Assembly: GCA_002010215.1 (NCBI GenBank)
Contig: MTMY01000047.1
Location: forward strand, 62,001-126,000
Length of the DNA: 64,000 nucleotides
Source: Archaeoglobus sp. JdFR-37
GTDB lineage: Archaea > Halobacteriota > Archaeoglobi > Archaeoglobales > Archaeoglobaceae
Direction of reading: 5' to 3'
In this document: positions 1 to 64,000 of the stretch, one piece after another
Layout of the letters: every line of letters starts with the position of its first letter
Position numbering within the stretch: position 1 is the first letter of the stretch
The notes under the pieces: generated by a model
The model's database searches: none
Told to the model about the DNA's origin: nothing
Seen by the model: only the letters and a program-made list of their open reading frames with translations
Program-made: the position numbers and the translations under genes

Positions 1-1134
1 CTAATTTCTGTTGTTGTAATCCTCGTCCTTATCCGGAAAATCAAAATTGGTTATTCCGTTCTCATCGGTACAGTTTTGCTCTCAGTCCTCACTCTCGGGA
101 GTAAAGGGATTTACGAGATCTTCAAGTCGTTTCTAGACATTTCCAATGCAGAAATTGTTGCTATCGTCATCCTCGCATTCGCCCTAGCCCAATCAATGGA
201 AAAGATGGGTATGCTGAAGGGGGTTTCATCTTCTCTATCTCCACTCTCTGGAGTGGAAGTAGCACTGATACCTCTTCTGATAGGTCTGCTTCCAATGCCT
301 GGAGGTGCTCTAGTTTCAGCGGTGATGATTTCGAGCCTCGCATCCAGGTATCAAATCGACCCTGAAAGAATGACCTTCATAAACTACTGGTTCAGGCACA
401 TCTGGGTGACTGTATGGCCATTGTATCCCAATGTCATAATTGCTTCAGCAGTAATGGATACTGACTTCCGCCATATTATTGGAGCGACTTATCCTATAGC
501 GCTTGCTGCCATCATATCTGCTATCCCATTCTCGAGAGGATTGTTTAGAAAACCTAGTAAGCCAGATTTGCATGAGCTGGTGGTCTCTTTCTCACCCATA
601 ATTCTTGTCGCAGCTCTTGCCCTGCTTTTCAAGATGAGCCTTCTGCTTTCGCTGCTTATAGCCATCCTGCTGCTTTTTGCAATAAAAAGGGAGTTTAAAG
701 CCATACCTGAAGTCTTCAAACGCTCCGTTGATCTGGAAATCCTAGTTCTGGTTTTTGCTGTGTTGGCGTATAGAGATCTGATAATCATTTCAGGAGCTGC
801 CGAGGATTTCCTGAATGCCGTGGTCTCTGCTGGCATCTCATCTTACGCTGCAGCCTTCTTGCTCTCTTTCTTTGTAGCTTTTTCTACAGGGATCGAGATG
901 TCATATACTTCAATAGCTCTTCCACTTCTTACTCCTTTCACCGGAACTGGAGATATAAACCAGAATTTTGTTCTGCTAATTTTTGCTGCTGGTTTTGCAG
1001 GTGTGATGCTCTCCCCACTTCACCTCTGTATTGTGCTATCTGCAAAGCACTTCAATGCTAATCTTAGAAAGGTTTACCACTACCTAATCCCAGCTTCAAT
1101 CATCATGCTGCTGCTGGTTTTTGCTTTTCTCTGA
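1..1134 (+). CDS. DUF401 / TIGR00529-family multi-pass membrane protein (5' partial)
   Basis: Frame is open from base 1 (LISVVVILVLIRKIKIG...). Motifs GLLPMPGGALVSA, INYWFRH and SPLHLC are typical of the family. Confidence 0.8.
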   Translation, partial: LISVVVILVLIRKIKIGYSVLIGTVLLSVLTLGSKGIYEIFKSFLDISNAEIVAIVILAFALAQSMEKMGMLKGVSSSLSPLSGVEVALIPLLIGLLPMPGGALVSAVMISSLASRYQIDPERMTFINYWFRHIWVTVWPLYPNVIIASAVMDTDFRHIIGATYPIALAAIISAIPFSRGLFRKPSKPDLHELVVSFSPIILVAALALLFKMSLLLSLLIAILLLFAIKREFKAIPEVFKRSVDLEILVLVFAVLAYRDLIIISGAAEDFLNAVVSAGISSYAAAFLLSFFVAFSTGIEMSYTSIALPLLTPFTGTGDINQNFVLLIFAAGFAGVMLSPLHLCIVLSAKHFNANLRKVYHYLIPASIIMLLLVFAFL

Positions 1135-3316
1135 GGTTGTTGTTAAACCTTTCTGTAAACACTAGAAAAGCGGGAACGATAGTCAATGCAGCAATCAAGC
1201 TGAAAACTATTGCAAGAACGCTCACAACCCCAAAATTAGCCATGATGGGGAAAGGTGAGACCAGCATGGCTGCAAAGCCGCCTGCCATAGTAAGGCCAGA
1301 GGTGAGGATGGCCTTGCCTATGTTCTCCACCGTAACTTCAACAGCCTTTTCTGGCGATAACCCTTTTCTGCGCTCTTCAAGGTACCTCTCCATGACATGA
1401 ATGGAGAAATCTATGCCCAGACCAATTGTAAGAGAGTTTAGGGATGCAGATATGAGGGTCCTCTCTATTCCGAACAGATACATAACTCCGCCTGTGACGG
1501 CTATAACTGTTGTGATCGGCAGCAGTGGAACTACAGCTTTGGAAATACTTCGATAGACCACGAGAAGCAAGAGGAAAACCAGAATGAAGCTGGCAATTGT
1601 CATCCTGTTCTGCCCGTTCACTATCAGGTCTGCCACAAACATCTTTAAAACTACATCTCCTGTGAGATAGTACCCATATCCTGCTCCGTAGAAGTCAATT
1701 TCTTCTTTGACTCGATCGTAGAGCTCTCTGAATTCTAGCCAGTCCATGGGTGCAACGGTGAAATAGATTGCCATGGTGCTTCCCGCCACGTACCTTTTGA
1801 CGTTATCTTCAGGCACAAGTTCCATGAATTTATAGAATTCCTCCTCATTCTCTGGCTGTTTTCCGAATCTAAAAAAGAGAGTAGTCAGATCTGCATAATC
1901 AGTTATTCTAGGTTCTGAAGAGGTGACATATTTTGCAAGGTTATTTATTTCATTTACCGTATCAAAATTCACTCCATCCGTCTCAAAAACGGCTATGATT
2001 CTGTCCTGGCTCCCCACCAAGCTTTGAAGCTCGTTGAATTTCCTCATGGCTGGCAAATCCTGGGGTATATACTTGAAGAAGTCTGTCTGAAGGTTTACGT
2101 TTGAATACCCGTAGTAACTAGAGACTATCACGATAGCTGTAATCAGCAAAACCGCCGAGGAGTATCGGGCAGTTCTGGCGGCAATTTTAAGCCCCTTATC
2201 AGTCACCCCTAGTTCTCTCTTCTGCACTTTTTCTCTATCCGTTCTGTCAGTAACAACCAGAATCGAGGGGAGAAAGGTCAGGCTGAGGATGTAAGCTATC
2301 ACAAGTCCTATAGCTGACAGAATTCCGAACCAGCTCAGACTTGGAACGCCGCTGAATACCATGGATAGAAATCCTATTACCGTGGTAATCATTGCAAGGC
2401 TCAGAGCTACACCAACACTTTTCACAGTAGCCGTAGCTGCCTGAACAGGTCTGACACCGTTTCTCCGCTCTTCCTCATATCTGCTCTGGAACTGGGCGGC
2501 ATACTCTATGCTTAATCCTATCAGAACTGGAAAAAAGGCGTTAGTTGTTTCGGTTAGCGGAATACCAAGCAATGGCATAAGACCGAAGGCCATGGTGGCT
2601 GTAAGTATTGAAATAAGGAGTGGGAGGAGCAGGTACTTTTTGCTGGTCACAACGCCTCTGAAAACGATGACAAGAATAGAGATCATCAGAATAACTGCAG
2701 CCATCCCCATTGTCTGCATGCTACCCTTTATGCTCTGGGTGACTTGGTACCTTATCATGGGGTTCCCGGTTGCTTCAACGGTTACTCCAGGAGGTGGAGT
2801 GTAAAAGGCAATCTTTCTCTCTATCTCCTTAGAAAGGCTCTCGAATTTGTCCTGAGATGCTGTAATCTCCAGCTCCATCAAGGCAAAGCTCTTCTTCGGG
2901 AGGTAGAAGTTCCCGTACTGGAATGCAAGCTCAGAAAGCAGCGATTCATCACTCGGCAGGTATCCAAGGCGGTTGTATATTGAATGGGCAGGACTTTTAA
3001 CCTCGCCAACTCCGTCAATTGCTGATAAGGCATTTCCAAGTTTAAGCATGAATTCAAAGGTTTCATAATTAACAACATCATCACCCTTTATGAAAACATA
3101 TACTGAGGCTATCGTCGTCCCAAAATCCTTGCTGAAGAGCTTATACTGCTTGAACTCCTTGTGCTCTTCACTGAAATACGTGTCGTATCCCTGAGCGTAT
3201 TTGACGTTGCTTGCAGCATTTATTGCCAGCAGAAAAAGGATGAAGGTAAGGGCTAAGGTTGTAATAGGGAATCTGGAGGACGCAAGTGAAAAGAAATCGA
3301 ATATTTTGTCCCTCAT
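1103..3316 (-). CDS. RND-superfamily transporter (HAE3/MMPL-like)
   Basis: 737 aa in two internally repeated halves. GLSIEY and GLGIDFSIH TM4-type motifs; large extracellular loops. Confidence 0.85.
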   Translation of the reverse strand: MRDKIFDFFSLASSRFPITTLALTFILFLLAINAASNVKYAQGYDTYFSEEHKEFKQYKLFSKDFGTTIASVYVFIKGDDVVNYETFEFMLKLGNALSAIDGVGEVKSPAHSIYNRLGYLPSDESLLSELAFQYGNFYLPKKSFALMELEITASQDKFESLSKEIERKIAFYTPPPGVTVEATGNPMIRYQVTQSIKGSMQTMGMAAVILMISILVIVFRGVVTSKKYLLLPLLISILTATMAFGLMPLLGIPLTETTNAFFPVLIGLSIEYAAQFQSRYEEERRNGVRPVQAATATVKSVGVALSLAMITTVIGFLSMVFSGVPSLSWFGILSAIGLVIAYILSLTFLPSILVVTDRTDREKVQKRELGVTDKGLKIAARTARYSSAVLLITAIVIVSSYYGYSNVNLQTDFFKYIPQDLPAMRKFNELQSLVGSQDRIIAVFETDGVNFDTVNEINNLAKYVTSSEPRITDYADLTTLFFRFGKQPENEEEFYKFMELVPEDNVKRYVAGSTMAIYFTVAPMDWLEFRELYDRVKEEIDFYGAGYGYYLTGDVVLKMFVADLIVNGQNRMTIASFILVFLLLLVVYRSISKAVVPLLPITTVIAVTGGVMYLFGIERTLISASLNSLTIGLGIDFSIHVMERYLEERRKGLSPEKAVEVTVENIGKAILTSGLTMAGGFAAMLVSPFPIMANFGVVSVLAIVFSLIAALTIVPAFLVFTERFNNNLREKQKPAAA

Positions 3317-3370
3317 ATGTTTCTCATCTCTTCTTCAACTCTTCCTCATCCCTTTCTCACTTCCACACTT

Positions 3371-5212
3371 TTACTGCTCACCCTTTTCCTCTTGCTTTTT
3401 CCTGCTCATCCCGTATGCAATTGCTGAACCAACAAGTATCACCAAAGTAATAGTTCCAGTGAGGGGTATCTTGGATTTTTTCTCCCTCACTTCTATGGGC
3501 ATCTTGACAGGCTCGCTTATAACCCACTCACCGCTGACATCCCTGTATTTTACCTCAAGATTCAGGGCGTAGAGCTTCGGCGTTGCATCGCTGTCCACTT
3601 TCAGTTTAAATGTGACGTTTTTTGCCTCTCCTGGTTTGAGGGTGCCGATATAAGCGGTATCATCTGTTGTTGAAAATGGATCAACGACGGTTATTCTGGC
3701 TGTGGCGTCTCTAACTTCAAAATTGCCGGCATTTCTGACCTTAACACTTACAAGCCTCTCGCTACCTGCCTCCAAGGTGCCTTCCCCTACAACTTCAAAC
3801 TTCATCTTTGGTTTTACTTCAACACCTGCATCTATCTCCTCGCTTATCTCCTCGCCACCTAAGTTGTACGTGAACTTCAATTTGGCTGGATAAACGCCTT
3901 CTGCATCTGAAAGTGCCTTCAGTTTGAATGAGACATCAAAAATTCCATTCATGTCGCCAACAAAGGTCTCCTTTACGATGGCGGACAATGGGGGATTGGT
4001 TACGATCTCAACCTTCAGATTTTTGACAGGTTTACTAACTTCTACTGAAAAAGCAACATCCCCTTTGCTTCCAGCGTAAAGGCTTGATGAAGAGGACACG
4101 ACCTTGAACTGCGGGGTTTCTTCTATCTCAACTCCAAATGGAATGGTGTCTGTCTGCTTAACGTTCCCATTCTCATCAACATAAACACCTCTTATCTGAA
4201 ATGCATACAGCCCAGGCTCATCCCCGGCTTTTATTTTGAAGGTTGCATTGGCTTTTTCGCCAGGTTTGAGGTCACCAATAAAGTAAACACCTTTTGACAG
4301 GGCTGATTGGGCTTCGGGCGGGAGTTGAAGGGTTTGCTGTGGAATCTCGAAGCCAGCTATGGTGGGTATCATCTGAGCCAGCATCGAGAGGTCGAGTTCT
4401 GGAAGTTTCTGCTGGGTTGAAATCGGGACGATTCCTGAAGGAGTACTTAGAATCAGAAAGAGGTTTTTAGCCTCTTTTTCTCCTGCATTGACAACTTCTA
4501 ACTCAATTTCACCTTTTCCTTTTGCCACAAGGCGGGATGAGACGTTTTCAATTCTGAGTTGAATGCTCTCTTCCACAACAACCTCCAGAGTTATTTCCTG
4601 CTCCTTTTCATCGAATTTGTACTTCAGATAGCTTGTGTAGGGTTGCATAGGCTCGTTTACCACAGTGGTCTTTTGCAGGTTTTGGGTAGGATTCAACGGG
4701 TTGTACGTTCCATTATACTCATAAACAACTTCTTTCGTTGCTTCAGGGTATGTTGGAGTTTTTGTAGAAACTGAAATTGAGTCTATGACTTCATATTTCA
4801 CCTTCACTTTAATTTGGTGCTCTCCACTGCTAGCGTTCCCACCTATCCTTACTTTGAGGGGGATCTGGAGGGGCTGGAAGGGTTTTATTGCTGGGAACCT
4901 CATCACATCTGTGAGAGGTATAACCTCACCATCTCCTTCGAAACTCAGCGTAACATTGTAGGCTACGAGGAGCTGTGTGGGATCGCTGCTGAATATTTTA
5001 TATTCCGTAAAATCGTCGTAGATTACCTTTCTTAAAATGGCATTATTCTGAATTACAAGCTGAAGCGTTGTATCTCCACCCTTATTTACATAATTGCTTC
5101 CAGCAACATATGCAGTAAAGAAGGGTTCATCGCTGTAGCTTAAAGCTTGGACTCCGGGTGTTAAAATTGCCATAATCAGCATCAGAAATAATATCCGTCT
5201 CATGTATATCAC
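3371..5212 (-). CDS. COG1361 S-layer-domain family surface protein
   Basis: Signal peptide, repeated beta-sandwich units with IGDLKPGE/IGTLKPGE, C-terminal TM anchor. Typical partner upstream of archaeal HAE3 RND genes. Confidence 0.8.
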   Translation of the reverse strand: MIYMRRILFLMLIMAILTPGVQALSYSDEPFFTAYVAGSNYVNKGGDTTLQLVIQNNAILRKVIYDDFTEYKIFSSDPTQLLVAYNVTLSFEGDGEVIPLTDVMRFPAIKPFQPLQIPLKVRIGGNASSGEHQIKVKVKYEVIDSISVSTKTPTYPEATKEVVYEYNGTYNPLNPTQNLQKTTVVNEPMQPYTSYLKYKFDEKEQEITLEVVVEESIQLRIENVSSRLVAKGKGEIELEVVNAGEKEAKNLFLILSTPSGIVPISTQQKLPELDLSMLAQMIPTIAGFEIPQQTLQLPPEAQSALSKGVYFIGDLKPGEKANATFKIKAGDEPGLYAFQIRGVYVDENGNVKQTDTIPFGVEIEETPQFKVVSSSSSLYAGSKGDVAFSVEVSKPVKNLKVEIVTNPPLSAIVKETFVGDMNGIFDVSFKLKALSDAEGVYPAKLKFTYNLGGEEISEEIDAGVEVKPKMKFEVVGEGTLEAGSERLVSVKVRNAGNFEVRDATARITVVDPFSTTDDTAYIGTLKPGEAKNVTFKLKVDSDATPKLYALNLEVKYRDVSGEWVISEPVKMPIEVREKKSKIPLTGTITLVILVGSAIAYGMSRKKQEEKGEQ

Positions 5213-5213
5213 C

Positions 5214-5237
5214 TTGTAGTAGCTGAAACTACGACAA
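5214..5237. promoter_or_regulatory. Palindromic candidate operator TTGTAGTAG-N6-CTACGACAA in the divergent COG1361/TrmB promoter
   Basis: 8/9 inverted repeat, adjacent to a TTTTAAAA TATA-like box at about 5240. Confidence 0.5.
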
Positions 5238-5268
5238 AGTTTTAAAAAAGTTTCTGAAAATTATAGAT

Positions 5269-5919
5269 GTGGAGAAGCTGTTTGGGGTGATGAAGGAGTT
5301 TGGACTGAGTGAATATGAATCGCGAGTAATGATTGCGCTTATGGTGACAGGCAGAGAGATGGGTGCCAGCGAGCTTTCGGAAATCAGCGGAGTTCCGCGA
5401 ACCTCTGTTTACTCAACGGTAAAAAGCCTTTCGGAAAAAGGTCTTGTTGAGATTTTCGGAAAGCCCATGAAAGTCAGGTCTATTCCCGGGGAGGAGCTTA
5501 TGAACATATTTTCCAGAAAGATGAAGGAGCGATTGAGTCTGCTGAAACGTGAGCTTGACAACATACCCAAAAGGTCAGTTGAGGAGGTGGGTTTTTACTC
5601 AGGGGATGCAGCAAAGGAGATTCTACAGAGGGAGCTGAGGAATGCAAGGAAAGAGGTAATGGCTGTTTGTATAGGTGATTCTACCGTTATCGAGGAAATT
5701 TTCAGGGATGTAAAATGCAAGATAACTTTCAGAAAGGTTGGGACAGGAAGCAATTTTGGTCACGGATTGATTCTCGTAGATGGTAGTAAGGCACTGCTAT
5801 TTTTTGTCCAGTCTGGTCTTACAAGAGTTTTAATCGGAGGCGGGGAATTTGCCTCCTTTTACAGAGAATTACTGATGGCTTATTCTGGAAAATTTCCGGA
5901 AAATACCTCGGAAAATTAG
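5269..5919 (+). CDS. TrmB-family transcriptional regulator
   Basis: FGLSEYESRV...ASELSEISGVPRTSVY...L.EKGLVE is the TrmB wHTH. Confidence 0.88.
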   Translation: MEKLFGVMKEFGLSEYESRVMIALMVTGREMGASELSEISGVPRTSVYSTVKSLSEKGLVEIFGKPMKVRSIPGEELMNIFSRKMKERLSLLKRELDNIPKRSVEEVGFYSGDAAKEILQRELRNARKEVMAVCIGDSTVIEEIFRDVKCKITFRKVGTGSNFGHGLILVDGSKALLFFVQSGLTRVLIGGGEFASFYRELLMAYSGKFPENTSEN

Positions 5920-5937
5920 AAAAAGAGCAGTAAATTT

Positions 5938-6204
5938 TCAGCCAGCCTCCAGAAGCTCTATACCATCATCTGTCAGTTTCAGCCTTCCATTTTCTTCCAC
6001 AACAAAACCCTCCCTGATCAGCCAGTCAAGATTGAATTTGAACTGGAATTCTGTCAGGTTTAACTCTTTTTTCAACTCTTCTCTGCTCTTTCCTTGTACA
6101 CCTATTGCAGCAACGATCTGCCTTCTGATAGGGCTCATGGACGCTTTGAATAACCTCTCGTGGTGGCTTCTGTCTCTCTCCTTTTTCTCAACCATGGCAG
6201 ACAC
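5938..6204 (-). CDS. Small winged-HTH (ArsR-like) protein
   Basis: SPIRRQI...ELKKELNL...FNLDWL..EGFV....KLT..G wHTH pattern. Confidence 0.7.
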   Translation of the reverse strand: MSAMVEKKERDRSHHERLFKASMSPIRRQIVAAIGVQGKSREELKKELNLTEFQFKFNLDWLIREGFVVEENGRLKLTDDGIELLEAG

Positions 6205-6305
6205 CTAGGCATTGTAAAATGTCGATAAGATATATTTTTTTCGAGATGGTGAGGTTGAGGGCCAATATTATTTTTCGAAACACTTGTAATAAGTAATTTA
6301 TCCAA

Positions 6306-7694
6306 TCAATTGCGAAGCTGAGCCCCGATAATCCCATCCAGTTCCTTCAAAAAGGCATCTTCGCTACCCTTCGGAATAGTTGCACCTGCAGCAATACTGT
6401 GCCCTCCTCCCTTCCCCCCAACCTTCTCCGCAGCAATCCTCAAAGCTTCTGCGAGATGAACTCCTTTCTCCACAAGTCTCTGGGTAGCTCTTGCTGAGAC
6501 CTTAATCCCATCCTCGTTCTCTGCAAAGGCTATAATTGGCTTATTCAGGTTTGCTTTTGAGAAACTCATTCCTGCTACTATTCCTACTATGGTGTCCAGA
6601 ATCATGTTTCCGGCATGAAAATACTGTATATTCTCCAATTCATTCATTCCTATCTCGTCCACGAGCTTCAGACCATCTGAAAGATTTCTCCTGTGGTTTC
6701 TCAACAGCATCGTTGCTTCTTTCAACGCATCTCCTCTGTCACCCATACAGACTTTCAGTCCAATCTCTTCATACCCGTATCTGGCTGTGGCATTCAAGAG
6801 GGTGGAGAATTCCATAGCATCTCTGAGTTCCGTCCCTTCTTCTTCATTCAGCAAGATGTATGTCTCTCCAACAATCCTTTCAATCGTTCTGACGCTGGCT
6901 CCGTTGCCTACCAGCACCTTTATAATCTCGGATATCACAAGCTTCTTCTCCTCTCTACTCAGATGTATCCAATGCCTCCATGTTCCGTTCTCTTTGAGGT
7001 CTATTCCAAGAGATGTCAGGAGCTCAATTGCCCCCTTCTCATTCCCGCTGATTCCCGGGAGGTAGGGGTCGAATGTGTATTCCAGCATTTTGTAGACTGG
7101 TCTAGTCTGTTTACCAAAAAAGCGTAAATCTCTCTCCACAGTCAGAGCTTTGCATGAGACTGCCTCTTTTAAAATAAACCTATTTAGACCCTCTAGCCTT
7201 CCGGTTCTTGAGTCCTGTAAATCACCCACTGCCCCCACAACTGAAAGGGCAGAAAGATCAAGGTTCGTGCCGACAAATCCTATGTATCTGGCGATGAGAT
7301 ATGTTGTTGTGGCTCCGCTTAACTCCGTGCTACCATCAAAACCGAAATCATGGGGATTAAGCTGAAATTGGAAGTTTTCGAGTGGGACGTGATGATCTGA
7401 GATTGCACACTGGCTATGAATACCGTGCTTTTTAATGAGATCCAGCTGCCCGCTTCCCAGATCCGTGAACCATACAAAGGAGCCATGGTCAGCTATTTTC
7501 TCAATATTCTCTTCATCCAGCTGCTTTACGAAGACAATATCGCTTTCAAATCCTGCCCTCTCAAGGGCCTGAAGAGCTATGGCTCCGGCAGTTATACCGT
7601 CAGCATCTATGTGGGTGACAACAAGAGCTTCATCCACTTCAGAAATGTGCTTGGCAAGCTCTTTGGCTCTGTTTAGAAGGTCACGTAAAGCCAT
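6306..7694 (-). CDS. DHH/DHHA1 phosphoesterase (archaeal RecJ/Cdc45-like)
   Basis: HIDADG, TDLGS, SDHH and GGGHSIAAGA motifs. Confidence 0.88.
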   Translation of the reverse strand: MALRDLLNRAKELAKHISEVDEALVVTHIDADGITAGAIALQALERAGFESDIVFVKQLDEENIEKIADHGSFVWFTDLGSGQLDLIKKHGIHSQCAISDHHVPLENFQFQLNPHDFGFDGSTELSGATTTYLIARYIGFVGTNLDLSALSVVGAVGDLQDSRTGRLEGLNRFILKEAVSCKALTVERDLRFFGKQTRPVYKMLEYTFDPYLPGISGNEKGAIELLTSLGIDLKENGTWRHWIHLSREEKKLVISEIIKVLVGNGASVRTIERIVGETYILLNEEEGTELRDAMEFSTLLNATARYGYEEIGLKVCMGDRGDALKEATMLLRNHRRNLSDGLKLVDEIGMNELENIQYFHAGNMILDTIVGIVAGMSFSKANLNKPIIAFAENEDGIKVSARATQRLVEKGVHLAEALRIAAEKVGGKGGGHSIAAGATIPKGSEDAFLKELDGIIGAQLRN

Positions 7695-7977
7695 TGGACA
7701 CACAACTGCATGGAAATATTAAGGATTTTTGGGTGGGGTGAAAGTAATGTGGAAAATGATAGCTATGCTGTTAAAATAATTGACTTCTAATAGTTAACCT
7801 TCAGTTTTTGGAATGGAAATAAGATGTCGGGAGAATTAGAGGTTTTTAAACTTGGAAATGTAGAGAAAAATCATTGTTTGTAATAGAAGAAAACTCCAAA
7901 GTTCTATAAGACCAACTCAAGATTAGATTGATAGACTAAGAGTAAATTAAAGAGGAATTCAAAAGCATCAAAAGTGA

Positions 7978-8814
7978 TTAAACAAAAAGAATATCAAGCT
8001 TTGGTCTCTTCAAAACCCCCTTCTCTACAGCCATCTCAAACATCCGCTCTATAGCCTCAACAACGCTTTCTGGCATTTCATAGGTGTACTCGTTCACATA
8101 CATGGTGGCAAACTTTTTGGTCATCTCTTTGTCCATTCCTCTTGCAAATTTCATGGCATAATCCACAGCCTCATCCGGATTCTCGATAGCGTATGCAATA
8201 CTCTCTTTCAGAGCCACCAGAAAAGCTCTCTGAACCTCTTCAGGCAAATCTCTGCGGATGACATTGACACCAAGGGGAAGAGGCAAAGAAGTTTGCTCAT
8301 ACCACCATTCCCAGAGATCCAGAACCTTTGGAAGGCCGTGTTCAGCGTAGGTTAGCTGCCCCTCGTGAATCAGCAATCCGGCATCCACATCTCTCCTTTT
8401 CACTGCATTTATTATTGTGTCGAATCTCATCTCAACAGGGTGATAGTCATCTATAGCTAGCTTCAGCAGCAGATTTGCCGTGGTGTATTTTCCGGGAATT
8501 GCTATTTTACAGCCTTTAAGCCTTTCAAGTCCTTCAGACTCCTCCAAACTCACGTCACTCCTAGCAACAACTATTGGACCATAACCATCTCCTACCGAGG
8601 CACCAGCAGACAGGATTCGGTATCTCTCATGAAGATATGCGTAGGCATGGAGCGATAGGGCTGTAACATCAAGCTGCGCATCAAAAGCCATTTTGTTCAG
8701 GGTTTCAATATCTTCTATGAGGTGTTCAACTTCAAAATCCATCTTTATTTTCCTAGATACCATGGCATAAAACATGAAAGCATCATCAGCATCTGGTGTG
8801 TGGGCCACAATCAT
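7978..8814 (-). CDS. mqnD: 1,4-dihydroxy-6-naphthoate synthase (futalosine menaquinone pathway)
   Basis: AHTPDADDAFMFYA, IPGKYTTA, LIHEG and PLPLG motifs of the MqnA/MqnD family, MqnD type. Confidence 0.8.
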   Translation of the reverse strand: MIVAHTPDADDAFMFYAMVSRKIKMDFEVEHLIEDIETLNKMAFDAQLDVTALSLHAYAYLHERYRILSAGASVGDGYGPIVVARSDVSLEESEGLERLKGCKIAIPGKYTTANLLLKLAIDDYHPVEMRFDTIINAVKRRDVDAGLLIHEGQLTYAEHGLPKVLDLWEWWYEQTSLPLPLGVNVIRRDLPEEVQRAFLVALKESIAYAIENPDEAVDYAMKFARGMDKEMTKKFATMYVNEYTYEMPESVVEAIERMFEMAVEKGVLKRPKLDILFV

Positions 8815-8995
8815 AAGGGCAGGGCTGTAAAGTTAGTTTAAATATGCTTTGCTGTTAGAGGGCAAGGGTGACAACTCAGAAATGGGACGACTCTAAAACT
8901 CTAAACAACTCTAAACACAGAAGATGAAAAGTTGATCAAGCTAAATCAGTCAAGTTAAGTAATTAAAAGCATTAAGAGCAGTAATTAAACAAAAA

Positions 8996-9712
8996 TTAAA
9001 CAAATATATTGGCACAGCACTCCCTGAACTCCTTGTAGGCCTCAACCACGTCTTTTCCTTCCACAAAGGTCAAACTGTTTTCCTCAGCGTATCTGATTGC
9101 CTTAGCCTTTGGCAGTGCCTTTCCCGTTTCGGCATCAAGCATCTCGCAAATGGCAACAGCAGGAGCGATTCCAGCCATCTCTGCTATGGCTACGCTCAGC
9201 TCTGTCTGCCCGACTCTGGAATATGTTAGGTCAGTTGAAGCCTTAAGGACTGCAACGTGTCCCGGACTTCTGAATTCTGATGCAAAATCGAAGTCTCCGC
9301 CATTCAGAACTGAATCAACAGCTTCGCCAAGTTTTCGTATAGTTAGGGCCCTGTCAACATCGGTAATGCCAGTAAAGGTGCTTCGATGGTTGACCCAGAG
9401 TGAGAAGGACGAGCGGGAATCGTAGCGTATGTCAAATCTGGAGAGGTCTGCCAGCAGAGGGAATTTTTGAGATGCCTCCTGTAAAACATCATGCATGAAA
9501 GGCAGGCCAAGCTTGTCAGCTGCCACAGGATGCAGAGCCACGCATATAAGCCCGCCACCATCCATTCGCATCATTGTCACATCTCTAGGCTCAACGCTGA
9601 AGGCAGGGATGGCTATATCGGTTTCGCCCTCCCTATCATCAAAATCGTATATGAGAATTGCTTCACCTTTCCTGAAAGCCTCAAGAGCATCTTCAATCAC
9701 AGTATTGGTCAC
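8996..9712 (-). CDS. ribB: 3,4-dihydroxy-2-butanone-4-phosphate synthase
   Basis: DREGETD, GGLICV, TGITDVDR, FRSPGH, RVGQTE and CEM motifs. Confidence 0.95.
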   Translation of the reverse strand: MTNTVIEDALEAFRKGEAILIYDFDDREGETDIAIPAFSVEPRDVTMMRMDGGGLICVALHPVAADKLGLPFMHDVLQEASQKFPLLADLSRFDIRYDSRSSFSLWVNHRSTFTGITDVDRALTIRKLGEAVDSVLNGGDFDFASEFRSPGHVAVLKASTDLTYSRVGQTELSVAIAEMAGIAPAVAICEMLDAETGKALPKAKAIRYAEENSLTFVEGKDVVEAYKEFRECCANIFV

Positions 9713-10356
9713 AGAATCACCTCCACTTCTACAACATCTCCGTCCTTCAGATTCAGCCTATCCCTAAGCTTCACAGGAGCTATGACTTCCAGCACATCGG
9801 CCTGATAATGGCTCCTGACTGGCAAAACAACAGCTCCTTCAACCCCATCTATTCTGCATCTAAAGGCTTTAACATCTCCAAAGGTCCTGTTTTCAGAAAC
9901 AAACCCAGAGATAATTATACCCTCCTCTTCATCCAGCATTTTTCTGAAATACATCTGCTCTTTTGGAATTTTCAGGTTGAGAGTTCCAGGATATGGATCA
10001 AAACCCAGCTTCTCCACAAACTGCTTTCTGTAACCCTCCAAGGATACATAATAGCCTCCTTCTCCCATCCCGCTCATAACTTTCCCTGATATCACAATTC
10101 TCTCCTCACCCTCAAATATTCGCTTGTAGTCGAGGTACTCCCTATAAAGGGTGTCCCTGCCTTTTCCAGTTATCACAACATACTGGCCATCTTTGTCAAG
10201 CATTCTTTCGATTAATTCGGCATCTTCAAGCTCCTTCAACTTTCTTGCGGCTGTTTGTAGGCTTTGACCAATCTCAGCAGCCAAATCTTTGGAACTGAGC
10301 TTTATAACCTTCTTTATTGCGCCAAGCTGTGCAAGCCTCTTGAGTACCTCAAGCAT
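9709..10356 (-). CDS. ribK: CTP-dependent riboflavin kinase with N-terminal wHTH (RbkR-type bifunctional regulator)
   Basis: wHTH (LAAEIGQSLQTAARKL) plus SGMGEG..Y, PYPGTLN and EVIAPVKLR. Start placed at ATG 10356, downstream of the TATA-like box. Confidence 0.92.
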   Translation of the reverse strand: MLEVLKRLAQLGAIKKVIKLSSKDLAAEIGQSLQTAARKLKELEDAELIERMLDKDGQYVVITGKGRDTLYREYLDYKRIFEGEERIVISGKVMSGMGEGGYYVSLEGYRKQFVEKLGFDPYPGTLNLKIPKEQMYFRKMLDEEEGIIISGFVSENRTFGDVKAFRCRIDGVEGAVVLPVRSHYQADVLEVIAPVKLRDRLNLKDGDVVEVEVIL

Positions 10357-10374
10357 CTTCTCATGATTGAGAAG
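10357..10374. promoter_or_regulatory. Perfect palindrome CTTCTCA-N4-TGAGAAG, candidate RbkR operator
   Basis: 7-bp perfect inverted repeat directly upstream of the ribK ATG, between it and a TTTTTATG box. Confidence 0.65.
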
Positions 10375-10639
10375 CATCTCATAAAAATGTTTTGGATTTT
10401 GGTAATTAATTGTCTTTTCCTCGGATATACTCTTGCAGCATTTTTCAGACTTCCCAACCACTTTCAGTCATTTTCAACCCCTCCACTCATGCTCCTCTAT
10501 CTCCAGCATCCCGATTCTTGTTGAAATCACATAGAACTTCATGAGTTTGAATTTACGAGAGCATTGAGGTTATAGGAAAATCAATCAAGGATGAATTTAG
10601 AATAACTCTAAGAAAAGATAAATCTAAAAAACAACAGAA

Positions 10640-11038
10640 TTATGACGGTAATATATAGAAGGTGGCAGTTCCAAATGCGATTAGCTCTCCCTCTCCTCGC
10701 ACTTCCGCATAAGCTGTTGCAATGCTGGATTTTACAGAAATCACCTTTCCCTCTGCAATCAATTCTTTACTGGATGCGGGATTGATGAATTTTATGTCCA
10801 GCTCCACTGTAACCACCCTTTTACCCTCTCCCACCAGCAAGCTGTTTACTGCAAGTCCTGTGGCTGAATCTATCAGCGTTGCAATCATGCCCCCATGAAC
10901 TGTTCCGTATGCCTGAAGGTGTTCTTCACCAACTCCCACCCTCACAACTGCCTTCCCTTTTTCAGCCTTTGGTTCCATTCCCGTAAGCTGGTACCACCCA
11001 GAGCTTTTTACCTCTCTCAGGAAATTCTCGAAGTCCAT
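10640..11038 (-). CDS. PaaI-family hot-dog thioesterase
   Basis: GTVHGGMIATLIDSATG motif. Confidence 0.9.
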   Translation of the reverse strand: MDFENFLREVKSSGWYQLTGMEPKAEKGKAVVRVGVGEEHLQAYGTVHGGMIATLIDSATGLAVNSLLVGEGKRVVTVELDIKFINPASSKELIAEGKVISVKSSIATAYAEVRGEGELIAFGTATFYILPS

Positions 11039-11087
11039 GCAGATGGATATTCCAAAGCTTTTTAAAAACCCATGCTTACTGGCAGGT

Positions 11088-12089
11088 ATGGTAAATGTTG
11101 GGATAATAGGCGGAACAGGCTACACAGGCGGAGAACTGCTGCGGGTTCTTGCATTCCACAGCAAAGTGGAAGTTATGGCTGTAACATCCCGAAAAGAAGA
11201 AGGAAAAGAAGTATGGGAAATTCACCCATACTTAAAAGGATTTTACGACCTCAAATTTGTAAAGCCTGAACTGAGGTATTTTGAAGATTGTCAGCTTGTG
11301 TTCACTGCCGTTCCGCACGGAGAAGCGATGAGGTATGTTCCCCAGCTTCTCGATGCTGGCATCAGAGTCGTTGACCTATCAGCAGATTACAGGCTTGATA
11401 AAGAGACCTATGAGGGGGTTTACGGGCACAGACATGAGGGGTGGAGAGATGCAGTCTATGGTCTCCCTGAGCTCCACAGAGAGGAGATAAAGAAGGCTGA
11501 GCTTGTTGCAAACCCCGGCTGTTATCCTACAAGCACCATCTTGGCTGCAGCACCACTGGCTAAGATGGAGCTGATAGAGAGCGTCATATTCGACTCCAAG
11601 AGCGGTATAACGGGAGCTGGAGCTGAGCCAACCTCTTTTACTCACTACCCCAACCTTCATGAAGCCATAGTGCCCTATAAGATTGTATCTCACCGCCACT
11701 ACTACGAGATGGTTCAGGAGCTGAAAGCTTTTCAGGAAGACATCAGGATTCATTTTACTCCCCAGGTATTCCCGGGTTCAAGAGGTATTCTGACTAATGC
11801 TCACATCCTGCTGAGAGGAGAACTGGAAAAAGAGGAGCTGGAAAAAATTTACAAAGAATTCTACAGAGATTCACCCTTCATAAGACTTCAGGAAGAGGTT
11901 AGATTGAGTTACGTGAGAGGCAGCAATTTCTGCGACATCTCAGTCAATGTTGGTGGAGAGAGAGCGGTTATTATTTCAGCCATAGACAACCTTGTGAAGG
12001 GGGCAAGCGGGCAGGCAGTTCAGAACATGAACCTTATGCTGGGCTTTGATGAGGCTGACGGGTTGATGTTTCCTCCTTTGTTTCCGTGA
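11088..12089 (+). CDS. argC: N-acetyl-gamma-glutamyl-phosphate reductase
   Basis: GGTGYTGGEL, DLSADYR, ANPGCYPT and DNLVKGASGQAVQNMN motifs. Confidence 0.93.
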   Translation: MVNVGIIGGTGYTGGELLRVLAFHSKVEVMAVTSRKEEGKEVWEIHPYLKGFYDLKFVKPELRYFEDCQLVFTAVPHGEAMRYVPQLLDAGIRVVDLSADYRLDKETYEGVYGHRHEGWRDAVYGLPELHREEIKKAELVANPGCYPTSTILAAAPLAKMELIESVIFDSKSGITGAGAEPTSFTHYPNLHEAIVPYKIVSHRHYYEMVQELKAFQEDIRIHFTPQVFPGSRGILTNAHILLRGELEKEELEKIYKEFYRDSPFIRLQEEVRLSYVRGSNFCDISVNVGGERAVIISAIDNLVKGASGQAVQNMNLMLGFDEADGLMFPPLFP

Positions 12090-12111
12090 TGGCTGAATAG
12101 TTTATTAGATA

Positions 12112-13311
12112 GTGATCCGTATGGATGTTGGCATGATGGAAGTGGTCGAAATAACAAAGGAGCTCATAAGGATTGACACAAGAAATCCTCCTGGAGAGAC
12201 TGTGAGGGCTATTGAATTCCTTGAAGAGCTGTTTTCCTCCTTTAAAACAAAAATCTACGAGAAGGTGGAGGGTAAGCCCAGCTTAGTGGTGGATGTTGCA
12301 AAGGCTTCTAAAGGGAGCCCTGAAATCATGCTCACTAGCCACCTCGATACAGTTCCATCTCCAGATGAGCTCCTTAACCCAATTATAGCTGATGGGAGGC
12401 TTTACGGCAGGGGAGCATGTGATGCGAAGGGCTGTGTTGCAGCAATGATTGTGGCAGCCTTTGAGTATCTTGAGCACCTTGAACACACAGAAGATCCAAG
12501 AAATGCCGCACTGAAGCTGGCTTTTACGAGTGATGAGGAAGTAGGTGGTGTTAATGGTCTCGGCCACGTTTTCAGGCATGAAAAAAGCGATTTTGTCATC
12601 ATAGGCGAGCCCCTAGGGATGGGATATGTGGGAGTTCTGCAGGCATGTGTCGTCAGCGCTGACCTCACCTTCAAGGGGGAAAGCGGACATACTGCCACAA
12701 AAGATGCCAGCGAAGGGGCAATATACAGGGCGGCAGAATACATTATATCCAAGGTTGAGGAGTTCTCCAGATTGAACGGCAGTTATTCAAGTATAAAAGA
12801 GAGATTCTCTAGAATTGGATACGATTTCGAAATTCGGGGAGTTTCTCATGCTGTCTTCAACCCATCAGTCATTTCTGGGGGGACAAAGAGGAATGTTGTA
12901 GCAGACAGCTGCAGAGTGGAAGCGGACATCAGGTTTGCCCCGTGGATACCCAAAGATGAGGTAAGAAAGGTTCTGCGGGAAGAGGGTGTAGAGATAAAGA
13001 TTAATGGAGTTCTCGAACCCTACGGCGTTTTTATGGATGAAGTTCAGGAAGAGGACGACCTGAAGCTTTTGAACGCCATAAAAAGGGTTTATGAAAGAGG
13101 AGGAGTTGCTGCTGTGGCTCTTTTCTCCCTAGGTGTGGGAGATACGAGACACGTCAGAAAGTACGGGGTTCCGGCGGTGTATCTGGGCCCTGGAGGAGGA
13201 GAACTCCACGGGAAGAACGAATACGTCAATCTAAATGAACTGAAGGAGTTTCCCTCTGTATATGTTGATGTGATAACTGAGCTGGCAAAAGAGGTTACTT
13301 CAGGAAGATAA
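12112..13311 (+). CDS. M20-family metallo-hydrolase (ArgE/DapE-like, probable acetylornithine deacetylase)
   Basis: SHLDTV, GRGACDAKG, DEE, GEP and H..NE motifs; directly downstream of argC. Confidence 0.8.
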   Translation: MIRMDVGMMEVVEITKELIRIDTRNPPGETVRAIEFLEELFSSFKTKIYEKVEGKPSLVVDVAKASKGSPEIMLTSHLDTVPSPDELLNPIIADGRLYGRGACDAKGCVAAMIVAAFEYLEHLEHTEDPRNAALKLAFTSDEEVGGVNGLGHVFRHEKSDFVIIGEPLGMGYVGVLQACVVSADLTFKGESGHTATKDASEGAIYRAAEYIISKVEEFSRLNGSYSSIKERFSRIGYDFEIRGVSHAVFNPSVISGGTKRNVVADSCRVEADIRFAPWIPKDEVRKVLREEGVEIKINGVLEPYGVFMDEVQEEDDLKLLNAIKRVYERGGVAAVALFSLGVGDTRHVRKYGVPAVYLGPGGGELHGKNEYVNLNELKEFPSVYVDVITELAKEVTSGR

Positions 13312-13951
13312 TGTTTCCTCTACCTTTCTTCACCTTCTCAATTATTCCTCTTCTCTCCAGATCTGCGATTATCAGACTCATTTTTGCCTCACTATAACCA
13401 AGCCTTTTCCGAAGTTCTTTCTGAGTTATCCTCCCACCTACCTTCTTTATCTCTTCTAGTACCTCGTTCAGTTCTTCAGGGAGCGGCTCCGCCTCTTCCC
13501 CCTCAAACTGGACAGTTCTTCTCTTATAAAGATACACTACAGCAACCACAATAAGGGCGAGGATGAAGGGAATAGCATACATGAAGTAATTCGTCCCTTC
13601 ATCAACCAGATAGAATTCCGGCTCCACCGGAGTTTCAATCTGGGGGAGCGGCGGGAAGAGGATGAGATCGAGAACGAACTCTCCTTCGGTATCAATGGAA
13701 ACAATTTCCTCAGCCTCAAGCTGAATTTTACCGTTCTTCATGTAGTAGGCTTTGATGGAGTAAATCCCGGGAGTTACGGTGAAAGAATAGCTACCATCTG
13801 CTGCAACGTAACGCTGAGGAGGTGTTGTGTTTATCTCCACCACTGCATTCTTCAAAATATCCAGAGTTTCCCAGGAGTAAACCTTACCCTGAATAACTGC
13901 AGCATCGGCAGGGAATATCAGCAAGAGCAGTACTATTAGCACGAATCTCAT
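13295..13951 (-). CDS. Membrane-anchored protein with extracellular beta-domain and cytoplasmic wHTH (COG2512-like)
   Basis: Signal peptide, single TM, and C-terminal GGRITQKELRKRLGYSEAKMSL...LERRG..KKGRGN HTH. Confidence 0.75.
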   Translation of the reverse strand: MRFVLIVLLLLIFPADAAVIQGKVYSWETLDILKNAVVEINTTPPQRYVAADGSYSFTVTPGIYSIKAYYMKNGKIQLEAEEIVSIDTEGEFVLDLILFPPLPQIETPVEPEFYLVDEGTNYFMYAIPFILALIVVAVVYLYKRRTVQFEGEEAEPLPEELNEVLEEIKKVGGRITQKELRKRLGYSEAKMSLIIADLERRGIIEKVKKGRGNIIFLK

Positions 13952-13992
13952 TCTTAATAAATAAAATAAAGAAGATAAATAAGTCTTGCGGT

Positions 13993-15882
13993 TTACTTAA
14001 CCCAGCTTGGCATCACACCCCATTCGATGCCGAAAATCAGCGGTACTAGGAAGTAACTGAAGAGGGTGACGATCAGAATGCCTATTATGTTCATCAACAG
14101 TCCGTTTCTGGCCATTTGGGGGACGGTAACGTAGCCGGTACCGAACACTATTGCATTTGGAGGCGTTGCGACGGGCAGCATGAAGGCATAGCTGGCAGCT
14201 ATAGCTGCAGAAATCATGAAAGCTCTTGGGTCTTCCCCCATAGCCAAGGCGAAAGCAGCCATTATCGGCATCATTAGTGTTGTTATTGCAGTGTTGGATG
14301 TAAGCTCTGTGAGGAAAATCACCAGAATTACCACTGCTGCCAGAACGAGAATTAATGGAAATCCTTTCAGGAACGTCAATTGCTCCCCAATCCAGGCAGC
14401 AAGTCCGCTCTTTGTAAAAGCTGAAGACAGAGCTATGCCGCCGCCGAACAGCAACAGAATTCCCCACGGGATGTCCTTTGCATGATCCCAGTCAAGGACG
14501 AACTCACCTCTCTTCAAGTCCACCGGGATGAGGAACAGTGCGATGGCTGCAATCATCGCTATAACGTAGTCGTTGACGAAGGGCAGCCAGGTGGTGATGC
14601 CGGGGATTGTTATGTCTCCTATGGTCTTGGGCTTGCTGCTTATCCAGGCCAGTGCTGTGAGGGCAAAGACAGCCAGAACTACTTTCTCCCCCTTGCTCCA
14701 CGGCCCTAGCTTCCTTTTCTCTTGGGTGATAATCTCCCTGCCTCCTGGAAGCGTGTCGATTTCTGGGGGATTGAGTATATAGACCATGACGAACCATGCG
14801 ATAAAGAGTGTCAACCAGGCAGTCGGGATGCCCACAGCTAGCCAGTCGGTGAATGTTATTTCAGGCGCCTCGGGGAATAGTTTGGGCAATGTTCCTGCCA
14901 GTATGGCGTTTGGTGGTGTACCGATGAGGGTTGACACTCCCCCAATAGATGCTGCATAGGCAATCCCCAGCATAAGGGCTGTTCCGAACCTGAAGTTCCC
15001 AGCCCTGAAATCAACGCCCTTAAACTTCCCCCTCTTCTGCAACTCCATCCCAACACTTGCCACGTGGAGGATTATTGCCAAAGCAATAGGCATCATCATC
15101 ATGGTCGTCGCCGTGTTGGATATCCACATGCTGAGGAAAGCCGTTGCCACCATGAACCCCAGCACTATTTTGCGGGGGCTGACGCCTATCGCATCGATTA
15201 TTATCAGAGCCAGTCTCTTATGGAGGTTCCACTTCATCATTGCTGCTGCTATCATAAAGCCGCCCATGAACAGAAAGATGATTTTGCTTGCATAGCTTTT
15301 AGCAACGTTGTCAATTTTGTCGACACCAAAGAAAGGCAGAACTACGAGGGGCAGCAGTGCTGTTGCTGGAAGAGGAATTGCTTCGCCAACCCACCACACA
15401 GCCATCAGAATTGCCAGAGCAAGAACGTATTTCATGTCTCTTGCTTTCTTTAGAATTTCTGAGTGAGCTTTACCATCAACACCCTTCAACCATTCCATGA
15501 AGGTGGCGCTGTCCACAGCTTTCAGCTTCTTCCCTTCTTTAACCAGATATCCTGAGCTTATTGCCTGAGTTATTATTTCATCGGACAGCTTTGCATTGGA
15601 GATGGCTGAATCTACAAAGGTTTGCGGAACAGGCATGGCAACAACTGCCAGAAACAGCAGAATTCCAAGAACCAGTGAAATTTTCTGTCTGGTAGTGTAT
15701 TTGTGTCCATCAGGTTTTCTCTGAGTCAGAACGTCACCAAGCCCACCCTCGTCAATCTGCTCTTCAACTTCTTCCATTATCTTTTGCTTCATCTGTTCTT
15801 CGCTGGCAACATCTGCATTGGCCTTGGATCTGTTCAATTTCCAGATCCGGTTGGTAACATTAAAAGCGTCCATTTCAGACAC
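13993..15882 (-). CDS. DASS/SLC13 Na+:di/tricarboxylate symporter
   Basis: SMWISNTAT, GTPPNA, LTSNTA and PVATPPNAIV motifs. Confidence 0.92.
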   Translation of the reverse strand: MSEMDAFNVTNRIWKLNRSKANADVASEEQMKQKIMEEVEEQIDEGGLGDVLTQRKPDGHKYTTRQKISLVLGILLFLAVVAMPVPQTFVDSAISNAKLSDEIITQAISSGYLVKEGKKLKAVDSATFMEWLKGVDGKAHSEILKKARDMKYVLALAILMAVWWVGEAIPLPATALLPLVVLPFFGVDKIDNVAKSYASKIIFLFMGGFMIAAAMMKWNLHKRLALIIIDAIGVSPRKIVLGFMVATAFLSMWISNTATTMMMMPIALAIILHVASVGMELQKRGKFKGVDFRAGNFRFGTALMLGIAYAASIGGVSTLIGTPPNAILAGTLPKLFPEAPEITFTDWLAVGIPTAWLTLFIAWFVMVYILNPPEIDTLPGGREIITQEKRKLGPWSKGEKVVLAVFALTALAWISSKPKTIGDITIPGITTWLPFVNDYVIAMIAAIALFLIPVDLKRGEFVLDWDHAKDIPWGILLLFGGGIALSSAFTKSGLAAWIGEQLTFLKGFPLILVLAAVVILVIFLTELTSNTAITTLMMPIMAAFALAMGEDPRAFMISAAIAASYAFMLPVATPPNAIVFGTGYVTVPQMARNGLLMNIIGILIVTLFSYFLVPLIFGIEWGVMPSWVK

Positions 15883-16076
15883 CGGCCGGAGACCTCAACT
15901 AAAAATATTTAAAATTTATTATTCATGATTAATACAAAATATAGAGCTGTTCACAACTTTTATTACATTGGTAGTGATCCTCATATATTAATATTTTAAA
16001 TTGAGCTCGTGATCGATATGTCATTAACAGCTAAGTAGATATATGGGCTAAATCAACCAAATACAGGTGTTTGGGT

Positions 16077-16499
16077 ATGAAAGAGTCTCTACAACCTGGC
16101 ATTCAGCACCAGCTGAAGTATCGGGTACCTGTGCACAAAACTGTACCGGCTCTCTTCCCTGAATCGCCGGAGTTCCAGGCCATGCCAGAAGTTTTCGCCA
16201 CAGGTTTTATGGTGGGGCTGGTGGAATGGACGTGTATTCAGGCTGTTAATCCCTATCTCGACTGGCCACGGGAGCAGACTGTGGGTGTGCACGTAAATCT
16301 GAGTCACGAAGCCCCAACACCTCCTGGCCTTGAAGTGACTGTTCGGGTCAAGCTTGTGGAAGTGGATGGAAGACGACTTGTGTTTGAGGTAAAAGCGGAC
16401 GATGGTGTGGATGTCATCTGTCGTGGAACTCACGAGCGCTTCATTATTAACTTTGATCGCTTCATGCAGAAAGTTGCCAGTAAACGGGAGATGATCTGA
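16077..16499 (+). CDS. Fluoroacetyl-CoA thioesterase (FlK)-family hot-dog protein
   Basis: VFATGFMVGLVEWTC, TVGVHVNLSH.APTP.G and GTHERFI motifs. Confidence 0.85.
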   Translation: MKESLQPGIQHQLKYRVPVHKTVPALFPESPEFQAMPEVFATGFMVGLVEWTCIQAVNPYLDWPREQTVGVHVNLSHEAPTPPGLEVTVRVKLVEVDGRRLVFEVKADDGVDVICRGTHERFIINFDRFMQKVASKREMI

Positions 16500-16611
16500 G
16501 AAAGTTTCGTTTCAGGAAAGTTTCAGGAAAATAATTAAGCGAGCCAGTGAGAGATAAAGGAGGTGAGCTGAGCAGAAGCTTTAAATCGTAAAAATCTGAG
16601 CCCAAAACCCT

Positions 16612-17139
16612 TTAAATCATCTTCTGAATCCTCAACTTACCGTAACTCTCTCGAATCTCCACTTCCTCCCCCTGCCCCTCAAAAATTCCTGACAAAAAAA
16701 CCTTCAGAAATTTTGCCTCTGAAGGACAAGAGAGTATGAGGGTGTATTTGCCCTCACCATCCACCTTTATCCTGAAGAAGTTGCCAGCTTCCATGTATCG
16801 CAGTACACTATAGATATCCTTCAGCCCCTTGTCTGCGTACTGAATCCCATGCTCAATTCCCGACCTCTTTATGATATCCCAAAAATCCTCCGAAGCTTTA
16901 TCGTTCAACTCTTCCCATATGACTGCCCAGTGCTCAATGTCAACGATGCAGTGCTCTCCCGCTGAAAGAAAGTCAGTATAGATTTTTACAAGCTCTTTTG
17001 TAGCATCATCCATACCTTCTAGCTCAAAATAGACCTTGAGCGCTCTTCTTACTATTTCGGACGCTGAAATGCCCTTCTTCTTTGCCAGAATTCTGAGCAT
17101 CTCTAATGATTTGCTGTCAAGGTTGACGGATGTTCGCAT
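16612..17139 (-). CDS. Ribbon-helix-helix (CopG-like) regulator with C-terminal putative ligand-binding domain
   Basis: RTSVNLD...L..LAKKKGISASEIVRRAL is an RHH; divergent from the malic enzyme gene. Confidence 0.75.
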   Translation of the reverse strand: MRTSVNLDSKSLEMLRILAKKKGISASEIVRRALKVYFELEGMDDATKELVKIYTDFLSAGEHCIVDIEHWAVIWEELNDKASEDFWDIIKRSGIEHGIQYADKGLKDIYSVLRYMEAGNFFRIKVDGEGKYTLILSCPSEAKFLKVFLSGIFEGQGEEVEIRESYGKLRIQKMI

Positions 17140-17255
17140 GAGGGTGAGGGGAGAAGTATATCCTATAAAAGTTATGCTAAATTACTACCAATTGTTAACA
17201 CGTGGCAAGTTTTCGGAGAAAGTATTATTACGTTTCACAACATCCCCAAATGCTT

Positions 17256-18575
17256 ATGGAATTAGATTTCGAAAAGAAGTTGATAGAGGAAGCAAACAGA
17301 GCAGAAAAACTTGCTCCTGAGCTCCATAGTAGGTATCACGGTAAAATAGAGATTTTTCCCAAGTGCCCTATACGAGGCTTGGAAGATTTTGCGGTATGGT
17401 ACACTCCAGGCGTCGCTGCGGTGTGCAGAGAAATCGCAGAGGATGAGGACAAAGCCTTTGATTATACCAATAAATCCAACACCGTTGCAATAGCCACTGA
17501 CGGCTCTAGGACTCTTGGTTTGGGAAATATAGGGGCTACAGCATCACTTCCCGTCATGGAGGGTAAAGCTCTGCTCTTCAAGTATCTGGGGGGTGTTGAT
17601 GCGTTTCCTCTTGTTATCCAGCAGCAGGAGCCCGAGAAATTTGTGGAGATTGTGAGGGCTGTGTCTGCAGGTTTTGGGGGGATAAACCTTGAGGACATAG
17701 CTACGCCAAAATGCTTCCACATCCTCGAGAGGCTAAAACAAGAGTTGAGCATCCCGGTGTGGCATGATGACCAGCATGGGACAGCTACAGCCACGCTGGC
17801 AGCACTGATAAATGCTCTTAAGGTGGTAGGAAAGAGGAAGGAGGAGGTTAGAATAGTAGTATTCGGTGTTGGTGCTGCAAACTACGCAACCATAAACCTG
17901 CTGATTGCAGCAGGGTTTAATTCGGGAAACATACTGGCTGTTGACAGCCGTGGAATACTTGGAAGGCATCGAGATGATTTGAAAGGCAGCTACAAGTGGA
18001 GAATCTGCGAGATTACCAATGCAGATGGGATTGAGGGCGGAGTTGATGTGGCCTTAAAGGGTGCTGATGTTCTTATAGCTGCCTCAAAACCCGGGCCGGG
18101 TGTAATCAGGAAAGAGTGGATTTCAGAAATGAATGATGATGCCATCGTTTTTGCCCTCGCCAACCCAGTTCCAGAAATTTACCCATGGGATGCTAAGGAA
18201 GCTGGAGCGAGAATCGTTGCAACAGGGAGGAGCGACTTTCCCAATCAGGTGAACAATAGCTTAGTTTTTCCAGCACTCTTTAGGGGTGTTCTGGATGTTC
18301 GTGCGAAGGGGATTACAGAGGAGATGGCAGTGGAGGCTGCCTTAACCCTTGCCAGATTTGCCGAAGAAAAAGGGCTAGGCGAAGAGCACATAATACCCGA
18401 TATGATGGAAACTGAAGTCTTCCCCATGGTTGCTGCTGCTGTGGGAGTCAAAGCAATCCAGCTTGGAATTGCAAGAAGGGAAATGAGCTTTGAGGAGCTA
18501 AGAGAGGAGGCAGAAAGGAAAATTATGGTGTCAGGGAGGAAGCTGAAAGTGCTGATGGATAGCGGGCTTGTTTAG
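17256..18575 (+). CDS. mae: NAD(P)-dependent malic enzyme
   Basis: YTPGVA, VMEGKALLFK, INLEDI, HDDQHGT, FALANP and TGRSDFPNQVNN motifs. Confidence 0.93.
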   Translation: MELDFEKKLIEEANRAEKLAPELHSRYHGKIEIFPKCPIRGLEDFAVWYTPGVAAVCREIAEDEDKAFDYTNKSNTVAIATDGSRTLGLGNIGATASLPVMEGKALLFKYLGGVDAFPLVIQQQEPEKFVEIVRAVSAGFGGINLEDIATPKCFHILERLKQELSIPVWHDDQHGTATATLAALINALKVVGKRKEEVRIVVFGVGAANYATINLLIAAGFNSGNILAVDSRGILGRHRDDLKGSYKWRICEITNADGIEGGVDVALKGADVLIAASKPGPGVIRKEWISEMNDDAIVFALANPVPEIYPWDAKEAGARIVATGRSDFPNQVNNSLVFPALFRGVLDVRAKGITEEMAVEAALTLARFAEEKGLGEEHIIPDMMETEVFPMVAAAVGVKAIQLGIARREMSFEELREEAERKIMVSGRKLKVLMDSGLV

Positions 18576-18856
18576 CCATTGATTTTTAATTGTAAACCAT
18601 TTAGCCCGTTTTTAGCCCACCCACCGTTCCCAAGCTTCATTCTGACAGTACATTCTAAATCTCATTAAATGAACCGAAATGAAACTCAGAGATGGCGGAG
18701 GGGCAGGGTGAGCGGGAGAAATGAAAGTTACCTTAAGTGAACCTTAAAGTGAAACGTGAGAATAATTTGAGATAGGAGAATAAACCAGAAGGGCGATATA
18801 TTTATTAACTGTCCCACTGCCCCAACATCAATTCACGCTAACAGAGGTGTAAAAAG

Positions 18857-19432
18857 ATGAAATCCGCATACACTTACATCAGAGAAGCCTGGAAAAAGCC
18901 TTGGGATGGTTACGTGGGCGAGCTGATGTGGTTGAGGTTGCAGAAGTGGAGAAGAGAGGGAGCGGTTGTCAGGCTGGAGAGACCAACCAGGCTTGACAGG
19001 GCCAGAGCTCTTGGCTACAAGGCAAAGAAAGGAATAATTGTTGTTAGGGTCAGGGTCAGAAGGGGTGGAAGGTACGTCAGGAGACCCAACAAGGGCAGAA
19101 AGACGAAGGGATTGGTTGTACACAGAAGAACGCCCAAGAAGAGCCTTCAGTGGATTGCAGAAGAGAGGGCAGCAAGAAGACATCCCAATATGGAAGTGCT
19201 CAATTCCTACTGGGTTGGAGAAGATGGAAAATACAAGTGGTTTGAAGTAATACTGATTGACAGGAACCATCCAGCCATAGTCAACGACCCGCAGCTTGGC
19301 TGGATATCTACCAAGAAGGGTAGAGTCTTCAGAGGCCTCACCTCTGCAGGCAGAAAGTCGAGAGGGTTGCGAAGAAAAGGCAGAGGTGCTGAGAAAGTCA
19401 GGCCAAGCCTGAGGGCCAACTTCAGGAAGTAA
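18857..19432 (+). CDS. rpl15e: 50S ribosomal protein L15e
   Basis: [28 protein letters not shown] and FRGLTSAG motifs. Confidence 0.98.
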
Positions 19433-19445
19433 TTCTTCTATTTTT

Positions 19446-19904
19446 ATGAAGATTGAAAGAATTAACGTTAACGCTGTTGTTTACTCCACAGAGGATATGG
19501 AAAAGGTCGGAGAAGCCATAGCTACCCTTTTTCCATTCGAGTTTGAAATAGAAATTACAGATGCAACCGGCCACTACGGAAATCCCCTGAAATTTCTGGA
19601 AGTAAAACTGACGAAAAAAAGAGAAATCCAAGAGTTCTTGGAACACTTCGTATCCTCCTTAAGCGAAGAGGATATCCAGTATCTGCTAGAGACTCTTGAA
19701 GACAGAGTGGATGAGGAGGGAGTGCTACACCTCAGAATAGACAAGCAGAGGGCGTATCTCGGGGAGTTAGGAATTGTGGAGAGGGGAGATGCAATAGTAG
19801 TACGAATCAAAATCGTCACTTATCCTGCCAAGCGAGAGAAAATTATAGAAGCTGCAAGGAACCTCATCCGGATCAGTTTTGCTCCCCAGAACACACAGGG
19901 TTGA
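19446..19904 (+). CDS. DUF54/COG1325 RNA-binding protein (exosome superoperon)
   Basis: YSTED..KV, GHYGNP and LRIDKQRAY motifs; conserved position after rpl15e. Confidence 0.85.
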   Translation: MKIERINVNAVVYSTEDMEKVGEAIATLFPFEFEIEITDATGHYGNPLKFLEVKLTKKREIQEFLEHFVSSLSEEDIQYLLETLEDRVDEEGVLHLRIDKQRAYLGELGIVERGDAIVVRIKIVTYPAKREKIIEAARNLIRISFAPQNTQG

Positions 19905-19910
19905 TCTTCG

Positions 19911-20534
19911 ATGCAAATTGATTTTCTGCGCTTCACGCCAGATAAAGAGTTCCTAAAATGTCTTGGATTTGAAAATGCAGTTGTTTTTGCTGAGAATGGG
20001 GATTTAGAGGGATATGAGAACCACAGTTATGTGAAAGGAGAAATTATAAGACCGGAAAATCCAGAAGATTTGAGAAAAAAGCTCAGAAAAGTAAGCAGAA
20101 AGAGTGTTGTAGGGGTTGAAAGCAACAGCATTTCCATAAATAGAGAGGCTGTGACAAGAAGAAGGGTCGATGTAATTCTGGACTCTGTGGGGCGGAGAAT
20201 CGACTATGTCACCGTAAAGCTTGCCGCAGAAAAGGATGTTGTTATAGAAGTTTGTCTCTCCAAGTTCCTACTAACTAAAGGTGCAAGAAGGATGAGATTG
20301 CTGAGAGAGACAGAGGAGCTTCTTCGTTTAATAAAAAAGTTTGATACACCATTCGTTATCACCTCTGGGGCCTCAAACATTTACGAGATCAGAAGCGCCA
20401 GGCAACTGAGGGATTTCTTCTCATTTCTGGGTGCTGAGATCAAAAAAGCCGAAAAACATGCAGAGATACTCTTCAGGAAGTTTGCTGACGCAAATTTCAT
20501 AATGAATGGGCTCGAAATCGAAGAGAGACCATGA
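19911..20534 (+). CDS. rnp3: RNase P protein component 3 (Rpp30)
   Basis: NREAV, A.EKDV.IE and VITSGA.N.YEIRS motifs; synteny. Confidence 0.88.
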   Translation: MQIDFLRFTPDKEFLKCLGFENAVVFAENGDLEGYENHSYVKGEIIRPENPEDLRKKLRKVSRKSVVGVESNSISINREAVTRRRVDVILDSVGRRIDYVTVKLAAEKDVVIEVCLSKFLLTKGARRMRLLRETEELLRLIKKFDTPFVITSGASNIYEIRSARQLRDFFSFLGAEIKKAEKHAEILFRKFADANFIMNGLEIEERP

Positions 20535-20887
20535 AAGGTTTGCCACCCTCACTTCGTAAGAGAAAAAGATATATTGCGTTCCACTTGATAGCTGAAGACA
20601 GAGTAAGCAAAGTGGATCTCAGCAGGGCACTGCTTGACGAGTTGCTGTCTCTCTTCGGGGAATGGGGAGCAGACGAAGTGTGGTTGGAATACTTTGATGG
20701 CGAACTTGGCATAGTTGGATGTTACCACGCATCCTTGGAGAAAGTTAAAGTAGCTATAACTCTCATGAGCAGAGTAGGAGAAGTGAAGGTAAATCCCGTA
20801 GTCCTAGGAGTCAGCGGGACAATAAAAAGGTGTAAGAAAAAATACTTGGAGGTGTTGAAAGGTGCATCTTCCGCAAATGGGTTATGA
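20531..20887 (+). CDS. rnp2: RNase P protein component 2 (Pop5/Rpp14)
   Basis: [14 protein letters not shown] and GVSGTIKR motifs. Confidence 0.93.
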
Positions 20888-21605
20888 TCGGGCTATAACA
20901 GTGTTCAGCCCGGACGGAAGGTTGTTTCAGGTTGAATATGCCAGAGAGGCAGTTAAAAGAGGGGCAACAGCCATTGGTGTTAAAACTACTGAGGGAGTCA
21001 TTCTTGTAGCCGACAGACGTGTGGCCAGTAAATTGCTGGAAGCCGATACAATTGAGAAGATATACAAGATAGATGAGCATGTTTGTGCTGCCACTTCTGG
21101 TTTGGTTGCTGATGCTAGGGTTTTGATAGATCGGGCAAGACTGGAGGCCCAGATCAATAAACTGACCTATGACGAGCCAATAAGTGTTAAGGAGCTTGCA
21201 AGGAAAATCTGCGATTTCAAGCAGCAGTACACCCAGTATGGAGGCGTCCGCCCCTTCGGTGTTTCACTCCTGATCGCTGGCGTTGATGAAAAGCCAAAAC
21301 TCTATGAAACCGACCCAAGCGGTGCGTTGCTGGAATATAAAGCAACGGCAATCGGAGCGGGAAGGAATGTCGTCCTTGAATATTTCGAGAAGGAATATAG
21401 TGATGATATCAGTTTTGAAGATGCAATAATAAAAGCCCTCGTAGCCATGGGTAAGGCCATTGAGGGCGAATTGAGCGTTAGCGGAATTGAAATGGGTATT
21501 GTTAAGGTGGAAGATAAGAAGTACAGGGAAGTAATCGGAGAAGAGCTTGAAAAATACCTTGAGAAAGCCAACGAGATCATAAGGAGTGAACTCTCCAAAC
21601 AGTAA
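20862..21605 (+). CDS. psmA: Proteasome subunit alpha
   Basis: [24 protein letters not shown] motif. Confidence 0.98.
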
Positions 21606-21616
21606 GGTGTCCGGAA

Positions 21617-22324
21617 ATGGTATCTCTGGACAAGGCAGTGATTGCACGGCTTAAGAAGGGAGGAGAGAATTTCGAGGTTCTCGTAGACCCATATCTGGCA
21701 AAGGATCTGAAGGAAGGTAAGGAAGTTGATATGGGGGAGCTTCTTGCAGCAGAAGAAGTGTTCCATGATGCAAAGAAAGGGGAGAGAGTTAGCAGCGAAG
21801 ACCTGATGAAATTTTTCGGGACGACCAACGTTAAAGAAGTGGCAGAGAAGATAATAAGGGAAGGTGAGGTTCAGATAACTGCTGAACAGAGGAAGGAGAT
21901 GCAGGAACAGAAAAGAAAGCAGATAGTGGATTTCATAAGGCGAAATACCATAGATCCGAGAACTGGCGCTCCTCATCCTCCTACACGTATAGAAATGGCG
22001 ATGGAAGAGGCTAAAATCCATATTGACATCTTCAAACCCATTGAAGCCCAGATTAAAGACATAGTCAAGTCCTTAAAGCCAATATTGCCCCTGAAGTTTG
22101 AGGAAATAGAGATTGCCATAAAAATTCCGCCGGAACATGTAGGAAAGGCTGTTAATACCCTCTACAGCTTTGGAAACGTAACGCAGGAAGAATGGCAGAA
22201 GGATGGGAGCTGGATATGCGTTATGAGAATACCATCTGGAATGCAGGGAGATTTGATGGATTTGCTGGGCAAAGTGGCCAAAGGAGAGGCCCAGACAAAA
22301 ATATTAAGGAGGATTCAGGGATGA
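21617..22324 (+). CDS. sbds: Ribosome maturation protein SBDS/SDO1
   Basis: FEVLVDP and [14 protein letters not shown] motifs. Confidence 0.95.
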
Positions 22325-23025
22325 GTGAGAAAAGTGAGAAAAGAGTAATCGTAATGCCCGGAGACCTTGTTTCCACCAATCCGAGAGCAGCCGGTTATGG
22401 CACATATGTTGAGAACGGAAAGGTTTACGCAAGGGTTTTGGGGTTGCTTGATAAAACAGACACATCCGTAAGGATAATACCCCTTAATGGAAAATATGTC
22501 CCATCACCCAACGATGTGGTGATAGGCATAGTTCGGGAAGTAGCCGGAAACGGCTGGGTTGTTGATATAAACTGCCCTTACCAGGCTTTTCTCCCAGCTC
22601 AGGAGAACCCAGAATGCAGGCCGGGGAAGAAAGCCAACGATGTTCTTGACATAGGCGATGCAATTATAGCAAAGGTCGTCAGCATAGACCCCAAGATGAA
22701 GGTGACGCTTACAATGAAAGACAGAGTTTGTCGACCCATAAGGTTTGGAAGGATCGTCGCAATCAACCCGGCGAGGGTCCCCAGAGTCATAGGAAAGAAA
22801 GGGAGCATGATAAAGCTGCTCAAGTCCGAACTGGGAATACAGATTGTTGTTGGGCAAAATGGTCTGGTTTGGATAAGTGGAGATAGGAGAAAGGTGAACA
22901 TCGCAGAGGAGGCTATCTACATTATAGAGAGCGAAGCTCACACCGAAGGGCTGACGGACAGGATAACTGAATTTGTGAAGAGAAGAAAAGAGGAACTAGA
23001 AAAGGAAGGTACTAGAAATGGTTGA
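22321..23025 (+). CDS. rrp4: Exosome RNA-binding subunit Rrp4
   Basis: VMPGD, S1 domain and KH motif [11 protein letters not shown]. Start taken as ATG 22321, overlapping the sbds stop. Confidence 0.95.
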
Positions 23026-23049
23026 AGTTGATTTAAGGAGGTAATTAAC

Positions 23050-23781
23050 TTGGAGGAATTGAAGCTTATTATGGATGGAAAAAGGCTTGATGGTAGAGGT
23101 TTTGATGAACTCAGGCCCATTAAAATTGAGGTTGGCGTGCTTAAGAGAGCTGATGGCTCTTGCTATCTCGAAATGGGTAGGAATAAGGTTATGGCTGCGG
23201 TTTACGGGCCGAGAGAGGTGCATCCAAAGCATCTGGCCGATCCCAGTAAGGCTATCGTGAGATACCGCTACAACATGGCACCGTTCAGCGTTGAGGAAAG
23301 GAAGAGACCTGGGCCGGACAGAAGAAGTGTTGAAATATCAAAAGTTAGTAGAGAGGCGCTGGAGACGATTATTATGACTGAAATGTTTCCCAGGAGTGCT
23401 GTGGATATATTCGTCGAGATACTCCAAGCTGATGCAGGAAGCAGAACAGCCTGCTTGAATGCTGCCAGCGTAGCACTCGTTGATGCAGGCATTCCCATGA
23501 AAGGAATCGTTACCAGCGTTGCTGTGGCTAAAGTGGATGGGCAGATTGTCTTGGATCCCATGAAGGAAGAAGACAATTACGGCGAAGCAGACATGCCCTT
23601 TGCTTTCGTAATAAGGAATGGCAAAATAGAGTCAATCGCTCTTCTCCAGATGGACGGCAATATGACGAGGGATGAAGTTAAACAGGGACTGGAGCTTGCC
23701 AAGAAAGGAGCCATGGAAATTTATCAGCTTCAAAGAGAGGCGATTATGAAAAAATATAGAACAGAGGAGGAGGAAGAATAA
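23050..23781 (+). CDS. rrp41: Exosome catalytic subunit Rrp41
   Basis: RLDGR..DELRPI, YNMAPFS and QADAGSR motifs. TTG start with AGGAGG RBS. Confidence 0.97.
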
Positions 23782-24560
23782 TGCCTGAAGATATCCTTGT
23801 TGACATCAGGAGAGATTATGTCCTCTCGAAGCTCAGGGATGGGGAGAGAATAGATGGAAGAAAGCTTGATGAATTCAGGAAGATAGAGATAAAGACCAAC
23901 GTCATTGAGAAAGCCGAGGGCTCAGCCCTTGTGAAACTCGGCGATACTCAGGTTATGGTTGGCATCAAGATGCAGCCAGGTGAGCCTTATCCCGATACTC
24001 CTGACAGGGGCGTAATTATAACGAACGCCGAGCTTGTTCCTCTCGCCTCCCCGACCTTCGAGCCTGGCCCTCCCGATGAGGGTTCAATCGAGCTTGCCAG
24101 AGTGGTTGACAGAGGTATAAGAGAAAGTAAGGCCATAAACTTGGAGAAGCTCTGCATAGAGGAAGGAGAGAAGGTGTGGATTATTTTCATCGACATACAC
24201 GCTCTCGATGACGACGGAAACCTTATGGACGCTTCAGCTCTTGCAGCAATCTCTGCATTACTTACAACAACCGTGCCAGCAGAGAAATTTGAACTTGGAG
24301 ATGACTACCCGCTTCCGGTCAGAAACCTACCTGTTTCAGTCACATCGTTACTCGTTGGCGAGAGAATACTGGTTGACCCTACAAGAGACGAGATGAGCGT
24401 CGGTAACAACTTCGTGACCATGATAACCGATCAGGACGACAACTTTGTAGGCATGCAAAAGAGCGGAACTTTCTTGCTGAGTGAGGAAAAGTTTTATGAA
24501 CTGATGGACGTCAGCATCGAGAAAGCCCGACAGATCAGAGAAATACTCAAAGATATTTAG
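23781..24560 (+). CDS. rrp42: Exosome subunit Rrp42
   Basis: RIDGRK, FEPGPPDE and LDDDGNLMDA motifs. Confidence 0.97.
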   Translation: MPEDILVDIRRDYVLSKLRDGERIDGRKLDEFRKIEIKTNVIEKAEGSALVKLGDTQVMVGIKMQPGEPYPDTPDRGVIITNAELVPLASPTFEPGPPDEGSIELARVVDRGIRESKAINLEKLCIEEGEKVWIIFIDIHALDDDGNLMDASALAAISALLTTTVPAEKFELGDDYPLPVRNLPVSVTSLLVGERILVDPTRDEMSVGNNFVTMITDQDDNFVGMQKSGTFLLSEEKFYELMDVSIEKARQIREILKDI

Positions 24561-24599
24561 AAATATTTAGGGTTACTGAAGTTATTGGGGTGTCAGAAG

Positions 24600-24866
24600 A
24601 TGGCGAGAACAAAGAAAGTTAAATCCGCTGGAAGGTTTGGTCCAAGATACGGTATCAGGGTCAGGAAAGTAGTGATTGCTATTGAAAGGGAGCAGAGGAA
24701 GAGATACGTGTGCAGAAAATGCGGCAAGAAAGCTGTTAAAAGAGCTGGAACCGGAATCTGGGTGTGCAGAAAATGCGGCCACAAGTTTGCTGGTGGGACA
24801 TACATACCGGTAACCTCTGCTACAAAGATGATGGAGCAGGCAGCTGCTAAGGCTGCAAAGGGGTGA
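24600..24866 (+). CDS. rpl37ae: 50S ribosomal protein L37ae
   Basis: AGRFGPRYG, CxxC...GIWxCxxC and FAGG motifs. Confidence 0.97.
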
Positions 24867-24875
24867 AAACAAAGC

Positions 24876-25016
24876 ATGCAGTACAGATGCTTGGTTTGCG
24901 GTGCTGAAGTTGACGCAGACCTTGAGAGAAACATTTTGCAGTGTGTTAAGTGTGGAAACAGAATATTGATGAAGCCAAGGCCACCAGCCTTAAAAAAGAG
25001 AGTGAAGGCCATTTAA
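24876..25016 (+). CDS. rpoP: DNA-directed RNA polymerase subunit P (Rpo12); absent from the ORF track
   Basis: Manual translation MQYRCLVCGAEVDADLERNILQCVKCGNRILMKPRPPALKKRVKAI: Zn ribbon, conserved position after rpl37ae. Confidence 0.95.
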   Translation: MQYRCLVCGAEVDADLERNILQCVKCGNRILMKPRPPALKKRVKAI

Positions 25017-25079
25017 GGCCTTAGGTCCTGTTTCAAACCCAATTAAATTTTAAATCCATAAAAATCCATAAAACACTCT

Positions 25080-25667
25080 CTAAATTCTTTTTCTGTTTTT
25101 CCTGAATATATCTAGCAAGCCCACGCCAGCCAATGCGAATACAACCATTGTCACTTCAAAGCCCGGTGATTTCTTCTCTGTAACTATTTTCTCTGGAGTT
25201 TCTGTCTTTTTCGGAGTTACTCTTGGTGTTGGTGTTTCTGTTACCCCTGAACCAGTTCCTGCGAAACTCCTAATATATTCTAGTACCTCAGATATTTCTT
25301 TATCAGACAAATCTGAAAATGCGGGCATGTTCCCCTTTCCATTCTTTATTGCATCTATCAGCTCTTCATCCGTCTCCTTTGCCCAGAATTCCTTGTTCGA
25401 AAAGTCAACACCATTCATTTTCTGGCCATCTCCCTTCTCTCCGTGGCACATGAGGCACTTCTTCTCGTATATCTCTTTTCCGGAGTCTTCGGAATCCTCA
25501 GAATCTGCGGAAGCCACAGGGATCACAGGAATCGCTATTATGGTAGCTAACACTACAAGCAAAATCAGAATTGCAGACACTCTTAGTATTCGTCTGACGT
25601 TTCCATCTATATTTACATCTATACTTACATTTTCCTTACTTCTCATCTCATCACTTTTGCTTTCCAT
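25080..25667 (-). CDS. Monohaem class I cytochrome c with PGF-CTERM archaeosortase signal
   Basis: Signal peptide, CLMCH, axial GNMP, Thr/Pro-rich linker, then SPGF + TM + basic tail. Confidence 0.88.
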   Translation of the reverse strand: MESKSDEMRSKENVSIDVNIDGNVRRILRVSAILILLVVLATIIAIPVIPVASADSEDSEDSGKEIYEKKCLMCHGEKGDGQKMNGVDFSNKEFWAKETDEELIDAIKNGKGNMPAFSDLSDKEISEVLEYIRSFAGTGSGVTETPTPRVTPKKTETPEKIVTEKKSPGFEVTMVVFALAGVGLLDIFRKNRKRI

Positions 25668-25671
25668 ACTA

Positions 25672-26553
25672 TCACCCCATAAAGACTGAGAGGAGTAGAT
25701 ACATCAGAAATACTGCCCCAAGATGGGGGCTGCTCAGCCTGAAAAGCCTATAATGGTTGGTTCGTACATTAAACAGCAATTTTACCAGCGGGTAATTTAG
25801 AAGTCCGATCATGAAGAGACTCAACCATATTGGCTCCAGCATCAAGAAGGCTGCAAAGCTGTCAGCGATATAGAGGGCCGTGAACACCAGTATCATCCTC
25901 AAAACTTTCTCTTTGTCACTGACGACTGGAAGCATCGGAACTCCTGCTTTTTTGTAATCTTCTTTGTAGAAGAGGGCAAGGCTCCAGATGTGTACGGGTG
26001 TCCAGAATATTATGAGCAGGGCCAGAATCAGGGGTTGAAAGGCTATCAACTCACCGGTCATTGCAGAGTGGGCCCCCAGAATCGGTGCAGCCCCTCCAGG
26101 AGAAGCGATCAGTATGTTGTAGGAAGTCTGAGTCTTCAGTCGGTAGTTGTAGGAAATAACAAAAACTGCCCCAATTATGCCCCAGAAGAGCACGTAGATG
26201 TTTATTGTGGCTGCAAGAATCAGACCGGAGAGCAGCAGCACCACTCCGAAAATCAACGCCTCCCTAGGGCTGACCTCTCCTTTTGGCAGAGGTCTGCTTC
26301 TTGTTCTACTCATTATGGAATCCATTTCTCTGTCTAAATAGCATGTTATGGTGTTTGTACCCATGCAGCTCAGCAATACAGATAGCGTTAGCACTCCAAG
26401 GGCCTTCGTGTTCTCTGCATCTCCACTATAAACAGAGAAAGCCTCAACTACAGCCGTCAGCAATAGCAGAGCGGACAGTTTGGGTTTTGTCAGGATGACA
26501 AAGCTCCTCGCTCTTGAAAAAAATTTAAAGAAATTATTCCAGATAGTGGCCAT
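25672..26553 (-). CDS. cyoE: Protoheme IX farnesyltransferase (heme O synthase, CyoE/CtaB family)
   Basis: LTKPK, DREMD..M.RT..RPLP.G, FWTPVHIWSLA and DYKKAGVPMLP motifs. Confidence 0.92.
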   Translation of the reverse strand: MATIWNNFFKFFSRARSFVILTKPKLSALLLLTAVVEAFSVYSGDAENTKALGVLTLSVLLSCMGTNTITCYLDREMDSIMSRTRSRPLPKGEVSPREALIFGVVLLLSGLILAATINIYVLFWGIIGAVFVISYNYRLKTQTSYNILIASPGGAAPILGAHSAMTGELIAFQPLILALLIIFWTPVHIWSLALFYKEDYKKAGVPMLPVVSDKEKVLRMILVFTALYIADSFAAFLMLEPIWLSLFMIGLLNYPLVKLLFNVRTNHYRLFRLSSPHLGAVFLMYLLLSVFMG

Positions 26554-28168
26554 ACTCGATCCCTCTGGCAAGCTTGCTGGCCATGAGGACTGCTATAATG
26601 CCGAGACCGATGTAAGCAACGGCTGACAGAGAGTATGGAATCCAGATGTTCCCGTACTGAAGGACGCTGCTGGACGAAAAGCTCCAGAGTCCAGTGGTTC
26701 CGATGAGGGCAAAGAATACGGCTAGCACAACCAAGAATGGAAAGCCCTCGAAGGTTGTAAACCAGCTCCTCTTTACCTCTGGAGGCTGATAGCTTTCGTT
26801 CTCCACCGGGAATAGCAGATGTCTCAGCATTGATGATGCAAGGTAGATATAGCCCAAGAACACCATGCCCCCTCCAATCACAATCCCAGGAACGAAGGGG
26901 AATCGGGCTTCCAGCACTTTCTGCCAGGGTTCCGCAAGAATCCAGTAGTGGTAAATCTGGACTGTTCCAGCAAGGCCGAAAGATGTAGCCAGCACTATCT
27001 GTCCCACAAACATGAGCCAGAAGGCCTTCTTACCCCATGAGACGAAGGTTCTGTCCACAGGCTTCCCTGTCAAGTCCGGGATTGCAAGATACAGCAGGGC
27101 TATTGCTCCCATTGCAAAGGCCATCATGCATTCGTGTCCGTGGCTGGGTGTAACCCAGGTTCCATGCTCCCACCAGTTAGTCCAGGGCCAGGTCTGGATT
27201 AAACCCAGAAGTGAAACGCCGACGAATCCGAATATCAGAATGCCAACCATGAAGTAGAGACTTGGAATGTTGGGGAAGGGCTGCTCGAGTTCTTTGGCAA
27301 TTTTCAGAGATTCGAGGGCCATAAGAGCTAGCGGAACAATCTCAAGAACGCTGATGACACCACCAAGCATTATCCAGAATGTGGGTGTTCCTATCCAGAA
27401 ATAGTGGTGCCCTTGTCCAACTATACCAGAAGTTGCAGCCAATATCACGTCGTAGAAAATATACTTATCAACCACCTTCCTGACCCTCGGATCAGGGATT
27501 ATCAGCATCAGAACTAGACCTATTGCCCCCGCATATGCGATTTCCAAGGCTCCTTCCACCCAGTAGTGAACTGTCCACCATCTGAAGTACTCACTGGTAA
27601 CCACGCTCTTGAAGAACAGGTTGCCTGGGATGTAGAGTAAGAAAGTGCCAGCTGCTCCAATCACAAGTGCCCACAGGGCTAGAGGCCACTCTCTCGGGCT
27701 GGGCAGGGTTTTTTGAACCACCAATGCAACAATCATGAAGCCTATGAAAATCAAGATGTCCCACAGCCTTCCTGCCTCAACATACTCCTTGCCTTCAACC
27801 AGCATTGGCTGATTTGCAACCCATATATTGTTCCCAGTCTGCATAACCGGCAGGGTTGCGAATATGCCTATGGTCACTAAAACCAACACCACTGCCAGCA
27901 ACTTAACCAGTCCCTGCCCCCATAAGTCTCTCTTAGACAGCATGGGTGTCATGTAGAACACAGCTGCAAAGGTAGCAGAGAAAAGCCAGAGTATCAGTGC
28001 ATTCAAGTGATAGGCTCTTATTAGGTTGAAATTTGCTATGCCCGATAACAGATCTGGGTTAATGTAGTAGAAGGCTAGAAATCCTCCGGCAATTAACTGA
28101 ACCAGAAACAATACCAGCGCTACAACAGCAAAGGGCAGTGCAAGCATTTGGGATCTGTACTCAGGCAT
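26534..28168 (-). CDS. norB: Nitric oxide reductase catalytic subunit (cNOR NorB)
   Basis: Heme-copper oxidase fold with H ligands: RAYHLN, HYWVEGALE (FeB Glu), GQGHHYFWIG, SVLE, SHGH; also GKEYVE loop. No qNOR N-terminal domain. Confidence 0.9.
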   Translation of the reverse strand: MPEYRSQMLALPFAVVALVLFLVQLIAGGFLAFYYINPDLLSGIANFNLIRAYHLNALILWLFSATFAAVFYMTPMLSKRDLWGQGLVKLLAVVLVLVTIGIFATLPVMQTGNNIWVANQPMLVEGKEYVEAGRLWDILIFIGFMIVALVVQKTLPSPREWPLALWALVIGAAGTFLLYIPGNLFFKSVVTSEYFRWWTVHYWVEGALEIAYAGAIGLVLMLIIPDPRVRKVVDKYIFYDVILAATSGIVGQGHHYFWIGTPTFWIMLGGVISVLEIVPLALMALESLKIAKELEQPFPNIPSLYFMVGILIFGFVGVSLLGLIQTWPWTNWWEHGTWVTPSHGHECMMAFAMGAIALLYLAIPDLTGKPVDRTFVSWGKKAFWLMFVGQIVLATSFGLAGTVQIYHYWILAEPWQKVLEARFPFVPGIVIGGGMVFLGYIYLASSMLRHLLFPVENESYQPPEVKRSWFTTFEGFPFLVVLAVFFALIGTTGLWSFSSSSVLQYGNIWIPYSLSAVAYIGLGIIAVLMASKLARGIEYGHYLE

Positions 28169-28172
28169 ACTA

Positions 28173-28844
28173 TCACCCCCTCGCATACCAATAAAACATT
28201 CCAAAGACCAGAAACACCGTAAACACCACTGTCAGCACCCAGTAAACGAGCCATGCGTCAAAGCTTTCGTACCACCTCACTGCATTCTTATCGAAGCTGG
28301 AGGCAAAGCTATAGTCATTGTCTTTCATAGGTGGCCAGTTGTTGGTGTTCAGATCTTTCAGATAGAGCATCCAAGCAGTCAGGGCATCGATTTCTTCATC
28401 TGACAAGTGGAAGGGCATGAACTTGGTTCCAGCGTAGGCAGAGAGCAGGGATTTGATATTGTCTCCATCTCCAGCCTTTCTGGCAACGTATGTCAGTTCG
28501 GGAGCATAGTATGCTCCATTACCCACGATAGTGTGGCAGCCCATGCAGTTGTAGTCGATGGCCACCTTCCACCCCTCGAGAGCAGTTGAACCTCTATAGG
28601 TTATAACCTCTGGGTCTGGGTTTCTCCCAGGATCAATGGACAGTGGCGTCAGTATCACAATCAGTAGAATGGCGAAGGCCACCATGAACTTTCCAAGCCT
28701 CTCGAAGGGTATTTCCTCCGCTTCAGCCCTCTTTGCCTTTCTGGCATAATGGACGTACAGAATCAATGCCGCTGCTATTCCCGCTATAAAGGCACTGAAA
28801 AAGAATATTTCATAGGCGTACGTCATGGTGTAATTTTTATTCAT
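28173..28844 (-). CDS. norC: Nitric oxide reductase cytochrome c subunit NorC
   Basis: NCMGCHTIVGNGAYYAPELT, axial FMP and NTNNWPP, all NorC-type motifs; directly upstream of norB. Confidence 0.9.
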   Translation of the reverse strand: MNKNYTMTYAYEIFFFSAFIAGIAAALILYVHYARKAKRAEAEEIPFERLGKFMVAFAILLIVILTPLSIDPGRNPDPEVITYRGSTALEGWKVAIDYNCMGCHTIVGNGAYYAPELTYVARKAGDGDNIKSLLSAYAGTKFMPFHLSDEEIDALTAWMLYLKDLNTNNWPPMKDNDYSFASSFDKNAVRWYESFDAWLVYWVLTVVFTVFLVFGMFYWYARG

Positions 28845-28860
28845 AATTAATTTCTTAATT

Positions 28861-28934
28861 TTCCCTAAAATTTAAGGGTATAATCCTTTTAAATATCAGT
28901 TTTCGGTCACAATCTTCCCTAAAATTTACGGGAA
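28861..28934. promoter_or_regulatory. Two copies of a 20-bp imperfect palindrome in the divergent norC/hemerythrin promoter
   Basis: TTCCCTAAAATTTAAGGGTA (28861-28880) and TTCCCTAAAATTTACGGGAA (28915-28934), 18/20 identical. Confidence 0.65.
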
Positions 28935-28966
28935 ATGGTTGATATACTTAACAGTGTTAAATTTGA

Positions 28967-29467
28967 ATGGTGTCGGGTATGGTTGAGCTTGACCCAATTG
29001 CAGAATTTAGAGAAGATCATAGAAAGGTGAGAGATGGATTGCTTGGGCTTGCAGATGCCCTTGAATCCAAGAATATTGGAAAAGCGGGAGAAATCCTTGG
29101 AGAGTTGAACAATTTGCTTGGGCCTCACTTCAGATTTGAAGAAGAAGCTTTGTACCCAGCCCTCAGGAGATTTTTAGGTGAATATGTGGATGAACTTTTG
29201 AAAGAGCATGATGGGGCGATAGAAGCAGCAAAAGAGCTTGCAAGATTGATCGGAAAAGGTGAAATTGGAGATGATGAGGCAAAGGAGGCTGCCAGCAAAA
29301 CAAGAGCACTTTTGGTGCATGTTTCTAACTGTGATGGATTAGCTATACTGGCTGAGAGGCTTGATGCTGCTGAAATTCAGAATCTTGGCAGAAAATTTGC
29401 TGAAATTAGAGATGAAGGAATCCCATTACTCGACTGGGCTGAGAAAATCAGGAAAAAGGGATCTTGA
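28967..29467 (+). CDS. Hemerythrin-like (HHE) di-iron protein
   Basis: EDH, HFRFEEEALYP and KEH motifs, plus a final HVSNCD. Confidence 0.85.
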   Translation: MVSGMVELDPIAEFREDHRKVRDGLLGLADALESKNIGKAGEILGELNNLLGPHFRFEEEALYPALRRFLGEYVDELLKEHDGAIEAAKELARLIGKGEIGDDEAKEAASKTRALLVHVSNCDGLAILAERLDAAEIQNLGRKFAEIRDEGIPLLDWAEKIRKKGS

Positions 29468-29889
29468 TGAGCAACAATCTTGCCATAATTTTTCATAGCG
29501 GAACATATGATCGGGTCAATCACGGATTGTCCTTAGCTTTAGCCTCTCTGGCCATGGGAAATAAGGTGAGGATGTTCTTTACCCACCTTTCTCTGAAATA
29601 CCTGATCAAAAACGAGTCAGAATCAGATTTTATGGCCCTTCTTACCTTCAGTGAAGATGATGAGTATTACAAAACCAGATTCGAGAACTTTCTAAGGGAA
29701 GGCCATATCCACAGCATTCAGGAGTTACTAAAGGAGTGCAAAACCCTGAAAGGGGAGATTTACGTTTGTGCAGCGTCGATGGCCCTTCTAAACATCACAA
29801 GGGATGAGCTTATTCCTGAAGTAGACAAGACAGCTGGCATAACCACCTTCCTGTCAGAGGTTAACGGTTTTCAGATTTTGTTTATTTGA
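29464..29889 (+). CDS. DsrE/DsrF-like (DsrE2/peroxiredoxin-like) protein
   Basis: AIIFHSG.YDR, V.MFFT, YVCAASM and AGITTFL...LFI motifs. Overlaps the hemerythrin stop. Confidence 0.8.
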   Translation: MMSNNLAIIFHSGTYDRVNHGLSLALASLAMGNKVRMFFTHLSLKYLIKNESESDFMALLTFSEDDEYYKTRFENFLREGHIHSIQELLKECKTLKGEIYVCAASMALLNITRDELIPEVDKTAGITTFLSEVNGFQILFI

Positions 29890-30068
29890 TTTTACCTGAT
29901 TTTACTAAAATCTGTTTTGAAATCCTTTTTGAACCTCTGAAGGGAGTTTCACAATCTTATAATCTTAAACCCAATTACTTTAAATCTCCTACCATCATCA
30001 AATCTACTCCAAGAAAGTTGTAATATCAGAAATCTGAAAACTGGAAAAATTCGAGAAAAAAATTATGG

Positions 30069-31397
30069 TCAATGTATCTCGCTTCCGTATCTCTTTTTCA
30101 GCATGAAGGATATTGTTATGGATATCAGTGCTAGAGCCACGTAAACAACAAAACCTCTGGCGTATCCTAGCTCTCCGAACATATCCACGAAAACTCCTAG
30201 GATTGGTGGAACTACGAATCCTCCGAAGGCGCCCAGACCACCGACCCATCCGCTTGCACCTCCAACAGCCTCTGGCACATATTTGGCTACGAGCTTGAAC
30301 ACTGCAGCGTTGGCTATGCCCATTCCAGCACCGATGAAAATTTCTCCGATTAAAGCGGGACCGAAGCTTGTGGAGAACATTAGTATTGCGGCTCCAATTA
30401 GAACTAGGGAGAAGCTCATTATTGCTGTTCTCTCTCCACCCATTCTGTCACTGAGATGCCCACCGTAAACTCTGATAAAGGATGCCAGCAATGAAAAGCC
30501 GACGCCACCAAGAATGCCGGCAGTCCTTATGTCAAAGCCGTGAAAAAGTCGCCAATAAGTGGGGAACCAGGTGGTCAGAGCCAGGAAACCACCGAAGGAT
30601 GTGAAGTAAAGAGCAACAAGAGCCCAGGTTCTGCTAATCCTTGCAGATATCTTGAGGGCATCGATGAGAGTCCCTGAAGGGAACAACTCTTGGCCAAGTT
30701 GCTTTGCAACACTGACTGCCTCATCTCTCGGCACACCCTTCTTTCTTAGCTGGAAATAGTAGGCATCATGGGCAATTATGGCGTAGATAATTGTTCCTGC
30801 CAGTAAAAACAGGAACCATGCAGCATAAGCGCCTGCAAGCCCTAAAGCAGCCAGTGCAAAGGGAATTATCAGAGTAAAGAAGCCTGGAGCAGTGTTCCCA
30901 AGTCCGGCATAGGTGCCCAAAGCCCAACCCTGTCTTCTCTGGGGGAACCAGTAGGAGGTCTGAGGGATGCCAACTGAGAATGTGGCAACTCCACACCCGC
31001 TCAGAGCCCCGAACAGAAGGATGAATGGATACATCTCCATTGTGAGATTATCTGGGTAGTATGCAAATAGTATTGCTGTAAGTCCTGCCATACCTATTAC
31101 AGACAGCGATAGCAGCGTTAGTAGAGGTTTCTTGCCACCAACCTTGTCAACCCATGCACCGAATGGAATCCTGAGTAAGGAACCGGTCAGCTGGGGTATT
31201 GCCACAAGCAATCCCAGCATGGCTCCAGAAAGCCCCATCACATCCTTGAACTCCTTGGCGGTTGGCCCGTAGAGGGCGACAGCAGCAAAGCCGACGAAGA
31301 ATCCAAGAGTTGCAGCTATCAGTCCTTCAGTTGGATTTCCTTTTAGCCCATATTTATTTTTCAGCTCCTCAACACTAATTTCCATCATTTTCACCAC
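30069..31397 (-). CDS. narK: Nitrate/nitrite MFS transporter
   Basis: GSLLRIPFG, G.ALG..AGLGN, FGGFLAL and GWVGGLGAFGGF nitrate signatures. Confidence 0.92.
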   Translation of the reverse strand: MVKMMEISVEELKNKYGLKGNPTEGLIAATLGFFVGFAAVALYGPTAKEFKDVMGLSGAMLGLLVAIPQLTGSLLRIPFGAWVDKVGGKKPLLTLLSLSVIGMAGLTAILFAYYPDNLTMEMYPFILLFGALSGCGVATFSVGIPQTSYWFPQRRQGWALGTYAGLGNTAPGFFTLIIPFALAALGLAGAYAAWFLFLLAGTIIYAIIAHDAYYFQLRKKGVPRDEAVSVAKQLGQELFPSGTLIDALKISARISRTWALVALYFTSFGGFLALTTWFPTYWRLFHGFDIRTAGILGGVGFSLLASFIRVYGGHLSDRMGGERTAIMSFSLVLIGAAILMFSTSFGPALIGEIFIGAGMGIANAAVFKLVAKYVPEAVGGASGWVGGLGAFGGFVVPPILGVFVDMFGELGYARGFVVYVALALISITISFMLKKRYGSEIH

Positions 31398-31485
31398 CTC
31401 TTTACAACTCCTTCACATTCCTGCATTCCTTCCATCATTCCTCTTCATCATTCCCTCCATATTCCAATATCCAGGTCTCACGATC

Positions 31486-32166
31486 TCACTTCCCCAGTTG
31501 CTTCTCTCTCCTTACCCACCTGTAAAGAATCGGCGGGTCTTTCAAGTAATCCAGTGGAAGGAACAGAAAGTGTACCAGTTTTGTGAAGGGCAGTACTGCC
31601 AGAATCAGAAAGGCTCCAGCCACATGTAATTTGAACACCAGTGGGAGTCCGGAAACAAAACCTATTTGAGGGTTCAGAGTCAGCAGCGAGTACAGCCAGG
31701 GAACAGCTGTATGGAGGTACCATTCCATCCCCCACCTGACAAAAAGCCCCATGTAAACTCCAGTTGCTGCCTGAAGAAGTATGAGCAAGAGCAGTACCCA
31801 GTCCGCATAGCTGGTAACAGCTCTGACGACGCCTGAAAATCTCCGCACGAGCAGTATAATACTTCCAAAAAGAGTCATCAGACCGAGACCTAAAGCTATG
31901 CTTTCCAGAGCGATGAGAGCTGATAAATCGGACAGCAAGGACTGGATAGTTGAGGGGAAAAGAAAACCTATAATGTGGCCGGCAAGAATCAGTACCACAC
32001 CATAGTGCCAGGGAATACTACCCCAGTACAGACTCCTCCTCTCCAAAAACTGTGTGGAAAATGTACTCCAGTCCAGCCTGTTGGAGAAGTAGCGGTATGG
32101 TGTCACGAAGATTGCGAGAGCTATAGCAAAATACGGCAGTACAGCAAAAATCAGAACATCGAGCAT
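31486..32166 (-). CDS. narI: Respiratory nitrate reductase gamma subunit (cytochrome b)
   Basis: STQFLE, PWHYG....GH and KLH...PFTKLVH: four heme b His ligands. Confidence 0.95.
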   Translation of the reverse strand: MLDVLIFAVLPYFAIALAIFVTPYRYFSNRLDWSTFSTQFLERRSLYWGSIPWHYGVVLILAGHIIGFLFPSTIQSLLSDLSALIALESIALGLGLMTLFGSIILLVRRFSGVVRAVTSYADWVLLLLILLQAATGVYMGLFVRWGMEWYLHTAVPWLYSLLTLNPQIGFVSGLPLVFKLHVAGAFLILAVLPFTKLVHFLFLPLDYLKDPPILYRWVRREKQLGK

Positions 32167-32765
32167 TTTATCACCCCCTTACCTAGGTTTCTCCCATTTT
32201 TTGGATTTTCACCACCACCTGAACCAACATCTGCATCAGAAATGCATAAAATATATGAGAGGAGAATAGGCTGCCTGTAGGGAGTATCCTTCTTCTCCAC
32301 TTTTCTCCGCATCTTATTTAGCCCATCTATTACGAAATTAACAATAAACTCTTTTCTATCCTCTCTTCCAAGGTAGGATAGAAAATCCATGATAACGGAA
32401 ATGTGGTCGGGCAACTCATTTTTGGGCACTTCAAAGCCGTGAATTCTGTAGATTTCCTTAAGCTTCACCATGTATTCTCCTTTTTTATAACTTTCACCAT
32501 ATAAATAATGTGAGATGTATGGTGGGCAGAGGGGAAAGATATCAAAGGTCCTGACGTATTCCTCCTGCACTTCCCACAGCTCAGAGGTATTCAGAAATTC
32601 TGCGAACTCGTCTAGCAGTTGTTCAGTATAGATTTCGTTTATAAGATATGACAGCCTCTCTACAGACTTTTTCAGCTCTGAAATATCTCTGGGATCTCTG
32701 AGATATTGAAAAAGAGTCGAGAGAAGTCTGTAGCACTCAGCCCTTGAATCTGCCGACTCCCTCAT
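32151..32765 (-). CDS. narJ: Nitrate reductase Mo-cofactor chaperone
   Basis: YVRTFD and ELPDHI motifs; position between narH and narI. Confidence 0.9.
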   Translation of the reverse strand: MRESADSRAECYRLLSTLFQYLRDPRDISELKKSVERLSYLINEIYTEQLLDEFAEFLNTSELWEVQEEYVRTFDIFPLCPPYISHYLYGESYKKGEYMVKLKEIYRIHGFEVPKNELPDHISVIMDFLSYLGREDRKEFIVNFVIDGLNKMRRKVEKKDTPYRQPILLSYILCISDADVGSGGGENPKNGRNLGKGVIKCSMF

Positions 32766-34228
32766 AATCCTCCCCTCGGCTTGGCAATTATACCAAACCC
32801 TCTACCACCCCTCCTTTCATCAGATGGGGCAACATCTAGGTACTCCCTGTGCAAGGACGGTATTGTGTAGCGTTCATGGTAACTTGCGACGGTGAAAAGG
32901 CGATAAAGTCTCTCTGTTGCGCCAGTATCTAGGGATGCTTTCCTCAAAATCTGTTCATCTGGACTCTCTCCCAAATTTTTCGCCCTCATATATGCTCGCA
33001 ACGCAATCAGCTTCTGAAGGGCGTCAACCACCACGTCTTCATTTCCAGCTGAAAACAGCTTGGATAGGTATCTGACGGGAACTCTCAGGTGCTCCATATC
33101 TGGAATGGCTTCATGGTCTTCCACATCATAGGCTATTCTCTGGGTCGCCAGTACAGGTGAGAGTGGTGGTACATAGAATGTCATGGGCATTGTTCTGAAT
33201 TCTGGATGGAGAGGCAGAGCAACTTCGAACTCTCTAATCAGAGCATAGGCTGGAGATTTGATTGCAGCATCAAGCCAGCTGTCCGGTACCCCATTCTCTT
33301 TTGCAGCTCTTCTTATCATTTCATCCTTTGGATCTAGAATTATTCTCCTCTGGGCTTCGACAAGCTCCTCGTCTCGGACTTTCAAAGCCACATCCAGTCT
33401 GTCAGCATCATAGAGGATCACTCCCACATATCGAATTCTTCCAACGCAACTATGGGCGCATGCGTTCGCCTGGGCAGTTTCAGTCCGAGGATAGCAAAAA
33501 ATGCATTTCTCCGACTTGCCAGTGTTCCAGTTATAGTAAACCTTCTTGTATGGACAGGCAGATACACAAAATCGCCATCCTCTGCATGTGTTCTGGTCAA
33601 CAAGCACGATTCCGTCTTCTCCACGCTTGTAGATGGCGCGCTGTGGGCATGCTGCAACACATGCCGGATTTAGGCAGTGATTGCAGATTCTGGGAAGGTA
33701 GAACATGAACAGCTTTCCGAAACTGCTTATGATTCTCCTTTCATCCAAATTAACATCGTTTTCTGCATAGAGGGGGGAGCCGCTCAGATCATCGTCCCAG
33801 TTGGGGCCGAATTCTATGTCTATTTTCTCTCCTGAGATGAGAGACACCGGTTCTGCAACAGGCTGGTCATCTGCCTCAGGTGCATTGTAGAGGTTAGCAT
33901 AATCGTATGTCCAGGGATGATAGTAATCCTCTAGCTTTGGCATGTAAGGCTGGTAGAATATGTTGAGGAGGGTTGAGAACTTACCAAAGGCTCTGAGCTT
34001 GACGTAATTCCCCTTAAGTACCCATCCGCCTTTGTACTTTCTCTGATCCTCCCAGAATTTCGGATACCCGGCTCCAGGCTTTGTCTCAACATTGTTCCAC
34101 CACATGTATTCCGCTCCCCTCCTGTCACTCCAGATGTTCTTGCAAGCTATGCTGCAAGTGTGACAGCCAAGGCATTTGTCCAGATTGAAGACCATAACAA
34201 GCTGAGCTCTCACATCCATGGCTATCAC
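32762..34228 (-). CDS. narH: Respiratory nitrate reductase beta subunit
   Basis: NLDKCLGCHTCSIACK, PRICNHCLNPACVAACP, CRGWRFCVSACPY and EKCIFCYPR Fe-S motifs. Confidence 0.97.
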   Translation of the reverse strand: MIAMDVRAQLVMVFNLDKCLGCHTCSIACKNIWSDRRGAEYMWWNNVETKPGAGYPKFWEDQRKYKGGWVLKGNYVKLRAFGKFSTLLNIFYQPYMPKLEDYYHPWTYDYANLYNAPEADDQPVAEPVSLISGEKIDIEFGPNWDDDLSGSPLYAENDVNLDERRIISSFGKLFMFYLPRICNHCLNPACVAACPQRAIYKRGEDGIVLVDQNTCRGWRFCVSACPYKKVYYNWNTGKSEKCIFCYPRTETAQANACAHSCVGRIRYVGVILYDADRLDVALKVRDEELVEAQRRIILDPKDEMIRRAAKENGVPDSWLDAAIKSPAYALIREFEVALPLHPEFRTMPMTFYVPPLSPVLATQRIAYDVEDHEAIPDMEHLRVPVRYLSKLFSAGNEDVVVDALQKLIALRAYMRAKNLGESPDEQILRKASLDTGATERLYRLFTVASYHERYTIPSLHREYLDVAPSDERRGGRGFGIIAKPRGGL

Positions 34229-37200
34229 CTCCTCAGCTTCTTTACAACAACGTAGGTGTCCCTGTTCACACCTGTCGGCCCCCAGTAGTTGAAGTAGTAG
34301 CTAAACTGGGCATAGCCTCCAACCATCAGAATTGGCTTTAGGCGGGTCCTAGTAACGCTGTTGTGTACTCCGCCTCTCCTCCCAGTTTTCTTGGACTTAG
34401 GTATGTAGAGTGTCCTTTCTGGAGCATGGTACATTATGGCCATTCCTCTGGGGACTCTGGCAGACACAACGGCTCTACAGACAATTACACCGTTGCTGTT
34501 ATATACTTCAACCCAGTCGTTATCGTTTATTCCGGCAGTTCTGGCATCCTCATCGTTTATCCAGACCACCTGACCGCCTCTGGATATTGTAAGCATTCTC
34601 AGATTGTCGTAATAAGTGGAATGAATGCTCCACTTCCCATGAGGTGTTATGAAATTCAGAATAAGGCCTTCATCACCCTCTATCTCGTCCAGCATCCTTG
34701 GACTTATTTTAGGCTTGAATGTTGGCAGCATTTCATAGAAAGCGAGATAATAGGGATGATCTAAGTAGAGCTCCTGTCTTCCGCTAAGCGTTCTCCAAGG
34801 TATTTCATATTCCACATTCAGGGTATATGGTGCATAAGTTCTTCCGTCGTTTATGTTCCCACTCCAAACTGGGCTGGTTATAATGCGTTTTGGCTGAGCC
34901 TTAACGTCTTCGAACGTTATCCTATAGCTCCGATATGGCTCCACTATCTGGCTTAAAGGCTTTCCTATTTTCTTTTCCAGGTTCTTGAATCCTCTGTAGC
35001 TTATCTCACCATTTGTTTCGGGAGCGAAGGTAAGAATGATGTTAGCCACGGTCACATCTTCCTCGAGAGAGACGTATCTGTTGCCATTCCATTCAATCGT
35101 TGGAAATTCATTGAGAATTTCCTCGTAAATATCGCTGGCATCCCAACTAACGCCGTGGGCACCTAGAGTTTTTATTCCTGGCCCGAGAGTGATGAAGCGT
35201 TTATAGAGATTGGCATAATCCCTCTCCACGATTATAAGTTTGGGCATAGTTTTGCCTGGTATGGCCTCACATTGACCGAGTTTCCAGTCCTTAACGTCAC
35301 TCTGTGTTAGTTCTTCCGGTGTGTCGTGTAGCAGGGGTGCCATTATTACATCTTTGACAGGCTTCGGGAAGTGTTTCGATGCCAGTTCGCTGAACTTCTT
35401 TGCTATAAGCTTGAAAATTTCCCAGTCAGATTTTGCTTCCCAAGCAGGTGATGTAGCCCCTCCCAAGCAATTTATGAACGTGTGGAGGTCCGTTGACTGA
35501 ATATCGTTCTTCTCATACCAGTGAGCTGCTGGCAGGACGATATCTGAATAGACGGCAGTTGAATCCATCCTGAAGTTAAGATCAACTATGAGGTCAAGCT
35601 TTCCTTCTGGCGCATCTCTCCATACTACTTCGCTGACAAAGTCCTTTGCAACTTCTCTCGCCATTACGTTGCTGTTTGGAGCTCCAACAAAATGCTTCAG
35701 GAAGAACTCATGACCTTTCGGGCTTGAACCTATGGCATTTCCTCTCCAGATGAACCAGATTCTTGGCCAGTTCTCTTCGGCATCAGGGTCTTCGATAGCA
35801 AACTTCAACTTACCTTCCTTCAATTTGTCCACAATCCATTTTCTCACTTCATCGTCACTCTTTGCTCCCTCTTTCTGGGCTTCCTCTACCAATTTTAAGG
35901 GGTTCTCGTTGAATTGTGGATAGAAGGGCAACCATCCTAGGCGAACTGCCTTGACGTTGTAATCTATTGTGTGCTCAGGCAACCCATCTCCATCAACGGG
36001 TTCAATGTAACTGCACCTGTCGTACCTCCACTGGTCGGTGTGGACATAGTAGAAACTCGGGGAGTTCTGGAGGCGTGGTGGTTTCACCCAGTCCTGAGCA
36101 AAAGCAACGACAGCCCACGAAGCAACTGGAGCCACCTTCTCCTGACCAACGTAATGGGCTAACCCCCCACCATTTTTGCCTACACTTCCTGTAAGTATCA
36201 GAGCTGTTATAACAGCCCTGTAATTCAGGTCGTTGTGGAACCAGTGATTCAGACCTGGGCCGATGATAGCTAAGTTTCGCCCCTCAGTCTTCTCTCCATT
36301 CTCAGCCCATTCTCTGGCTATTTTGATTACAGTCCTTCTGCCAACTTTAGTATACTTCTCTTGCCATGCTGGTGTGAAGGGTTTATTATCGTCGTAGCTT
36401 TCAGGATAGTCCCCTGGCAGGCCCCGAGAAATGCCGAGATGTGCTGCCAGTAAATCGAAGACTGTTGTAACAACTACTTCCCCTTCCTTAGTTTTTACAA
36501 CCTTTGCAGGAACGCCTCGTATACTCTCACCGTATTCGTCATAATAAAATCTCACCATTACTGTTTCTTCACCCATTAGACTGAGTTTTACGTCTATCTC
36601 TTCTCCATCTACTGCGTCCTTCATTTCCAGATTCCATTTACCTTCAATACTGCTCCATCTGAAGCCGATGCTTCCGTAGGGTATTCTGACCTCTCCATTG
36701 TCGTCTATTACACAGAGAATCCATTCAGCATTCTCAAGTACTTCACCCTTCTCAATTTCAGATGCCCTCAGAAAGCGATCCGGGACGTAAACATCTCCAT
36801 CTTTTCTAAGTTTTACTAGGAACGGCATATCTGTGTATTTCTTGGCGTATTCTAGGAAGTATGGAGTCTCTTTCTCGAAATAAAACTCTTTCATAATGAC
36901 ATGGTTGGCAGCCATCCAGAAGGCAGCATCATGTCCCTGTTCAACTGGTACCCATACGTCTGCATACTTGCTGACTTGGCTGTAGTCTGGAGAGAACACA
37001 ACAACTTTTGCACCTCTATATCTGGCTTCAGAAAGATAGTGGGTGTCAGGCGTCCTGGTCATATTCAGGTTGGAGCCCATTATGGCTATGAATCCGGCAT
37101 TGTACCAGTCAGCTGACTCGTTAACGTCGGTCTGCTCACCCCATATTTGCGGTGAAGCTGGTGGTAAGTCGCAGTACCAGTCATAAAAGCTTAGGCAGAC

Positions 37201-37788
37201 TCCTCCAAGAAGCTGGAGAAATCGGGCTCCAGATGCATAGCTCACCATCGACATGGCAGGGATGGGTGTAAAACCGATTACTCTGTCAGGTCCGTATCTC
37301 TTAATGGTATAGAGGGTTGATGCGGCTATTATCTCTACTGCTTCATCCCAGTCAGCCCTTCTGAATCCACCCATTCCCCTCTTTTTTACATACTTGTTTC
37401 TGAGCTCAGGATTTTCAACTATGCTCTTCCAAGCTTCAACAGGGTCACCATATTTTGCCTTTGCCTCCCTCCAAAGGTCCAAGAGAGCTCCCCTTATGTA
37501 GGGAAACTTTGGACGGAGTGGGCTGTAAAGGTACCATGATGCGCTAATTCCTCTTTGGCACCCTCTTGGCTCATAATTTGGTATTCCGGGGCTGAAACTG
37601 GGGTAATCTGTAGCTTGAAGCTCCCAAGTTACGATACCATCCTTTACGTAAATCCACCAGCTGCAGCTTCCGGTGCAGTTTGCTCCGTGAGTACTCCTAA
37701 CAACTTTGTCATACTGCCACCTGTTGCGGTAGAATTCCTCCCAGCTCCTTAATTCTGGAGAAAACACATCCTTTATACGTTCTGACAT
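34225..37788 (-). CDS. narG: Respiratory nitrate reductase alpha subunit (no Tat signal)
   Basis: RSTHGANCTGSC, EPRGCQRG, FYDWYCDLP (Mo-ligand Asp) and TPHGKWSIHS motifs. Confidence 0.97.
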   Translation of the reverse strand: MSERIKDVFSPELRSWEEFYRNRWQYDKVVRSTHGANCTGSCSWWIYVKDGIVTWELQATDYPSFSPGIPNYEPRGCQRGISASWYLYSPLRPKFPYIRGALLDLWREAKAKYGDPVEAWKSIVENPELRNKYVKKRGMGGFRRADWDEAVEIIAASTLYTIKRYGPDRVIGFTPIPAMSMVSYASGARFLQLLGGVCLSFYDWYCDLPPASPQIWGEQTDVNESADWYNAGFIAIMGSNLNMTRTPDTHYLSEARYRGAKVVVFSPDYSQVSKYADVWVPVEQGHDAAFWMAANHVIMKEFYFEKETPYFLEYAKKYTDMPFLVKLRKDGDVYVPDRFLRASEIEKGEVLENAEWILCVIDDNGEVRIPYGSIGFRWSSIEGKWNLEMKDAVDGEEIDVKLSLMGEETVMVRFYYDEYGESIRGVPAKVVKTKEGEVVVTTVFDLLAAHLGISRGLPGDYPESYDDNKPFTPAWQEKYTKVGRRTVIKIAREWAENGEKTEGRNLAIIGPGLNHWFHNDLNYRAVITALILTGSVGKNGGGLAHYVGQEKVAPVASWAVVAFAQDWVKPPRLQNSPSFYYVHTDQWRYDRCSYIEPVDGDGLPEHTIDYNVKAVRLGWLPFYPQFNENPLKLVEEAQKEGAKSDDEVRKWIVDKLKEGKLKFAIEDPDAEENWPRIWFIWRGNAIGSSPKGHEFFLKHFVGAPNSNVMAREVAKDFVSEVVWRDAPEGKLDLIVDLNFRMDSTAVYSDIVLPAAHWYEKNDIQSTDLHTFINCLGGATSPAWEAKSDWEIFKLIAKKFSELASKHFPKPVKDVIMAPLLHDTPEELTQSDVKDWKLGQCEAIPGKTMPKLIIVERDYANLYKRFITLGPGIKTLGAHGVSWDASDIYEEILNEFPTIEWNGNRYVSLEEDVTVANIILTFAPETNGEISYRGFKNLEKKIGKPLSQIVEPYRSYRITFEDVKAQPKRIITSPVWSGNINDGRTYAPYTLNVEYEIPWRTLSGRQELYLDHPYYLAFYEMLPTFKPKISPRMLDEIEGDEGLILNFITPHGKWSIHSTYYDNLRMLTISRGGQVVWINDEDARTAGINDNDWVEVYNSNGVIVCRAVVSARVPRGMAIMYHAPERTLYIPKSKKTGRRGGVHNSVTRTRLKPILMVGGYAQFSYYFNYWGPTGVNRDTYVVVKKLRR

Positions 37789-38585
37789 TATTTCACCCTC
37801 CCGTAATATATAGCTGCGACAATCATGGCCAGCAGGAAAAGTCCGAGACCTGACATTGGATAGATTGTCGTACTTCTTTCTTTGGATTCAGCAGCTTCCT
37901 TGAAAAATTCGATTAATGCAGCAATTTCATCGTCTGTCAGCCTCTTTCCGGCATAAATATCTTTCATAACCGGAAACTGGAGACTTTTAAGTGCACCGTA
38001 AACTCCCTTATCCCCCAATCTTGTGTAAAGGTCACTGAGGTCTGTTGCAAGACTCCCACCACTAATTCCAGCACTGTTAACAGAGTGGCATGAGATGCAC
38101 GGCGCTCCACCATTTACGAATCTCTTTTTTCCCACAAACAGAGCTTTTCCAAGTTCAGGATCAGATGCAGAAGATGGTACTGGCTCAGGTGTCTTTTCAA
38201 CTGGTGTCTCTTGAATCTCCTGTACTGTCTGAGTTTCTTCAGGTCTTGGTTCAGTTGCGGAGAACTGTTTTAGGTACTCTATTATCTTGACAGCTTCGTC
38301 TTCTGTCACACCCAGATTTGGCATCTGAAATCCGTATTTGGAAATTAACTCCATCTGTATCGGATCATTCTCGGCTGCAAGTTTATCGGGCTCCACTATT
38401 ACTCTTATGAGCCATTCTGTATCTCTTCTGTCGGTTACACCCAGTAAATCAGGCCCTGCAAGGTCACCACCACCGATGGTATGGCATCCTGCACACTTGG
38501 CAGAATACAACTCCTCGCCACTTTGAGCATATACGATATCTAACGTAAATATCAAAAATACAAAAAATATCAGAGACCTCTTCAC
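37788..38585 (-). CDS. Membrane-anchored dihaem cytochrome c (NarC-like)
   Basis: CAGCH...QMP and CISCH...VM; signal peptide and C-terminal TM. GTG start at 38585 with GGTGA RBS; stop overlaps the narG ATG. Confidence 0.85.
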   Translation of the reverse strand: MKRSLIFFVFLIFTLDIVYAQSGEELYSAKCAGCHTIGGGDLAGPDLLGVTDRRDTEWLIRVIVEPDKLAAENDPIQMELISKYGFQMPNLGVTEDEAVKIIEYLKQFSATEPRPEETQTVQEIQETPVEKTPEPVPSSASDPELGKALFVGKKRFVNGGAPCISCHSVNSAGISGGSLATDLSDLYTRLGDKGVYGALKSLQFPVMKDIYAGKRLTDDEIAALIEFFKEAAESKERSTTIYPMSGLGLFLLAMIVAAIYYGRVK

Positions 38586-38801
38586 ATTATCACCCCAGAC
38601 CACCACCAAGTTTATTCCCACACTATAGATTTCCACCATCGAGAGCTTTTTTCTTCGGGTAAAACAGATCTGCTGTCGTCAACTAAAAACAGGCGTTCCA
38701 TGACTCTCCACTGGTCTATGGATAGTCTGTGACACATATTTTCCACAATCATAAATGATGGTTGGAGAGTATATAAAGTTTTTCCCGGAGAATTTCGTAA
38801 A

Positions 38802-39596
38802 TTAAGACTTACCATATGTAACATAGAGCAGAACCCCTGTGAAAATGGCTCCACCGAGGATGTTTCCTAGAGTGACAGGAATCTGATTCCATATCCACCA
38901 CTGATAAACACTTATGTTGGCTCCAAGCATCATGCCTGTGGGGATTACAAACATATTTACTACAGAGTGTTCAAAGCCCAGAGCGAAAAAAGTCATTATT
39001 GGCAGCCATATGGCGGATATTTTACCAAATGTTGAAGTGGAGACCCAGCTGAAGACTGTACCTAAAGTAACCATCCAGTTACAGAGTATTCCTTTTACAA
39101 AGGCTGCAATCCATCCGTTTATACCGGCTGTCTCGTAAGCCAGTGTTTTTGCCTCTGCAATAGCAATTATCTTGTCTGCAAGAGGAGTCTGCGAGAGTGC
39201 AAACCCCTTTGTTATTGAAATCACCAAAAAGATTCCGTAGAAAACGCTGCCTACAAGATTTGCGATGAAGACCCACCCCCAGTTTCTGAGCAGGTTGTTG
39301 AGGTCAATCTTTCTGTCTGCTGAGGCCATTGGAAGAAGAGCGAAGTTTCCGGTGACAAGTTCGAGGCCAAGTAAAACAATCATTGCAAACCCCACAGGGA
39401 ATACTGCTGCTGACACGAGAGTTGCCGCTCCACCAGAGAAACCGTTTGAGACGGTGAATGCAAAGGATGTGGCATATCCTAAGAATACACCTGAAAGGAA
39501 CCCTCGTATCAGCATGTCCTTCCATTGCAATCCCGCTTTTTTCTCTCCAACCTTGACGGCCTCCCTTACCAGCTCAACAGGTGGTACATAATCCAT
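38802..39596 (-). CDS. Formate/nitrite transporter (FNT; NirC/FocA family)
   Basis: FPVG, LELVTGNF, KGILCNWMV and GFEHSVVNMF motifs. Confidence 0.92.
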   Translation of the reverse strand: MDYVPPVELVREAVKVGEKKAGLQWKDMLIRGFLSGVFLGYATSFAFTVSNGFSGGAATLVSAAVFPVGFAMIVLLGLELVTGNFALLPMASADRKIDLNNLLRNWGWVFIANLVGSVFYGIFLVISITKGFALSQTPLADKIIAIAEAKTLAYETAGINGWIAAFVKGILCNWMVTLGTVFSWVSTSTFGKISAIWLPIMTFFALGFEHSVVNMFVIPTGMMLGANISVYQWWIWNQIPVTLGNILGGAIFTGVLLYVTYGKS

Positions 39597-39600
39597 CCAC

Positions 39601-40293
39601 TCACCCCCTAATGTAAACCCTAAGTTCTGTCAGAAGCCTAGTTAGAACGATGAGTACTATCAAGGCTCCTGCCAGATCAGACATAATATGAGTAAACAGC
39701 AGTCCAAAGTTGGCAGATAATCCTGCAATTGCAATTAGTGTGAACGTTACTATAATTCCCTTCAATGCCTCAATCATGTCCAGAGGCTGCATCATGTGCC
39801 TTTTCATCAATTTTCTATACCTCATTAGAAGTAGAGATGTGGTAAACATCAGCAGGGAGATTATGAGAATGAGAAGTGCTAAGTACCCCATTATACGACC
39901 AGTATCCATCAGACCTTCCAAATGATATATCAACAACCAGTAAATCGAGATGTATGTGAGAACGTCAAGAAAACTTCCGTTTGGAACCACAAAGAATCCT
40001 ACTTTGCTCTTGACACCATAAAGTACTACAATTACTATAGGAATAGACATCACAATTACTCCCTTCATGAGTAGTTTCATCAAAGAGAGGTTTTCTAAGA
40101 GAAAACCGATGGAAACTGTGAAGTATATCAGGCCTAGGAGGATTAGAAGTGCAAATATTCCAAGAGTTATCATCTCCCAGTAGCTGTTTAAAATGGCAAT
40201 TCTCTCCTTATCATAAGAGTATAGGGCCATGAGGGTATAAAGTGATACTACAAGAAGCAGTAGAGGCACAGTCACAAAGTCCACGAATCCCAC
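39601..40293 (-). CDS. Uncharacterised multi-pass membrane protein
   Basis: 230 aa with about 7 hydrophobic segments; 4 bp upstream of the FNT gene; no recognised motif. Confidence 0.6.
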   Translation of the reverse strand: MGFVDFVTVPLLLLVVSLYTLMALYSYDKERIAILNSYWEMITLGIFALLILLGLIYFTVSIGFLLENLSLMKLLMKGVIVMSIPIVIVVLYGVKSKVGFFVVPNGSFLDVLTYISIYWLLIYHLEGLMDTGRIMGYLALLILIISLLMFTTSLLLMRYRKLMKRHMMQPLDMIEALKGIIVTFTLIAIAGLSANFGLLFTHIMSDLAGALIVLIVLTRLLTELRVYIRG

Positions 40294-40500
40294 CTTTTTT
40301 CGTTGTCCATCGTATTAACATCGAAATGATATCTAGGAAATTTTCCTCTTTCAGACGAACAACAGTACAATATATCCCCTTGATTAAATTCAGCCGCTAT
40401 GGCTAATCTAATCAACTTTATATCCATCAGGTAGTACCGGATTATAAATAGTTAATAAATTTTTCCCAGTATTTACGTTCATGAACATATATTCACGAGG

Positions 40501-41538
40501 TCATGGGGGGATTACATGCACTTTGTTTTTTCTGAAACCAACTTTCACCTCATTTCTAGTTCCCAGTTTTAATTTGTGATATGCATGGTCTGGGATGAGA
40601 GCAGTTACGTATTCAGAGCGAAGTTTCACAACAATCTCGTGCATGCCTCCGGTATTAACTCTCCCGATAATTCTGCCGTGGTAAACATTTCCTTGAAGAG
40701 CTTCTCCTAATGGCTTCCCATCTCTTACAATCATGACATATTCTGGTCTGATACAGAATTCTACTTGATCTCCTGGCTTGAATCCACTATTTGGAGCATA
40801 AACAACTCCTTCACTCCACTCTATTTCAGCCCATTTGTCTGCTTTTCTGACGATTCCATTGAAAACGTTTTCAGCACCCATAAACTCTGCAACAAGCCGG
40901 TTTGCTGGCTTTTCATAAACTTCCTCTGATTTCCCTGTCTGGAATATTCTGCCGTTTATCATCACTGCAATCCTATCAGCGATAAGCAACGCTTCCTTTC
41001 TGTTATGGGTGACGTATATCACAGGAATTTTAAATTCCCTTAAAATTGATCCCATCTCCACGATAAGCCGCTTTCTCATAAATTCGTCAACACTGCTCAT
41101 AGGTTCATCCAGGAGCAGAATTCTTGGCCTGTTGATGAGGGCTCTGGCTAGAGCAACCCTCTGCTTCTCTCCACCACTAAGCTGTTCTACAGGTTTCTCG
41201 AGGAGATGGGATATTCCCAGCATCTCGACGACTTCATCGACCTTACTGTTTCCACCATATGTGAGGTTCTTCCTTACAGTCATATGGGGGAAAAGTGCAA
41301 AATCCTGGAAAACGTAACCAATTTTCCTTTTCTCTGGTGGGAGTACGGAGATATCCTCACCGTCGAGAATTATCCTACCCTCATCCTGCTGGATCAGTCC
41401 CGAAATTATGTTCAGCAGCGTCGTCTTTCCGCTCCCGCTGGGGCCCAGCAAGGCGGTAACTCCCTCAAACTTGGCAGTCACTTCCAGCTTGAAGTTCCCA
41501 AACTTTTTAACCACGCCTTCCAGCTCCAACAACTCCAT
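40501..41538 (-). CDS. Molybdate/tungstate ABC transporter ATPase (ModC/WtpC)
   Basis: GPSGSGKT, LSGGEKQR and LLLDEP motifs, C-terminal TOBE-like domain; operon context. Confidence 0.88.
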   Translation of the reverse strand: MELLELEGVVKKFGNFKLEVTAKFEGVTALLGPSGSGKTTLLNIISGLIQQDEGRIILDGEDISVLPPEKRKIGYVFQDFALFPHMTVRKNLTYGGNSKVDEVVEMLGISHLLEKPVEQLSGGEKQRVALARALINRPRILLLDEPMSSVDEFMRKRLIVEMGSILREFKIPVIYVTHNRKEALLIADRIAVMINGRIFQTGKSEEVYEKPANRLVAEFMGAENVFNGIVRKADKWAEIEWSEGVVYAPNSGFKPGDQVEFCIRPEYVMIVRDGKPLGEALQGNVYHGRIIGRVNTGGMHEIVVKLRSEYVTALIPDHAYHKLKLGTRNEVKVGFRKNKVHVIPP

Positions 41539-42286
41539 CACCCATAAGCCTGATGGCCACAACAAACAGCAAACTCAACAGCCACAGCATCAAAGCTATT
41601 GGCGCTGCTCTCTCAATACCTCCCCCGAGATATGAAGTGTATAGATATATTGGCAGTGTTTTGGGAAAGTATGCCAGCATGAAAGTAGCACCAAACTCTC
41701 CAATACTTCTAACGAAAGTCATCATTAGCCCGGCAATTATACCGTGTTTGGCAAGGGGGAGGGAGATTCTGATGAATGTTTCAAGTCCGCTCTTCCCCAT
41801 GAGCCTGCTGGCAAACTCAAGTTTCGTATCAACTTCTTCAAATGCCGCTTTAGCGGAAATTATTGTGAAAGGAGATGCAACTGCCAATTGAGCTAACACA
41901 ACAGCAAAGAATGAACGGGTGAGTGGTATCCCCATCTTATCTGCATAACTCCCAACAAGATTGGCTGGAGAGAAGATGGAGAGCAGAAGTAGGCCTGTTA
42001 CTAGCGGTGGGAGTACTATGGGTGATATAATTATAGCCTCAAATAGCCCGTTCCACCTGCTTTCGCTTCTAGCCAGAAAATATGCCAGAGGAACGCCAAG
42101 AATGGCGGAGATGACAGTGGTTAGTGCAGCGGATGATATGGAGACTACGAAAGAATCTATGAGGTCCTTTTCGTAAATGGCTGCAACTGTTGCAGGAGTG
42201 ACATTCATAAGAGCAGCAACAGCAGGAAGAAGGAGATACGCAAGGAGGATTAATGAAAGGTACTTAACCAGCTTTGCAGAAATCAT
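41507..42286 (-). CDS. Molybdate/tungstate ABC transporter permease (ModB/WtpB)
   Basis: PLAYFLAR, PIVLPPLVTG and RSIGEFGAT motifs. Confidence 0.88.
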   Translation of the reverse strand: MISAKLVKYLSLILLAYLLLPAVAALMNVTPATVAAIYEKDLIDSFVVSISSAALTTVISAILGVPLAYFLARSESRWNGLFEAIIISPIVLPPLVTGLLLLSIFSPANLVGSYADKMGIPLTRSFFAVVLAQLAVASPFTIISAKAAFEEVDTKLEFASRLMGKSGLETFIRISLPLAKHGIIAGLMMTFVRSIGEFGATFMLAYFPKTLPIYLYTSYLGGGIERAAPIALMLWLLSLLFVVAIRLMGDGVVGAGRRG

Positions 42287-42292
42287 AACTCT

Positions 42293-43135
42293 TCACCTCC
42301 GCCTGACCATGGTGTTAAAACCGTACTCCCCCAGAATTCTTCGCCCATCCTCTAGCATAAAGCTGACAAAGTCTCTTCCATCCTTGCCCGCCCATTTCGT
42401 TGCTGCAATTCCGTAGAGAATTGCCATCCCTTTATACACCCTCTCTCCAACCTTCACTTCTACCATCCGGTAGAAATCCTGGTAATCTAGGGAACTCAAA
42501 TCAATCTGCTCCGGGAGCGACAGGAAGGGGAGATTGTGGGTTGACGCCATGTTTTTGTAGAGGAAAGCTATGTCGATGGTCCCTGCCTTCAGGTTGGCAA
42601 GCAAATCGGTTTCAAGCCCAAAAACCAGCATTTTTTCGACTAGTTCATCATAAAATTTGCGCCCATAGTATAGCTCGGCCAGCTTCAGCGTGAGAAGAGT
42701 GCGGTAGCCCAGAGGATCGGAAGAAGGGTCGCTTATTCCTGCCTGATAATCCCCGGAAAGTAATAAATCAATCCAGTTTTCCTCTTTGATGTCCACCCCT
42801 CTGTGGGCGATTACGATACTGTTGGATGCGAAGATGGCATAGCTGCTTATAACTTCATCCTTCAGCTCGTCCAGCAGTGAGGCATCGGCGGATATCACAA
42901 CATCCGGCCTTCTGTAACCATCCTTCACAAGGTTGATGATTGTAACCGACCCCTTCGCTTCAGCATAAACATCAATCCCTACTTTTTTCTCAAAGGCCGG
43001 AACGATTCCCTCTTCCATCTCCTTTTGCAGGCTGGCAGCATACATAACTTCAATACTCTTCTTCCCGGAACACCCTATGAGTGCAAAGACAGACGTTAAA
43101 GCTGCAAATTTCATGAAATCCCGGCGTGAAAGCAT
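42293..43135 (-). CDS. Molybdate/tungstate-binding Tat lipoprotein (WtpA/ModA)
   Basis: SRRDFMK Tat motif plus LIGC lipobox; YAASL, GS, SDP..DPLGYR and E.DL motifs of WtpA type. Confidence 0.88.
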   Translation of the reverse strand: MLSRRDFMKFAALTSVFALIGCSGKKSIEVMYAASLQKEMEEGIVPAFEKKVGIDVYAEAKGSVTIINLVKDGYRRPDVVISADASLLDELKDEVISSYAIFASNSIVIAHRGVDIKEENWIDLLLSGDYQAGISDPSSDPLGYRTLLTLKLAELYYGRKFYDELVEKMLVFGLETDLLANLKAGTIDIAFLYKNMASTHNLPFLSLPEQIDLSSLDYQDFYRMVEVKVGERVYKGMAILYGIAATKWAGKDGRDFVSFMLEDGRRILGEYGFNTMVRRR

Positions 43136-43184
43136 CGAAACCTTTAAATTTTTTACCTTAATTTAAGCCTTTTGTTGAATAGAT

Positions 43185-43592
43185 ATGTTTAACAGCACGT
43201 TCCTGACGGAAAGGCAGCTGGAAGTGTATATCAGGAGAAAGAGGGGAGAAAGCCTGGCTAAGATAGCGAAAGAGCTTGGAACTACGAGAAGTAATGTATG
43301 TGCTCTGGAAAAGGCAGCAAGGAGAAATATAGAAAGGGCTTACAACACTATAAAGCTGGTTGAGAGCCTTTTGTATAAATCTGTGGTGACAGTGCCTTCT
43401 GGAACAGATCTCTACGACATTCCAGGTATAATTTACAGAAGAGCTGATGAGTTGGGAATAAAAATTCAGATGAGTGGGCCCATGCTATTAAAGTACATAG
43501 TTGAGCACTGCAGCGATAAACTTAGGAACAGACAGGTTTTGGGAGAGATAACGATAGGTATAGACCAAAATGGCAGCATAGTTGTCCTCTGA
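43185..43592 (+). CDS. tfx: Tfx-family DNA-binding protein
   Basis: FLTERQLEV...IAKELGTTRSNV..LEK.A..NI.RA.NT and GTDLYDIP..IY..AD..GIK. Confidence 0.88.
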   Translation: MFNSTFLTERQLEVYIRRKRGESLAKIAKELGTTRSNVCALEKAARRNIERAYNTIKLVESLLYKSVVTVPSGTDLYDIPGIIYRRADELGIKIQMSGPMLLKYIVEHCSDKLRNRQVLGEITIGIDQNGSIVVL

Positions 43593-43660
43593 TTCAGGAA
43601 CTAGCCCGGCAAAAGCAGATAGAAAAGATTTTTCAATGATACTTGAAAGTAAAAAACTCT

Positions 43661-44023
43661 ATGTCTGAAGAGGTAGATCCTTGGAAAGGTTCAAAAATCA
43701 TTCTAGTTGTTCTAATTGTACTTGGCATCGCTTTTGCAGGATGCGGTGAGAAAGGAGGGGAAATCAAATCAACTCCAGAACCGACTCTATCGACTCCAAT
43801 GGGGCCTCTAGAAAGCCAGCAGGAAGTTGCTCAGCAGTTACATGGTAAGGGGACATGCGATATGTGTCATGATGCGCCGACACTGGAAGAAATGCGCTCA
43901 GGAGACCACAAATTTGCATTTGAAAGAGATCCTGACTTGCACAAAAACCTCTGCAGCAAGTGCCATGAGGTTAGCAGCTTTTGTGGAAAGTGCCATCCTG
44001 TTCCAGAGGTTATAAAGGGCTAA
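43661..44023 (+). CDS. Small trihaem c-type cytochrome lipoprotein
   Basis: FAGC lipobox; CDMCH, CSKCH and CGKCH, plus extra His residues. Confidence 0.8.
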   Translation: MSEEVDPWKGSKIILVVLIVLGIAFAGCGEKGGEIKSTPEPTLSTPMGPLESQQEVAQQLHGKGTCDMCHDAPTLEEMRSGDHKFAFERDPDLHKNLCSKCHEVSSFCGKCHPVPEVIKG

Positions 44024-44095
44024 GTGGTTCAAAGAGGCAAATTATTCATAATCCAAATAAAAAATAAAAATCAATTTTTCAGCCTTAAGTCCGTT

Positions 44096-45484
44096 TCAGT
44101 AGGGCACAAAGGTCAGGCCGATGGCGTAGAATATTGCTGCCAGAAGCATTAGCGTTATACAGTAGCCAAATACGTCTCTGGCCCTCACGGCACATATTCC
44201 CAGCAATGGTATGGCCCAGAAGGGCTGGAAGAGGTTTGTCCACTGGTCTCCAGCACCGTAAGCAATTATGGCCTTGCCCACAGGTACTCCGAGCTCTATA
44301 GCTGCTCTTGAAATGGTCTCGCCGATAACCGCCCACTCGCCACCGCCTGAGGGGACGAAGATGTTGACGAAGCCACCCACAAGCCATGCAACTGCGGGGA
44401 AGGTCAGGGGAGTGGAGATGCCGATGAGCCATCCAGCCATTATTTTTCCGAGTCCTGAATACTTTATCATGCCCATTATTCCAGCATAGAAGGGGAACTG
44501 CAGAACGATGCCAGCTGAAGATGGAATGGCTCTGTAAAAGGCTCTGAGATATCTTATCGGTCTGAGATAAAGCAGGAGGCCCACAAACAGGAAGGTAAAG
44601 TTGACGATGTTCAAGTTCAGCCCCTTCTTTAGAACTCCAAAGTAATAGATGATGTACACAAGACCCATGATTGAGAGCAAGGCTCCAATCACAACGCTGT
44701 TCTCAATTCTATCTGCAATTGTTATCTCTTTTGCCTCTTCCTCTGCTTCGCCCGCCTCTTCAAGGAGATGTGGAGCGTAGTGCTCAATTCCTTTGCACCT
44801 CTTCGGATCGGAAGGCGAAATGGCATACATGGCAGCCACAACGAATATGATGGACAAAACACTCAAAATCAGAGCGTATGCAGAGAATATGGTCTCACTG
44901 GTGGGTATAACGCCATAGATGTCCACAAAGAAGTGCTTCTCTGTTGCTGACAGCAGAGGGGCAGATGCAGAAAGTCCCCAGTGCCAGACCATGCCTAAGC
45001 CAGTGTAGCCAGCAGTTACTATTGCGGGATAGTGCACTGGCACACCTCTGAAATAGGCCTGCCTTCCTGTTTCTCGAGCAAGAATTGCCCCGACAATCAG
45101 CCCAAGACCCCAGTTAATCCAGGAAAATAGCATAGCGACGAATGCAACTAGGGCTGCTGCTTGTTTCCCATCCTTAGGCATTGAGGCAAGCTTCACCAGC
45201 AGTTTGTTTACTGCAGGATGGTATGCAAGAGCGTATCCAGTCACCAGAATCAGCACCATTTGCATGGCGAAGGTCAACAGTTCCCAGAATCCCTTGTACC
45301 AGTTCAGAACCATGTCCATGGGGCCGCTTCCGGCAATCACAATGCCCATCACGTACGTCAGGAAGGTCAGCAGCACGGCAAAGAGAAACGGGTCTGGCAT
45401 CCATTTTTCAACGCTCGCAGAAATTCTGTGACCAAGGGCTTCAAGAACAGGCATCTTTTCTTCCTCAGCCATAGGCTTCACCAC
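44096..45484 (-). CDS. atoE: Short-chain fatty acid transporter (AtoE family)
   Basis: PDPFLFA, LLTFAMQM, QFPFYAGIMG, FVPSGGG and TNLFQPFWAIP motifs. Confidence 0.9.
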   Translation of the reverse strand: MVKPMAEEEKMPVLEALGHRISASVEKWMPDPFLFAVLLTFLTYVMGIVIAGSGPMDMVLNWYKGFWELLTFAMQMVLILVTGYALAYHPAVNKLLVKLASMPKDGKQAAALVAFVAMLFSWINWGLGLIVGAILARETGRQAYFRGVPVHYPAIVTAGYTGLGMVWHWGLSASAPLLSATEKHFFVDIYGVIPTSETIFSAYALILSVLSIIFVVAAMYAISPSDPKRCKGIEHYAPHLLEEAGEAEEEAKEITIADRIENSVVIGALLSIMGLVYIIYYFGVLKKGLNLNIVNFTFLFVGLLLYLRPIRYLRAFYRAIPSSAGIVLQFPFYAGIMGMIKYSGLGKIMAGWLIGISTPLTFPAVAWLVGGFVNIFVPSGGGEWAVIGETISRAAIELGVPVGKAIIAYGAGDQWTNLFQPFWAIPLLGICAVRARDVFGYCITLMLLAAIFYAIGLTFVPY

Positions 45485-45634
45485 TCACAATTCATAATGA
45501 ATAATATTTAAAAATTTTGTCAAGTGGAGTATATGAGTCCATTAGAAATAGTCAGAAGAGTATAAAAGAGAGGTCAGATACAGCTCCAAAAATTCTGAGA
45601 AAAATTGAAATAAATGAATTGCTGGTTACTCCAA

Positions 45635-46666
45635 TTACTCCAGCAAACAGACGCCTTCGGGCCTTTTTACTCTAACACCCAGTGTTTCATGGAGTCTAAA
45701 AATGTGTTCGCTACCCTCCTGTCCGATGTAGTCCACTTCAGTGTCAGCTCCCAACACAACATCCAAGTTTTGGAGGGGGTGTGGCAAGGACAATGGCTGC
45801 ATTTACAGCAGGAGTGACAACAATATCCATTACTTCCTTAAGTATCGAAATCTCAAGACGACTGCCATCCACCACTCCTAGAAGCTTAGAATAAAGCTCT
45901 GGAGATACTAAACATGTGTACGGGCCAGCAAGTCCCTTGGAGGAGATTTCGGATATGGTTTTCATCAGATTCTTTAAACCGTCTCCTGGCTTTTCCCAAT
46001 CATCAAGTTTCACCTTCAATCCAGCTTGCTCTTGGAGCTGGATGGAGATAAACCTGTCTTCAGCCATTGCAAGGTCTTCAGCAGCAGCGGCAACAACGCT
46101 GAGATCAACATCTTTACCTTCTTTCAGTGCTTCAAAATCAACTTCGCTCAGCCTGAACTCAACTGACAGCTCCTCAAGGGGCTTAAATTCACTTTGAACT
46201 GTTTTAAACATACCTTCTGCTGGCAGCCTGTCAACTCTAAAGACTTGGGCTGTGGAGCCCATATGGGTTACAGGTAGCTTTTTCCTTAAGGTTCTTGAGG
46301 CAGATGCAAACAGTCTAGCTTTCTCTTCGATTCCAAATCCATTGCCATCGCTTTCCAAGTTCTAAGAGTCAAGTTTCGCTTCATATCCTGTAAGCTCAGA
46401 CACTTCTTGGAAACCTTTCTTAAGCTCGGCAATCTGTTCTTCATCCAGCATTTCGAGAACAGCTAGGAACTCTCCAACATGGATCTTCTCTTCCCTTGCT
46501 ATATCCAGAAACACATTTCTGACCTTTTTATCCTCAATTCTTCTGGCCTGTTGAAGGTAGAGATTTATATCATCCAGTTCCGCAATCACAGCTAATCTAA
46601 TAGCTTCTACAACCTCTTCGTTTTGTCCAGTTTCTCTTTCAAAATATCAACAGGGTTTTTAGACAT
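45635..46666 (-). pseudogene. Ferritin-like protein (Flp)-family 1 encapsulin fusion, disrupted by two frameshifts and one in-frame TAG
   Basis: Reconstructed as MSKNPVDILKEKLD/NEEVVEAIRLAVIAELDDINLY...DIAREEKIHVGEF...EAKLDS*NLES...KKLPVT...LDDWEKP...AGPY/QNLDVVLGAD...ETLGVRVKRPEGVCLLE. Colinear with the Pyrococcus furiosus Flp-encapsulin architecture. Confidence 0.85.
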
Positions 46667-46789
46667 CACCTAACATCACCACATTAATTTGATTCTGGTA
46701 GTCATATATAAACTAATCTGAAGGAATGAATTTAGAAAATTGATAATAGTTTGGTAATATTAATCTATAAACCTGGTTTAAAGAAATAC

Positions 46790-47302
46790 TCAGTGTGGAA
46801 AATCAAACTTGGAGAGAGGAAAATGCTCGGTTATGTTCATAAGCACGTTTTTGCGGTGGAAAATGTGGTAGTTTCTGACAAGGACATCTTCATCTGCTTC
46901 AATCCCGAATATGTCTGCAAGCTCTCTTGCCTTTTCAATCCTCCACCATCTGATTTCTCTTCTAACTTCCAGCCTGTGTTTGCGGATAATCTCGCCTATA
47001 GGTGTATCGGCTTTCATGATGTCCCGTATAAATTCTCCATTCAGCCTTTGAAGGGGTGTATAGGATACTGCCCTTCCGACAACATCTCCAGAGGCAATTA
47101 TGTCAACCACTCTATAATTGACCTCGTCACCCTCGTTTATCCAGAGGAGTTCAGCAATTCGTGAATCAGCTCCGATAACTCTCTGTTCAATGGTTCTGAT
47201 AGAAACATCTCCCTTCACAGCCTTGATGATTGCTGTCACCGAGCCATCAGTTGTTACAAGGATGCGGTGAAAGGGGTTTAACAGCCTAAAACACTTTGAC
47301 AG
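46790..47302 (-). CDS. Chorismate pyruvate-lyase-like protein (UbiC/DUF98); start uncertain
   Basis: LNPFHRILVTTDGSVT upstream of the tracked GTG, PIGEIIRKHRLE.RREI and ITEHFP motifs. Confidence 0.8.
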   Translation of the reverse strand: MSKCFRLLNPFHRILVTTDGSVTAIIKAVKGDVSIRTIEQRVIGADSRIAELLWINEGDEVNYRVVDIIASGDVVGRAVSYTPLQRLNGEFIRDIMKADTPIGEIIRKHRLEVRREIRWWRIEKARELADIFGIEADEDVLVRNYHIFHRKNVLMNITEHFPLSKFDFPH

Positions 47303-47303
47303 C

Positions 47304-48260
47304 CTAAAGCACCTCCAGCTCCTTTACAGGCTTTCCATCTTTAGTCTGCGGAGCAACGTAATCAATGAACCTCTCAGATGAGACCCAGTTCAGCTTGAAC
47401 CTCACCACGATAGGGCCGAGAATAGCATCTTCTTCAACGAAATTTATTCTCGATACGACAGCAGTCTGCTTGTTCAGCAGAACTGTAATCTCTCTTCCCC
47501 TTAAACCTCTTTTCATTTCAGTTCGTGCAGTATCAAGTATTCTCTGCCTCCTCAGCAGCTCCCTGAATTTCTCCGGGCTTCTCGCCTTGGCCACAAGCTT
47601 TTGGTCTATTATCTCTACTTCAGCATCGGGAAATATATTTTTGACAGCCTCAACAACCTTGTCGACATCTTCTGTAGGATTTACTTGCGTTTCTATTTCT
47701 ATTTCAACCTGAGCAGCAATGTGCCTCAGCAAATCTCTTATTTTCTCCCGGAAAGTTTCAAGGTCAGTCAGGTTCTCGACAGTAAAATCGGCAGCCTTCA
47801 TAGCCTCCTCCATACTCCAAGAAAGCTCCCTCTCATCTCTTCTCTTTAGCTCTTCCATGGTAGAGATATCGTCCTCTCTTTTCCTGCTAAGACTTCTCTG
47901 GAATCTTACCTCTAGGGGGGATTCGATATTTATGAGAATAAAATCGTCTCCAAAGACTTTCCTGAAGTGATCTACTTCTGCAATGCCTCTAATTCCATCT
48001 ATAACAACAACCCCATGCTCTGATAGAGCTTCCCTTATCCTAGGAACGCACCTCTTTGCAATAGCATCCATCCCTTCTTTCGCTCTTAGTTCAGATGCTA
48101 TCTTACCAGTATTCTCATCATTGAGTTCCAGCCCTCTTTTTCTAACTTCTTCTCTGATAACATCTCCCATCACAACCACTGGAATCCCCATTTCCTCAGC
48201 TACTTTTGCTGCGGTTGTTTTTCCACTCAGTGGAAGCCCAACGAATGCTATTATCTTCAT
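47304..48260 (-). CDS. UPF0200 P-loop kinase-like / UPF0201 (DUF54) fusion protein
   Basis: GLPLSGKT, MGDVIREE and DGIR in the N domain; PTED..KV, RQRILDTAR and LNKQ in the C domain. Confidence 0.85.
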   Translation of the reverse strand: MKIIAFVGLPLSGKTTAAKVAEEMGIPVVVMGDVIREEVRKRGLELNDENTGKIASELRAKEGMDAIAKRCVPRIREALSEHGVVVIDGIRGIAEVDHFRKVFGDDFILINIESPLEVRFQRSLSRKREDDISTMEELKRRDERELSWSMEEAMKAADFTVENLTDLETFREKIRDLLRHIAAQVEIEIETQVNPTEDVDKVVEAVKNIFPDAEVEIIDQKLVAKARSPEKFRELLRRQRILDTARTEMKRGLRGREITVLLNKQTAVVSRINFVEEDAILGPIVVRFKLNWVSSERFIDYVAPQTKDGKPVKELEVL

Positions 48261-48344
48261 GGATTTTCCCCTCAATCTTTCCCTCAATCTTCTTAAGCCC
48301 TTCTAATCACATCCCATTCCTCAATTTTTGGATTTAGTTCCCTA

Positions 48345-48947
48345 TCAGAAATCCAGCTTTCCAGCAACCTTTTGAAAGTTCTCCTCCACTTTCTTGCTGA
48401 CTTCGGCATATAAACTGTTGCCGTGGGCATCTATTGCCACTACGCAAGGCCCAAACCTCTCAACTTCAAAAACCCACACAGCCTCAGGCATCCCGAAGTC
48501 CTCCCAGAAAACTCCTTTTACCCTTTTCACAGCTCTGGCAGCAAGAGCCCCTGCTCCGCCGGTGTAAGCTAGGTAAATCCCCTTTCCTTTCAGGGCTTCA
48601 ACTACGCTTTCGCTCATGCCACCCTTGCCTATCATTCCCATGACATTCACTTTTTCAAGAATTTTTGGTGTAACAGCGTTCATTCTTGTAGAAGTTGTAG
48701 GGCCTGCCGACACAACCCTCCAGCCACCATCTGCTCTGGTGATGATTGGTCCGCAGTGATACACCATAGCTCCGTCAAAGCTGACAGGCAACTTTAAACC
48801 CTTCTCCATGTATTCAAGAGCCCTCTGATGAGCCCTATCTCTTGCAGTAAAAATCTCGCCGCTAACGTAAACTACATCTCCAGCTTTAAGCTTAAGAACC
48901 TCCTCCTTGTTCAGAGGTGTTTTGAGTTCAAACTTCACAAACTCCAT
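48345..48947 (-). CDS. Class I fumarate hydratase/tartrate dehydratase beta subunit
   Basis: [20 protein letters not shown] and IGKGG motifs. Confidence 0.93.
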
Positions 48948-48953
48948 AAACCA

Positions 48954-49775
48954 TCACCTCAGAATGATGCTAGCCCTTCTGTTGGCCCAGCACTGGATGT
49001 TCACCGCAACGGGGAGTGATGCAGTATGGCAGTACCCTTTCTCAACGAGCACCGCTAAAGCCGTCGTTTTGCCGCCAAGCCCCATAGGTCCTATACCCAG
49101 AGAGTTGACTGCTTCTAGGATTCTCCTCTCATACTCATTCATCTGAGTTATATCTCTCAGTAAAGCCTTTTTTGCAAGCTTTGCGGCCCCATCAAAGGTT
49201 GAGCCGATGCCGACTCCTACAATTATGGGTGGACATGGCTTACCTCCAGCATTTTTAACGACTTCCACCACGAAACGTGGAATTTCGCTTACTTGGCCGG
49301 GAAGCATCATTTTCAAAGCCGATACATTCTCACTCCCAGCCCCCTTTGGTAAAACAGTTATCTTAAGCGAGTCTCCATCCACGAAATCGATGTTTACCTG
49401 GGGCATCCCGTCTCCAACATTATTTCCGGGGTTTTTTCTTGTAAGAGGTTCAACGGCGTTGGGACGGAGAGGGAGTTCCTGAGTAGCAATCTCAACACCT
49501 TCAGCTATCGCTCTTTTCAGGTCAAAATCAAGGCATAATTCCCTGCCAATCTCTACAAAAAATACTGGCAGGCCGGTGTCCTGACACATGGGAACCCTGA
49601 GCTTTCCAGCAACATCAACATTTTCCAGAATCGCTGCAAGATTTCTTCTGGCAATCTCCACTGTCTCGTTTTCATACGCATTCTTTATCGCTTTGACCAC
49701 ATCTTCCCCCAACTCTGTTTCCGCCTTTTTAAGGAGTTCAACAACCGATTTGACCACATCATCGTAACCTACCAT
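48954..49775 (-). CDS. Class I fumarate hydratase/tartrate dehydratase alpha subunit
   Basis: PMCQDTG, KGAGSEN, KPCPP and NIQCWA Fe-S Cys motifs. Confidence 0.93.
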   Translation of the reverse strand: MVGYDDVVKSVVELLKKAETELGEDVVKAIKNAYENETVEIARRNLAAILENVDVAGKLRVPMCQDTGLPVFFVEIGRELCLDFDLKRAIAEGVEIATQELPLRPNAVEPLTRKNPGNNVGDGMPQVNIDFVDGDSLKITVLPKGAGSENVSALKMMLPGQVSEIPRFVVEVVKNAGGKPCPPIIVGVGIGSTFDGAAKLAKKALLRDITQMNEYERRILEAVNSLGIGPMGLGGKTTALAVLVEKGYCHTASLPVAVNIQCWANRRASIILR

Positions 49776-50038
49776 TTTCTCCCCCTTGAGAAAGTTTGGT
49801 AGATTGAAAAAATAGCTTGCGGTTTTTATGGTAATTCGTGACTCTCACGTAACTCTCTTCCAGTGATTCTGATACGATACCTCCCTATATGGGCTTATGC
49901 CAAAGTTGGAGATCCTCGTCTGCATGAATGCTTCAAAAAAGCTCAATATATTTTTCGAATATCTCCAAGGTGGATCGTAACATTTTTGAGGACTGGGCAG
50001 CCCATAGAAATTCAGATTTTCAAAATAGGGGAAAAACA

Positions 50039-50111
50039 TGGGCTCGCCCGGATTCGAACCGGGGACCTTCGCCTCGTCAAGGCGACGTCATAACCGCTAG
50101 ACTACGAGCCC
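50039..50111 (-). tRNA. tRNA-Val(GAC)
   Basis: Minus strand GGGCTCGTAGTCTAGCGGTTATGACGTCGCCTT-GAC-GAGGCGAAGGTCCCCGGTTCGAATCCGGGCGAGCCCA folds as a cloverleaf; no intron, CCA not encoded. Confidence 0.96.
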
Positions 50112-50242
50112 TCAAAACTACCCTAAAATTGCTGATTATAAGATTTTTGGTTATTTTTCTTGCAGTCAGCTTATTCCCATTTTACGAGAATAGTCACAGA
50201 ATAAGGGAAACTTTTAAATATGTATGCTTGAACCTTTATGCA

Positions 50243-51499
50243 ATGAATCAGGAAGCTGCCATCAAAGGGATATATGAAGGGAAGAGGAATATTGATGAAC
50301 TGAAGATAAAAAGATTCAAGAGAATAGTGAAGTATGCCTTCTGGAGAAGTCCTTTTTACAGAAAAAGGTTCAAAGAAGCGGGCGTTGATGTTGATAAAAT
50401 CAAATCTTTAGCAGATATTGAAAAGTTACCTCTCACCACAAAACAGGATTTGAGGGATAGTTATCCCCTTGGTATGTCATGTGTTCCCAAAGATGAGATA
50501 GTCAGAATTCAGATGAGTGGTGGAACCACTGGCCAGCCAGTCATAATCCCTTATACCCGCAGCGATGTGGAGCAGTGGAAGGAGATGATGCTCCGAGCTT
50601 TCCACCTTGCCGGAGTTACAAGCGAGGACATCATCCAAATCACTCCTGCATTCGGACTGTGGAATGGTGGCTTTGGCTTTCATTTCGCTGCTGATGCCAT
50701 AAACGCCTTCGTCATACCAATTGGCCCGGGAAACACTAGGAATCAAGTGAGATTTATGAAGGACTTTGGAACAACAGTTTTGGCAGCAACAGCAAGCTAC
50801 CCTCTTCGTATCGCTGAAGTTGCTGAAGAAATTGGGGTGGATGTGGCTGAGCTCCCAGTTAACAAGCTAATTCTTGGTGCTGAGCCATGGAGTGAGGAGA
50901 TGAGGAAGCAGATTGAGAGGATATACGACGCAAGAGCCTATGACATCCCAGGGCTGACGGAAATGGGAGGTGTGGGAACGGTAGGCTTTGAGTGTCCTAA
51001 CAGAATTGGACTTCACATCTGGGAAGATAACTACATTGTGGAGGTCATTGATCCGGATACAGGTGAGCTCGTTTCTGATGGTGAAGAGGGTGAGTTAGTC
51101 TACACATCCCTCAACCGGGAGGCGATGCCCCTGATAAGGTACAGAAGTGGTGAGATTAGCGCTGTGGTAAGTAGAGAGGCGTGTGAGTGCGGAATTGAGC
51201 ATATGACAATCAGGCGGATAAGGGGCAGGACAGACGACATGATAATTCTGAGGGGTGTGAAATTCTATCCGGCGGATGTTGAGGAAATACTGGCATCTTA
51301 TGGGGTAAGGCACTATAAAATCGAGCTTACGGACAGTTATGTGAGAATTCTCTATGAGGGGTCAGAAGAGACCAAAAGGGCAATTCTGAAGGATATAAAG
51401 GAGTTTCTCGGATTCAACCCTGCTCTTGAAGCAGTAAAACCAGGCACACTGGAGCGATTTGAAGGTAAGGCGAAAAGGCTTGTGAGGTTGGAAGGGTAA
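50243..51499 (+). CDS. Phenylacetate-CoA ligase-family (PaaK-like) acyl-CoA ligase
   Basis: LPLTTKQDLR, SGGTTG.P, GAEPWSEEMR, MPLIRYR and GRTDDM motifs. Real start ATG 50243; the upstream extension runs across the tRNA. Confidence 0.88.
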   Translation: MNQEAAIKGIYEGKRNIDELKIKRFKRIVKYAFWRSPFYRKRFKEAGVDVDKIKSLADIEKLPLTTKQDLRDSYPLGMSCVPKDEIVRIQMSGGTTGQPVIIPYTRSDVEQWKEMMLRAFHLAGVTSEDIIQITPAFGLWNGGFGFHFAADAINAFVIPIGPGNTRNQVRFMKDFGTTVLAATASYPLRIAEVAEEIGVDVAELPVNKLILGAEPWSEEMRKQIERIYDARAYDIPGLTEMGGVGTVGFECPNRIGLHIWEDNYIVEVIDPDTGELVSDGEEGELVYTSLNREAMPLIRYRSGEISAVVSREACECGIEHMTIRRIRGRTDDMIILRGVKFYPADVEEILASYGVRHYKIELTDSYVRILYEGSEETKRAILKDIKEFLGFNPALEAVKPGTLERFEGKAKRLVRLEG

Positions 51500-51530
51500 A
51501 AATGTGAAAAGAGGAGAGGAGGGTATTAGG

Positions 51531-51617
51531 ATGATTATAACTGCTGTTTATGCTGCATCCCTTGCAGCAATGGTTGTGGGGTTTGCGCTTGCCGTGAGGA
51601 AAGCAAGAAGGATGTAA
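51531..51617 (+). CDS. 28-aa single-TM protein, probable SSS-transporter small subunit
   Basis: MIITAVYAASLAAMVVGFALAVRKARRM with GAGGAGGG RBS, between the ligase and the SSS gene. Confidence 0.6.
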   Translation: MIITAVYAASLAAMVVGFALAVRKARRM

Positions 51618-51642
51618 GATGTAGGACGGGGGAAGTGATAGG

Positions 51643-53130
51643 GTGATAATAGAAGCAATCCTAATTTTATATCTAATTTTAATGCTCGTAATCGGTTTCA
51701 TCGAATACAGGAAGACAAAGGGGATTCTCGATTTCTATCTGGCTGGAAAGCGCCTAGGAGTTGCGCTGGTAAGTTTCTCATTCTTCGCAACCTACTTCAG
51801 TACAGCTGCCTTTCTCGGCGGTGGCGGTTTTGGGTTCCTTGCAGGCTTTCAGTGGTCGGCCTTTCTGACATTCTTCCATATAATCTTCGCCATAGCTGCT
51901 TGGATGATTATTGCGCCACCCATGAAAAGGCTGGCTGATGAAAGAGGCGCTTTTACAATTCCTGAGCTGTTTGGAACCAAATTTGGAAGAGCGGTAAGGC
52001 TTGTTTCTGCACTGATCATCATCTTCTTCTTTGAGTTCTACATGATATCTATTTACAAGGGTGCCGGAAATCTCTTTGAGGTGATGCTTAACATTGATTA
52101 TGTGACTGGTTTGCTTATCACCGGTGTCGTGGTTATGATTTACACAGCCATTGGTGGTTTCAGGGCTGTTGTGCTCACAGACCTCATTCAGGGTGTTCTG
52201 ATTCTTTTTGGAGGTATTGCACTCTTTATAGCCCTCATAATCTCTTTGGGTGGGCCAGTTGAGGCTATTAACACTCTTAGCAACGCTAAGATATTTGGCG
52301 GGATGGATGGAAGTGCACTTTTTGAGTTCGGGAAGATCGGCCCGCCGCCCATTATGAAGTCTGGTATGGTCATTCCCTTCATCCTCAGCCTTACATTTGC
52401 CATAAGCATCGCTCAGATGGCAAGCCCGCAGCTTGTGGTGAGGTTCATTTCGGCAAGAGATGAAAGGGTGATATCAAAGGGAATGATTCTGACACCCCTT
52501 ATCATCGGAGTTTTTGCATTAACCGTTTTCAGCATAGGACCCTTTGGCTGGCTTGTAATTCCCAAATATGACGACCCGGTAAAATACCTCAAGAATCCCG
52601 ATTTAGTGGTGCCTTTTATAGCCATGAAACTGTTTCCAGTAGGATTGAACGCTTTACTGCTTACAGCAGTTGTGGCAGCAGCAATGTCCACCATAAACTC
52701 GCTGCTTCATGTTGCGGCCACATCTTTTGTCAGAGATATTGTAGAGCAGTTCAGGGGGCTGGAGGAAGGGAAGAGTCTGGCAGTGACGCGGCTGTCCGTC
52801 TTCATCTTCGCCCTGATACCCCTTGTCATGGCTGTGAAACCGCCTGGTTATATAGTCACAATCGTCGGCTTGAGCTTCTCTGTCATAACCTCCGCCTTCC
52901 TGGTTCCACTGCTTGCTGCCCTCTATCTGCGAAATCCATCGCCCGTTGCAGCTCTGGTTTCGATGATTGTGGCAGTTGGCGTGGCCATAGCTTGGTACTT
53001 TATGTTCTACAAAGTTTACTGGATATATCCTGTAGTTCCTGGCCTGATAGCTTCCTTCGTTGCCTATGCAATTTTTCAGTTTGCAATGGCAAGGAGTGAA
53101 AGGGTAGCAGAAGTAAGCCAAAAAACATAA
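51643..53130 (+). CDS. Sodium:solute symporter (SSS; PutP/PanF-like)
   Basis: DFYLAGK, YTAIGGFRAVVLTDLIQG and AAAMSTINS motifs. Confidence 0.92.
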   Translation: MIIEAILILYLILMLVIGFIEYRKTKGILDFYLAGKRLGVALVSFSFFATYFSTAAFLGGGGFGFLAGFQWSAFLTFFHIIFAIAAWMIIAPPMKRLADERGAFTIPELFGTKFGRAVRLVSALIIIFFFEFYMISIYKGAGNLFEVMLNIDYVTGLLITGVVVMIYTAIGGFRAVVLTDLIQGVLILFGGIALFIALIISLGGPVEAINTLSNAKIFGGMDGSALFEFGKIGPPPIMKSGMVIPFILSLTFAISIAQMASPQLVVRFISARDERVISKGMILTPLIIGVFALTVFSIGPFGWLVIPKYDDPVKYLKNPDLVVPFIAMKLFPVGLNALLLTAVVAAAMSTINSLLHVAATSFVRDIVEQFRGLEEGKSLAVTRLSVFIFALIPLVMAVKPPGYIVTIVGLSFSVITSAFLVPLLAALYLRNPSPVAALVSMIVAVGVAIAWYFMFYKVYWIYPVVPGLIASFVAYAIFQFAMARSERVAEVSQKT

Positions 53131-53154
53131 AAAATTTTCAAATTTTTTACTTGT

Positions 53155-53643
53155 ATGGGAGAAAAATTGGATAAGGTAGATAAGCTGGATGAACTGGATA
53201 TTAAGATACTTGTTGAACTCCAGGAGGATGCAAGGAAAAGTCTCAGGGAGATGGCAGAGAAGCTAGGGGTTGCTGAAGCAACTGTGTATAACAGGATAAA
53301 TAAGATGAGAAAGGCAGGGATTATTCAGAAGTTCATCCCTGTGATAGATTACTCAAGACTTGGCTACGACCTTATAGCCGTCATTGGGATAACGGCTGAA
53401 GGTGGGCACCTCATAGAGATTGAGGAACACCTTGCAGAGGAGCCGAATGTCACAGCTGTTTATGATGTAACAGGGGAGTTTGATGTGATAACTGTTGCGA
53501 AATTCAAGGACAGACAGAGCCTCAACGCTTTCGTTAAGCGAATAGCCAGTCTTGAGCACGTAAAAAAGACCTACACAATGCTGGTTCTGAATGTGGTTAA
53601 GGAAACTCACGCCATTGACCTTGAAAAACTTTTGGGAGATTAA
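53155..53643 (+). CDS. Lrp/AsnC-family transcriptional regulator
   Basis: LDELDIKIL..LQEDAR.S...A..LG....TV..RI and VYDVTGEFD. Confidence 0.93.
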   Translation: MGEKLDKVDKLDELDIKILVELQEDARKSLREMAEKLGVAEATVYNRINKMRKAGIIQKFIPVIDYSRLGYDLIAVIGITAEGGHLIEIEEHLAEEPNVTAVYDVTGEFDVITVAKFKDRQSLNAFVKRIASLEHVKKTYTMLVLNVVKETHAIDLEKLLGD

Positions 53644-53681
53644 AAAGAATTGGGATTGTAGATTAAAGACATTAATGAACT

Positions 53682-54089
53682 TTAAAGAACTTTCTTTCTA
53701 CCCTCGCCAGGTTTCAGGGAGTACACCTCCTCTGGTGTAATGACGACTGCAGACTTTGGCCTCCTCCTCCCACCACTTTTTTCCTCTACGAATTTTTTAA
53801 TGGTGTCATAGTATTTGCCTTGATGGTGGACTTCAGCCCTGCCTTTCACCAGATATCCATCAAATCCGGTTTCCAAGCGCTTTGAAATAGCCACAGCAAC
53901 CACCGGATTCTCTTTGATGTTTTTCACAGTCTTTGCTATGAAATTGTTAGCAATGATGATCTTTCTGTCTATAACTTTCACAAAGCAGACGGGGGCAAGG
54001 TGTGGCCGATTGTTGGCGTCATTGGTGGCTATCCAGACCAGCCATGGAGCTGAACAATCATTTTCGAAAAACTTCAATACTTCTTTCAT
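53682..54089 (-). CDS. Pyridoxamine 5'-phosphate oxidase-like FMN-binding protein
   Basis: IAT.....PH.AP, KT..NI.ENP.VA and GY.VKG.A...EEVYSL.PG. Confidence 0.8.
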   Translation of the reverse strand: MKEVLKFFENDCSAPWLVWIATNDANNRPHLAPVCFVKVIDRKIIIANNFIAKTVKNIKENPVVAVAISKRLETGFDGYLVKGRAEVHHQGKYYDTIKKFVEEKSGGRRRPKSAVVITPEEVYSLKPGEGRKKVL

Positions 54090-54260
54090 GCTCAAACTTA
54101 AATCCTCTTAATTTAGATTTTTTTGCTGGTCAAGAATGTTCTGCCAAGGATGTTGTATCTCCTCAGACTAGGATGGGTTCAAGTTAGATTTTGAGAAGAG
54201 ATAAATTTGGAACTTGGTAACTGAATGTAACTTAATGTATCGCCCTAAATACACCACTGC

Positions 54261-55001
54261 CTAAAGTCCGGTGGGCACTTCTATGAATTCGACATCAAGG
54301 CCGAGTTTATCTTCAACCACTCTCATCAGCGCCCTTATCCCGGGCGTTTCACTCCTGTAATGGCCCAGAAATATGACGTTGATGTTCCCTTCCTTTGCGA
54401 TATGGTAAGCAGAATGCTCTGCTTCCCCTGTCATCAGCAGATCCACCCTCTTCTCCACAGCCTCGGGCAGGGAAAATGCTCCTCGACCTGAAACTGCTGC
54501 CACCTTTCTCACGACATCATCACCGAATTTCAGGTAACCTGTCTCACCAAACTTCTCTTCTAGAGCTTCCAGTATTTCATCGAATTCCTTTTCAGCCTTT
54601 CCAGCATATCCAATAGCCTCGCTGCCATGATATCCGAAGGGCTCTTCAGGCTCGACTCCAACACTTCTAAGAATCATGGCGTTGTTTCCTATCTCTGGAT
54701 GGGCGTCCAGTGGGAGATGGGCCGTGTAAAGAGAAAGTTCGTTTTCCAGAAGGAACCGGAGCCTCTGCTGGATTATGCCTCTTACGCTGCTTATACTGCC
54801 CCAGATTATTCCGTGATGAGTTACCAGCATGTCAGCATCAGCCTCAACGGCCAGAAGAAATGCGTCCAGAGAAGCATCTACTGCAAAGGCCACCTTTTCA
54901 ACTTCCCTGCAACCCTCAACCTGAAGTCCGTTGCTTGCCTCTCTGAAAGCGGATATGTTCAGGTAGTCATCCAAAAATGACACGATCTCAAAAAGCTCCA
55001 T
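54261..55001 (-). CDS. Nif3-like dinuclear metal-centre protein (DUF34)
   Basis: NGLQVEG, VTHHG, HLPLDAHPEIGNN and GHYRSE motifs. Confidence 0.92.
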   Translation of the reverse strand: MELFEIVSFLDDYLNISAFREASNGLQVEGCREVEKVAFAVDASLDAFLLAVEADADMLVTHHGIIWGSISSVRGIIQQRLRFLLENELSLYTAHLPLDAHPEIGNNAMILRSVGVEPEEPFGYHGSEAIGYAGKAEKEFDEILEALEEKFGETGYLKFGDDVVRKVAAVSGRGAFSLPEAVEKRVDLLMTGEAEHSAYHIAKEGNINVIFLGHYRSETPGIRALMRVVEDKLGLDVEFIEVPTGL

Positions 55002-55087
55002 GGATGCAATGGTAAAAATAGGGTTATAATTTTTGTGACTTGTTTTGCGATTTTTGTGGATGCATTTGTTGCGCCAATATCAATCTT

Positions 55088-55714
55088 TTACTTTATCCAG
55101 ACCCTCCGCCCTTCTTCGATGAAAATTATTCTTGCTCCATTTTTGCTGAGGATGTCTCCGCTTCTTTCGAGGTGTTTGGCGGAGAATATAGCGATAAGGG
55201 CATCGTTTATGTCATCTTGGTTCTTCATGGCTTCTTTACCCTTCTGAATAACCTTCAGGTAGAGGTCATCCAATAAATCATCCTTCTCTACAAGCTTTTC
55301 TCTTAGACTTTCTGTATTTCCCTCCAGAGCCTCGATAACAACATCAAACATTTCCAGCAGTGTTTTCTGCATGAGTCTCAGTTCATCCTCACCAATCCTC
55401 TTCTTTACTCTGAACTTTGCTATTTTATCTGCAAGATCTGTAATTCGCTCGTAGTTTGCTGACATCCTCATAATGCTGGCGACGAAGCGAAGATCCCTTG
55501 CAACAGGCTGGTATAAAGCGACGGCCATTAAGCAATCATTGTCCACGTCTGTATTGAGCACATCGGCTTCTTTCTCTATCTCCGAAACTGCCCTTCTTTT
55601 CTCCTCATCTCCATACATAGCATCGAGACACAGACTCATGGCATCCTTCGCCATTTCGTGAAGTTTGAGAATTTCATCCTTAATCTTGTCCAGTTTTAAA
55701 TCAAGAGCCTTCAT
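55088..55714 (-). CDS. phoU: Phosphate signalling protein PhoU
   Basis: QPVARDLR, ERI.D and HLERSGD motifs; end of the pst operon. Confidence 0.9.
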   Translation of the reverse strand: MKALDLKLDKIKDEILKLHEMAKDAMSLCLDAMYGDEEKRRAVSEIEKEADVLNTDVDNDCLMAVALYQPVARDLRFVASIMRMSANYERITDLADKIAKFRVKKRIGEDELRLMQKTLLEMFDVVIEALEGNTESLREKLVEKDDLLDDLYLKVIQKGKEAMKNQDDINDALIAIFSAKHLERSGDILSKNGARIIFIEEGRRVWIK

Positions 55715-56165
55715 TTTCAGTCCTCCTTTTAGTTTCATCTTCAACAACTTCAATCTTATCCCCAATCATGTCCTCAACCATGCCCTCAATCCTCATTAAA
55801 AGCCCCTTAACTTTCAGCTCTATTTCATCAAAAACCCTCTCATAAACCTCTCCTGGCTTTCCCTTGGGGTCTTCCACATGCCACCTCTCAATGTTTGGAT
55901 GCTGGATGTTTACACAACTCGCCTCATCACAAACAGATATAACAAGATGGTAATCTTCCAGATGAAGGTCCTCAAGTTTGACAGGCTTCGCCTTTTTAAC
56001 TGTGTAACCTCTTCTCCTAATCACATCCAGCGCAACGAAATCGAGCTCTTTTGCAGCCTCAATGCCGGCACTCTCAGCTTTCCAATTCTTCGCGAGGTTG
56101 TTGAATATTGTTTCAGCCATCACACTTCTGCAGGTATTGTGAATGCACACAAAAAGTACTTTCAT
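55701..56165 (-). CDS. LMW-PTPase-fold arsenate reductase (ArsC-like)
   Basis: VLFVCIHNTCRS.MAE P-loop, SAG, distal VCDEASC and WHVEDP. Confidence 0.82.
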   Translation of the reverse strand: MKVLFVCIHNTCRSVMAETIFNNLAKNWKAESAGIEAAKELDFVALDVIRRRGYTVKKAKPVKLEDLHLEDYHLVISVCDEASCVNIQHPNIERWHVEDPKGKPGEVYERVFDEIELKVKGLLMRIEGMVEDMIGDKIEVVEDETKRRTENEGS

Positions 56166-56191
56166 CAGTACTCATCCTCTTTCATCTTCTT

Positions 56192-56956
56192 TCATCCTAT
56201 TCTCCCCGTCAGATATGCTTCCGTAAGCTCCTCCTTCGGATTCTCGAACACCTCTGCAGTTTTGCCGAACTCAACCAGCTCACCCATCCAGAAGAAGGCG
56301 ACATAATCGCTAACCCTCCCAGCCTGCTGAATATTGTGGGTGACGATGACCACTGTGTAATTCCCTTTGAGATCCACCAGCAAGTCCTCAATTTTCACGG
56401 CGGAGATTGGGTCTAGAGCTGAAGTGGGCTCGTCGAAGAGTATGACTTCGGGATTCGTGGCTATGGCTCTTGCGATGCAAAGCCTCTGCTGCTGACCTCC
56501 ACTGAGGCTCGTTCCCGGCATGTTAAGCTTGTCCTTCACCTCATCCCACAGTGCCGCCTTTTTCAGACTGTCTTCCACAACCCTGTCTAGGGCTTTTTTG
56601 TCTCGCACTCCATTGAGTTTTAGGCCTATGGCGACATTATCGTAAATGCTCATGGTGGGAAAGGGGTTGGGACGCTGGAAAACCATCCCGATTTTTCTCC
56701 TGACCTCCACGGGGTCCATATTGAAGACGCTCTTACCGTCAAGCAAGATCTCGCCTTCAATCTTTGCATCGCTTCTAAGCTCGTGGAGTCTGTTCAGGCA
56801 GCGAATAAATGTACTCTTACCGCATCCGCTGGGTCCGAGGATTGCAGTTATGGTATTCTTTTTAATGCTGAGATTGATATTTTTAAGGGCCTGAAAATCT
56901 CCATACCATGCGTTAAGATTTCTCACGACGATTTTATCTGTTGCATGACCTGCCAC
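56192..56956 (-). CDS. pstB: Phosphate ABC transporter ATPase
   Basis: [31 protein letters not shown] and [11 protein letters not shown] motifs. Confidence 0.96.
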
Positions 56957-56960
56957 GGAC

Positions 56961-57785
56961 TCACCTCCTCCTCAGTTTATATTTTGTTATCAAATTAATT
57001 GTCAGAACTGCAATCATCAGGACAAGCGAGGCACCCCAGGCCTTGCGATGCCAGTCAGGGTAAGGAGAGATAGCGTAAACGTAAATCATCAGGGGGAGAG
57101 CTGAAACCGGTTCCAGAATGCCTGTGGCGAAATTTGGATTGCCAAAGGCTGTGAAGAGCAGTGGGGCAGTCTCCCCCGATATTCTTGCTACTGTCAGAAG
57201 AACTCCTGACGCAATGGCTGGCATGGCTGTGCGGAGCACTATGCTGGTCACAACCCTCCAGTGCCTGATTCCCAGACTGAGACCAGCCTCTCTGATATCT
57301 GTGGGGACAAGCTTCAACGCTTCTTCCATGGTTTTAACCATCATGGGCACAGCTAAAACGCTGAGGGCAAAAGCTCCAGCTAGAGCTGAAAACCCGAATT
57401 TTGTAACCAAAAGGGTATAGGCGAAAACTCCTGCAACTATGCTGGGCGTGCCCATGAAGGTGTCATTTAGCAGTCTTATGAGGTCTCTCAACCTGCTTTC
57501 CGGGAATTCCGAAAGATATATGGCTGTTAGCAGAGCAGCCGGGACGCTGATAAGCATTGTAAGGGCTACAAGTATTGCTGTTCCCTGAATTGCATTTGCC
57601 ACCCCTCCGCCTTCCTCACCTGGGGGTTTGGGCAGAGAAGTGAAAAATTCTGGAGTTAGAGATTGGGCACCATTTATGAGGGTAGTGGCTATGATGTGCA
57701 GCAGCGGTATAGCGATAACCACCAGACTGAGGATGCTGTAAATTGTTAGAGCATTATCCTTCAGCCTTCTTGCTGCCATTTCCAC
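56961..57785 (-). CDS. pstA: Phosphate ABC transporter permease
   Basis: [14 protein letters not shown] and [11 protein letters not shown] motifs. Confidence 0.95.
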
Positions 57786-58675
57786 ACTATCATCCTCCCT
57801 ACAAGGTTTACAGCAAGGGAAATCAGCAATAGCAGAAGGGCGATGCCGATGAGGGCTGAAAGATAAACATCTCCTGTCGCTTCTGTAAATTCATTGGCTA
57901 TGACTGCAGCCATTGTGTAACCAGGGTTGAGGATGGACGCTGAGATTGAAGGGGTATTTCCTATCACCATGGTTACAGCCATTGTTTCCCCAAGAGCTCT
58001 GCCGTAACCTAAAATCACTCCACCAAATATGCCCTGTCTGGCATAGGGTATACACACATGCCTGACAACTTCGTAGCGGGTGGCACCCAGGCTGTATAGA
58101 GCCTCTTTCAGGTCTTCAGGCACCATCAGCAGAGCTTCTCTGGCTATGGCTGCAACTATTGGAGTAACCATGAATGTGAGAACCAATATGGCAGTTAACA
58201 TGGAAAGGCCGCTGAGGGTTTTTCCTGAGAACAGTGGGATAAATGATAGGTGCTGAAGCAATGGCTGCAGATTGTCTCTCACAAAGGGTGCCAGAACAAA
58301 TATACCCCATAGCCCGATTATGACGCTGGGAATTGCAGCAATAAGCTCGATGATTGAAGAGATAATAACTCTCAAACTACTTGGAGCAATCTCTGAAAGG
58401 AATATGGCTATTCCGACGCCCAGAAAAGTTGATAAAAGGATTGCAAAGGTTGCTGTTAGTAAAGTACCGTATATAAATGGGAAAGCACCAAACAGCCCTT
58501 TCAGGGGGTCCCACACCATTCCGGTAATGAAACTCATCCCATCTTTCCATATTGGCACCGAGTTTGATAGAAGTTCGTAAAAAAGAAGGGTAAACATAAC
58601 GATGACGCTAAGAGATGAAAAAAATGCAAGAAGCCAGAAAACTCTATCGCCTCGCGCCCGTTTCATGCTCATCAC
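57761..58675 (-). CDS. pstC: Phosphate ABC transporter permease
   Basis: IPSVIIGLWG, GRALGETMAV and IANEF.EA motifs. Confidence 0.95.
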   Translation of the reverse strand: MMSMKRARGDRVFWLLAFFSSLSVIVMFTLLFYELLSNSVPIWKDGMSFITGMVWDPLKGLFGAFPFIYGTLLTATFAILLSTFLGVGIAIFLSEIAPSSLRVIISSIIELIAAIPSVIIGLWGIFVLAPFVRDNLQPLLQHLSFIPLFSGKTLSGLSMLTAILVLTFMVTPIVAAIAREALLMVPEDLKEALYSLGATRYEVVRHVCIPYARQGIFGGVILGYGRALGETMAVTMVIGNTPSISASILNPGYTMAAVIANEFTEATGDVYLSALIGIALLLLLISLAVNLVGRMIVWKWQQEG

Positions 58676-58690
58676 GCAGTTTTTAACCTT

Positions 58691-59764
58691 TCACCATTTT
58701 ATCATGGATATTGTTTCAAGGTTTCGCTCCATCACTTCTTCCGGTAGAGGCACATAATGAAGTGCCTCAGCGTACTTCTGACCATCAGTAACCATCCACT
58801 TCAGAAACTCCACCAGCGCTTTTGCTTTCTGTTCCGGCATATAGTCAAGGTCTTTGTAAACCAGTATGTAGCTGAAGCTTGCTATTGGATAGGCATTCTC
58901 TCCATCAGCATTGACAATGCTCACACCGTACCAGCTCTCATCGCCTCTTGGCAATTTCCCTGCGGCGCTGGCTGCAGCCGCTGCAACTGTCCCAACGTTT
59001 GCATCAACAAAGTTCCCTGCTTTGTTCTTGAGTAGAGCGAAGCTCACATCGTTCTGAATAGCATAGGCCAGCTCAATATAGCCTATGCTGTAGGGATTCT
59101 GTTTTATGACTGCCGTCACACCTTCATTACCCTTTGCCTGAACACCTCTGTTTCCGATAGCTTCAGGGAAGCTGAAGACCTTCCCTCTCCCTACTTTTTC
59201 CTCCCACTCCTTGCTGACTGAAGAGAGGTAGTCTGTGAAGATAAAGGTAGTTCCACTTCCATCTGCTCTCTTCACTACTATTATCTCCTTATCTGGCAGT
59301 TCAATGTCTGGATTCAGTTCTGCAATCCTCCTGTCATTCCATCTGGTTATCTTGCCAAGGTATATATCTGCTAGGACTTCTCCACTCAGTTTCAACCTTC
59401 CCTCGATGGGGAGATTGTAGGCGATAACGACAGCACCAATAGTTTCGGGTATATGGAGGATTCCTTTAGCCTTCTCAAACTCTTCGGGTTTCATTGGAGC
59501 ATCACTGGCTCCAAAATCAACCGTTTTTGCTGTGATCTGTCTTATACCTCCACCGCTCCCTATACTCTGGTAATTTATGCTCACTTTTCCACCGGTGATT
59601 TTGTCGTACTCATCTGCCCACTTTGCTATGAGGGGGTAGGGGAAGGTAGCTCCGGCTCCGGTAATTGTTATCCTTTCGCCCTCTCCACCGCCAGCACATC
59701 CAGCGAAGAGGAGTGCAAGGCTAATCAATATTGCAATAGACGTCATTTTCATGCCTTTTTTCAT
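58691..59764 (-). CDS. pstS: Phosphate-binding lipoprotein
   Basis: FAGC lipobox; GAGATFPYP, YQSIGSGGG, DFGASD and RADGSGTT motifs. Confidence 0.96.
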   Translation of the reverse strand: MKKGMKMTSIAILISLALLFAGCAGGGEGERITITGAGATFPYPLIAKWADEYDKITGGKVSINYQSIGSGGGIRQITAKTVDFGASDAPMKPEEFEKAKGILHIPETIGAVVIAYNLPIEGRLKLSGEVLADIYLGKITRWNDRRIAELNPDIELPDKEIIVVKRADGSGTTFIFTDYLSSVSKEWEEKVGRGKVFSFPEAIGNRGVQAKGNEGVTAVIKQNPYSIGYIELAYAIQNDVSFALLKNKAGNFVDANVGTVAAAAASAAGKLPRGDESWYGVSIVNADGENAYPIASFSYILVYKDLDYMPEQKAKALVEFLKWMVTDGQKYAEALHYVPLPEEVMERNLETISMIKW

Positions 59765-60029
59765 GATTGGAAGTGACACTTGGTAGTATATTTAGTTAAC
59801 CCATATAGTACCGGTATAGTATATATGTATACTGATGAAATAGATGGATATATATTCAGTTTGGAACTCATAGGTTTGCAAGAGCTTCGGGATTGGGAGA
59901 TGGCTTGTAGTTTTGAGTCCTTGAAAGTCCTTTTCGAGCAGTCAATCTGGAGCTGGAAATTAATATTGGTCAATATTGGTTTTATAAGTTTGGTAAGTAT
60001 TAAATAATGATTCCAAAGTAAGTGACTGT

Positions 60030-60983
60030 ATGCCTCTGGAACCAAGAAAGATTTTCATGAGTGGTGGAAGCAGCTACATAGTAACACTTCCGAAAAACTG
60101 GGTTGAAAAAAATGGTTTAAAAGCAGGAGACAGCATTCTGATGAATATTGGTAAGGAGAGTATAACTCTTCTCGCTGAAAAAACAGAGAGGAGGCTGAAG
60201 GAGGCGAAAATTAAAATTGATGGAGCGGCAGAGACTTTACTCAGGAGAATAATCTCTTACTATCTAGCAGGATACGAAAGCATTTTTGTGGAGATTAATG
60301 GGGAGCAGAGGAAGGCCTGCATGATGGCAACAGAAATGCTTGTAGGAGCGGAAATTCTTGAGGATTATGGGAATAAAATCAGAATAGAAGTATTTCTGAA
60401 TGAGTCTAGGTTTAAAACCAAAGATCTACTTGAGAAAATGGCAAACATCTGTATATCGATGCTTGAGGACTTTTCAAGAGTTGTGGCAGATTTCAATGCT
60501 GATCTCTGCTCCTCGATCCTCTCAAGAGAGAATGAAGTTGACAAGCTCTATTTTCTGATATTGAGGCAGCTAAAGACTGCCGTGAGATATCCGGATGTTG
60601 CGTCGAATCTCGAACTGACTAATCGGGAGATTCTGGGATTGAGGATAGTGATTAAAACTCTTGAGAGAGTTGCTGATCACGTCACATTGATGACTGAAAG
60701 CATAAGGGAACTCGGGAAATCAGTACCTCGAATCCATGATAATGCCTCAGATACTTTGGCTCTCTTCAAGGCTGCCATTAACTCTTACCAGAAGGGAGCT
60801 GCAGATATTGCTGACGAGATTTTCGTCATGTCAAATGATATAAAGGATAAAATCAGGGAGGTTGAGATAGATGGTGAAGTTTACGAGGCACTGAAATTGA
60901 AGACGATTCTCGATGGTCTCATAAGGATAGCAGGCTATTCGGAGGATATTGCAGAAATAACAATCAATCTCTCGGTTCAATAG
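60030..60983 (+). CDS. AbrB-PhoU archaeal phosphate uptake regulator
   Basis: RKI..SGGSSYIVTLPKNW AbrB domain followed by PhoU repeats (E.EVDKL, LERVADH); divergent from pstS. Confidence 0.9.
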   Translation: MPLEPRKIFMSGGSSYIVTLPKNWVEKNGLKAGDSILMNIGKESITLLAEKTERRLKEAKIKIDGAAETLLRRIISYYLAGYESIFVEINGEQRKACMMATEMLVGAEILEDYGNKIRIEVFLNESRFKTKDLLEKMANICISMLEDFSRVVADFNADLCSSILSRENEVDKLYFLILRQLKTAVRYPDVASNLELTNREILGLRIVIKTLERVADHVTLMTESIRELGKSVPRIHDNASDTLALFKAAINSYQKGAADIADEIFVMSNDIKDKIREVEIDGEVYEALKLKTILDGLIRIAGYSEDIAEITINLSVQ

Positions 60984-61214
60984 GGGTTTGTGGGTTTTTT
61001 AACATTTTAGATTGCTTTATTTAAATATTATCCCGCCCACCTAGCTCCTCCCCCATCCCTAAGCTACATGCAGATTTTGATTCCAAGTTTTTTACAGAAT
61101 TCTGACTCCAGAAGCCTAACTGAAAGGAAGATAGTCAACTCCACGAATCCGCGACTTCTCACTCAAAAACGATGACCGCAAGTTTCATAAACAAAATGGC
61201 CAATGGCTACACGA

Positions 61215-61287
61215 AGCCCCGTGGGGTAGTGGTCAATCCTGCCGGACTCTGGATCCGGCGACCCCGGTTCGAATCCGGGCGGGGCTA
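61215..61287 (+). tRNA. tRNA-Gln(CTG)
   Basis: AGCCCCGTGGGGTAGTGGTCAATCCTGCCGGACT-CTG-GATCCGGCGACCCCGGTTCGAATCCGGGCGGGGCTA; A1-U72 pair typical of archaeal tRNA-Gln. Confidence 0.96.
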
Positions 61288-61495
61288 TGGTTTGAATATA
61301 ATTCAAAAATCCTTCTTTAGTTTTATTTCACTTTAATCCCTACTTCAGCCATTTCAGTTGTCGTCTTTATTATTCTCAGCTCCTCCTCCGTCCCAGTTGT
61401 TTTACTAATACTGATTAAGACTGATTAAGTTAAATAAGTTAAACATGAAGTTCTGGGAAGAAAAAAGAAATTAATTGTTTTTCAAATCACACCCC

Positions 61496-62821
61496 TTAAA
61501 TCACACCCTTACTCTTCAACTCCTCCAGCCTGGCTTTTCCGTAGCCCAGCATTTCCTTGTAAATGTATTCGTTATCCGCTCCAACAGGTCTGCAAACCCA
61601 CTTTATCCTGCCAGGTGTTTTCTCGTGCTTTGCAACCACTCCCTGAACCACTACCTCTCCATAATCTGGATCTCTAATCTTCCTGAGCCCCCCTCTGAGC
61701 CACCAATTTTCCTGTTCGAAGGTCTGCTTTGGTGTCCACACCTCTCCAGCAACGCATGTACCCTCTCCTTTGTAGTCTAGCGTAGCCTGAATAATCTCCT
61801 GCTGGGTTCTTTCTGATGTCCACTTCTCTATTTCATGAAGAACAACAGGCCAGTTCTCTGGAGTGAGCCTCTCCTTTATGGTTGGATACTTCTCTCTGAG
61901 ATCCGGGCGACCTATAATTTCCGTCAGGGCGTAGAAGTTCACATCGCTGAATCCTGCCATAAATGCCATCCCATCCTTTGCCTTAACCAAAGTATATACA
62001 AAGACTGCCGGATCGAAGTTTGCTACCCTGTTTATGACCTTCTTCTTGGCATGGTAATACTGCACGTAGTAGTTCGTTACCTTCGCCATCGCCTCGGGCT
62101 CTGAAACATCAATAAACTGCCCCTCTCCCGTGAATCTCTTCCAGTACAAAGCCACCATAATTCCGAAGGCAGCAAAACCTCCGCCGACATACCAGCCCAG
62201 CCACGGGCCAAGCTTTGTGGGTACTCTCGCATGCTCTGGATACTCTTCATATTCCTCAGGGATGCCGGTTGTCCAGGCTATGCCTCCCATTGCCTGATTC
62301 ACAACATCGTAGTCTGGCCTGTTGCTCTTCGCCTTCGGCCCAAAGTGGCCGTAACTATATATTGCACAGTATATCAATCCGGGGTTTATTTTCTTAAGCT
62401 GTCTGTATCCTACTCCCAAGCTGTCCATGTAACCCGGCTTGTAGGTTTCAATGAGGACATCAGCCTTCTCAACCAGCTCTCTCAGAACTTCTCTGCCCTC
62501 TTCAGTCTCGAGATTCAGAGTTATGTGGTATTTATTTCTTCCCTCAACTATATAGGCCAGCCCAGTATCTTTCAGTTTCAGACCGAAGGGTGTCATTTTT
62601 CTGGATATGTCGCCACCTGGAGGCTCAATGCGTATTACCTTCGCTCCGTATTCTGCCAGCAGAGATGACGCATAAAGACCAGCAAAATTCCCATAACTCA
62701 AATCCAGCACCACTACGTCTTCTAACGCCTCAGGCTTTCTGCTGGCTTTAAAAGGATCGCAATGTTCTTTGGCCCACTCATCCCAAGGAACCTGATTTAC
62801 ATCTTTCACATCTTCAGCCAT
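61496..62821 (-). CDS. Class III CoA-transferase (CaiB/BaiF family)
   Basis: VLDLS, GAKVIRIEPPGGD, RNK, ADVLIETYKPG and YD catalytic Asp region. Confidence 0.92.
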   Translation of the reverse strand: MAEDVKDVNQVPWDEWAKEHCDPFKASRKPEALEDVVVLDLSYGNFAGLYASSLLAEYGAKVIRIEPPGGDISRKMTPFGLKLKDTGLAYIVEGRNKYHITLNLETEEGREVLRELVEKADVLIETYKPGYMDSLGVGYRQLKKINPGLIYCAIYSYGHFGPKAKSNRPDYDVVNQAMGGIAWTTGIPEEYEEYPEHARVPTKLGPWLGWYVGGGFAAFGIMVALYWKRFTGEGQFIDVSEPEAMAKVTNYYVQYYHAKKKVINRVANFDPAVFVYTLVKAKDGMAFMAGFSDVNFYALTEIIGRPDLREKYPTIKERLTPENWPVVLHEIEKWTSERTQQEIIQATLDYKGEGTCVAGEVWTPKQTFEQENWWLRGGLRKIRDPDYGEVVVQGVVAKHEKTPGRIKWVCRPVGADNEYIYKEMLGYGKARLEELKSKGVI

Positions 62822-62842
62822 TTTATCACCCATTTTATCACC

Positions 62843-64000
62843 TCACGGGAAGAATATGCCACTCTTTCCATCCCAGTCTGGTGGCGGGCAGGCGAAGGGT
62901 ATGTTTTCGTCCCATTTGCCAATGACACCCTTCTTGTAAAGCTCCTCAAGCTCTTCCTGAGACATGCCGAGAAGCCTAATGAAAACATGCTCATTGTCTA
63001 TACCCACAGGTCTTGCAGTCCACTTAATTCTACCTGGTGTTTCGCTCAGCTTAGGAACCGGTGCCACTTCTGCTAGTTCTCCCCATATTGGGTCCTCATA
63101 TATCCACACAGACTTTCTTGCTCTCCAGTGATCATCCTCATACTGATCTTTAGCACTCATGACTTTTGCAGCAGCAAATCCAAACTTCTCTGCAAGCTCC
63201 TCCAGTTCAGCAACGCTCTTTTCTCTAGCCCATTCATGAAGAACTTTGTAGATAACTGCCTGGTTTTCCTCTTTCAGTCTCTCCTCTATGTTGGTATATT
63301 TTTCGAAGATATCGAATCTACCCATCGCTTCACACAGCCCCCTGAATTCATCTTCGTTGAATGCTGCAATGGCAACGTACCCATCTTTGGCTCTGACTAT
63401 GTCTGACGGTACAATTGCCACATCTCTATTCCCGTAGCGCTCCCTGTTTTTGCCTGTTAGTCCGATATAAATCCATGTCCAGTCCATGTTTCTCATAAGG
63501 TTCTCAGCTTGGGGATGATCGATGTACTGCCCCTCCCCTGTATTCTCTCTCCAGTAGAGAGCCACCATTACAGCGAATGCACCCATGAGAGCGCCATAGA
63601 AATCACCAATCCAAGCACCAGCCTTCAGCGGGATAGCATCTGGGAAGCCTGTTGTTTCAATGAGTCCTGAAACGGCCTGAGCAACAGCATCGTAACTCGG
63701 CCTGAAGGTGAAGGGCCCCCACTGCCCGAAGCCGGACATACTAATGTAAATCAGGCGGGGATTGATTTTGCTGAGCTGTCTATAGCCGATACCCCACCTA
63801 TCGACAGTTCCTGGCCTGTAGTTTTCAACAATAACATCGCTCCGCTTAGCCAGCCTGTATATCAAATCCTTACCTTCTGGAGTTCGCATGTCGATGGTTA
63901 TGTGGTATTTGCTGTTGTTTGTAGCCTCAAAACCGGCAGCCAGGTTCTTATAGAAGTCTGCAAAGGGTGTGAGTGGGCGCATGGTGTCTCCTCTGCCAGG
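62843..64000 (-). CDS. Class III CoA-transferase (CaiB/BaiF family), 5' partial
   Basis: Frame open to the window edge (PGRGDTMR...); DVIVENYRPG, SGFGQWGP and SYDAVAQA motifs. Confidence 0.92.
   Translation of the reverse strand, partial: PGRGDTMRPLTPFADFYKNLAAGFEATNNSKYHITIDMRTPEGKDLIYRLAKRSDVIVENYRPGTVDRWGIGYRQLSKINPRLIYISMSGFGQWGPFTFRPSYDAVAQAVSGLIETTGFPDAIPLKAGAWIGDFYGALMGAFAVMVALYWRENTGEGQYIDHPQAENLMRNMDWTWIYIGLTGKNRERYGNRDVAIVPSDIVRAKDGYVAIAAFNEDEFRGLCEAMGRFDIFEKYTNIEERLKEENQAVIYKVLHEWAREKSVAELEELAEKFGFAAAKVMSAKDQYEDDHWRARKSVWIYEDPIWGELAEVAPVPKLSETPGRIKWTARPVGIDNEHVFIRLLGMSQEELEELYKKGVIGKWDENIPFACPPPDWDGKSGIFFP

Follow-up and report, generated by a model that had tools for sequence, protein, structure and literature searches.

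Genes for a nitrate reductase and a nitric oxide (NO) reductase lie next to each other in Archaeoglobus sp. JdFR-37 (genome G000), in a region (25080..44023) of a 64,000-nt stretch of DNA that was analysed at its full length and that we call the window (Table 1). A preliminary description of this region had reported a cluster of nar, nor, formate/nitrite channel (FNT), molybdate/tungstate importer, Tfx and cytochrome genes, and Pfam and NCBIfam models recovered all of them where it had placed them. The seven CxxCH motifs that it had counted over four cytochrome genes were found as 1+1+2+3; an eighth match in the region is an Fe-S motif within NarH. The hemerythrin gene, the DsrE gene and the gene for a 230-aa membrane protein are also present and had been absent from the earlier list. 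The gene order is supported by a single contig across the whole stretch in run X1; contigs of run X3 bridge rrp42-norC and dsrE-narH, and one contig of run X4 reaches from the end of dsrE into narK (runs X1 and X3 may both be sources of this DNA). The nor module does not stand out from its surroundings in GC or GC3, and the clustering is by itself ordinary.

Table 1. Genes and candidate operator sites of the region, with positions in the window
Feature	Position	Strand	Support
Monoheme cytochrome c, C-terminal anchor	25080..25667	(-)	PF13442, 1 CxxCH
Heme O synthase, CtaB/CyoE-like	25672..26571	(-)	TIGR01473 190 bits (cut-off 210)
NorB, catalytic subunit of cytochrome c-type NO reductase (cNOR)	26534..28204	(-)	Best PDB matches cNOR NorB 4xyd and 3o0r
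NorC, monoheme subunit	28173..28844	(-)	PF00034, 1 CxxCH
Palindromic candidate operator, copy 1, between norC and hemerythrin gene	28861..28880		23.4 bits (training site)
Palindromic candidate operator, copy 2	28915..28934		26.5 bits (training site)
Hemerythrin-like (HHE) di-iron protein, member of NO-stress gene pair	28967..29467	(+)	PF01814
DsrE-family protein, usual partner of the hemerythrin	29464..29889	(+)	PF13686
NarK-type nitrate/nitrite transporter	30069..31397	(-)	TIGR00886 E 7.5e-46, below cut-off
NarI, membrane cytochrome b	31486..32166	(-)	PF02665
NarJ chaperone	32151..32765	(-)	TIGR00684, above cut-off
NarH	32762..34228	(-)	TIGR01660 645 bits, above cut-off
NarG	34225..37788	(-)	TIGR01580 1605 bits (cut-off 1084)
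NarC-like diheme cytochrome c, Thermus-type fourth subunit	37788..38639	(-)	2 CxxCH
Palindromic candidate operator before narC	38782..38801		19.1 bits, 14.6 leave-one-out
Formate/nitrite channel (FNT)	38802..39596	(-)	PF01226 245 bits
230-aa membrane protein, no known family	39601..40293	(-)	Pfam and NCBIfam: zero matches
WtpA/B/C-like molybdate/tungstate ABC importer (wtpCBA)	40501..43135	(-)
Tfx-family regulator, divergent from wtpA	43185..43592	(+)	TIGR00721, above cut-off
Triheme cytochrome c, predicted lipoprotein	43643..44023	(+)	3 CxxCH

Composition and modular origin of the region

The region joins a Thermus-type narCGHJIK operon, a Ferroglobus-type norCB-heme-O-synthase-cytochrome module and a common NO-stress pair of hemerythrin and DsrE. 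The nar operon is of the Thermus NarCGHI type in that it starts with a diheme narC, includes NarI and encodes a NarG without a twin-arginine signal (no RR within the first 50 residues), because of which NarG probably faces the cytoplasm. In all five relatives read, narC is likewise the first gene. The molybdate/tungstate importer adjoins nar in G054, G056 and G042, and FNT is represented in G054 by a decayed fragment only.

NorB (556 aa) retains H66, H213, E217, E221, H266, H267, E288, H355 and H357. Its FeB site consists of three His and one Glu (H213, H266, H267 and E217), with no Tyr at the His+4 position, and these residues together with E221 and E288 were aligned to 3o0r and 4xyd. Heme c is carried by a separate subunit encoded directly upstream, as in cNOR and not in a fused qNOR. 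With its FeB and heme ligands complete, the enzyme is predicted from its sequence to reduce NO. NorC is 82-83% identical to its counterparts in G036 and G037, and NorB is 86% identical to the NorB of a record titled Ferroglobus sp.; for F. placidus, a table in PMC11214002 gives cNOR 1 and N2Ored 0, N2Ored being a related putative N2O-reductase family. The heme O synthase gene adjoins norB also in G036, G037, L071 and L072, and the monoheme cytochrome, a likely electron donor to NorC, is kept as a neighbour in G036 and G037.

The region had been called self-contained, a view that the relatives do not support. In G036 about 880 kb separate the nar module from the nor module, in G037 the two lie on separate contigs with other neighbours, and G054 and G042 have nar with no adjacent nor. 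Genes for this NorB are found in four archaeal phyla, where their gene contexts are unrelated, and the strongest candidate for the pathway's missing enzyme is encoded outside the window.

The step from nitrite to NO

The absence of a canonical NO-forming nitrite reductase and of NosZ, first noted for the window, held for the whole genome (94.5% complete, 52 contigs), in which profiles for nirK, nirS, nrfA and nosZ found no such gene and an octaheme of the hydroxylamine oxidoreductase (HAO) family was found on contig C7. The sole match to nirK (TIGR02376) in the genome was a 138-aa cupredoxin at 26 bits against a cut-off of 296; as a control, a set containing H. volcanii gave one genome above the cut-off. 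The cytochrome d1 model for nirS gave no match genome-wide; in two of 301 other archaea it detected d1-type propellers without heme c, so the search had no true NirS positive control. Three short genome-wide matches to the pentaheme NrfA (PF02335) were all below the cut-off. The nosZ model found no full-length catalytic propeller plus CuA in the genome, only CuA-like domains and the 138-aa cupredoxin, and nosD and nosL also lacked a full match. Separately, cupredoxin genes at the start of contig C3 resemble nos accessory genes. None of 92 family genomes, several of which consist of a single contig, has nirK, nirS or napA. Since the genome yielded none of nirK, nirS, nrfA and nosZ, and the family genomes neither nirK nor nirS, the gap between Nar and NOR is real. 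It is not new: it has been in print for Ferroglobus placidus since 2011 (PMC3236036; PMC11214002 supplement file 7). The 2011 genome paper concluded that F. placidus might possess a novel type of nitrite reductase that forms NO (PMC3236036), and supplement file 7 of the 2024 survey lists nirK 0 and nirS 0 for it (PMC11214002).

Several proteins were considered for this step and set aside. No family was found for the 230-aa membrane protein, whose Atlas clusters also carry none, or for the triheme cytochrome. G054 has the membrane protein, but it is missing from the nar loci examined in G036, G037, G042 and G056; the triheme gene has the same position in G054 only among the loci read. Being confined to genus g1 in these loci, both make weak candidates for a step that Ferroglobus has as well. 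A siroheme protein on C10 was ruled out by its sulfur-assimilation context, its neighbours presumably being APS reductase-like, ATP sulfurylase, DsrE, MoeB and TusA proteins; it scored below both the NirA and the Sir cut-offs, and no nitrogen-assimilation context of the NirA kind was found around it. For a 207-aa NIR_SIR/4Fe-4S protein encoded on C30, a middling candidate operator site of 11.5 bits was found, but no site of at least 11 bits stands at its counterparts in G036, G054, G056 and G037. Prismane matches were judged by length and sequence to be CO dehydrogenases, with no separate Hcp recognised among them, and an octaheme on C17 is not of the HAO family.

The octaheme on C7 (C7:22220-23716) has eight CxxCH motifs, a PF13447 match, a signal peptide and a membrane anchor. 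Its PDB relatives all belong to the HAO family, the best being 4qo5, which we take to be the Ignicoccus octaheme, followed by the reductive Kuenenia 6h5l; a fold search agreed, with a poor model (pLDDT 52). Asp237-His238 is invariant in 14 rows, His421 is invariant, and residues 400-432 contain no Tyr, so that the cross-linking Tyr is lacking in a tentative register against Nitrosomonas HAO that comes from a weak alignment. By these sequence features the protein is an outward-facing member of the HAO family without the oxidative tyrosine. In seven genomes, G036 among them, hao is the first gene of an operon that continues with tetraheme and NrfC genes, then NrfD where the locus extends far enough; in G000, tetraheme-NrfC-NrfD lies on C29. 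His versus Tyr is described as a marker of reductive versus oxidative HAOs (PMC12758564), and a Tyr-less HAO of the type found in anammox bacteria is reported to make NO from nitrite, with HAOr yielding ammonium when supplied with strong reductants (PMC8042395). Related Tyr-less HAOs are described as serving ammonification (PMC3701875), and G. ahangari, which is unable to respire nitrate or nitrite, is listed with an octaheme that falls in the same Pfam family as the C7 protein (PMC4600277).

The HAO family is present in 8/8 narG-bearing family genomes and in 12/84 others, these genomes being kin and not independent. The G009 NorB match (30%, qNOR-like) and the partial, below-cut-off narG match of G035 were left out of the counts, and the split narG of G044 was taken as present. 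Conversely, 12 of the 20 HAO-bearing family genomes are without narG and 17 without this NorB. Eleven archaeal genomes carry this NorB, none with nirK or nirS; the HAO family is present in eight of them and absent from three.

A palindromic candidate operator

The palindrome TTYCCKAA-N4-TTMGGRAA stands before norC and narC in this region; in relatives it precedes narC, norC and nosZ, with the same word before narC in G054, G036, G037, G056 and G042. The window has two matches where 0.04 are expected. A scoring matrix trained solely on nar, nor and nos promoter sites gave the hao promoters of G042, G036, G037 and G035 scores of 23.5, 20.7, 20.7 and 15.5 bits; among 848 promoters of G000 the 99th percentile is 12.5 bits. 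Over seven narG genomes, the mean hao promoter score was 12.4 versus -1.3 for shuffled matrices, and 0/2000 of these reached 12.4. The G045 hao promoter is without a score. The G042 octaheme was found blind via the motif. The matrix also flags a DUF2249-DUF438-hemerythrin gene in G000 (16.6 bits) and an unlinked hemerythrin-dsrE pair in G056 (15.7 bits).

The hao promoter of G000 itself scores 4.3 bits, a value matched by 9% of the background; those of G054 and G044 score 8.5 and -0.4 bits, the second and third hao paralogues of G036 score -0.5 and 4.0 bits, and of 28 distinct HAO promoters only five score 15 bits or more. The motif is also found ahead of cooS-type genes and within genes, and it overlaps a BRE-like sequence; it is not enriched over a reversed control in three of five genomes, and norC promoters of Thermoproteota loci show no clear site. 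A winged-helix/PAS protein is encoded in 10 of the 92 genomes, each of which also has the HAO family; in five its gene lies divergent from hao. Against it as the regulator, G035 and G056 have sites without this protein, and in G000, G054 and G041-G043 its gene faces other genes with no site of at least 8 bits. From the motif, nar and nor are predicted to share one operator, which we consider likely.

Sources of NO and relation to known systems

Our preferred reading, to which we assign a probability of roughly 0.45, is that the nitrate and NO reductases of the region likely share one operator and that nitrite is converted to NO by the Tyr-less HAO-family octaheme encoded on another contig. In the proposed mechanism, quinol would feed NarI and NarGH would reduce nitrate in the cytoplasm; nitrite would be exported by NarK or FNT and reduced by the octaheme outside the membrane, with NO released either as its principal product or by leakage during ammonification. 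NarC, described in Thermus as a bridge to Nir and Nor (PMC7694296), may together with the monoheme cytochrome pass electrons to NorC, and NorB, possibly with prenylated heme O, would form N2O as the end product. NO damage inside the cell would be handled by the hemerythrin and DsrE.

The main rival to the octaheme reading is side activity of NarG combined with a detoxifying NO reductase. NO would then be a by-product, formed by NarG from accumulated nitrite or by nitrite reacting with Fe(II) or sulfide, while the cNOR served mainly for detoxification, the octaheme made ammonium or another product, and nitrite was the main end product. We regard this as possible but doubtful. NarG is reported to make NO from nitrite with a Km of about 5 mM (PMC9052748); the nor module has its promoter in common with the NO-stress pair, relatives of which sit beside genes for DUF2249 proteins (32 of 82 loci), NifS (15), TusA (13), NorB-type proteins (9) and Crp (8); and G099 and G100 have NorB and narG without the HAO family. 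The weak hao site of G000 and its many multiheme cytochromes, consistent with iron cycling, point the same way. Left unexplained are the high-scoring operator sites ahead of hao in G036, G037 and G042, the HAO family in every narG-bearing family genome, and the seven NorB genomes that have the HAO family with narG not above the cut-off. Moreover, G036 and G037 keep nosZ, in G036 with the same motif, which fits respiration better than detoxification alone.

The preliminary description had also allowed for a non-canonical NO-forming enzyme encoded in the region. The local protein in question would be the hemerythrin, acting like E. coli YtfE as a di-iron nitrite reductase and feeding the cNOR encoded opposite. 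It has a double operator in common with norC, H18, H54, E58, H81, C122 and D123 are invariant in 56 rows (H118 is conserved), the protein is present in G036, G056 and G042, and the PF01814 domain of YtfE is reported to make NO from nitrite (PMC9052748). The same source gives YtfE a turnover of only about 1-6 per minute with the milder reductants. The hemerythrin (166 aa) has PF01814 only, without the ScdA_N domain and its Cys pair that mark YtfE/RIC, and its last helix carries His-x3-Cys-Asp, placing C122/D123 at the second bridge position where Glu is expected. The nearest folds to its model (pLDDT 92) are HHE proteins (E 0.015-0.04), with no YtfE chain among the listed matches. G054 and G095 lack the hemerythrin, and in G042 it is split; 63/82 related loci have a DsrE gene and only 1/82 has narG. 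The hemerythrin and DsrE form a widespread NO-stress gene pair, and a role as the missing reductase is unlikely. It is quite unlikely, too, that NO comes from other community members or the environment with nar and nor independent of each other: the spread of this NorB over four phyla and the 8/11 genomes that carry it with narG not above the cut-off would agree, but nar and nor promoters have the motif in common, and cultured F. placidus is reported to make N2O from nitrite via NO (PMC3236036, citing Vorholt 1997). That a canonical nirK or nirS hides in the unassembled 5% of the genome is highly improbable; the state of the assembly and the NirS control leave room for it, but neither gene occurs in the 92 family genomes, in the 11 NorB genomes or in the F. 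placidus listing cited above.

For the octaheme reading, the new points are a specific octaheme candidate and a candidate operator, both of which can be tried in cultured F. placidus. More tentatively, Archaeoglobaceae may possess a third denitrification route, in which a Tyr-less, membrane-anchored octaheme fed by a tetraheme-NrfC-NrfD quinol dehydrogenase would be the NO-forming nitrite reductase and would act together with a cNOR that contains heme O and is exchanged between vent archaea, and in which an undescribed N-oxide regulon, marked by the palindrome and possibly read by the winged-helix/PAS protein, would control nar, hao, nor, nos and NO-stress genes. If the octaheme reading is right, HAO-type enzymes would form NO in archaeal denitrification as well as in anammox bacteria, and N2O producers of hot subsurface and vent habitats would escape surveys based on counts of nirK and nirS.

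One of the closest known systems is that of F. placidus (Ferp_0311-0315, Ferp_1340-1341; PMC3236036), which has narGHJI with a transporter, NorBC and no cd1 or copper nitrite reductase. Unlike in F. placidus, nar and nor are adjacent here, together with hemerythrin-dsrE, FNT and the importer, and nosZ, nosD and nosL were not found in G000. The hemerythrin resembles YtfE/RIC (PMC9052748) in its PF01814 di-iron domain and NO-stress context and differs in its domain content, last helix and pairing with DsrE. The order narC-G-H-J-I-K, the diheme NarC and the cytoplasm-facing NarG recall the narCGHJIK(T) cluster described for Thermus thermophilus (PMC7694296), whereas the host here is an archaeon without nirS or nirK and the candidate operator is different. 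The C7 octaheme is like the Tyr-less reductive HAOs described in PMC8042395 and PMC3701875 (Kuenenia HAOr 6h5l, 4qo5 and the Nautilia reverse-HURM protein) in its eight hemes, Asp-His after heme 6 and lack of the cross-linking Tyr; unlike them, it has a C-terminal membrane anchor, and in the loci of relatives it is partnered by tetraheme-NrfC-NrfD and not by a diheme or NapC-type protein.

Gene content and the missing nitrite-to-NO step

ORF lists and family scans recovered every gene named in the preliminary description of the block, and its count of seven CxxCH motifs in four cytochrome genes is exact. Three further genes, for a hemerythrin, a DsrE protein and a 230-aa membrane protein, also lie in the block, which the exosome operon precedes. 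One contig of sequencing run X1 spans the block without differences, contigs of run X3 join rrp42 to norC and dsrE to narH, and one contig of run X4 extends from the end of dsrE into narK; X1 and X3 are possibly sources of the window DNA. Right after the cluster are genes for a short-chain fatty acid transporter, an encapsulin-like protein (204 aa, scoring under its cut-off) and a chorismate lyase-like protein.

Coordinates of the features discussed
Feature	Sequence	Position
Block as first described	window	25080..44023
norB (cNOR catalytic subunit)	window	26534..28204 (-)
Palindrome, norC-hemerythrin gap	window	28861..28880; 28915..28934
Palindrome before narC	window	38782..38801
Segment without counterpart in G054	window	25015-30054
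Genes after the cluster	window	44096-47239
Octaheme gene (hao)	C7	22220-23716
petB/petD and tetraheme-NrfC-NrfD (L143)	C29	17567-21413
nos accessory-like genes (L012, C3)	L012	2447-5868
Winged-helix/PAS regulator (L119, C4)	L119	1438-4351
B-family-like oxidase (G054, C1)	L067	5771-8778
CuA-like/d1-type fusion	L107	868-2661
Palindrome matches, Thermoproteota	L083; L088	2833; 783

The reported lack of a copper or cd1 nitrite reductase, NrfA or NosZ extends to the whole genome (1.97 Mb in 52 contigs, 94.5% complete) in profile searches. The NirK and NosZ models matched only a 138-aa cupredoxin on contig C3, the d1 model gave no match and the NrfA model none above cut-off; canonical nirK and nirS were sought elsewhere in the genome and neither was found. 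Among 92 Archaeoglobaceae genomes, nirK, nirS and napA each occur in none. As a control, the d1 search of 301 other archaea found propeller proteins in two; these match only cupredoxin domains here and are not true NirS, so the control is partial. Proteins at L107 and L108 (archaeal genomes G378 and G215) combine a cytochrome d1-type propeller with a CuA-like cupredoxin in one chain with no heme c motif, possibly a NirS variant. This genome and its congener G054, both without nosZ, carry genes similar to nos accessory genes (cupredoxin, CuA-like and cupredoxin-polyferredoxin).

Candidates for nitrite reduction

The suggestion that NO comes from a non-canonical enzyme encoded in the region held in part: a candidate is predicted from sequence, but it lies outside the block, on C7. 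It emerged from the heme-motif census as an octaheme cytochrome with a signal peptide and a C-terminal anchor, judged by eye, and the solved structures related to it all belong to the HAO family. The Asp-His pair is kept, residues 400-432 contain no Tyr and His421 is invariant. His versus Tyr marks reductive versus oxidative HAO in the accessible part of PMC12758564, whose HAO tree includes a Ferroglobus placidus protein. As far as the available texts go, a Tyr-less HAO reduces nitrite to NO with a mild mediator and to ammonium with a strong one (PMC8042395), and HAOr correlates with NO formation (PMC12485887). HAO-family matches to the query occur in 19 of the 92 family genomes, including seven of the eight with narG; the eighth, G042, has a more distant member. 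Among 11 genomes with this NorB, a set that may overlap the 92, eight have an HAO-family gene, three have narG and none has nirK or nirS. In seven genomes (G036, G037, G013, G014, G016, G035 and G052) hao is first in an operon with tetraheme and NrfC genes, then NrfD where read; here hao stands alone, and tetraheme-NrfC-NrfD follows a petB/petD pair on C29. A second set of this type lies on C42 together with a Rieske-like gene and genes for cytochromes with 5, 10 and 12 hemes. Metal respiration is suggested by several cytochromes of 10 to 16 hemes on C15, C16, C27 and C30, some of which end at contig edges.

The route that we favor, at a probability of about 0.45, has all its flux steps inferred: Nar would make nitrite inside the cell; after its export, the octaheme would reduce it on the outside and release NO; and cNOR, supplied with electrons by NarC and the small cytochrome, would convert NO to N2O. 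Against the octaheme as NO source stand the 12 HAO-bearing family genomes without narG, the report that Geoglobus ahangari has such an octaheme and cannot respire nitrate or nitrite (PMC4600277, accessible part), and the ammonifying role ascribed to the Nautilia enzyme (PMC3701875, accessible part). The main rival, a serious one that we hold less probable, is that NO arises as a by-product of NarG or of iron chemistry and that cNOR acts as a detoxifier.

Within the window, the hemerythrin was examined as an NO former because Escherichia coli YtfE, a di-iron protein, is described as slowly reducing nitrite to NO (PMC9052748, seen in part). The window hemerythrin has conserved iron ligands and an HHE fold; unlike YtfE, it has no ScdA_N domain, and YtfE is not among the fold matches listed. 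The 82 loci related to its own contain dsrE in 63, DUF2249-type genes in 32, NorB-type in 9, HAO-family in 5 and narG in 1. Hemerythrin and dsrE thus appear to be an NO-stress pair, and nitrite-reducing catalysis by this hemerythrin is possible but less likely. At three metagenome loci (L193, L203 and L204) the pair follows an HAO-family octaheme gene directly or one small gene later.

A shared candidate operator

Between norC and the hemerythrin gene a palindrome occurs twice, against 0.04 copies expected. Related words stand ahead of narC in six genomes and, in G036, ahead of norC and nosZ. A matrix built from nine such sites in nar, nor and nos promoters gave leave-one-out scores of 11-24 bits, compared with 10.7 bits at the 99th percentile of 857 promoters of this genome. 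Outside the training set, hao promoters scored 20.7 (G036), 20.7 (G037), 15.5 (G035) and 23.5 bits (G042, whose hao gene was itself discovered via the motif). Averaged over seven narG genomes, the hao promoter score is 12.4 bits (10.5 with G042 left out), and none of 2000 shuffled matrices attains either value. The narC, norC and hao sites of G036 are 3 of the 11 places in that genome with at most one mismatch. The top untrained promoter here is common to a DUF2249-DUF438-hemerythrin gene and a phosphoesterase gene, and an unlinked hemerythrin-dsrE pair in G056 has a 15.7-bit site. Against an operator count the weak hao promoters of this genome (4.3 bits), G054 (8.5), G056 (9.4) and G044 (-0.4), scores of at least 15 bits in only 5 of 28 distinct HAO promoters, sites before cooS-type genes and within genes, and a pattern that outnumbers its reversed control in just two of five genomes. 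The gene for a winged-helix/PAS regulator, whose PAS domain has an invariant His, lies divergently to a CooS-type gene in this genome; in five relatives the divergent partner is hao. In two Thermoproteota genomes, 16-bit matches precede HAO-family genes.

Module linkage and comparison with known systems

The region had been described as self-contained; nar and nor are instead separable, as G036 and G037 carry a norC-norB-ctaB-cytochrome c module apart from nar. Across the family, narG occurs in 8 of 92 genomes (seven above cut-off plus one split copy) and this NorB in 3. G054 has the same locus after rrp42 without the norBC-containing segment or the FNT gene; because remnants persist there, namely a decayed piece of FNT and 15 bases that match the end of the cytochrome gene, loss in G054 appears likelier than gain here. 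NorB keeps all cNOR ligands, groups with those of G036 and G037 (97/99), and is 86% identical to NorB of a record titled Ferroglobus sp. That match and the gene content point to the family Archaeoglobaceae. Relatives of this NorB at 50-86% identity (11 records) span four archaeal phyla, a spread that suggests exchange among hot-habitat archaea. Heme O synthase adjoins norB here, in G036, in G037 and at both Pyrohabitans loci, and not at the eight other loci; the search of this genome turned up no further heme-copper oxidase, so the synthase likely serves the NO reductase. An archaeal qNOR with prenylated hemes is known. A B-family-like heme-copper oxidase, absent from this genome, is encoded in G054, the congener without norBC (genes for a CuA subunit, a subunit I with His-Pro-x-Val-Tyr, and ctaB); it was not expected in a family considered anaerobic. 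Another family member, G009, carries a gene resembling qNOR that seems to lie in two frames (L009, C95).

The nar operon has the Thermus order narCGHJIK, in which NarC is described as an electron bridge to Nir and Nor (PMC7694296, accessible part); NarG here has no twin-arginine signal. For F. placidus, according to the available text of a preprint the sole member of Archaeoglobales with demonstrated nitrate use (bioRxiv 10.1101/2021.03.26.437165), the gap is already published: the genome paper, as far as accessible, reports both known nitrite reductase types missing and a possible new enzyme (PMC3236036), and a 2024 survey, likewise seen in part, lists cNOR 1, narGHI 1, nirK 0, nirS 0 and nosZ 1 (PMC11214002). 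PMC4429474 mentions archaeal HAO-family proteins, in its accessible part without an NO-forming role for Ferroglobus. In the openly accessible literature we found no proposal that the enzyme missing in Ferroglobus belongs to the HAO family and no description of the palindrome motif; papers behind subscription, among them Vorholt 1997 and the Fe(III) transcriptome study, could pre-empt either. The modules and the gap are known, and the octaheme candidate and the candidate operator are new and testable.

Follow-up and report, generated by a model that had tools for sequence, protein, structure and literature searches.

Introduction

The site of RIC proteins (Escherichia coli YtfE, Staphylococcus aureus ScdA) is made up of four histidines and two bridging glutamates, and their ScdA_N domain bears Cys30/Cys31 (PMC9052748, PMC9268430). 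YtfE and ScdA are described as yielding NO from nitrite, with Cys30/Cys31 relaying electrons with some reductants (PMC9052748, PMC12412097); YtfE has a kcat of ~1-63 per minute (PMC9052748), and it has been argued that RIC proteins donate iron and contact IscU/IscS (PMC9268430). DsrE proteins carry sulfur on a single conserved cysteine (bioRxiv 10.1101/2023.12.18.572138), and DrpA/DrpB of Thermus are DUF2249 proteins, not hemerythrin or DsrE proteins (PMC6282519).

Here we describe a pair of small genes from Archaeoglobus sp. JdFR-37, encoding a hemerythrin-like protein and a DsrE2-type protein, whose closest analogue in mode of action would be a RIC protein, but with the thiol supplied in trans by the partner. 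The pair shares with RIC a PF01814 di-iron-type domain, a cytoplasmic location, a nearby cysteine thiol and a tie both to nitrite/NO and to Fe-S assembly (IscU/IscS). It differs in that the hemerythrin has no ScdA_N domain, carries a cysteine in place of the second glutamate and an invariant tyrosine, and is accompanied by a separate DsrE2 protein, in genomes where Hcp is mostly not found.

The locus and its flanking genes

The pair lies in a window of 64,000 nt (the whole stretch of DNA which was analysed) of the JdFR-37 genome (label G000; 1.97 Mb, 94.5% complete). The genes at the locus are:

25080..26571, minus strand: genes for a heme O synthase-like protein and a monoheme cytochrome c, which follow norB
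26534..28204, minus strand: norB-like heme-copper oxidase family subunit (PF00115; closest matches 86-87% in two relatives)
28173..28844, minus strand: norC-like cytochrome c subunit, transcribed divergently from the pair, with a gap of 134 nt between them
28979..29467, plus strand: hemerythrin-like (HHE) gene, 162 aa, start chosen by agreement with homologues (an alternative upstream ATG at 28967 gives 166 aa)
29467..29889, plus strand: DsrE2-type gene, 140 aa, overlapping the hemerythrin ORF (TTG at 29464 is an alternative start)
30069..31397, minus strand: narK, on the far side of the pair from norC
30069..38639, minus strand: narC(diheme)-narG-narH-narJ-narI-narK operon of the cytoplasm-facing type (TIGR01580, TIGR01660 and TIGR00684 over cut-off)

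Both of the overlapping plus-strand genes which an initial annotation had placed between nor and nar were found, and their overlap, their divergence from norC and the palindromes in the shared intergenic gap were confirmed. By hydropathy, no signal-like N-terminus is seen in either protein. A twin-arginine motif is missing from NarG, and a NarI is encoded, its profile score of 104.8 falling just under the cut-off of 105.55; both points agree with production of nitrite in the cytoplasm by this Nar.

The insertion of the pair between nor and nar is real in JdFR-37 and specific to it; in the closed genome of one relative (G036) the pair, nar and nor are found at three widely separated places. The best-matching related loci come from records titled Geoglobus, Ferroglobus and Archaeoglobaceae. 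In a same-genus relative (L180, G054:C2:38000-54599) narK directly adjoins a ribosomal gene and the whole cytochrome-cyoE-norBC-hemerythrin-DsrE2 block is missing, so its genes were acquired or lost together. The heme O synthase-like gene (25672-26571, minus strand) follows norB here and in two relatives, an uncommon arrangement for an enzyme of the NorBC type; an archaeal Nor is known to contain modified heme O.

The hemerythrin-like protein and its Cys118 site

The first protein of the pair matched PF01814 at 56.3 bits (cut-off 25.3), and its model and fold search give a four-helix bundle, with an extra helix at 130-146 in the model. The HVSNCD motif reported initially is present, with Cys118 encoded by codon 29330-29332. 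Profile-profile alignment against ordinary hemerythrin domains sets HVSNCD on HIxKED (probability 91.8, E 7.5e-7), and Cys118 therefore stands at the second bridging-glutamate position, where HxxxE is usual. The predicted metal-site residues are H14, H50, E54, Y59, H77, H114 and C118, with Cys118 a putative metal ligand in place of the bridging glutamate; a cysteine at this position would, if true, represent new coordination chemistry for the hemerythrin fold. Tyr59 is present in 116 of 135 covering rows of a deep search and in 72/72 rows of alignment A2. G042 carries nar, yet its copy of the hemerythrin gene has a frameshift.

We compared the protein to described hemerythrin-fold families. 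A RIC/YtfE identity was rejected, as the protein is a single 162-aa domain with no ScdA_N Pfam match and with Cys118 at the second glutamate. The RIC bundle is left-handed and helix-swapped; the first chains returned by fold searches with our model are other hemerythrin-like ones. The mycobacterial HLP (Mka HLP / Rv2633c, PDB 6Q09) shares a tyrosine five residues after the first glutamate (by spacing only) and a fifth helix, but is 20% identical, comes from different hosts and has no counterpart to the DsrE2 partner here; membership of this family was rejected because its second bridging glutamate (Glu109) is replaced by Cys118. NMB1532 (2P0N) and PF0695 (3CAX), whose functions are unknown, are 20-24% identical. 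O2-carrying (bacterio)hemerythrins are defined by five histidines including an HxxxH pair; this class was rejected too, with Leu73 at the HxxxH position and an NF033749 score of 16.7 vs 84 bits.

The DsrE2-type partner and linkage of the pair

The second protein matched PF13686 at 58.1 bits (cut-off 25), making it DsrE2-like. The cysteine of its YVCAASM motif, also noted initially, is Cys101 (codon 29767-29769), and it is cysteine in 74/74 rows covering the position. The monomer model matches 2QS7 (SSO1126) with a TM score of 0.84 (E 1.2e-11), and we predict that the protein is a persulfide or thiol carrier. It resembles the sulfur carriers DsrE2B SSO1126 and DsrE3 in this fold and in its single conserved cysteine, but differs from them in being unlinked to sHdr or rDsr genes, in its family-specific HSGxYDR start and in its pairing with a hemerythrin. 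The sulfur carrier DsrE2 equivalog NF047629 was rejected (30.1 bits vs a curated cut-off of 210).

Among the best 80 of 238 confirmed related loci, the DsrE2 gene lies downstream of the hemerythrin gene on the same strand in 77, and within 60 nt in 68; of the other three, one stops at a contig edge and two have no DsrE2 gene. It is also present in 5/5 further core-clade loci. A sister clade with the motif HVSDCDG was without a DsrE gene in 5/5 loci seen, so the Cys hemerythrin can stand alone, and another clade has DsrE in 2/2. The HxxxC[D/E]G hemerythrins form a widespread subfamily with a fixed DsrE2 partner and no evident earlier characterisation: in the literature, mostly open-access, we found no description of a Cys-ligand hemerythrin-like diiron site, and the pair was not evidently described in the hemerythrin-DsrE, anammox-hemerythrin and DUF2249/hemerythrin/nitrosative literature, as judged from listings.

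Co-occurrence with N-oxide enzymes

In 96 Archaeoglobi the pair and narG were found together in 8, the pair only in 1, narG only in 2 and neither in 85, the 9 hemerythrin carriers of this tally including the frameshifted G042. In a bacterial class (401 sampled genomes) narG was found in 6/7 core-clade carriers vs 10/394 others, and in 4/5 carriers after removal of two seen beforehand; this sample was centred on a carrier picked for its top narG score, and the carriers are kin whose counts are non-independent, so that Fisher values make the association look stronger than it is.

We also profiled 50 of the best 80 loci, taken by a fixed numbering rule and representing 48 genomes, mostly incomplete MAGs, of which four are Archaeoglobi overlapping the set above. 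In these we found narG in 21, Nor in 9, NirS in 5 (one split) and NirK in 6 (five over cut-off and one split, with two more just under). NirS or NirK occurred alongside the pair in 10/48, and nar and nor without Nir in 2/48. With the query used, Nor was not found in 39/48 of these carriers nor in 6/9 Archaeoglobi carriers; the 3/96 Archaeoglobi in which it was found are all carriers (3/9). No N-oxide enzyme was found in 10/48 sampled carriers, five of which have iscS directly behind the pair. On these counts the pair follows Nar, and neither Nor nor the absence of Nir: the profile which had been expected holds for narG, in two separate classes, and fails for Nor and for missing nirK/S.

These counts bear on the headline of the initial annotation, that the pair fills the missing Nir step, as the respiratory enzyme which reduces nitrite to NO for Nor. 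NirK, NirS and NrfA profiles gave no match over cut-off in the 94.5% complete JdFR-37 genome, Ferroglobus placidus is reported to form NO without either Nir type (PMC3236036), and the pair is carried by 3/3 Nor-bearing Archaeoglobi. In 11 anammox loci (L017:8126-9790, L039:8118-9791 and nine others) it also lies before or after an octaheme gene, a paralogue closest to IhOCC and not to HAO, HDH or HAOr. The claim is nevertheless not supported, and we consider this role very improbable. Most carriers are without Nor and some have NirS or NirK, the site has no equivalent of one of the YtfE glutamates, there is no ScdA_N domain, and the kcat of YtfE itself is low (PMC9052748).

Other routes for nitrite are also available, among them possibly the siroheme NirA/Sir-like gene noted further below. 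Nar itself converts nitrite to NO (PMC9052748), and JdFR-37 encodes an octaheme protein (G000:C7:22217-23716, which is L095:5218-6717, minus strand) with eight hemes, a signal peptide and a C-terminal anchor. Its best solved relative is IhOCC (4QO5; E 1e-55). The literature presents IhOCC as a nitrite reductase of the octaheme type and the related HAOr as an enzyme that forms NO (PMC9250108). We found an IhOCC-like octaheme in 20/96 Archaeoglobi, including all three with Nor. By sequence, this secreted protein is a candidate rival nitrite reductase for the Nor-bearing Archaeoglobi, and a candidate rather than the answer, because 12 of its 20 carriers are without narG. For NO formation in Ferroglobus-type archaea without NirK/NirS, the pair has thus become a less probable explanation and the IhOCC-like octaheme is named as its rival.

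A palindrome shared with nar and nor

The intergenic gap between norC and the pair contains two copies of a CCCTAA-N4-TTAGGG type palindrome (box 1), and a weaker site lies upstream of narC:

28861..28880: box 1, norC-proximal copy
28915..28934: box 1, hemerythrin-proximal copy
38782..38801: weak site of the box 1 type ahead of narC (matrix score 8.0; 95th percentile over 1442 upstream regions, 7.5)

The copies at 28861 and 28915 are the sole matches at ≤1 mismatch in the 1.97-Mb genome, and box 1 is conserved ~55-75 nt upstream of the hemerythrin gene in other Archaeoglobi. We built a matrix from eight hemerythrin-promoter sites only and scored ten held-out promoters (nine narC and one pair-unlinked norC). 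These scored 8.0-20.5, with 10/10 above the 95th percentile (7.5) and 5/10 above the 99th (11.5) of a null of 1442 upstream regions from the JdFR-37 genome alone, spurious ORFs included. Box 1 is therefore predicted to be the operator of an N-oxide respiration regulon. Together with the co-occurrence with narG in two separate classes, its presence in nar and nor promoters upholds the link of the pair to N-oxide respiration which was first drawn from the position of the genes.

Gene neighbourhoods in other genomes

We counted neighbours within 6.5 kb at the best 80 of 238 loci. The most frequent were DUF488 (33), further hemerythrins (25), DUF2249 (19) and IscS (13), followed by octaheme (11, all in anammox records), DUF2024 (8), NifU_C (7), YgbA (5), Crp/Fnr (5), IscU (4), Rrf2 (4) and Nor (3). 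At 11 of these 80 loci, all bacterial and from records titled Omnitrophota, Planctomycetia and Deltaproteobacteria, the order hemerythrin-DsrE2-DUF2249-(iscU)-iscS forms one run, which may be a single transferred cassette. An IscS, IscU, NifU_C or Rrf2 gene was found at 16/80 loci and none of these at 64/80. The pair adjoins nar genes in separate lineages (the JdFR-37 window, L001, L003, L065 and L197). As a small two-gene unit by a nar operon it recalls Thermus DrpA/DrpB, and DUF2249 genes often neighbour it; that identity was rejected, with no PF10006 match on either protein.

It should be noted that at 36 of these 80 loci DUF488 is the most that the neighbourhood offers by way of an informative gene. 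This, and the carriers in which no N-oxide enzyme was found, would fit a general protection against oxygen or reactive sulfur, in which the tie to nar reflects only a common redox-transition habitat. We give very little credence to this explanation in view of the adjacency to nar in separate lineages and of box 1 being common to the nar and nor promoters.

A palindrome shared with iron and sulfur supply genes

A second palindrome lies closer to the start of the hemerythrin gene:

28948..28960: box 2, TTAACASTGTTAA palindrome, 31 nt ahead of the hemerythrin start; sole exact copy in the genome

A box 2 consensus was defined from hemerythrin promoters, ten relatives were scanned at ≤1 mismatch and all 73 sites found were classed, vs 34 sites with a reversed control pattern. 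Six of the 73 are upstream of the pair, and box 2 is missing there in G036 and L005. Four classes of gene account for 20 of the 67 other sites, in 9/10 genomes: tusA(-dsrE)-iscS (6), siroheme reductase (sir) and/or tauE (7), DUF2249-DUF438-hemerythrin (4) and FTR1 iron permease (3). The sir/tauE and DUF2249 classes were seen in JdFR-37 first and then in the relatives, and tusA-iscS and ftr1 in the relatives first and then in JdFR-37, the tusA and ftr1 classes having been picked after matches were seen. Five further sites, one of them doubtful, precede multiheme cytochromes or a small HTH gene, and 42/73 precede none of the reference genes.

In JdFR-37, box 2 precedes sir-aprAB-sat, tauE, SepCysS, ftr1 and the DUF2249 hemerythrin. 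A copy with 2 mismatches lies ahead of tusA-dsrE-iscS-iscU, and none was found before narC or the octaheme gene. A relaxed consensus, likewise picked after matches were seen, showed no genome-wide excess in JdFR-37 (20 sites vs 30 for the reversed control). At the DUF2249-DUF438-hemerythrin gene (L102, G000:C45:445-1425, minus strand) box 1 and box 2 both lie upstream, in the same order as at the pair. We predict from these sites that box 2 is an operator through which genes for iron and sulfur supply are regulated together; no description of an Archaeoglobales Fe-S regulon motif was found in the literature, mostly open-access.

The two palindromes help to weigh two further explanations. In the first, the pair would be a YtfE-like detoxifying Nir: the di-ferrous hemerythrin would slowly reduce cytoplasmic nitrite to NO, with Cys101 of DsrE2 doing in trans what Cys30/Cys31 do as a relay within the ScdA_N domain, and the NO would be cleared by Nor or by a flavodiiron protein. 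The tight co-occurrence with a cytoplasm-facing Nar, the presence of box 1 at both nar and nor, the precedent of YtfE and ScdA (PMC9052748, PMC12412097) and a flavodiiron protein able to remove NO in 10/10 relatives tested are consistent with this. We nevertheless think it unlikely, as Cys118 replaces the second bridging glutamate of the YtfE site, Hcp, the proposed partner of YtfE, was found in just 6/52 carriers and 0/8 other Archaeoglobi carriers, and box 2 and the iscS linkage would be left unexplained. In the second, the pair would be an NO scavenger or denitrosylase, in which the site binds or converts NO, like that of the mycobacterial HLP, or the two cysteines move NO off S-nitrosated thiols. 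The sulfur-supply regulon is left unexplained here too, and the mycobacterial HLP enzyme requires H2O2 to turn over (PMC8913304) while most carriers are anaerobes by record titles; we regard this as unlikely as well. Both activities can coexist with a role in supply or repair, as in YtfE.

Proposed role in Fe-S supply and repair

The simplest reading which covers the profile, the boxes and the neighbourhoods together is that the pair is an accessory module which supplies or repairs Fe-S centres with iron and persulfide during nitrate respiration, and on this ground we prefer it, at about even confidence that it is correct. The initial annotation had offered supply or repair of iron sites as its alternative, and this is the better-supported of its two readings, with the predicted box 2 regulon and the iscS linkage in its favour.

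Starting from the observed linkage, conserved residues, folds, narG co-occurrence, palindromes and neighbours, we infer the following chemical steps. Nitrite and NO arising from Nar in the cytoplasm would harm Fe-S and other iron sites, and the building of Nar would increase the need for clusters. Two regulators would switch the pair on: one acting at box 1, which would also induce nar and nor, and one acting at box 2, which would also induce iron uptake, cysteine desulfurase and the assimilation of sulfur. DsrE2 would receive sulfur from an IscS/TusA relay and hold it on Cys101 as a persulfide. The hemerythrin would hold iron at its site and, lacking one of the carboxylate bridges, would release this iron or accept sulfur at Cys118. 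This iron or sulfur would then feed IscU or damaged clusters.

A more specific form of this supply and repair role is put forward tentatively, as possible rather than probable: the hemerythrin would contain a Cys-ligated or sulfide-bridged di-iron site, loaded by the DsrE persulfide carrier, which pre-assembles or repairs Fe-S units. If true, this would be a new minimal Fe-S device, subject in Archaeoglobi to N-oxide as well as iron/sulfur control, and distributed across anammox organisms and other nitrate-respiring anaerobes. The two predicted archaeal operator motifs would connect nitrate respiration with iron and sulfur supply.

Additional observations

Several other features were seen at box 2 sites. 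The siroheme NirA/Sir-like gene of JdFR-37 heads an assimilatory sulfur operon, sir-tusA-aprA-aprB-sat-tusA-dsrE-thrC-like-SAMP (L105:156-7110, minus strand; G000:C10), which has box 2 sites, as do tauE and SepCysS (L105:8053-10049, plus strand), which are divergent from it; in the JdFR-37 genome we saw no paralogue of the siroheme gene of the dsrAB-like kind. A 99-aa HTH protein (L105:11028-11327, plus strand; L168), which has cysteines near both termini and box 2 at its start, also in G042, may be the regulator that acts at box 2. Alongside box 2, the promoter of the FTR1 iron permease (upstream of G000:C8:20229, minus strand) carries a second palindrome, which we take to resemble a DtxR-type iron box. 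In G036 and G037 a box 2 variant recurs beside cas genes or apparent CRISPR arrays (L132, L153-L155, L162, L164, L165 and L094:15580).

Within the window, an encapsulin (Linocin M18) shell gene of 204 aa was found at 45744-46589 (minus strand). It is preceded by a 75-aa ORF resembling a ferritin-like cargo, and the two may represent a split fusion.
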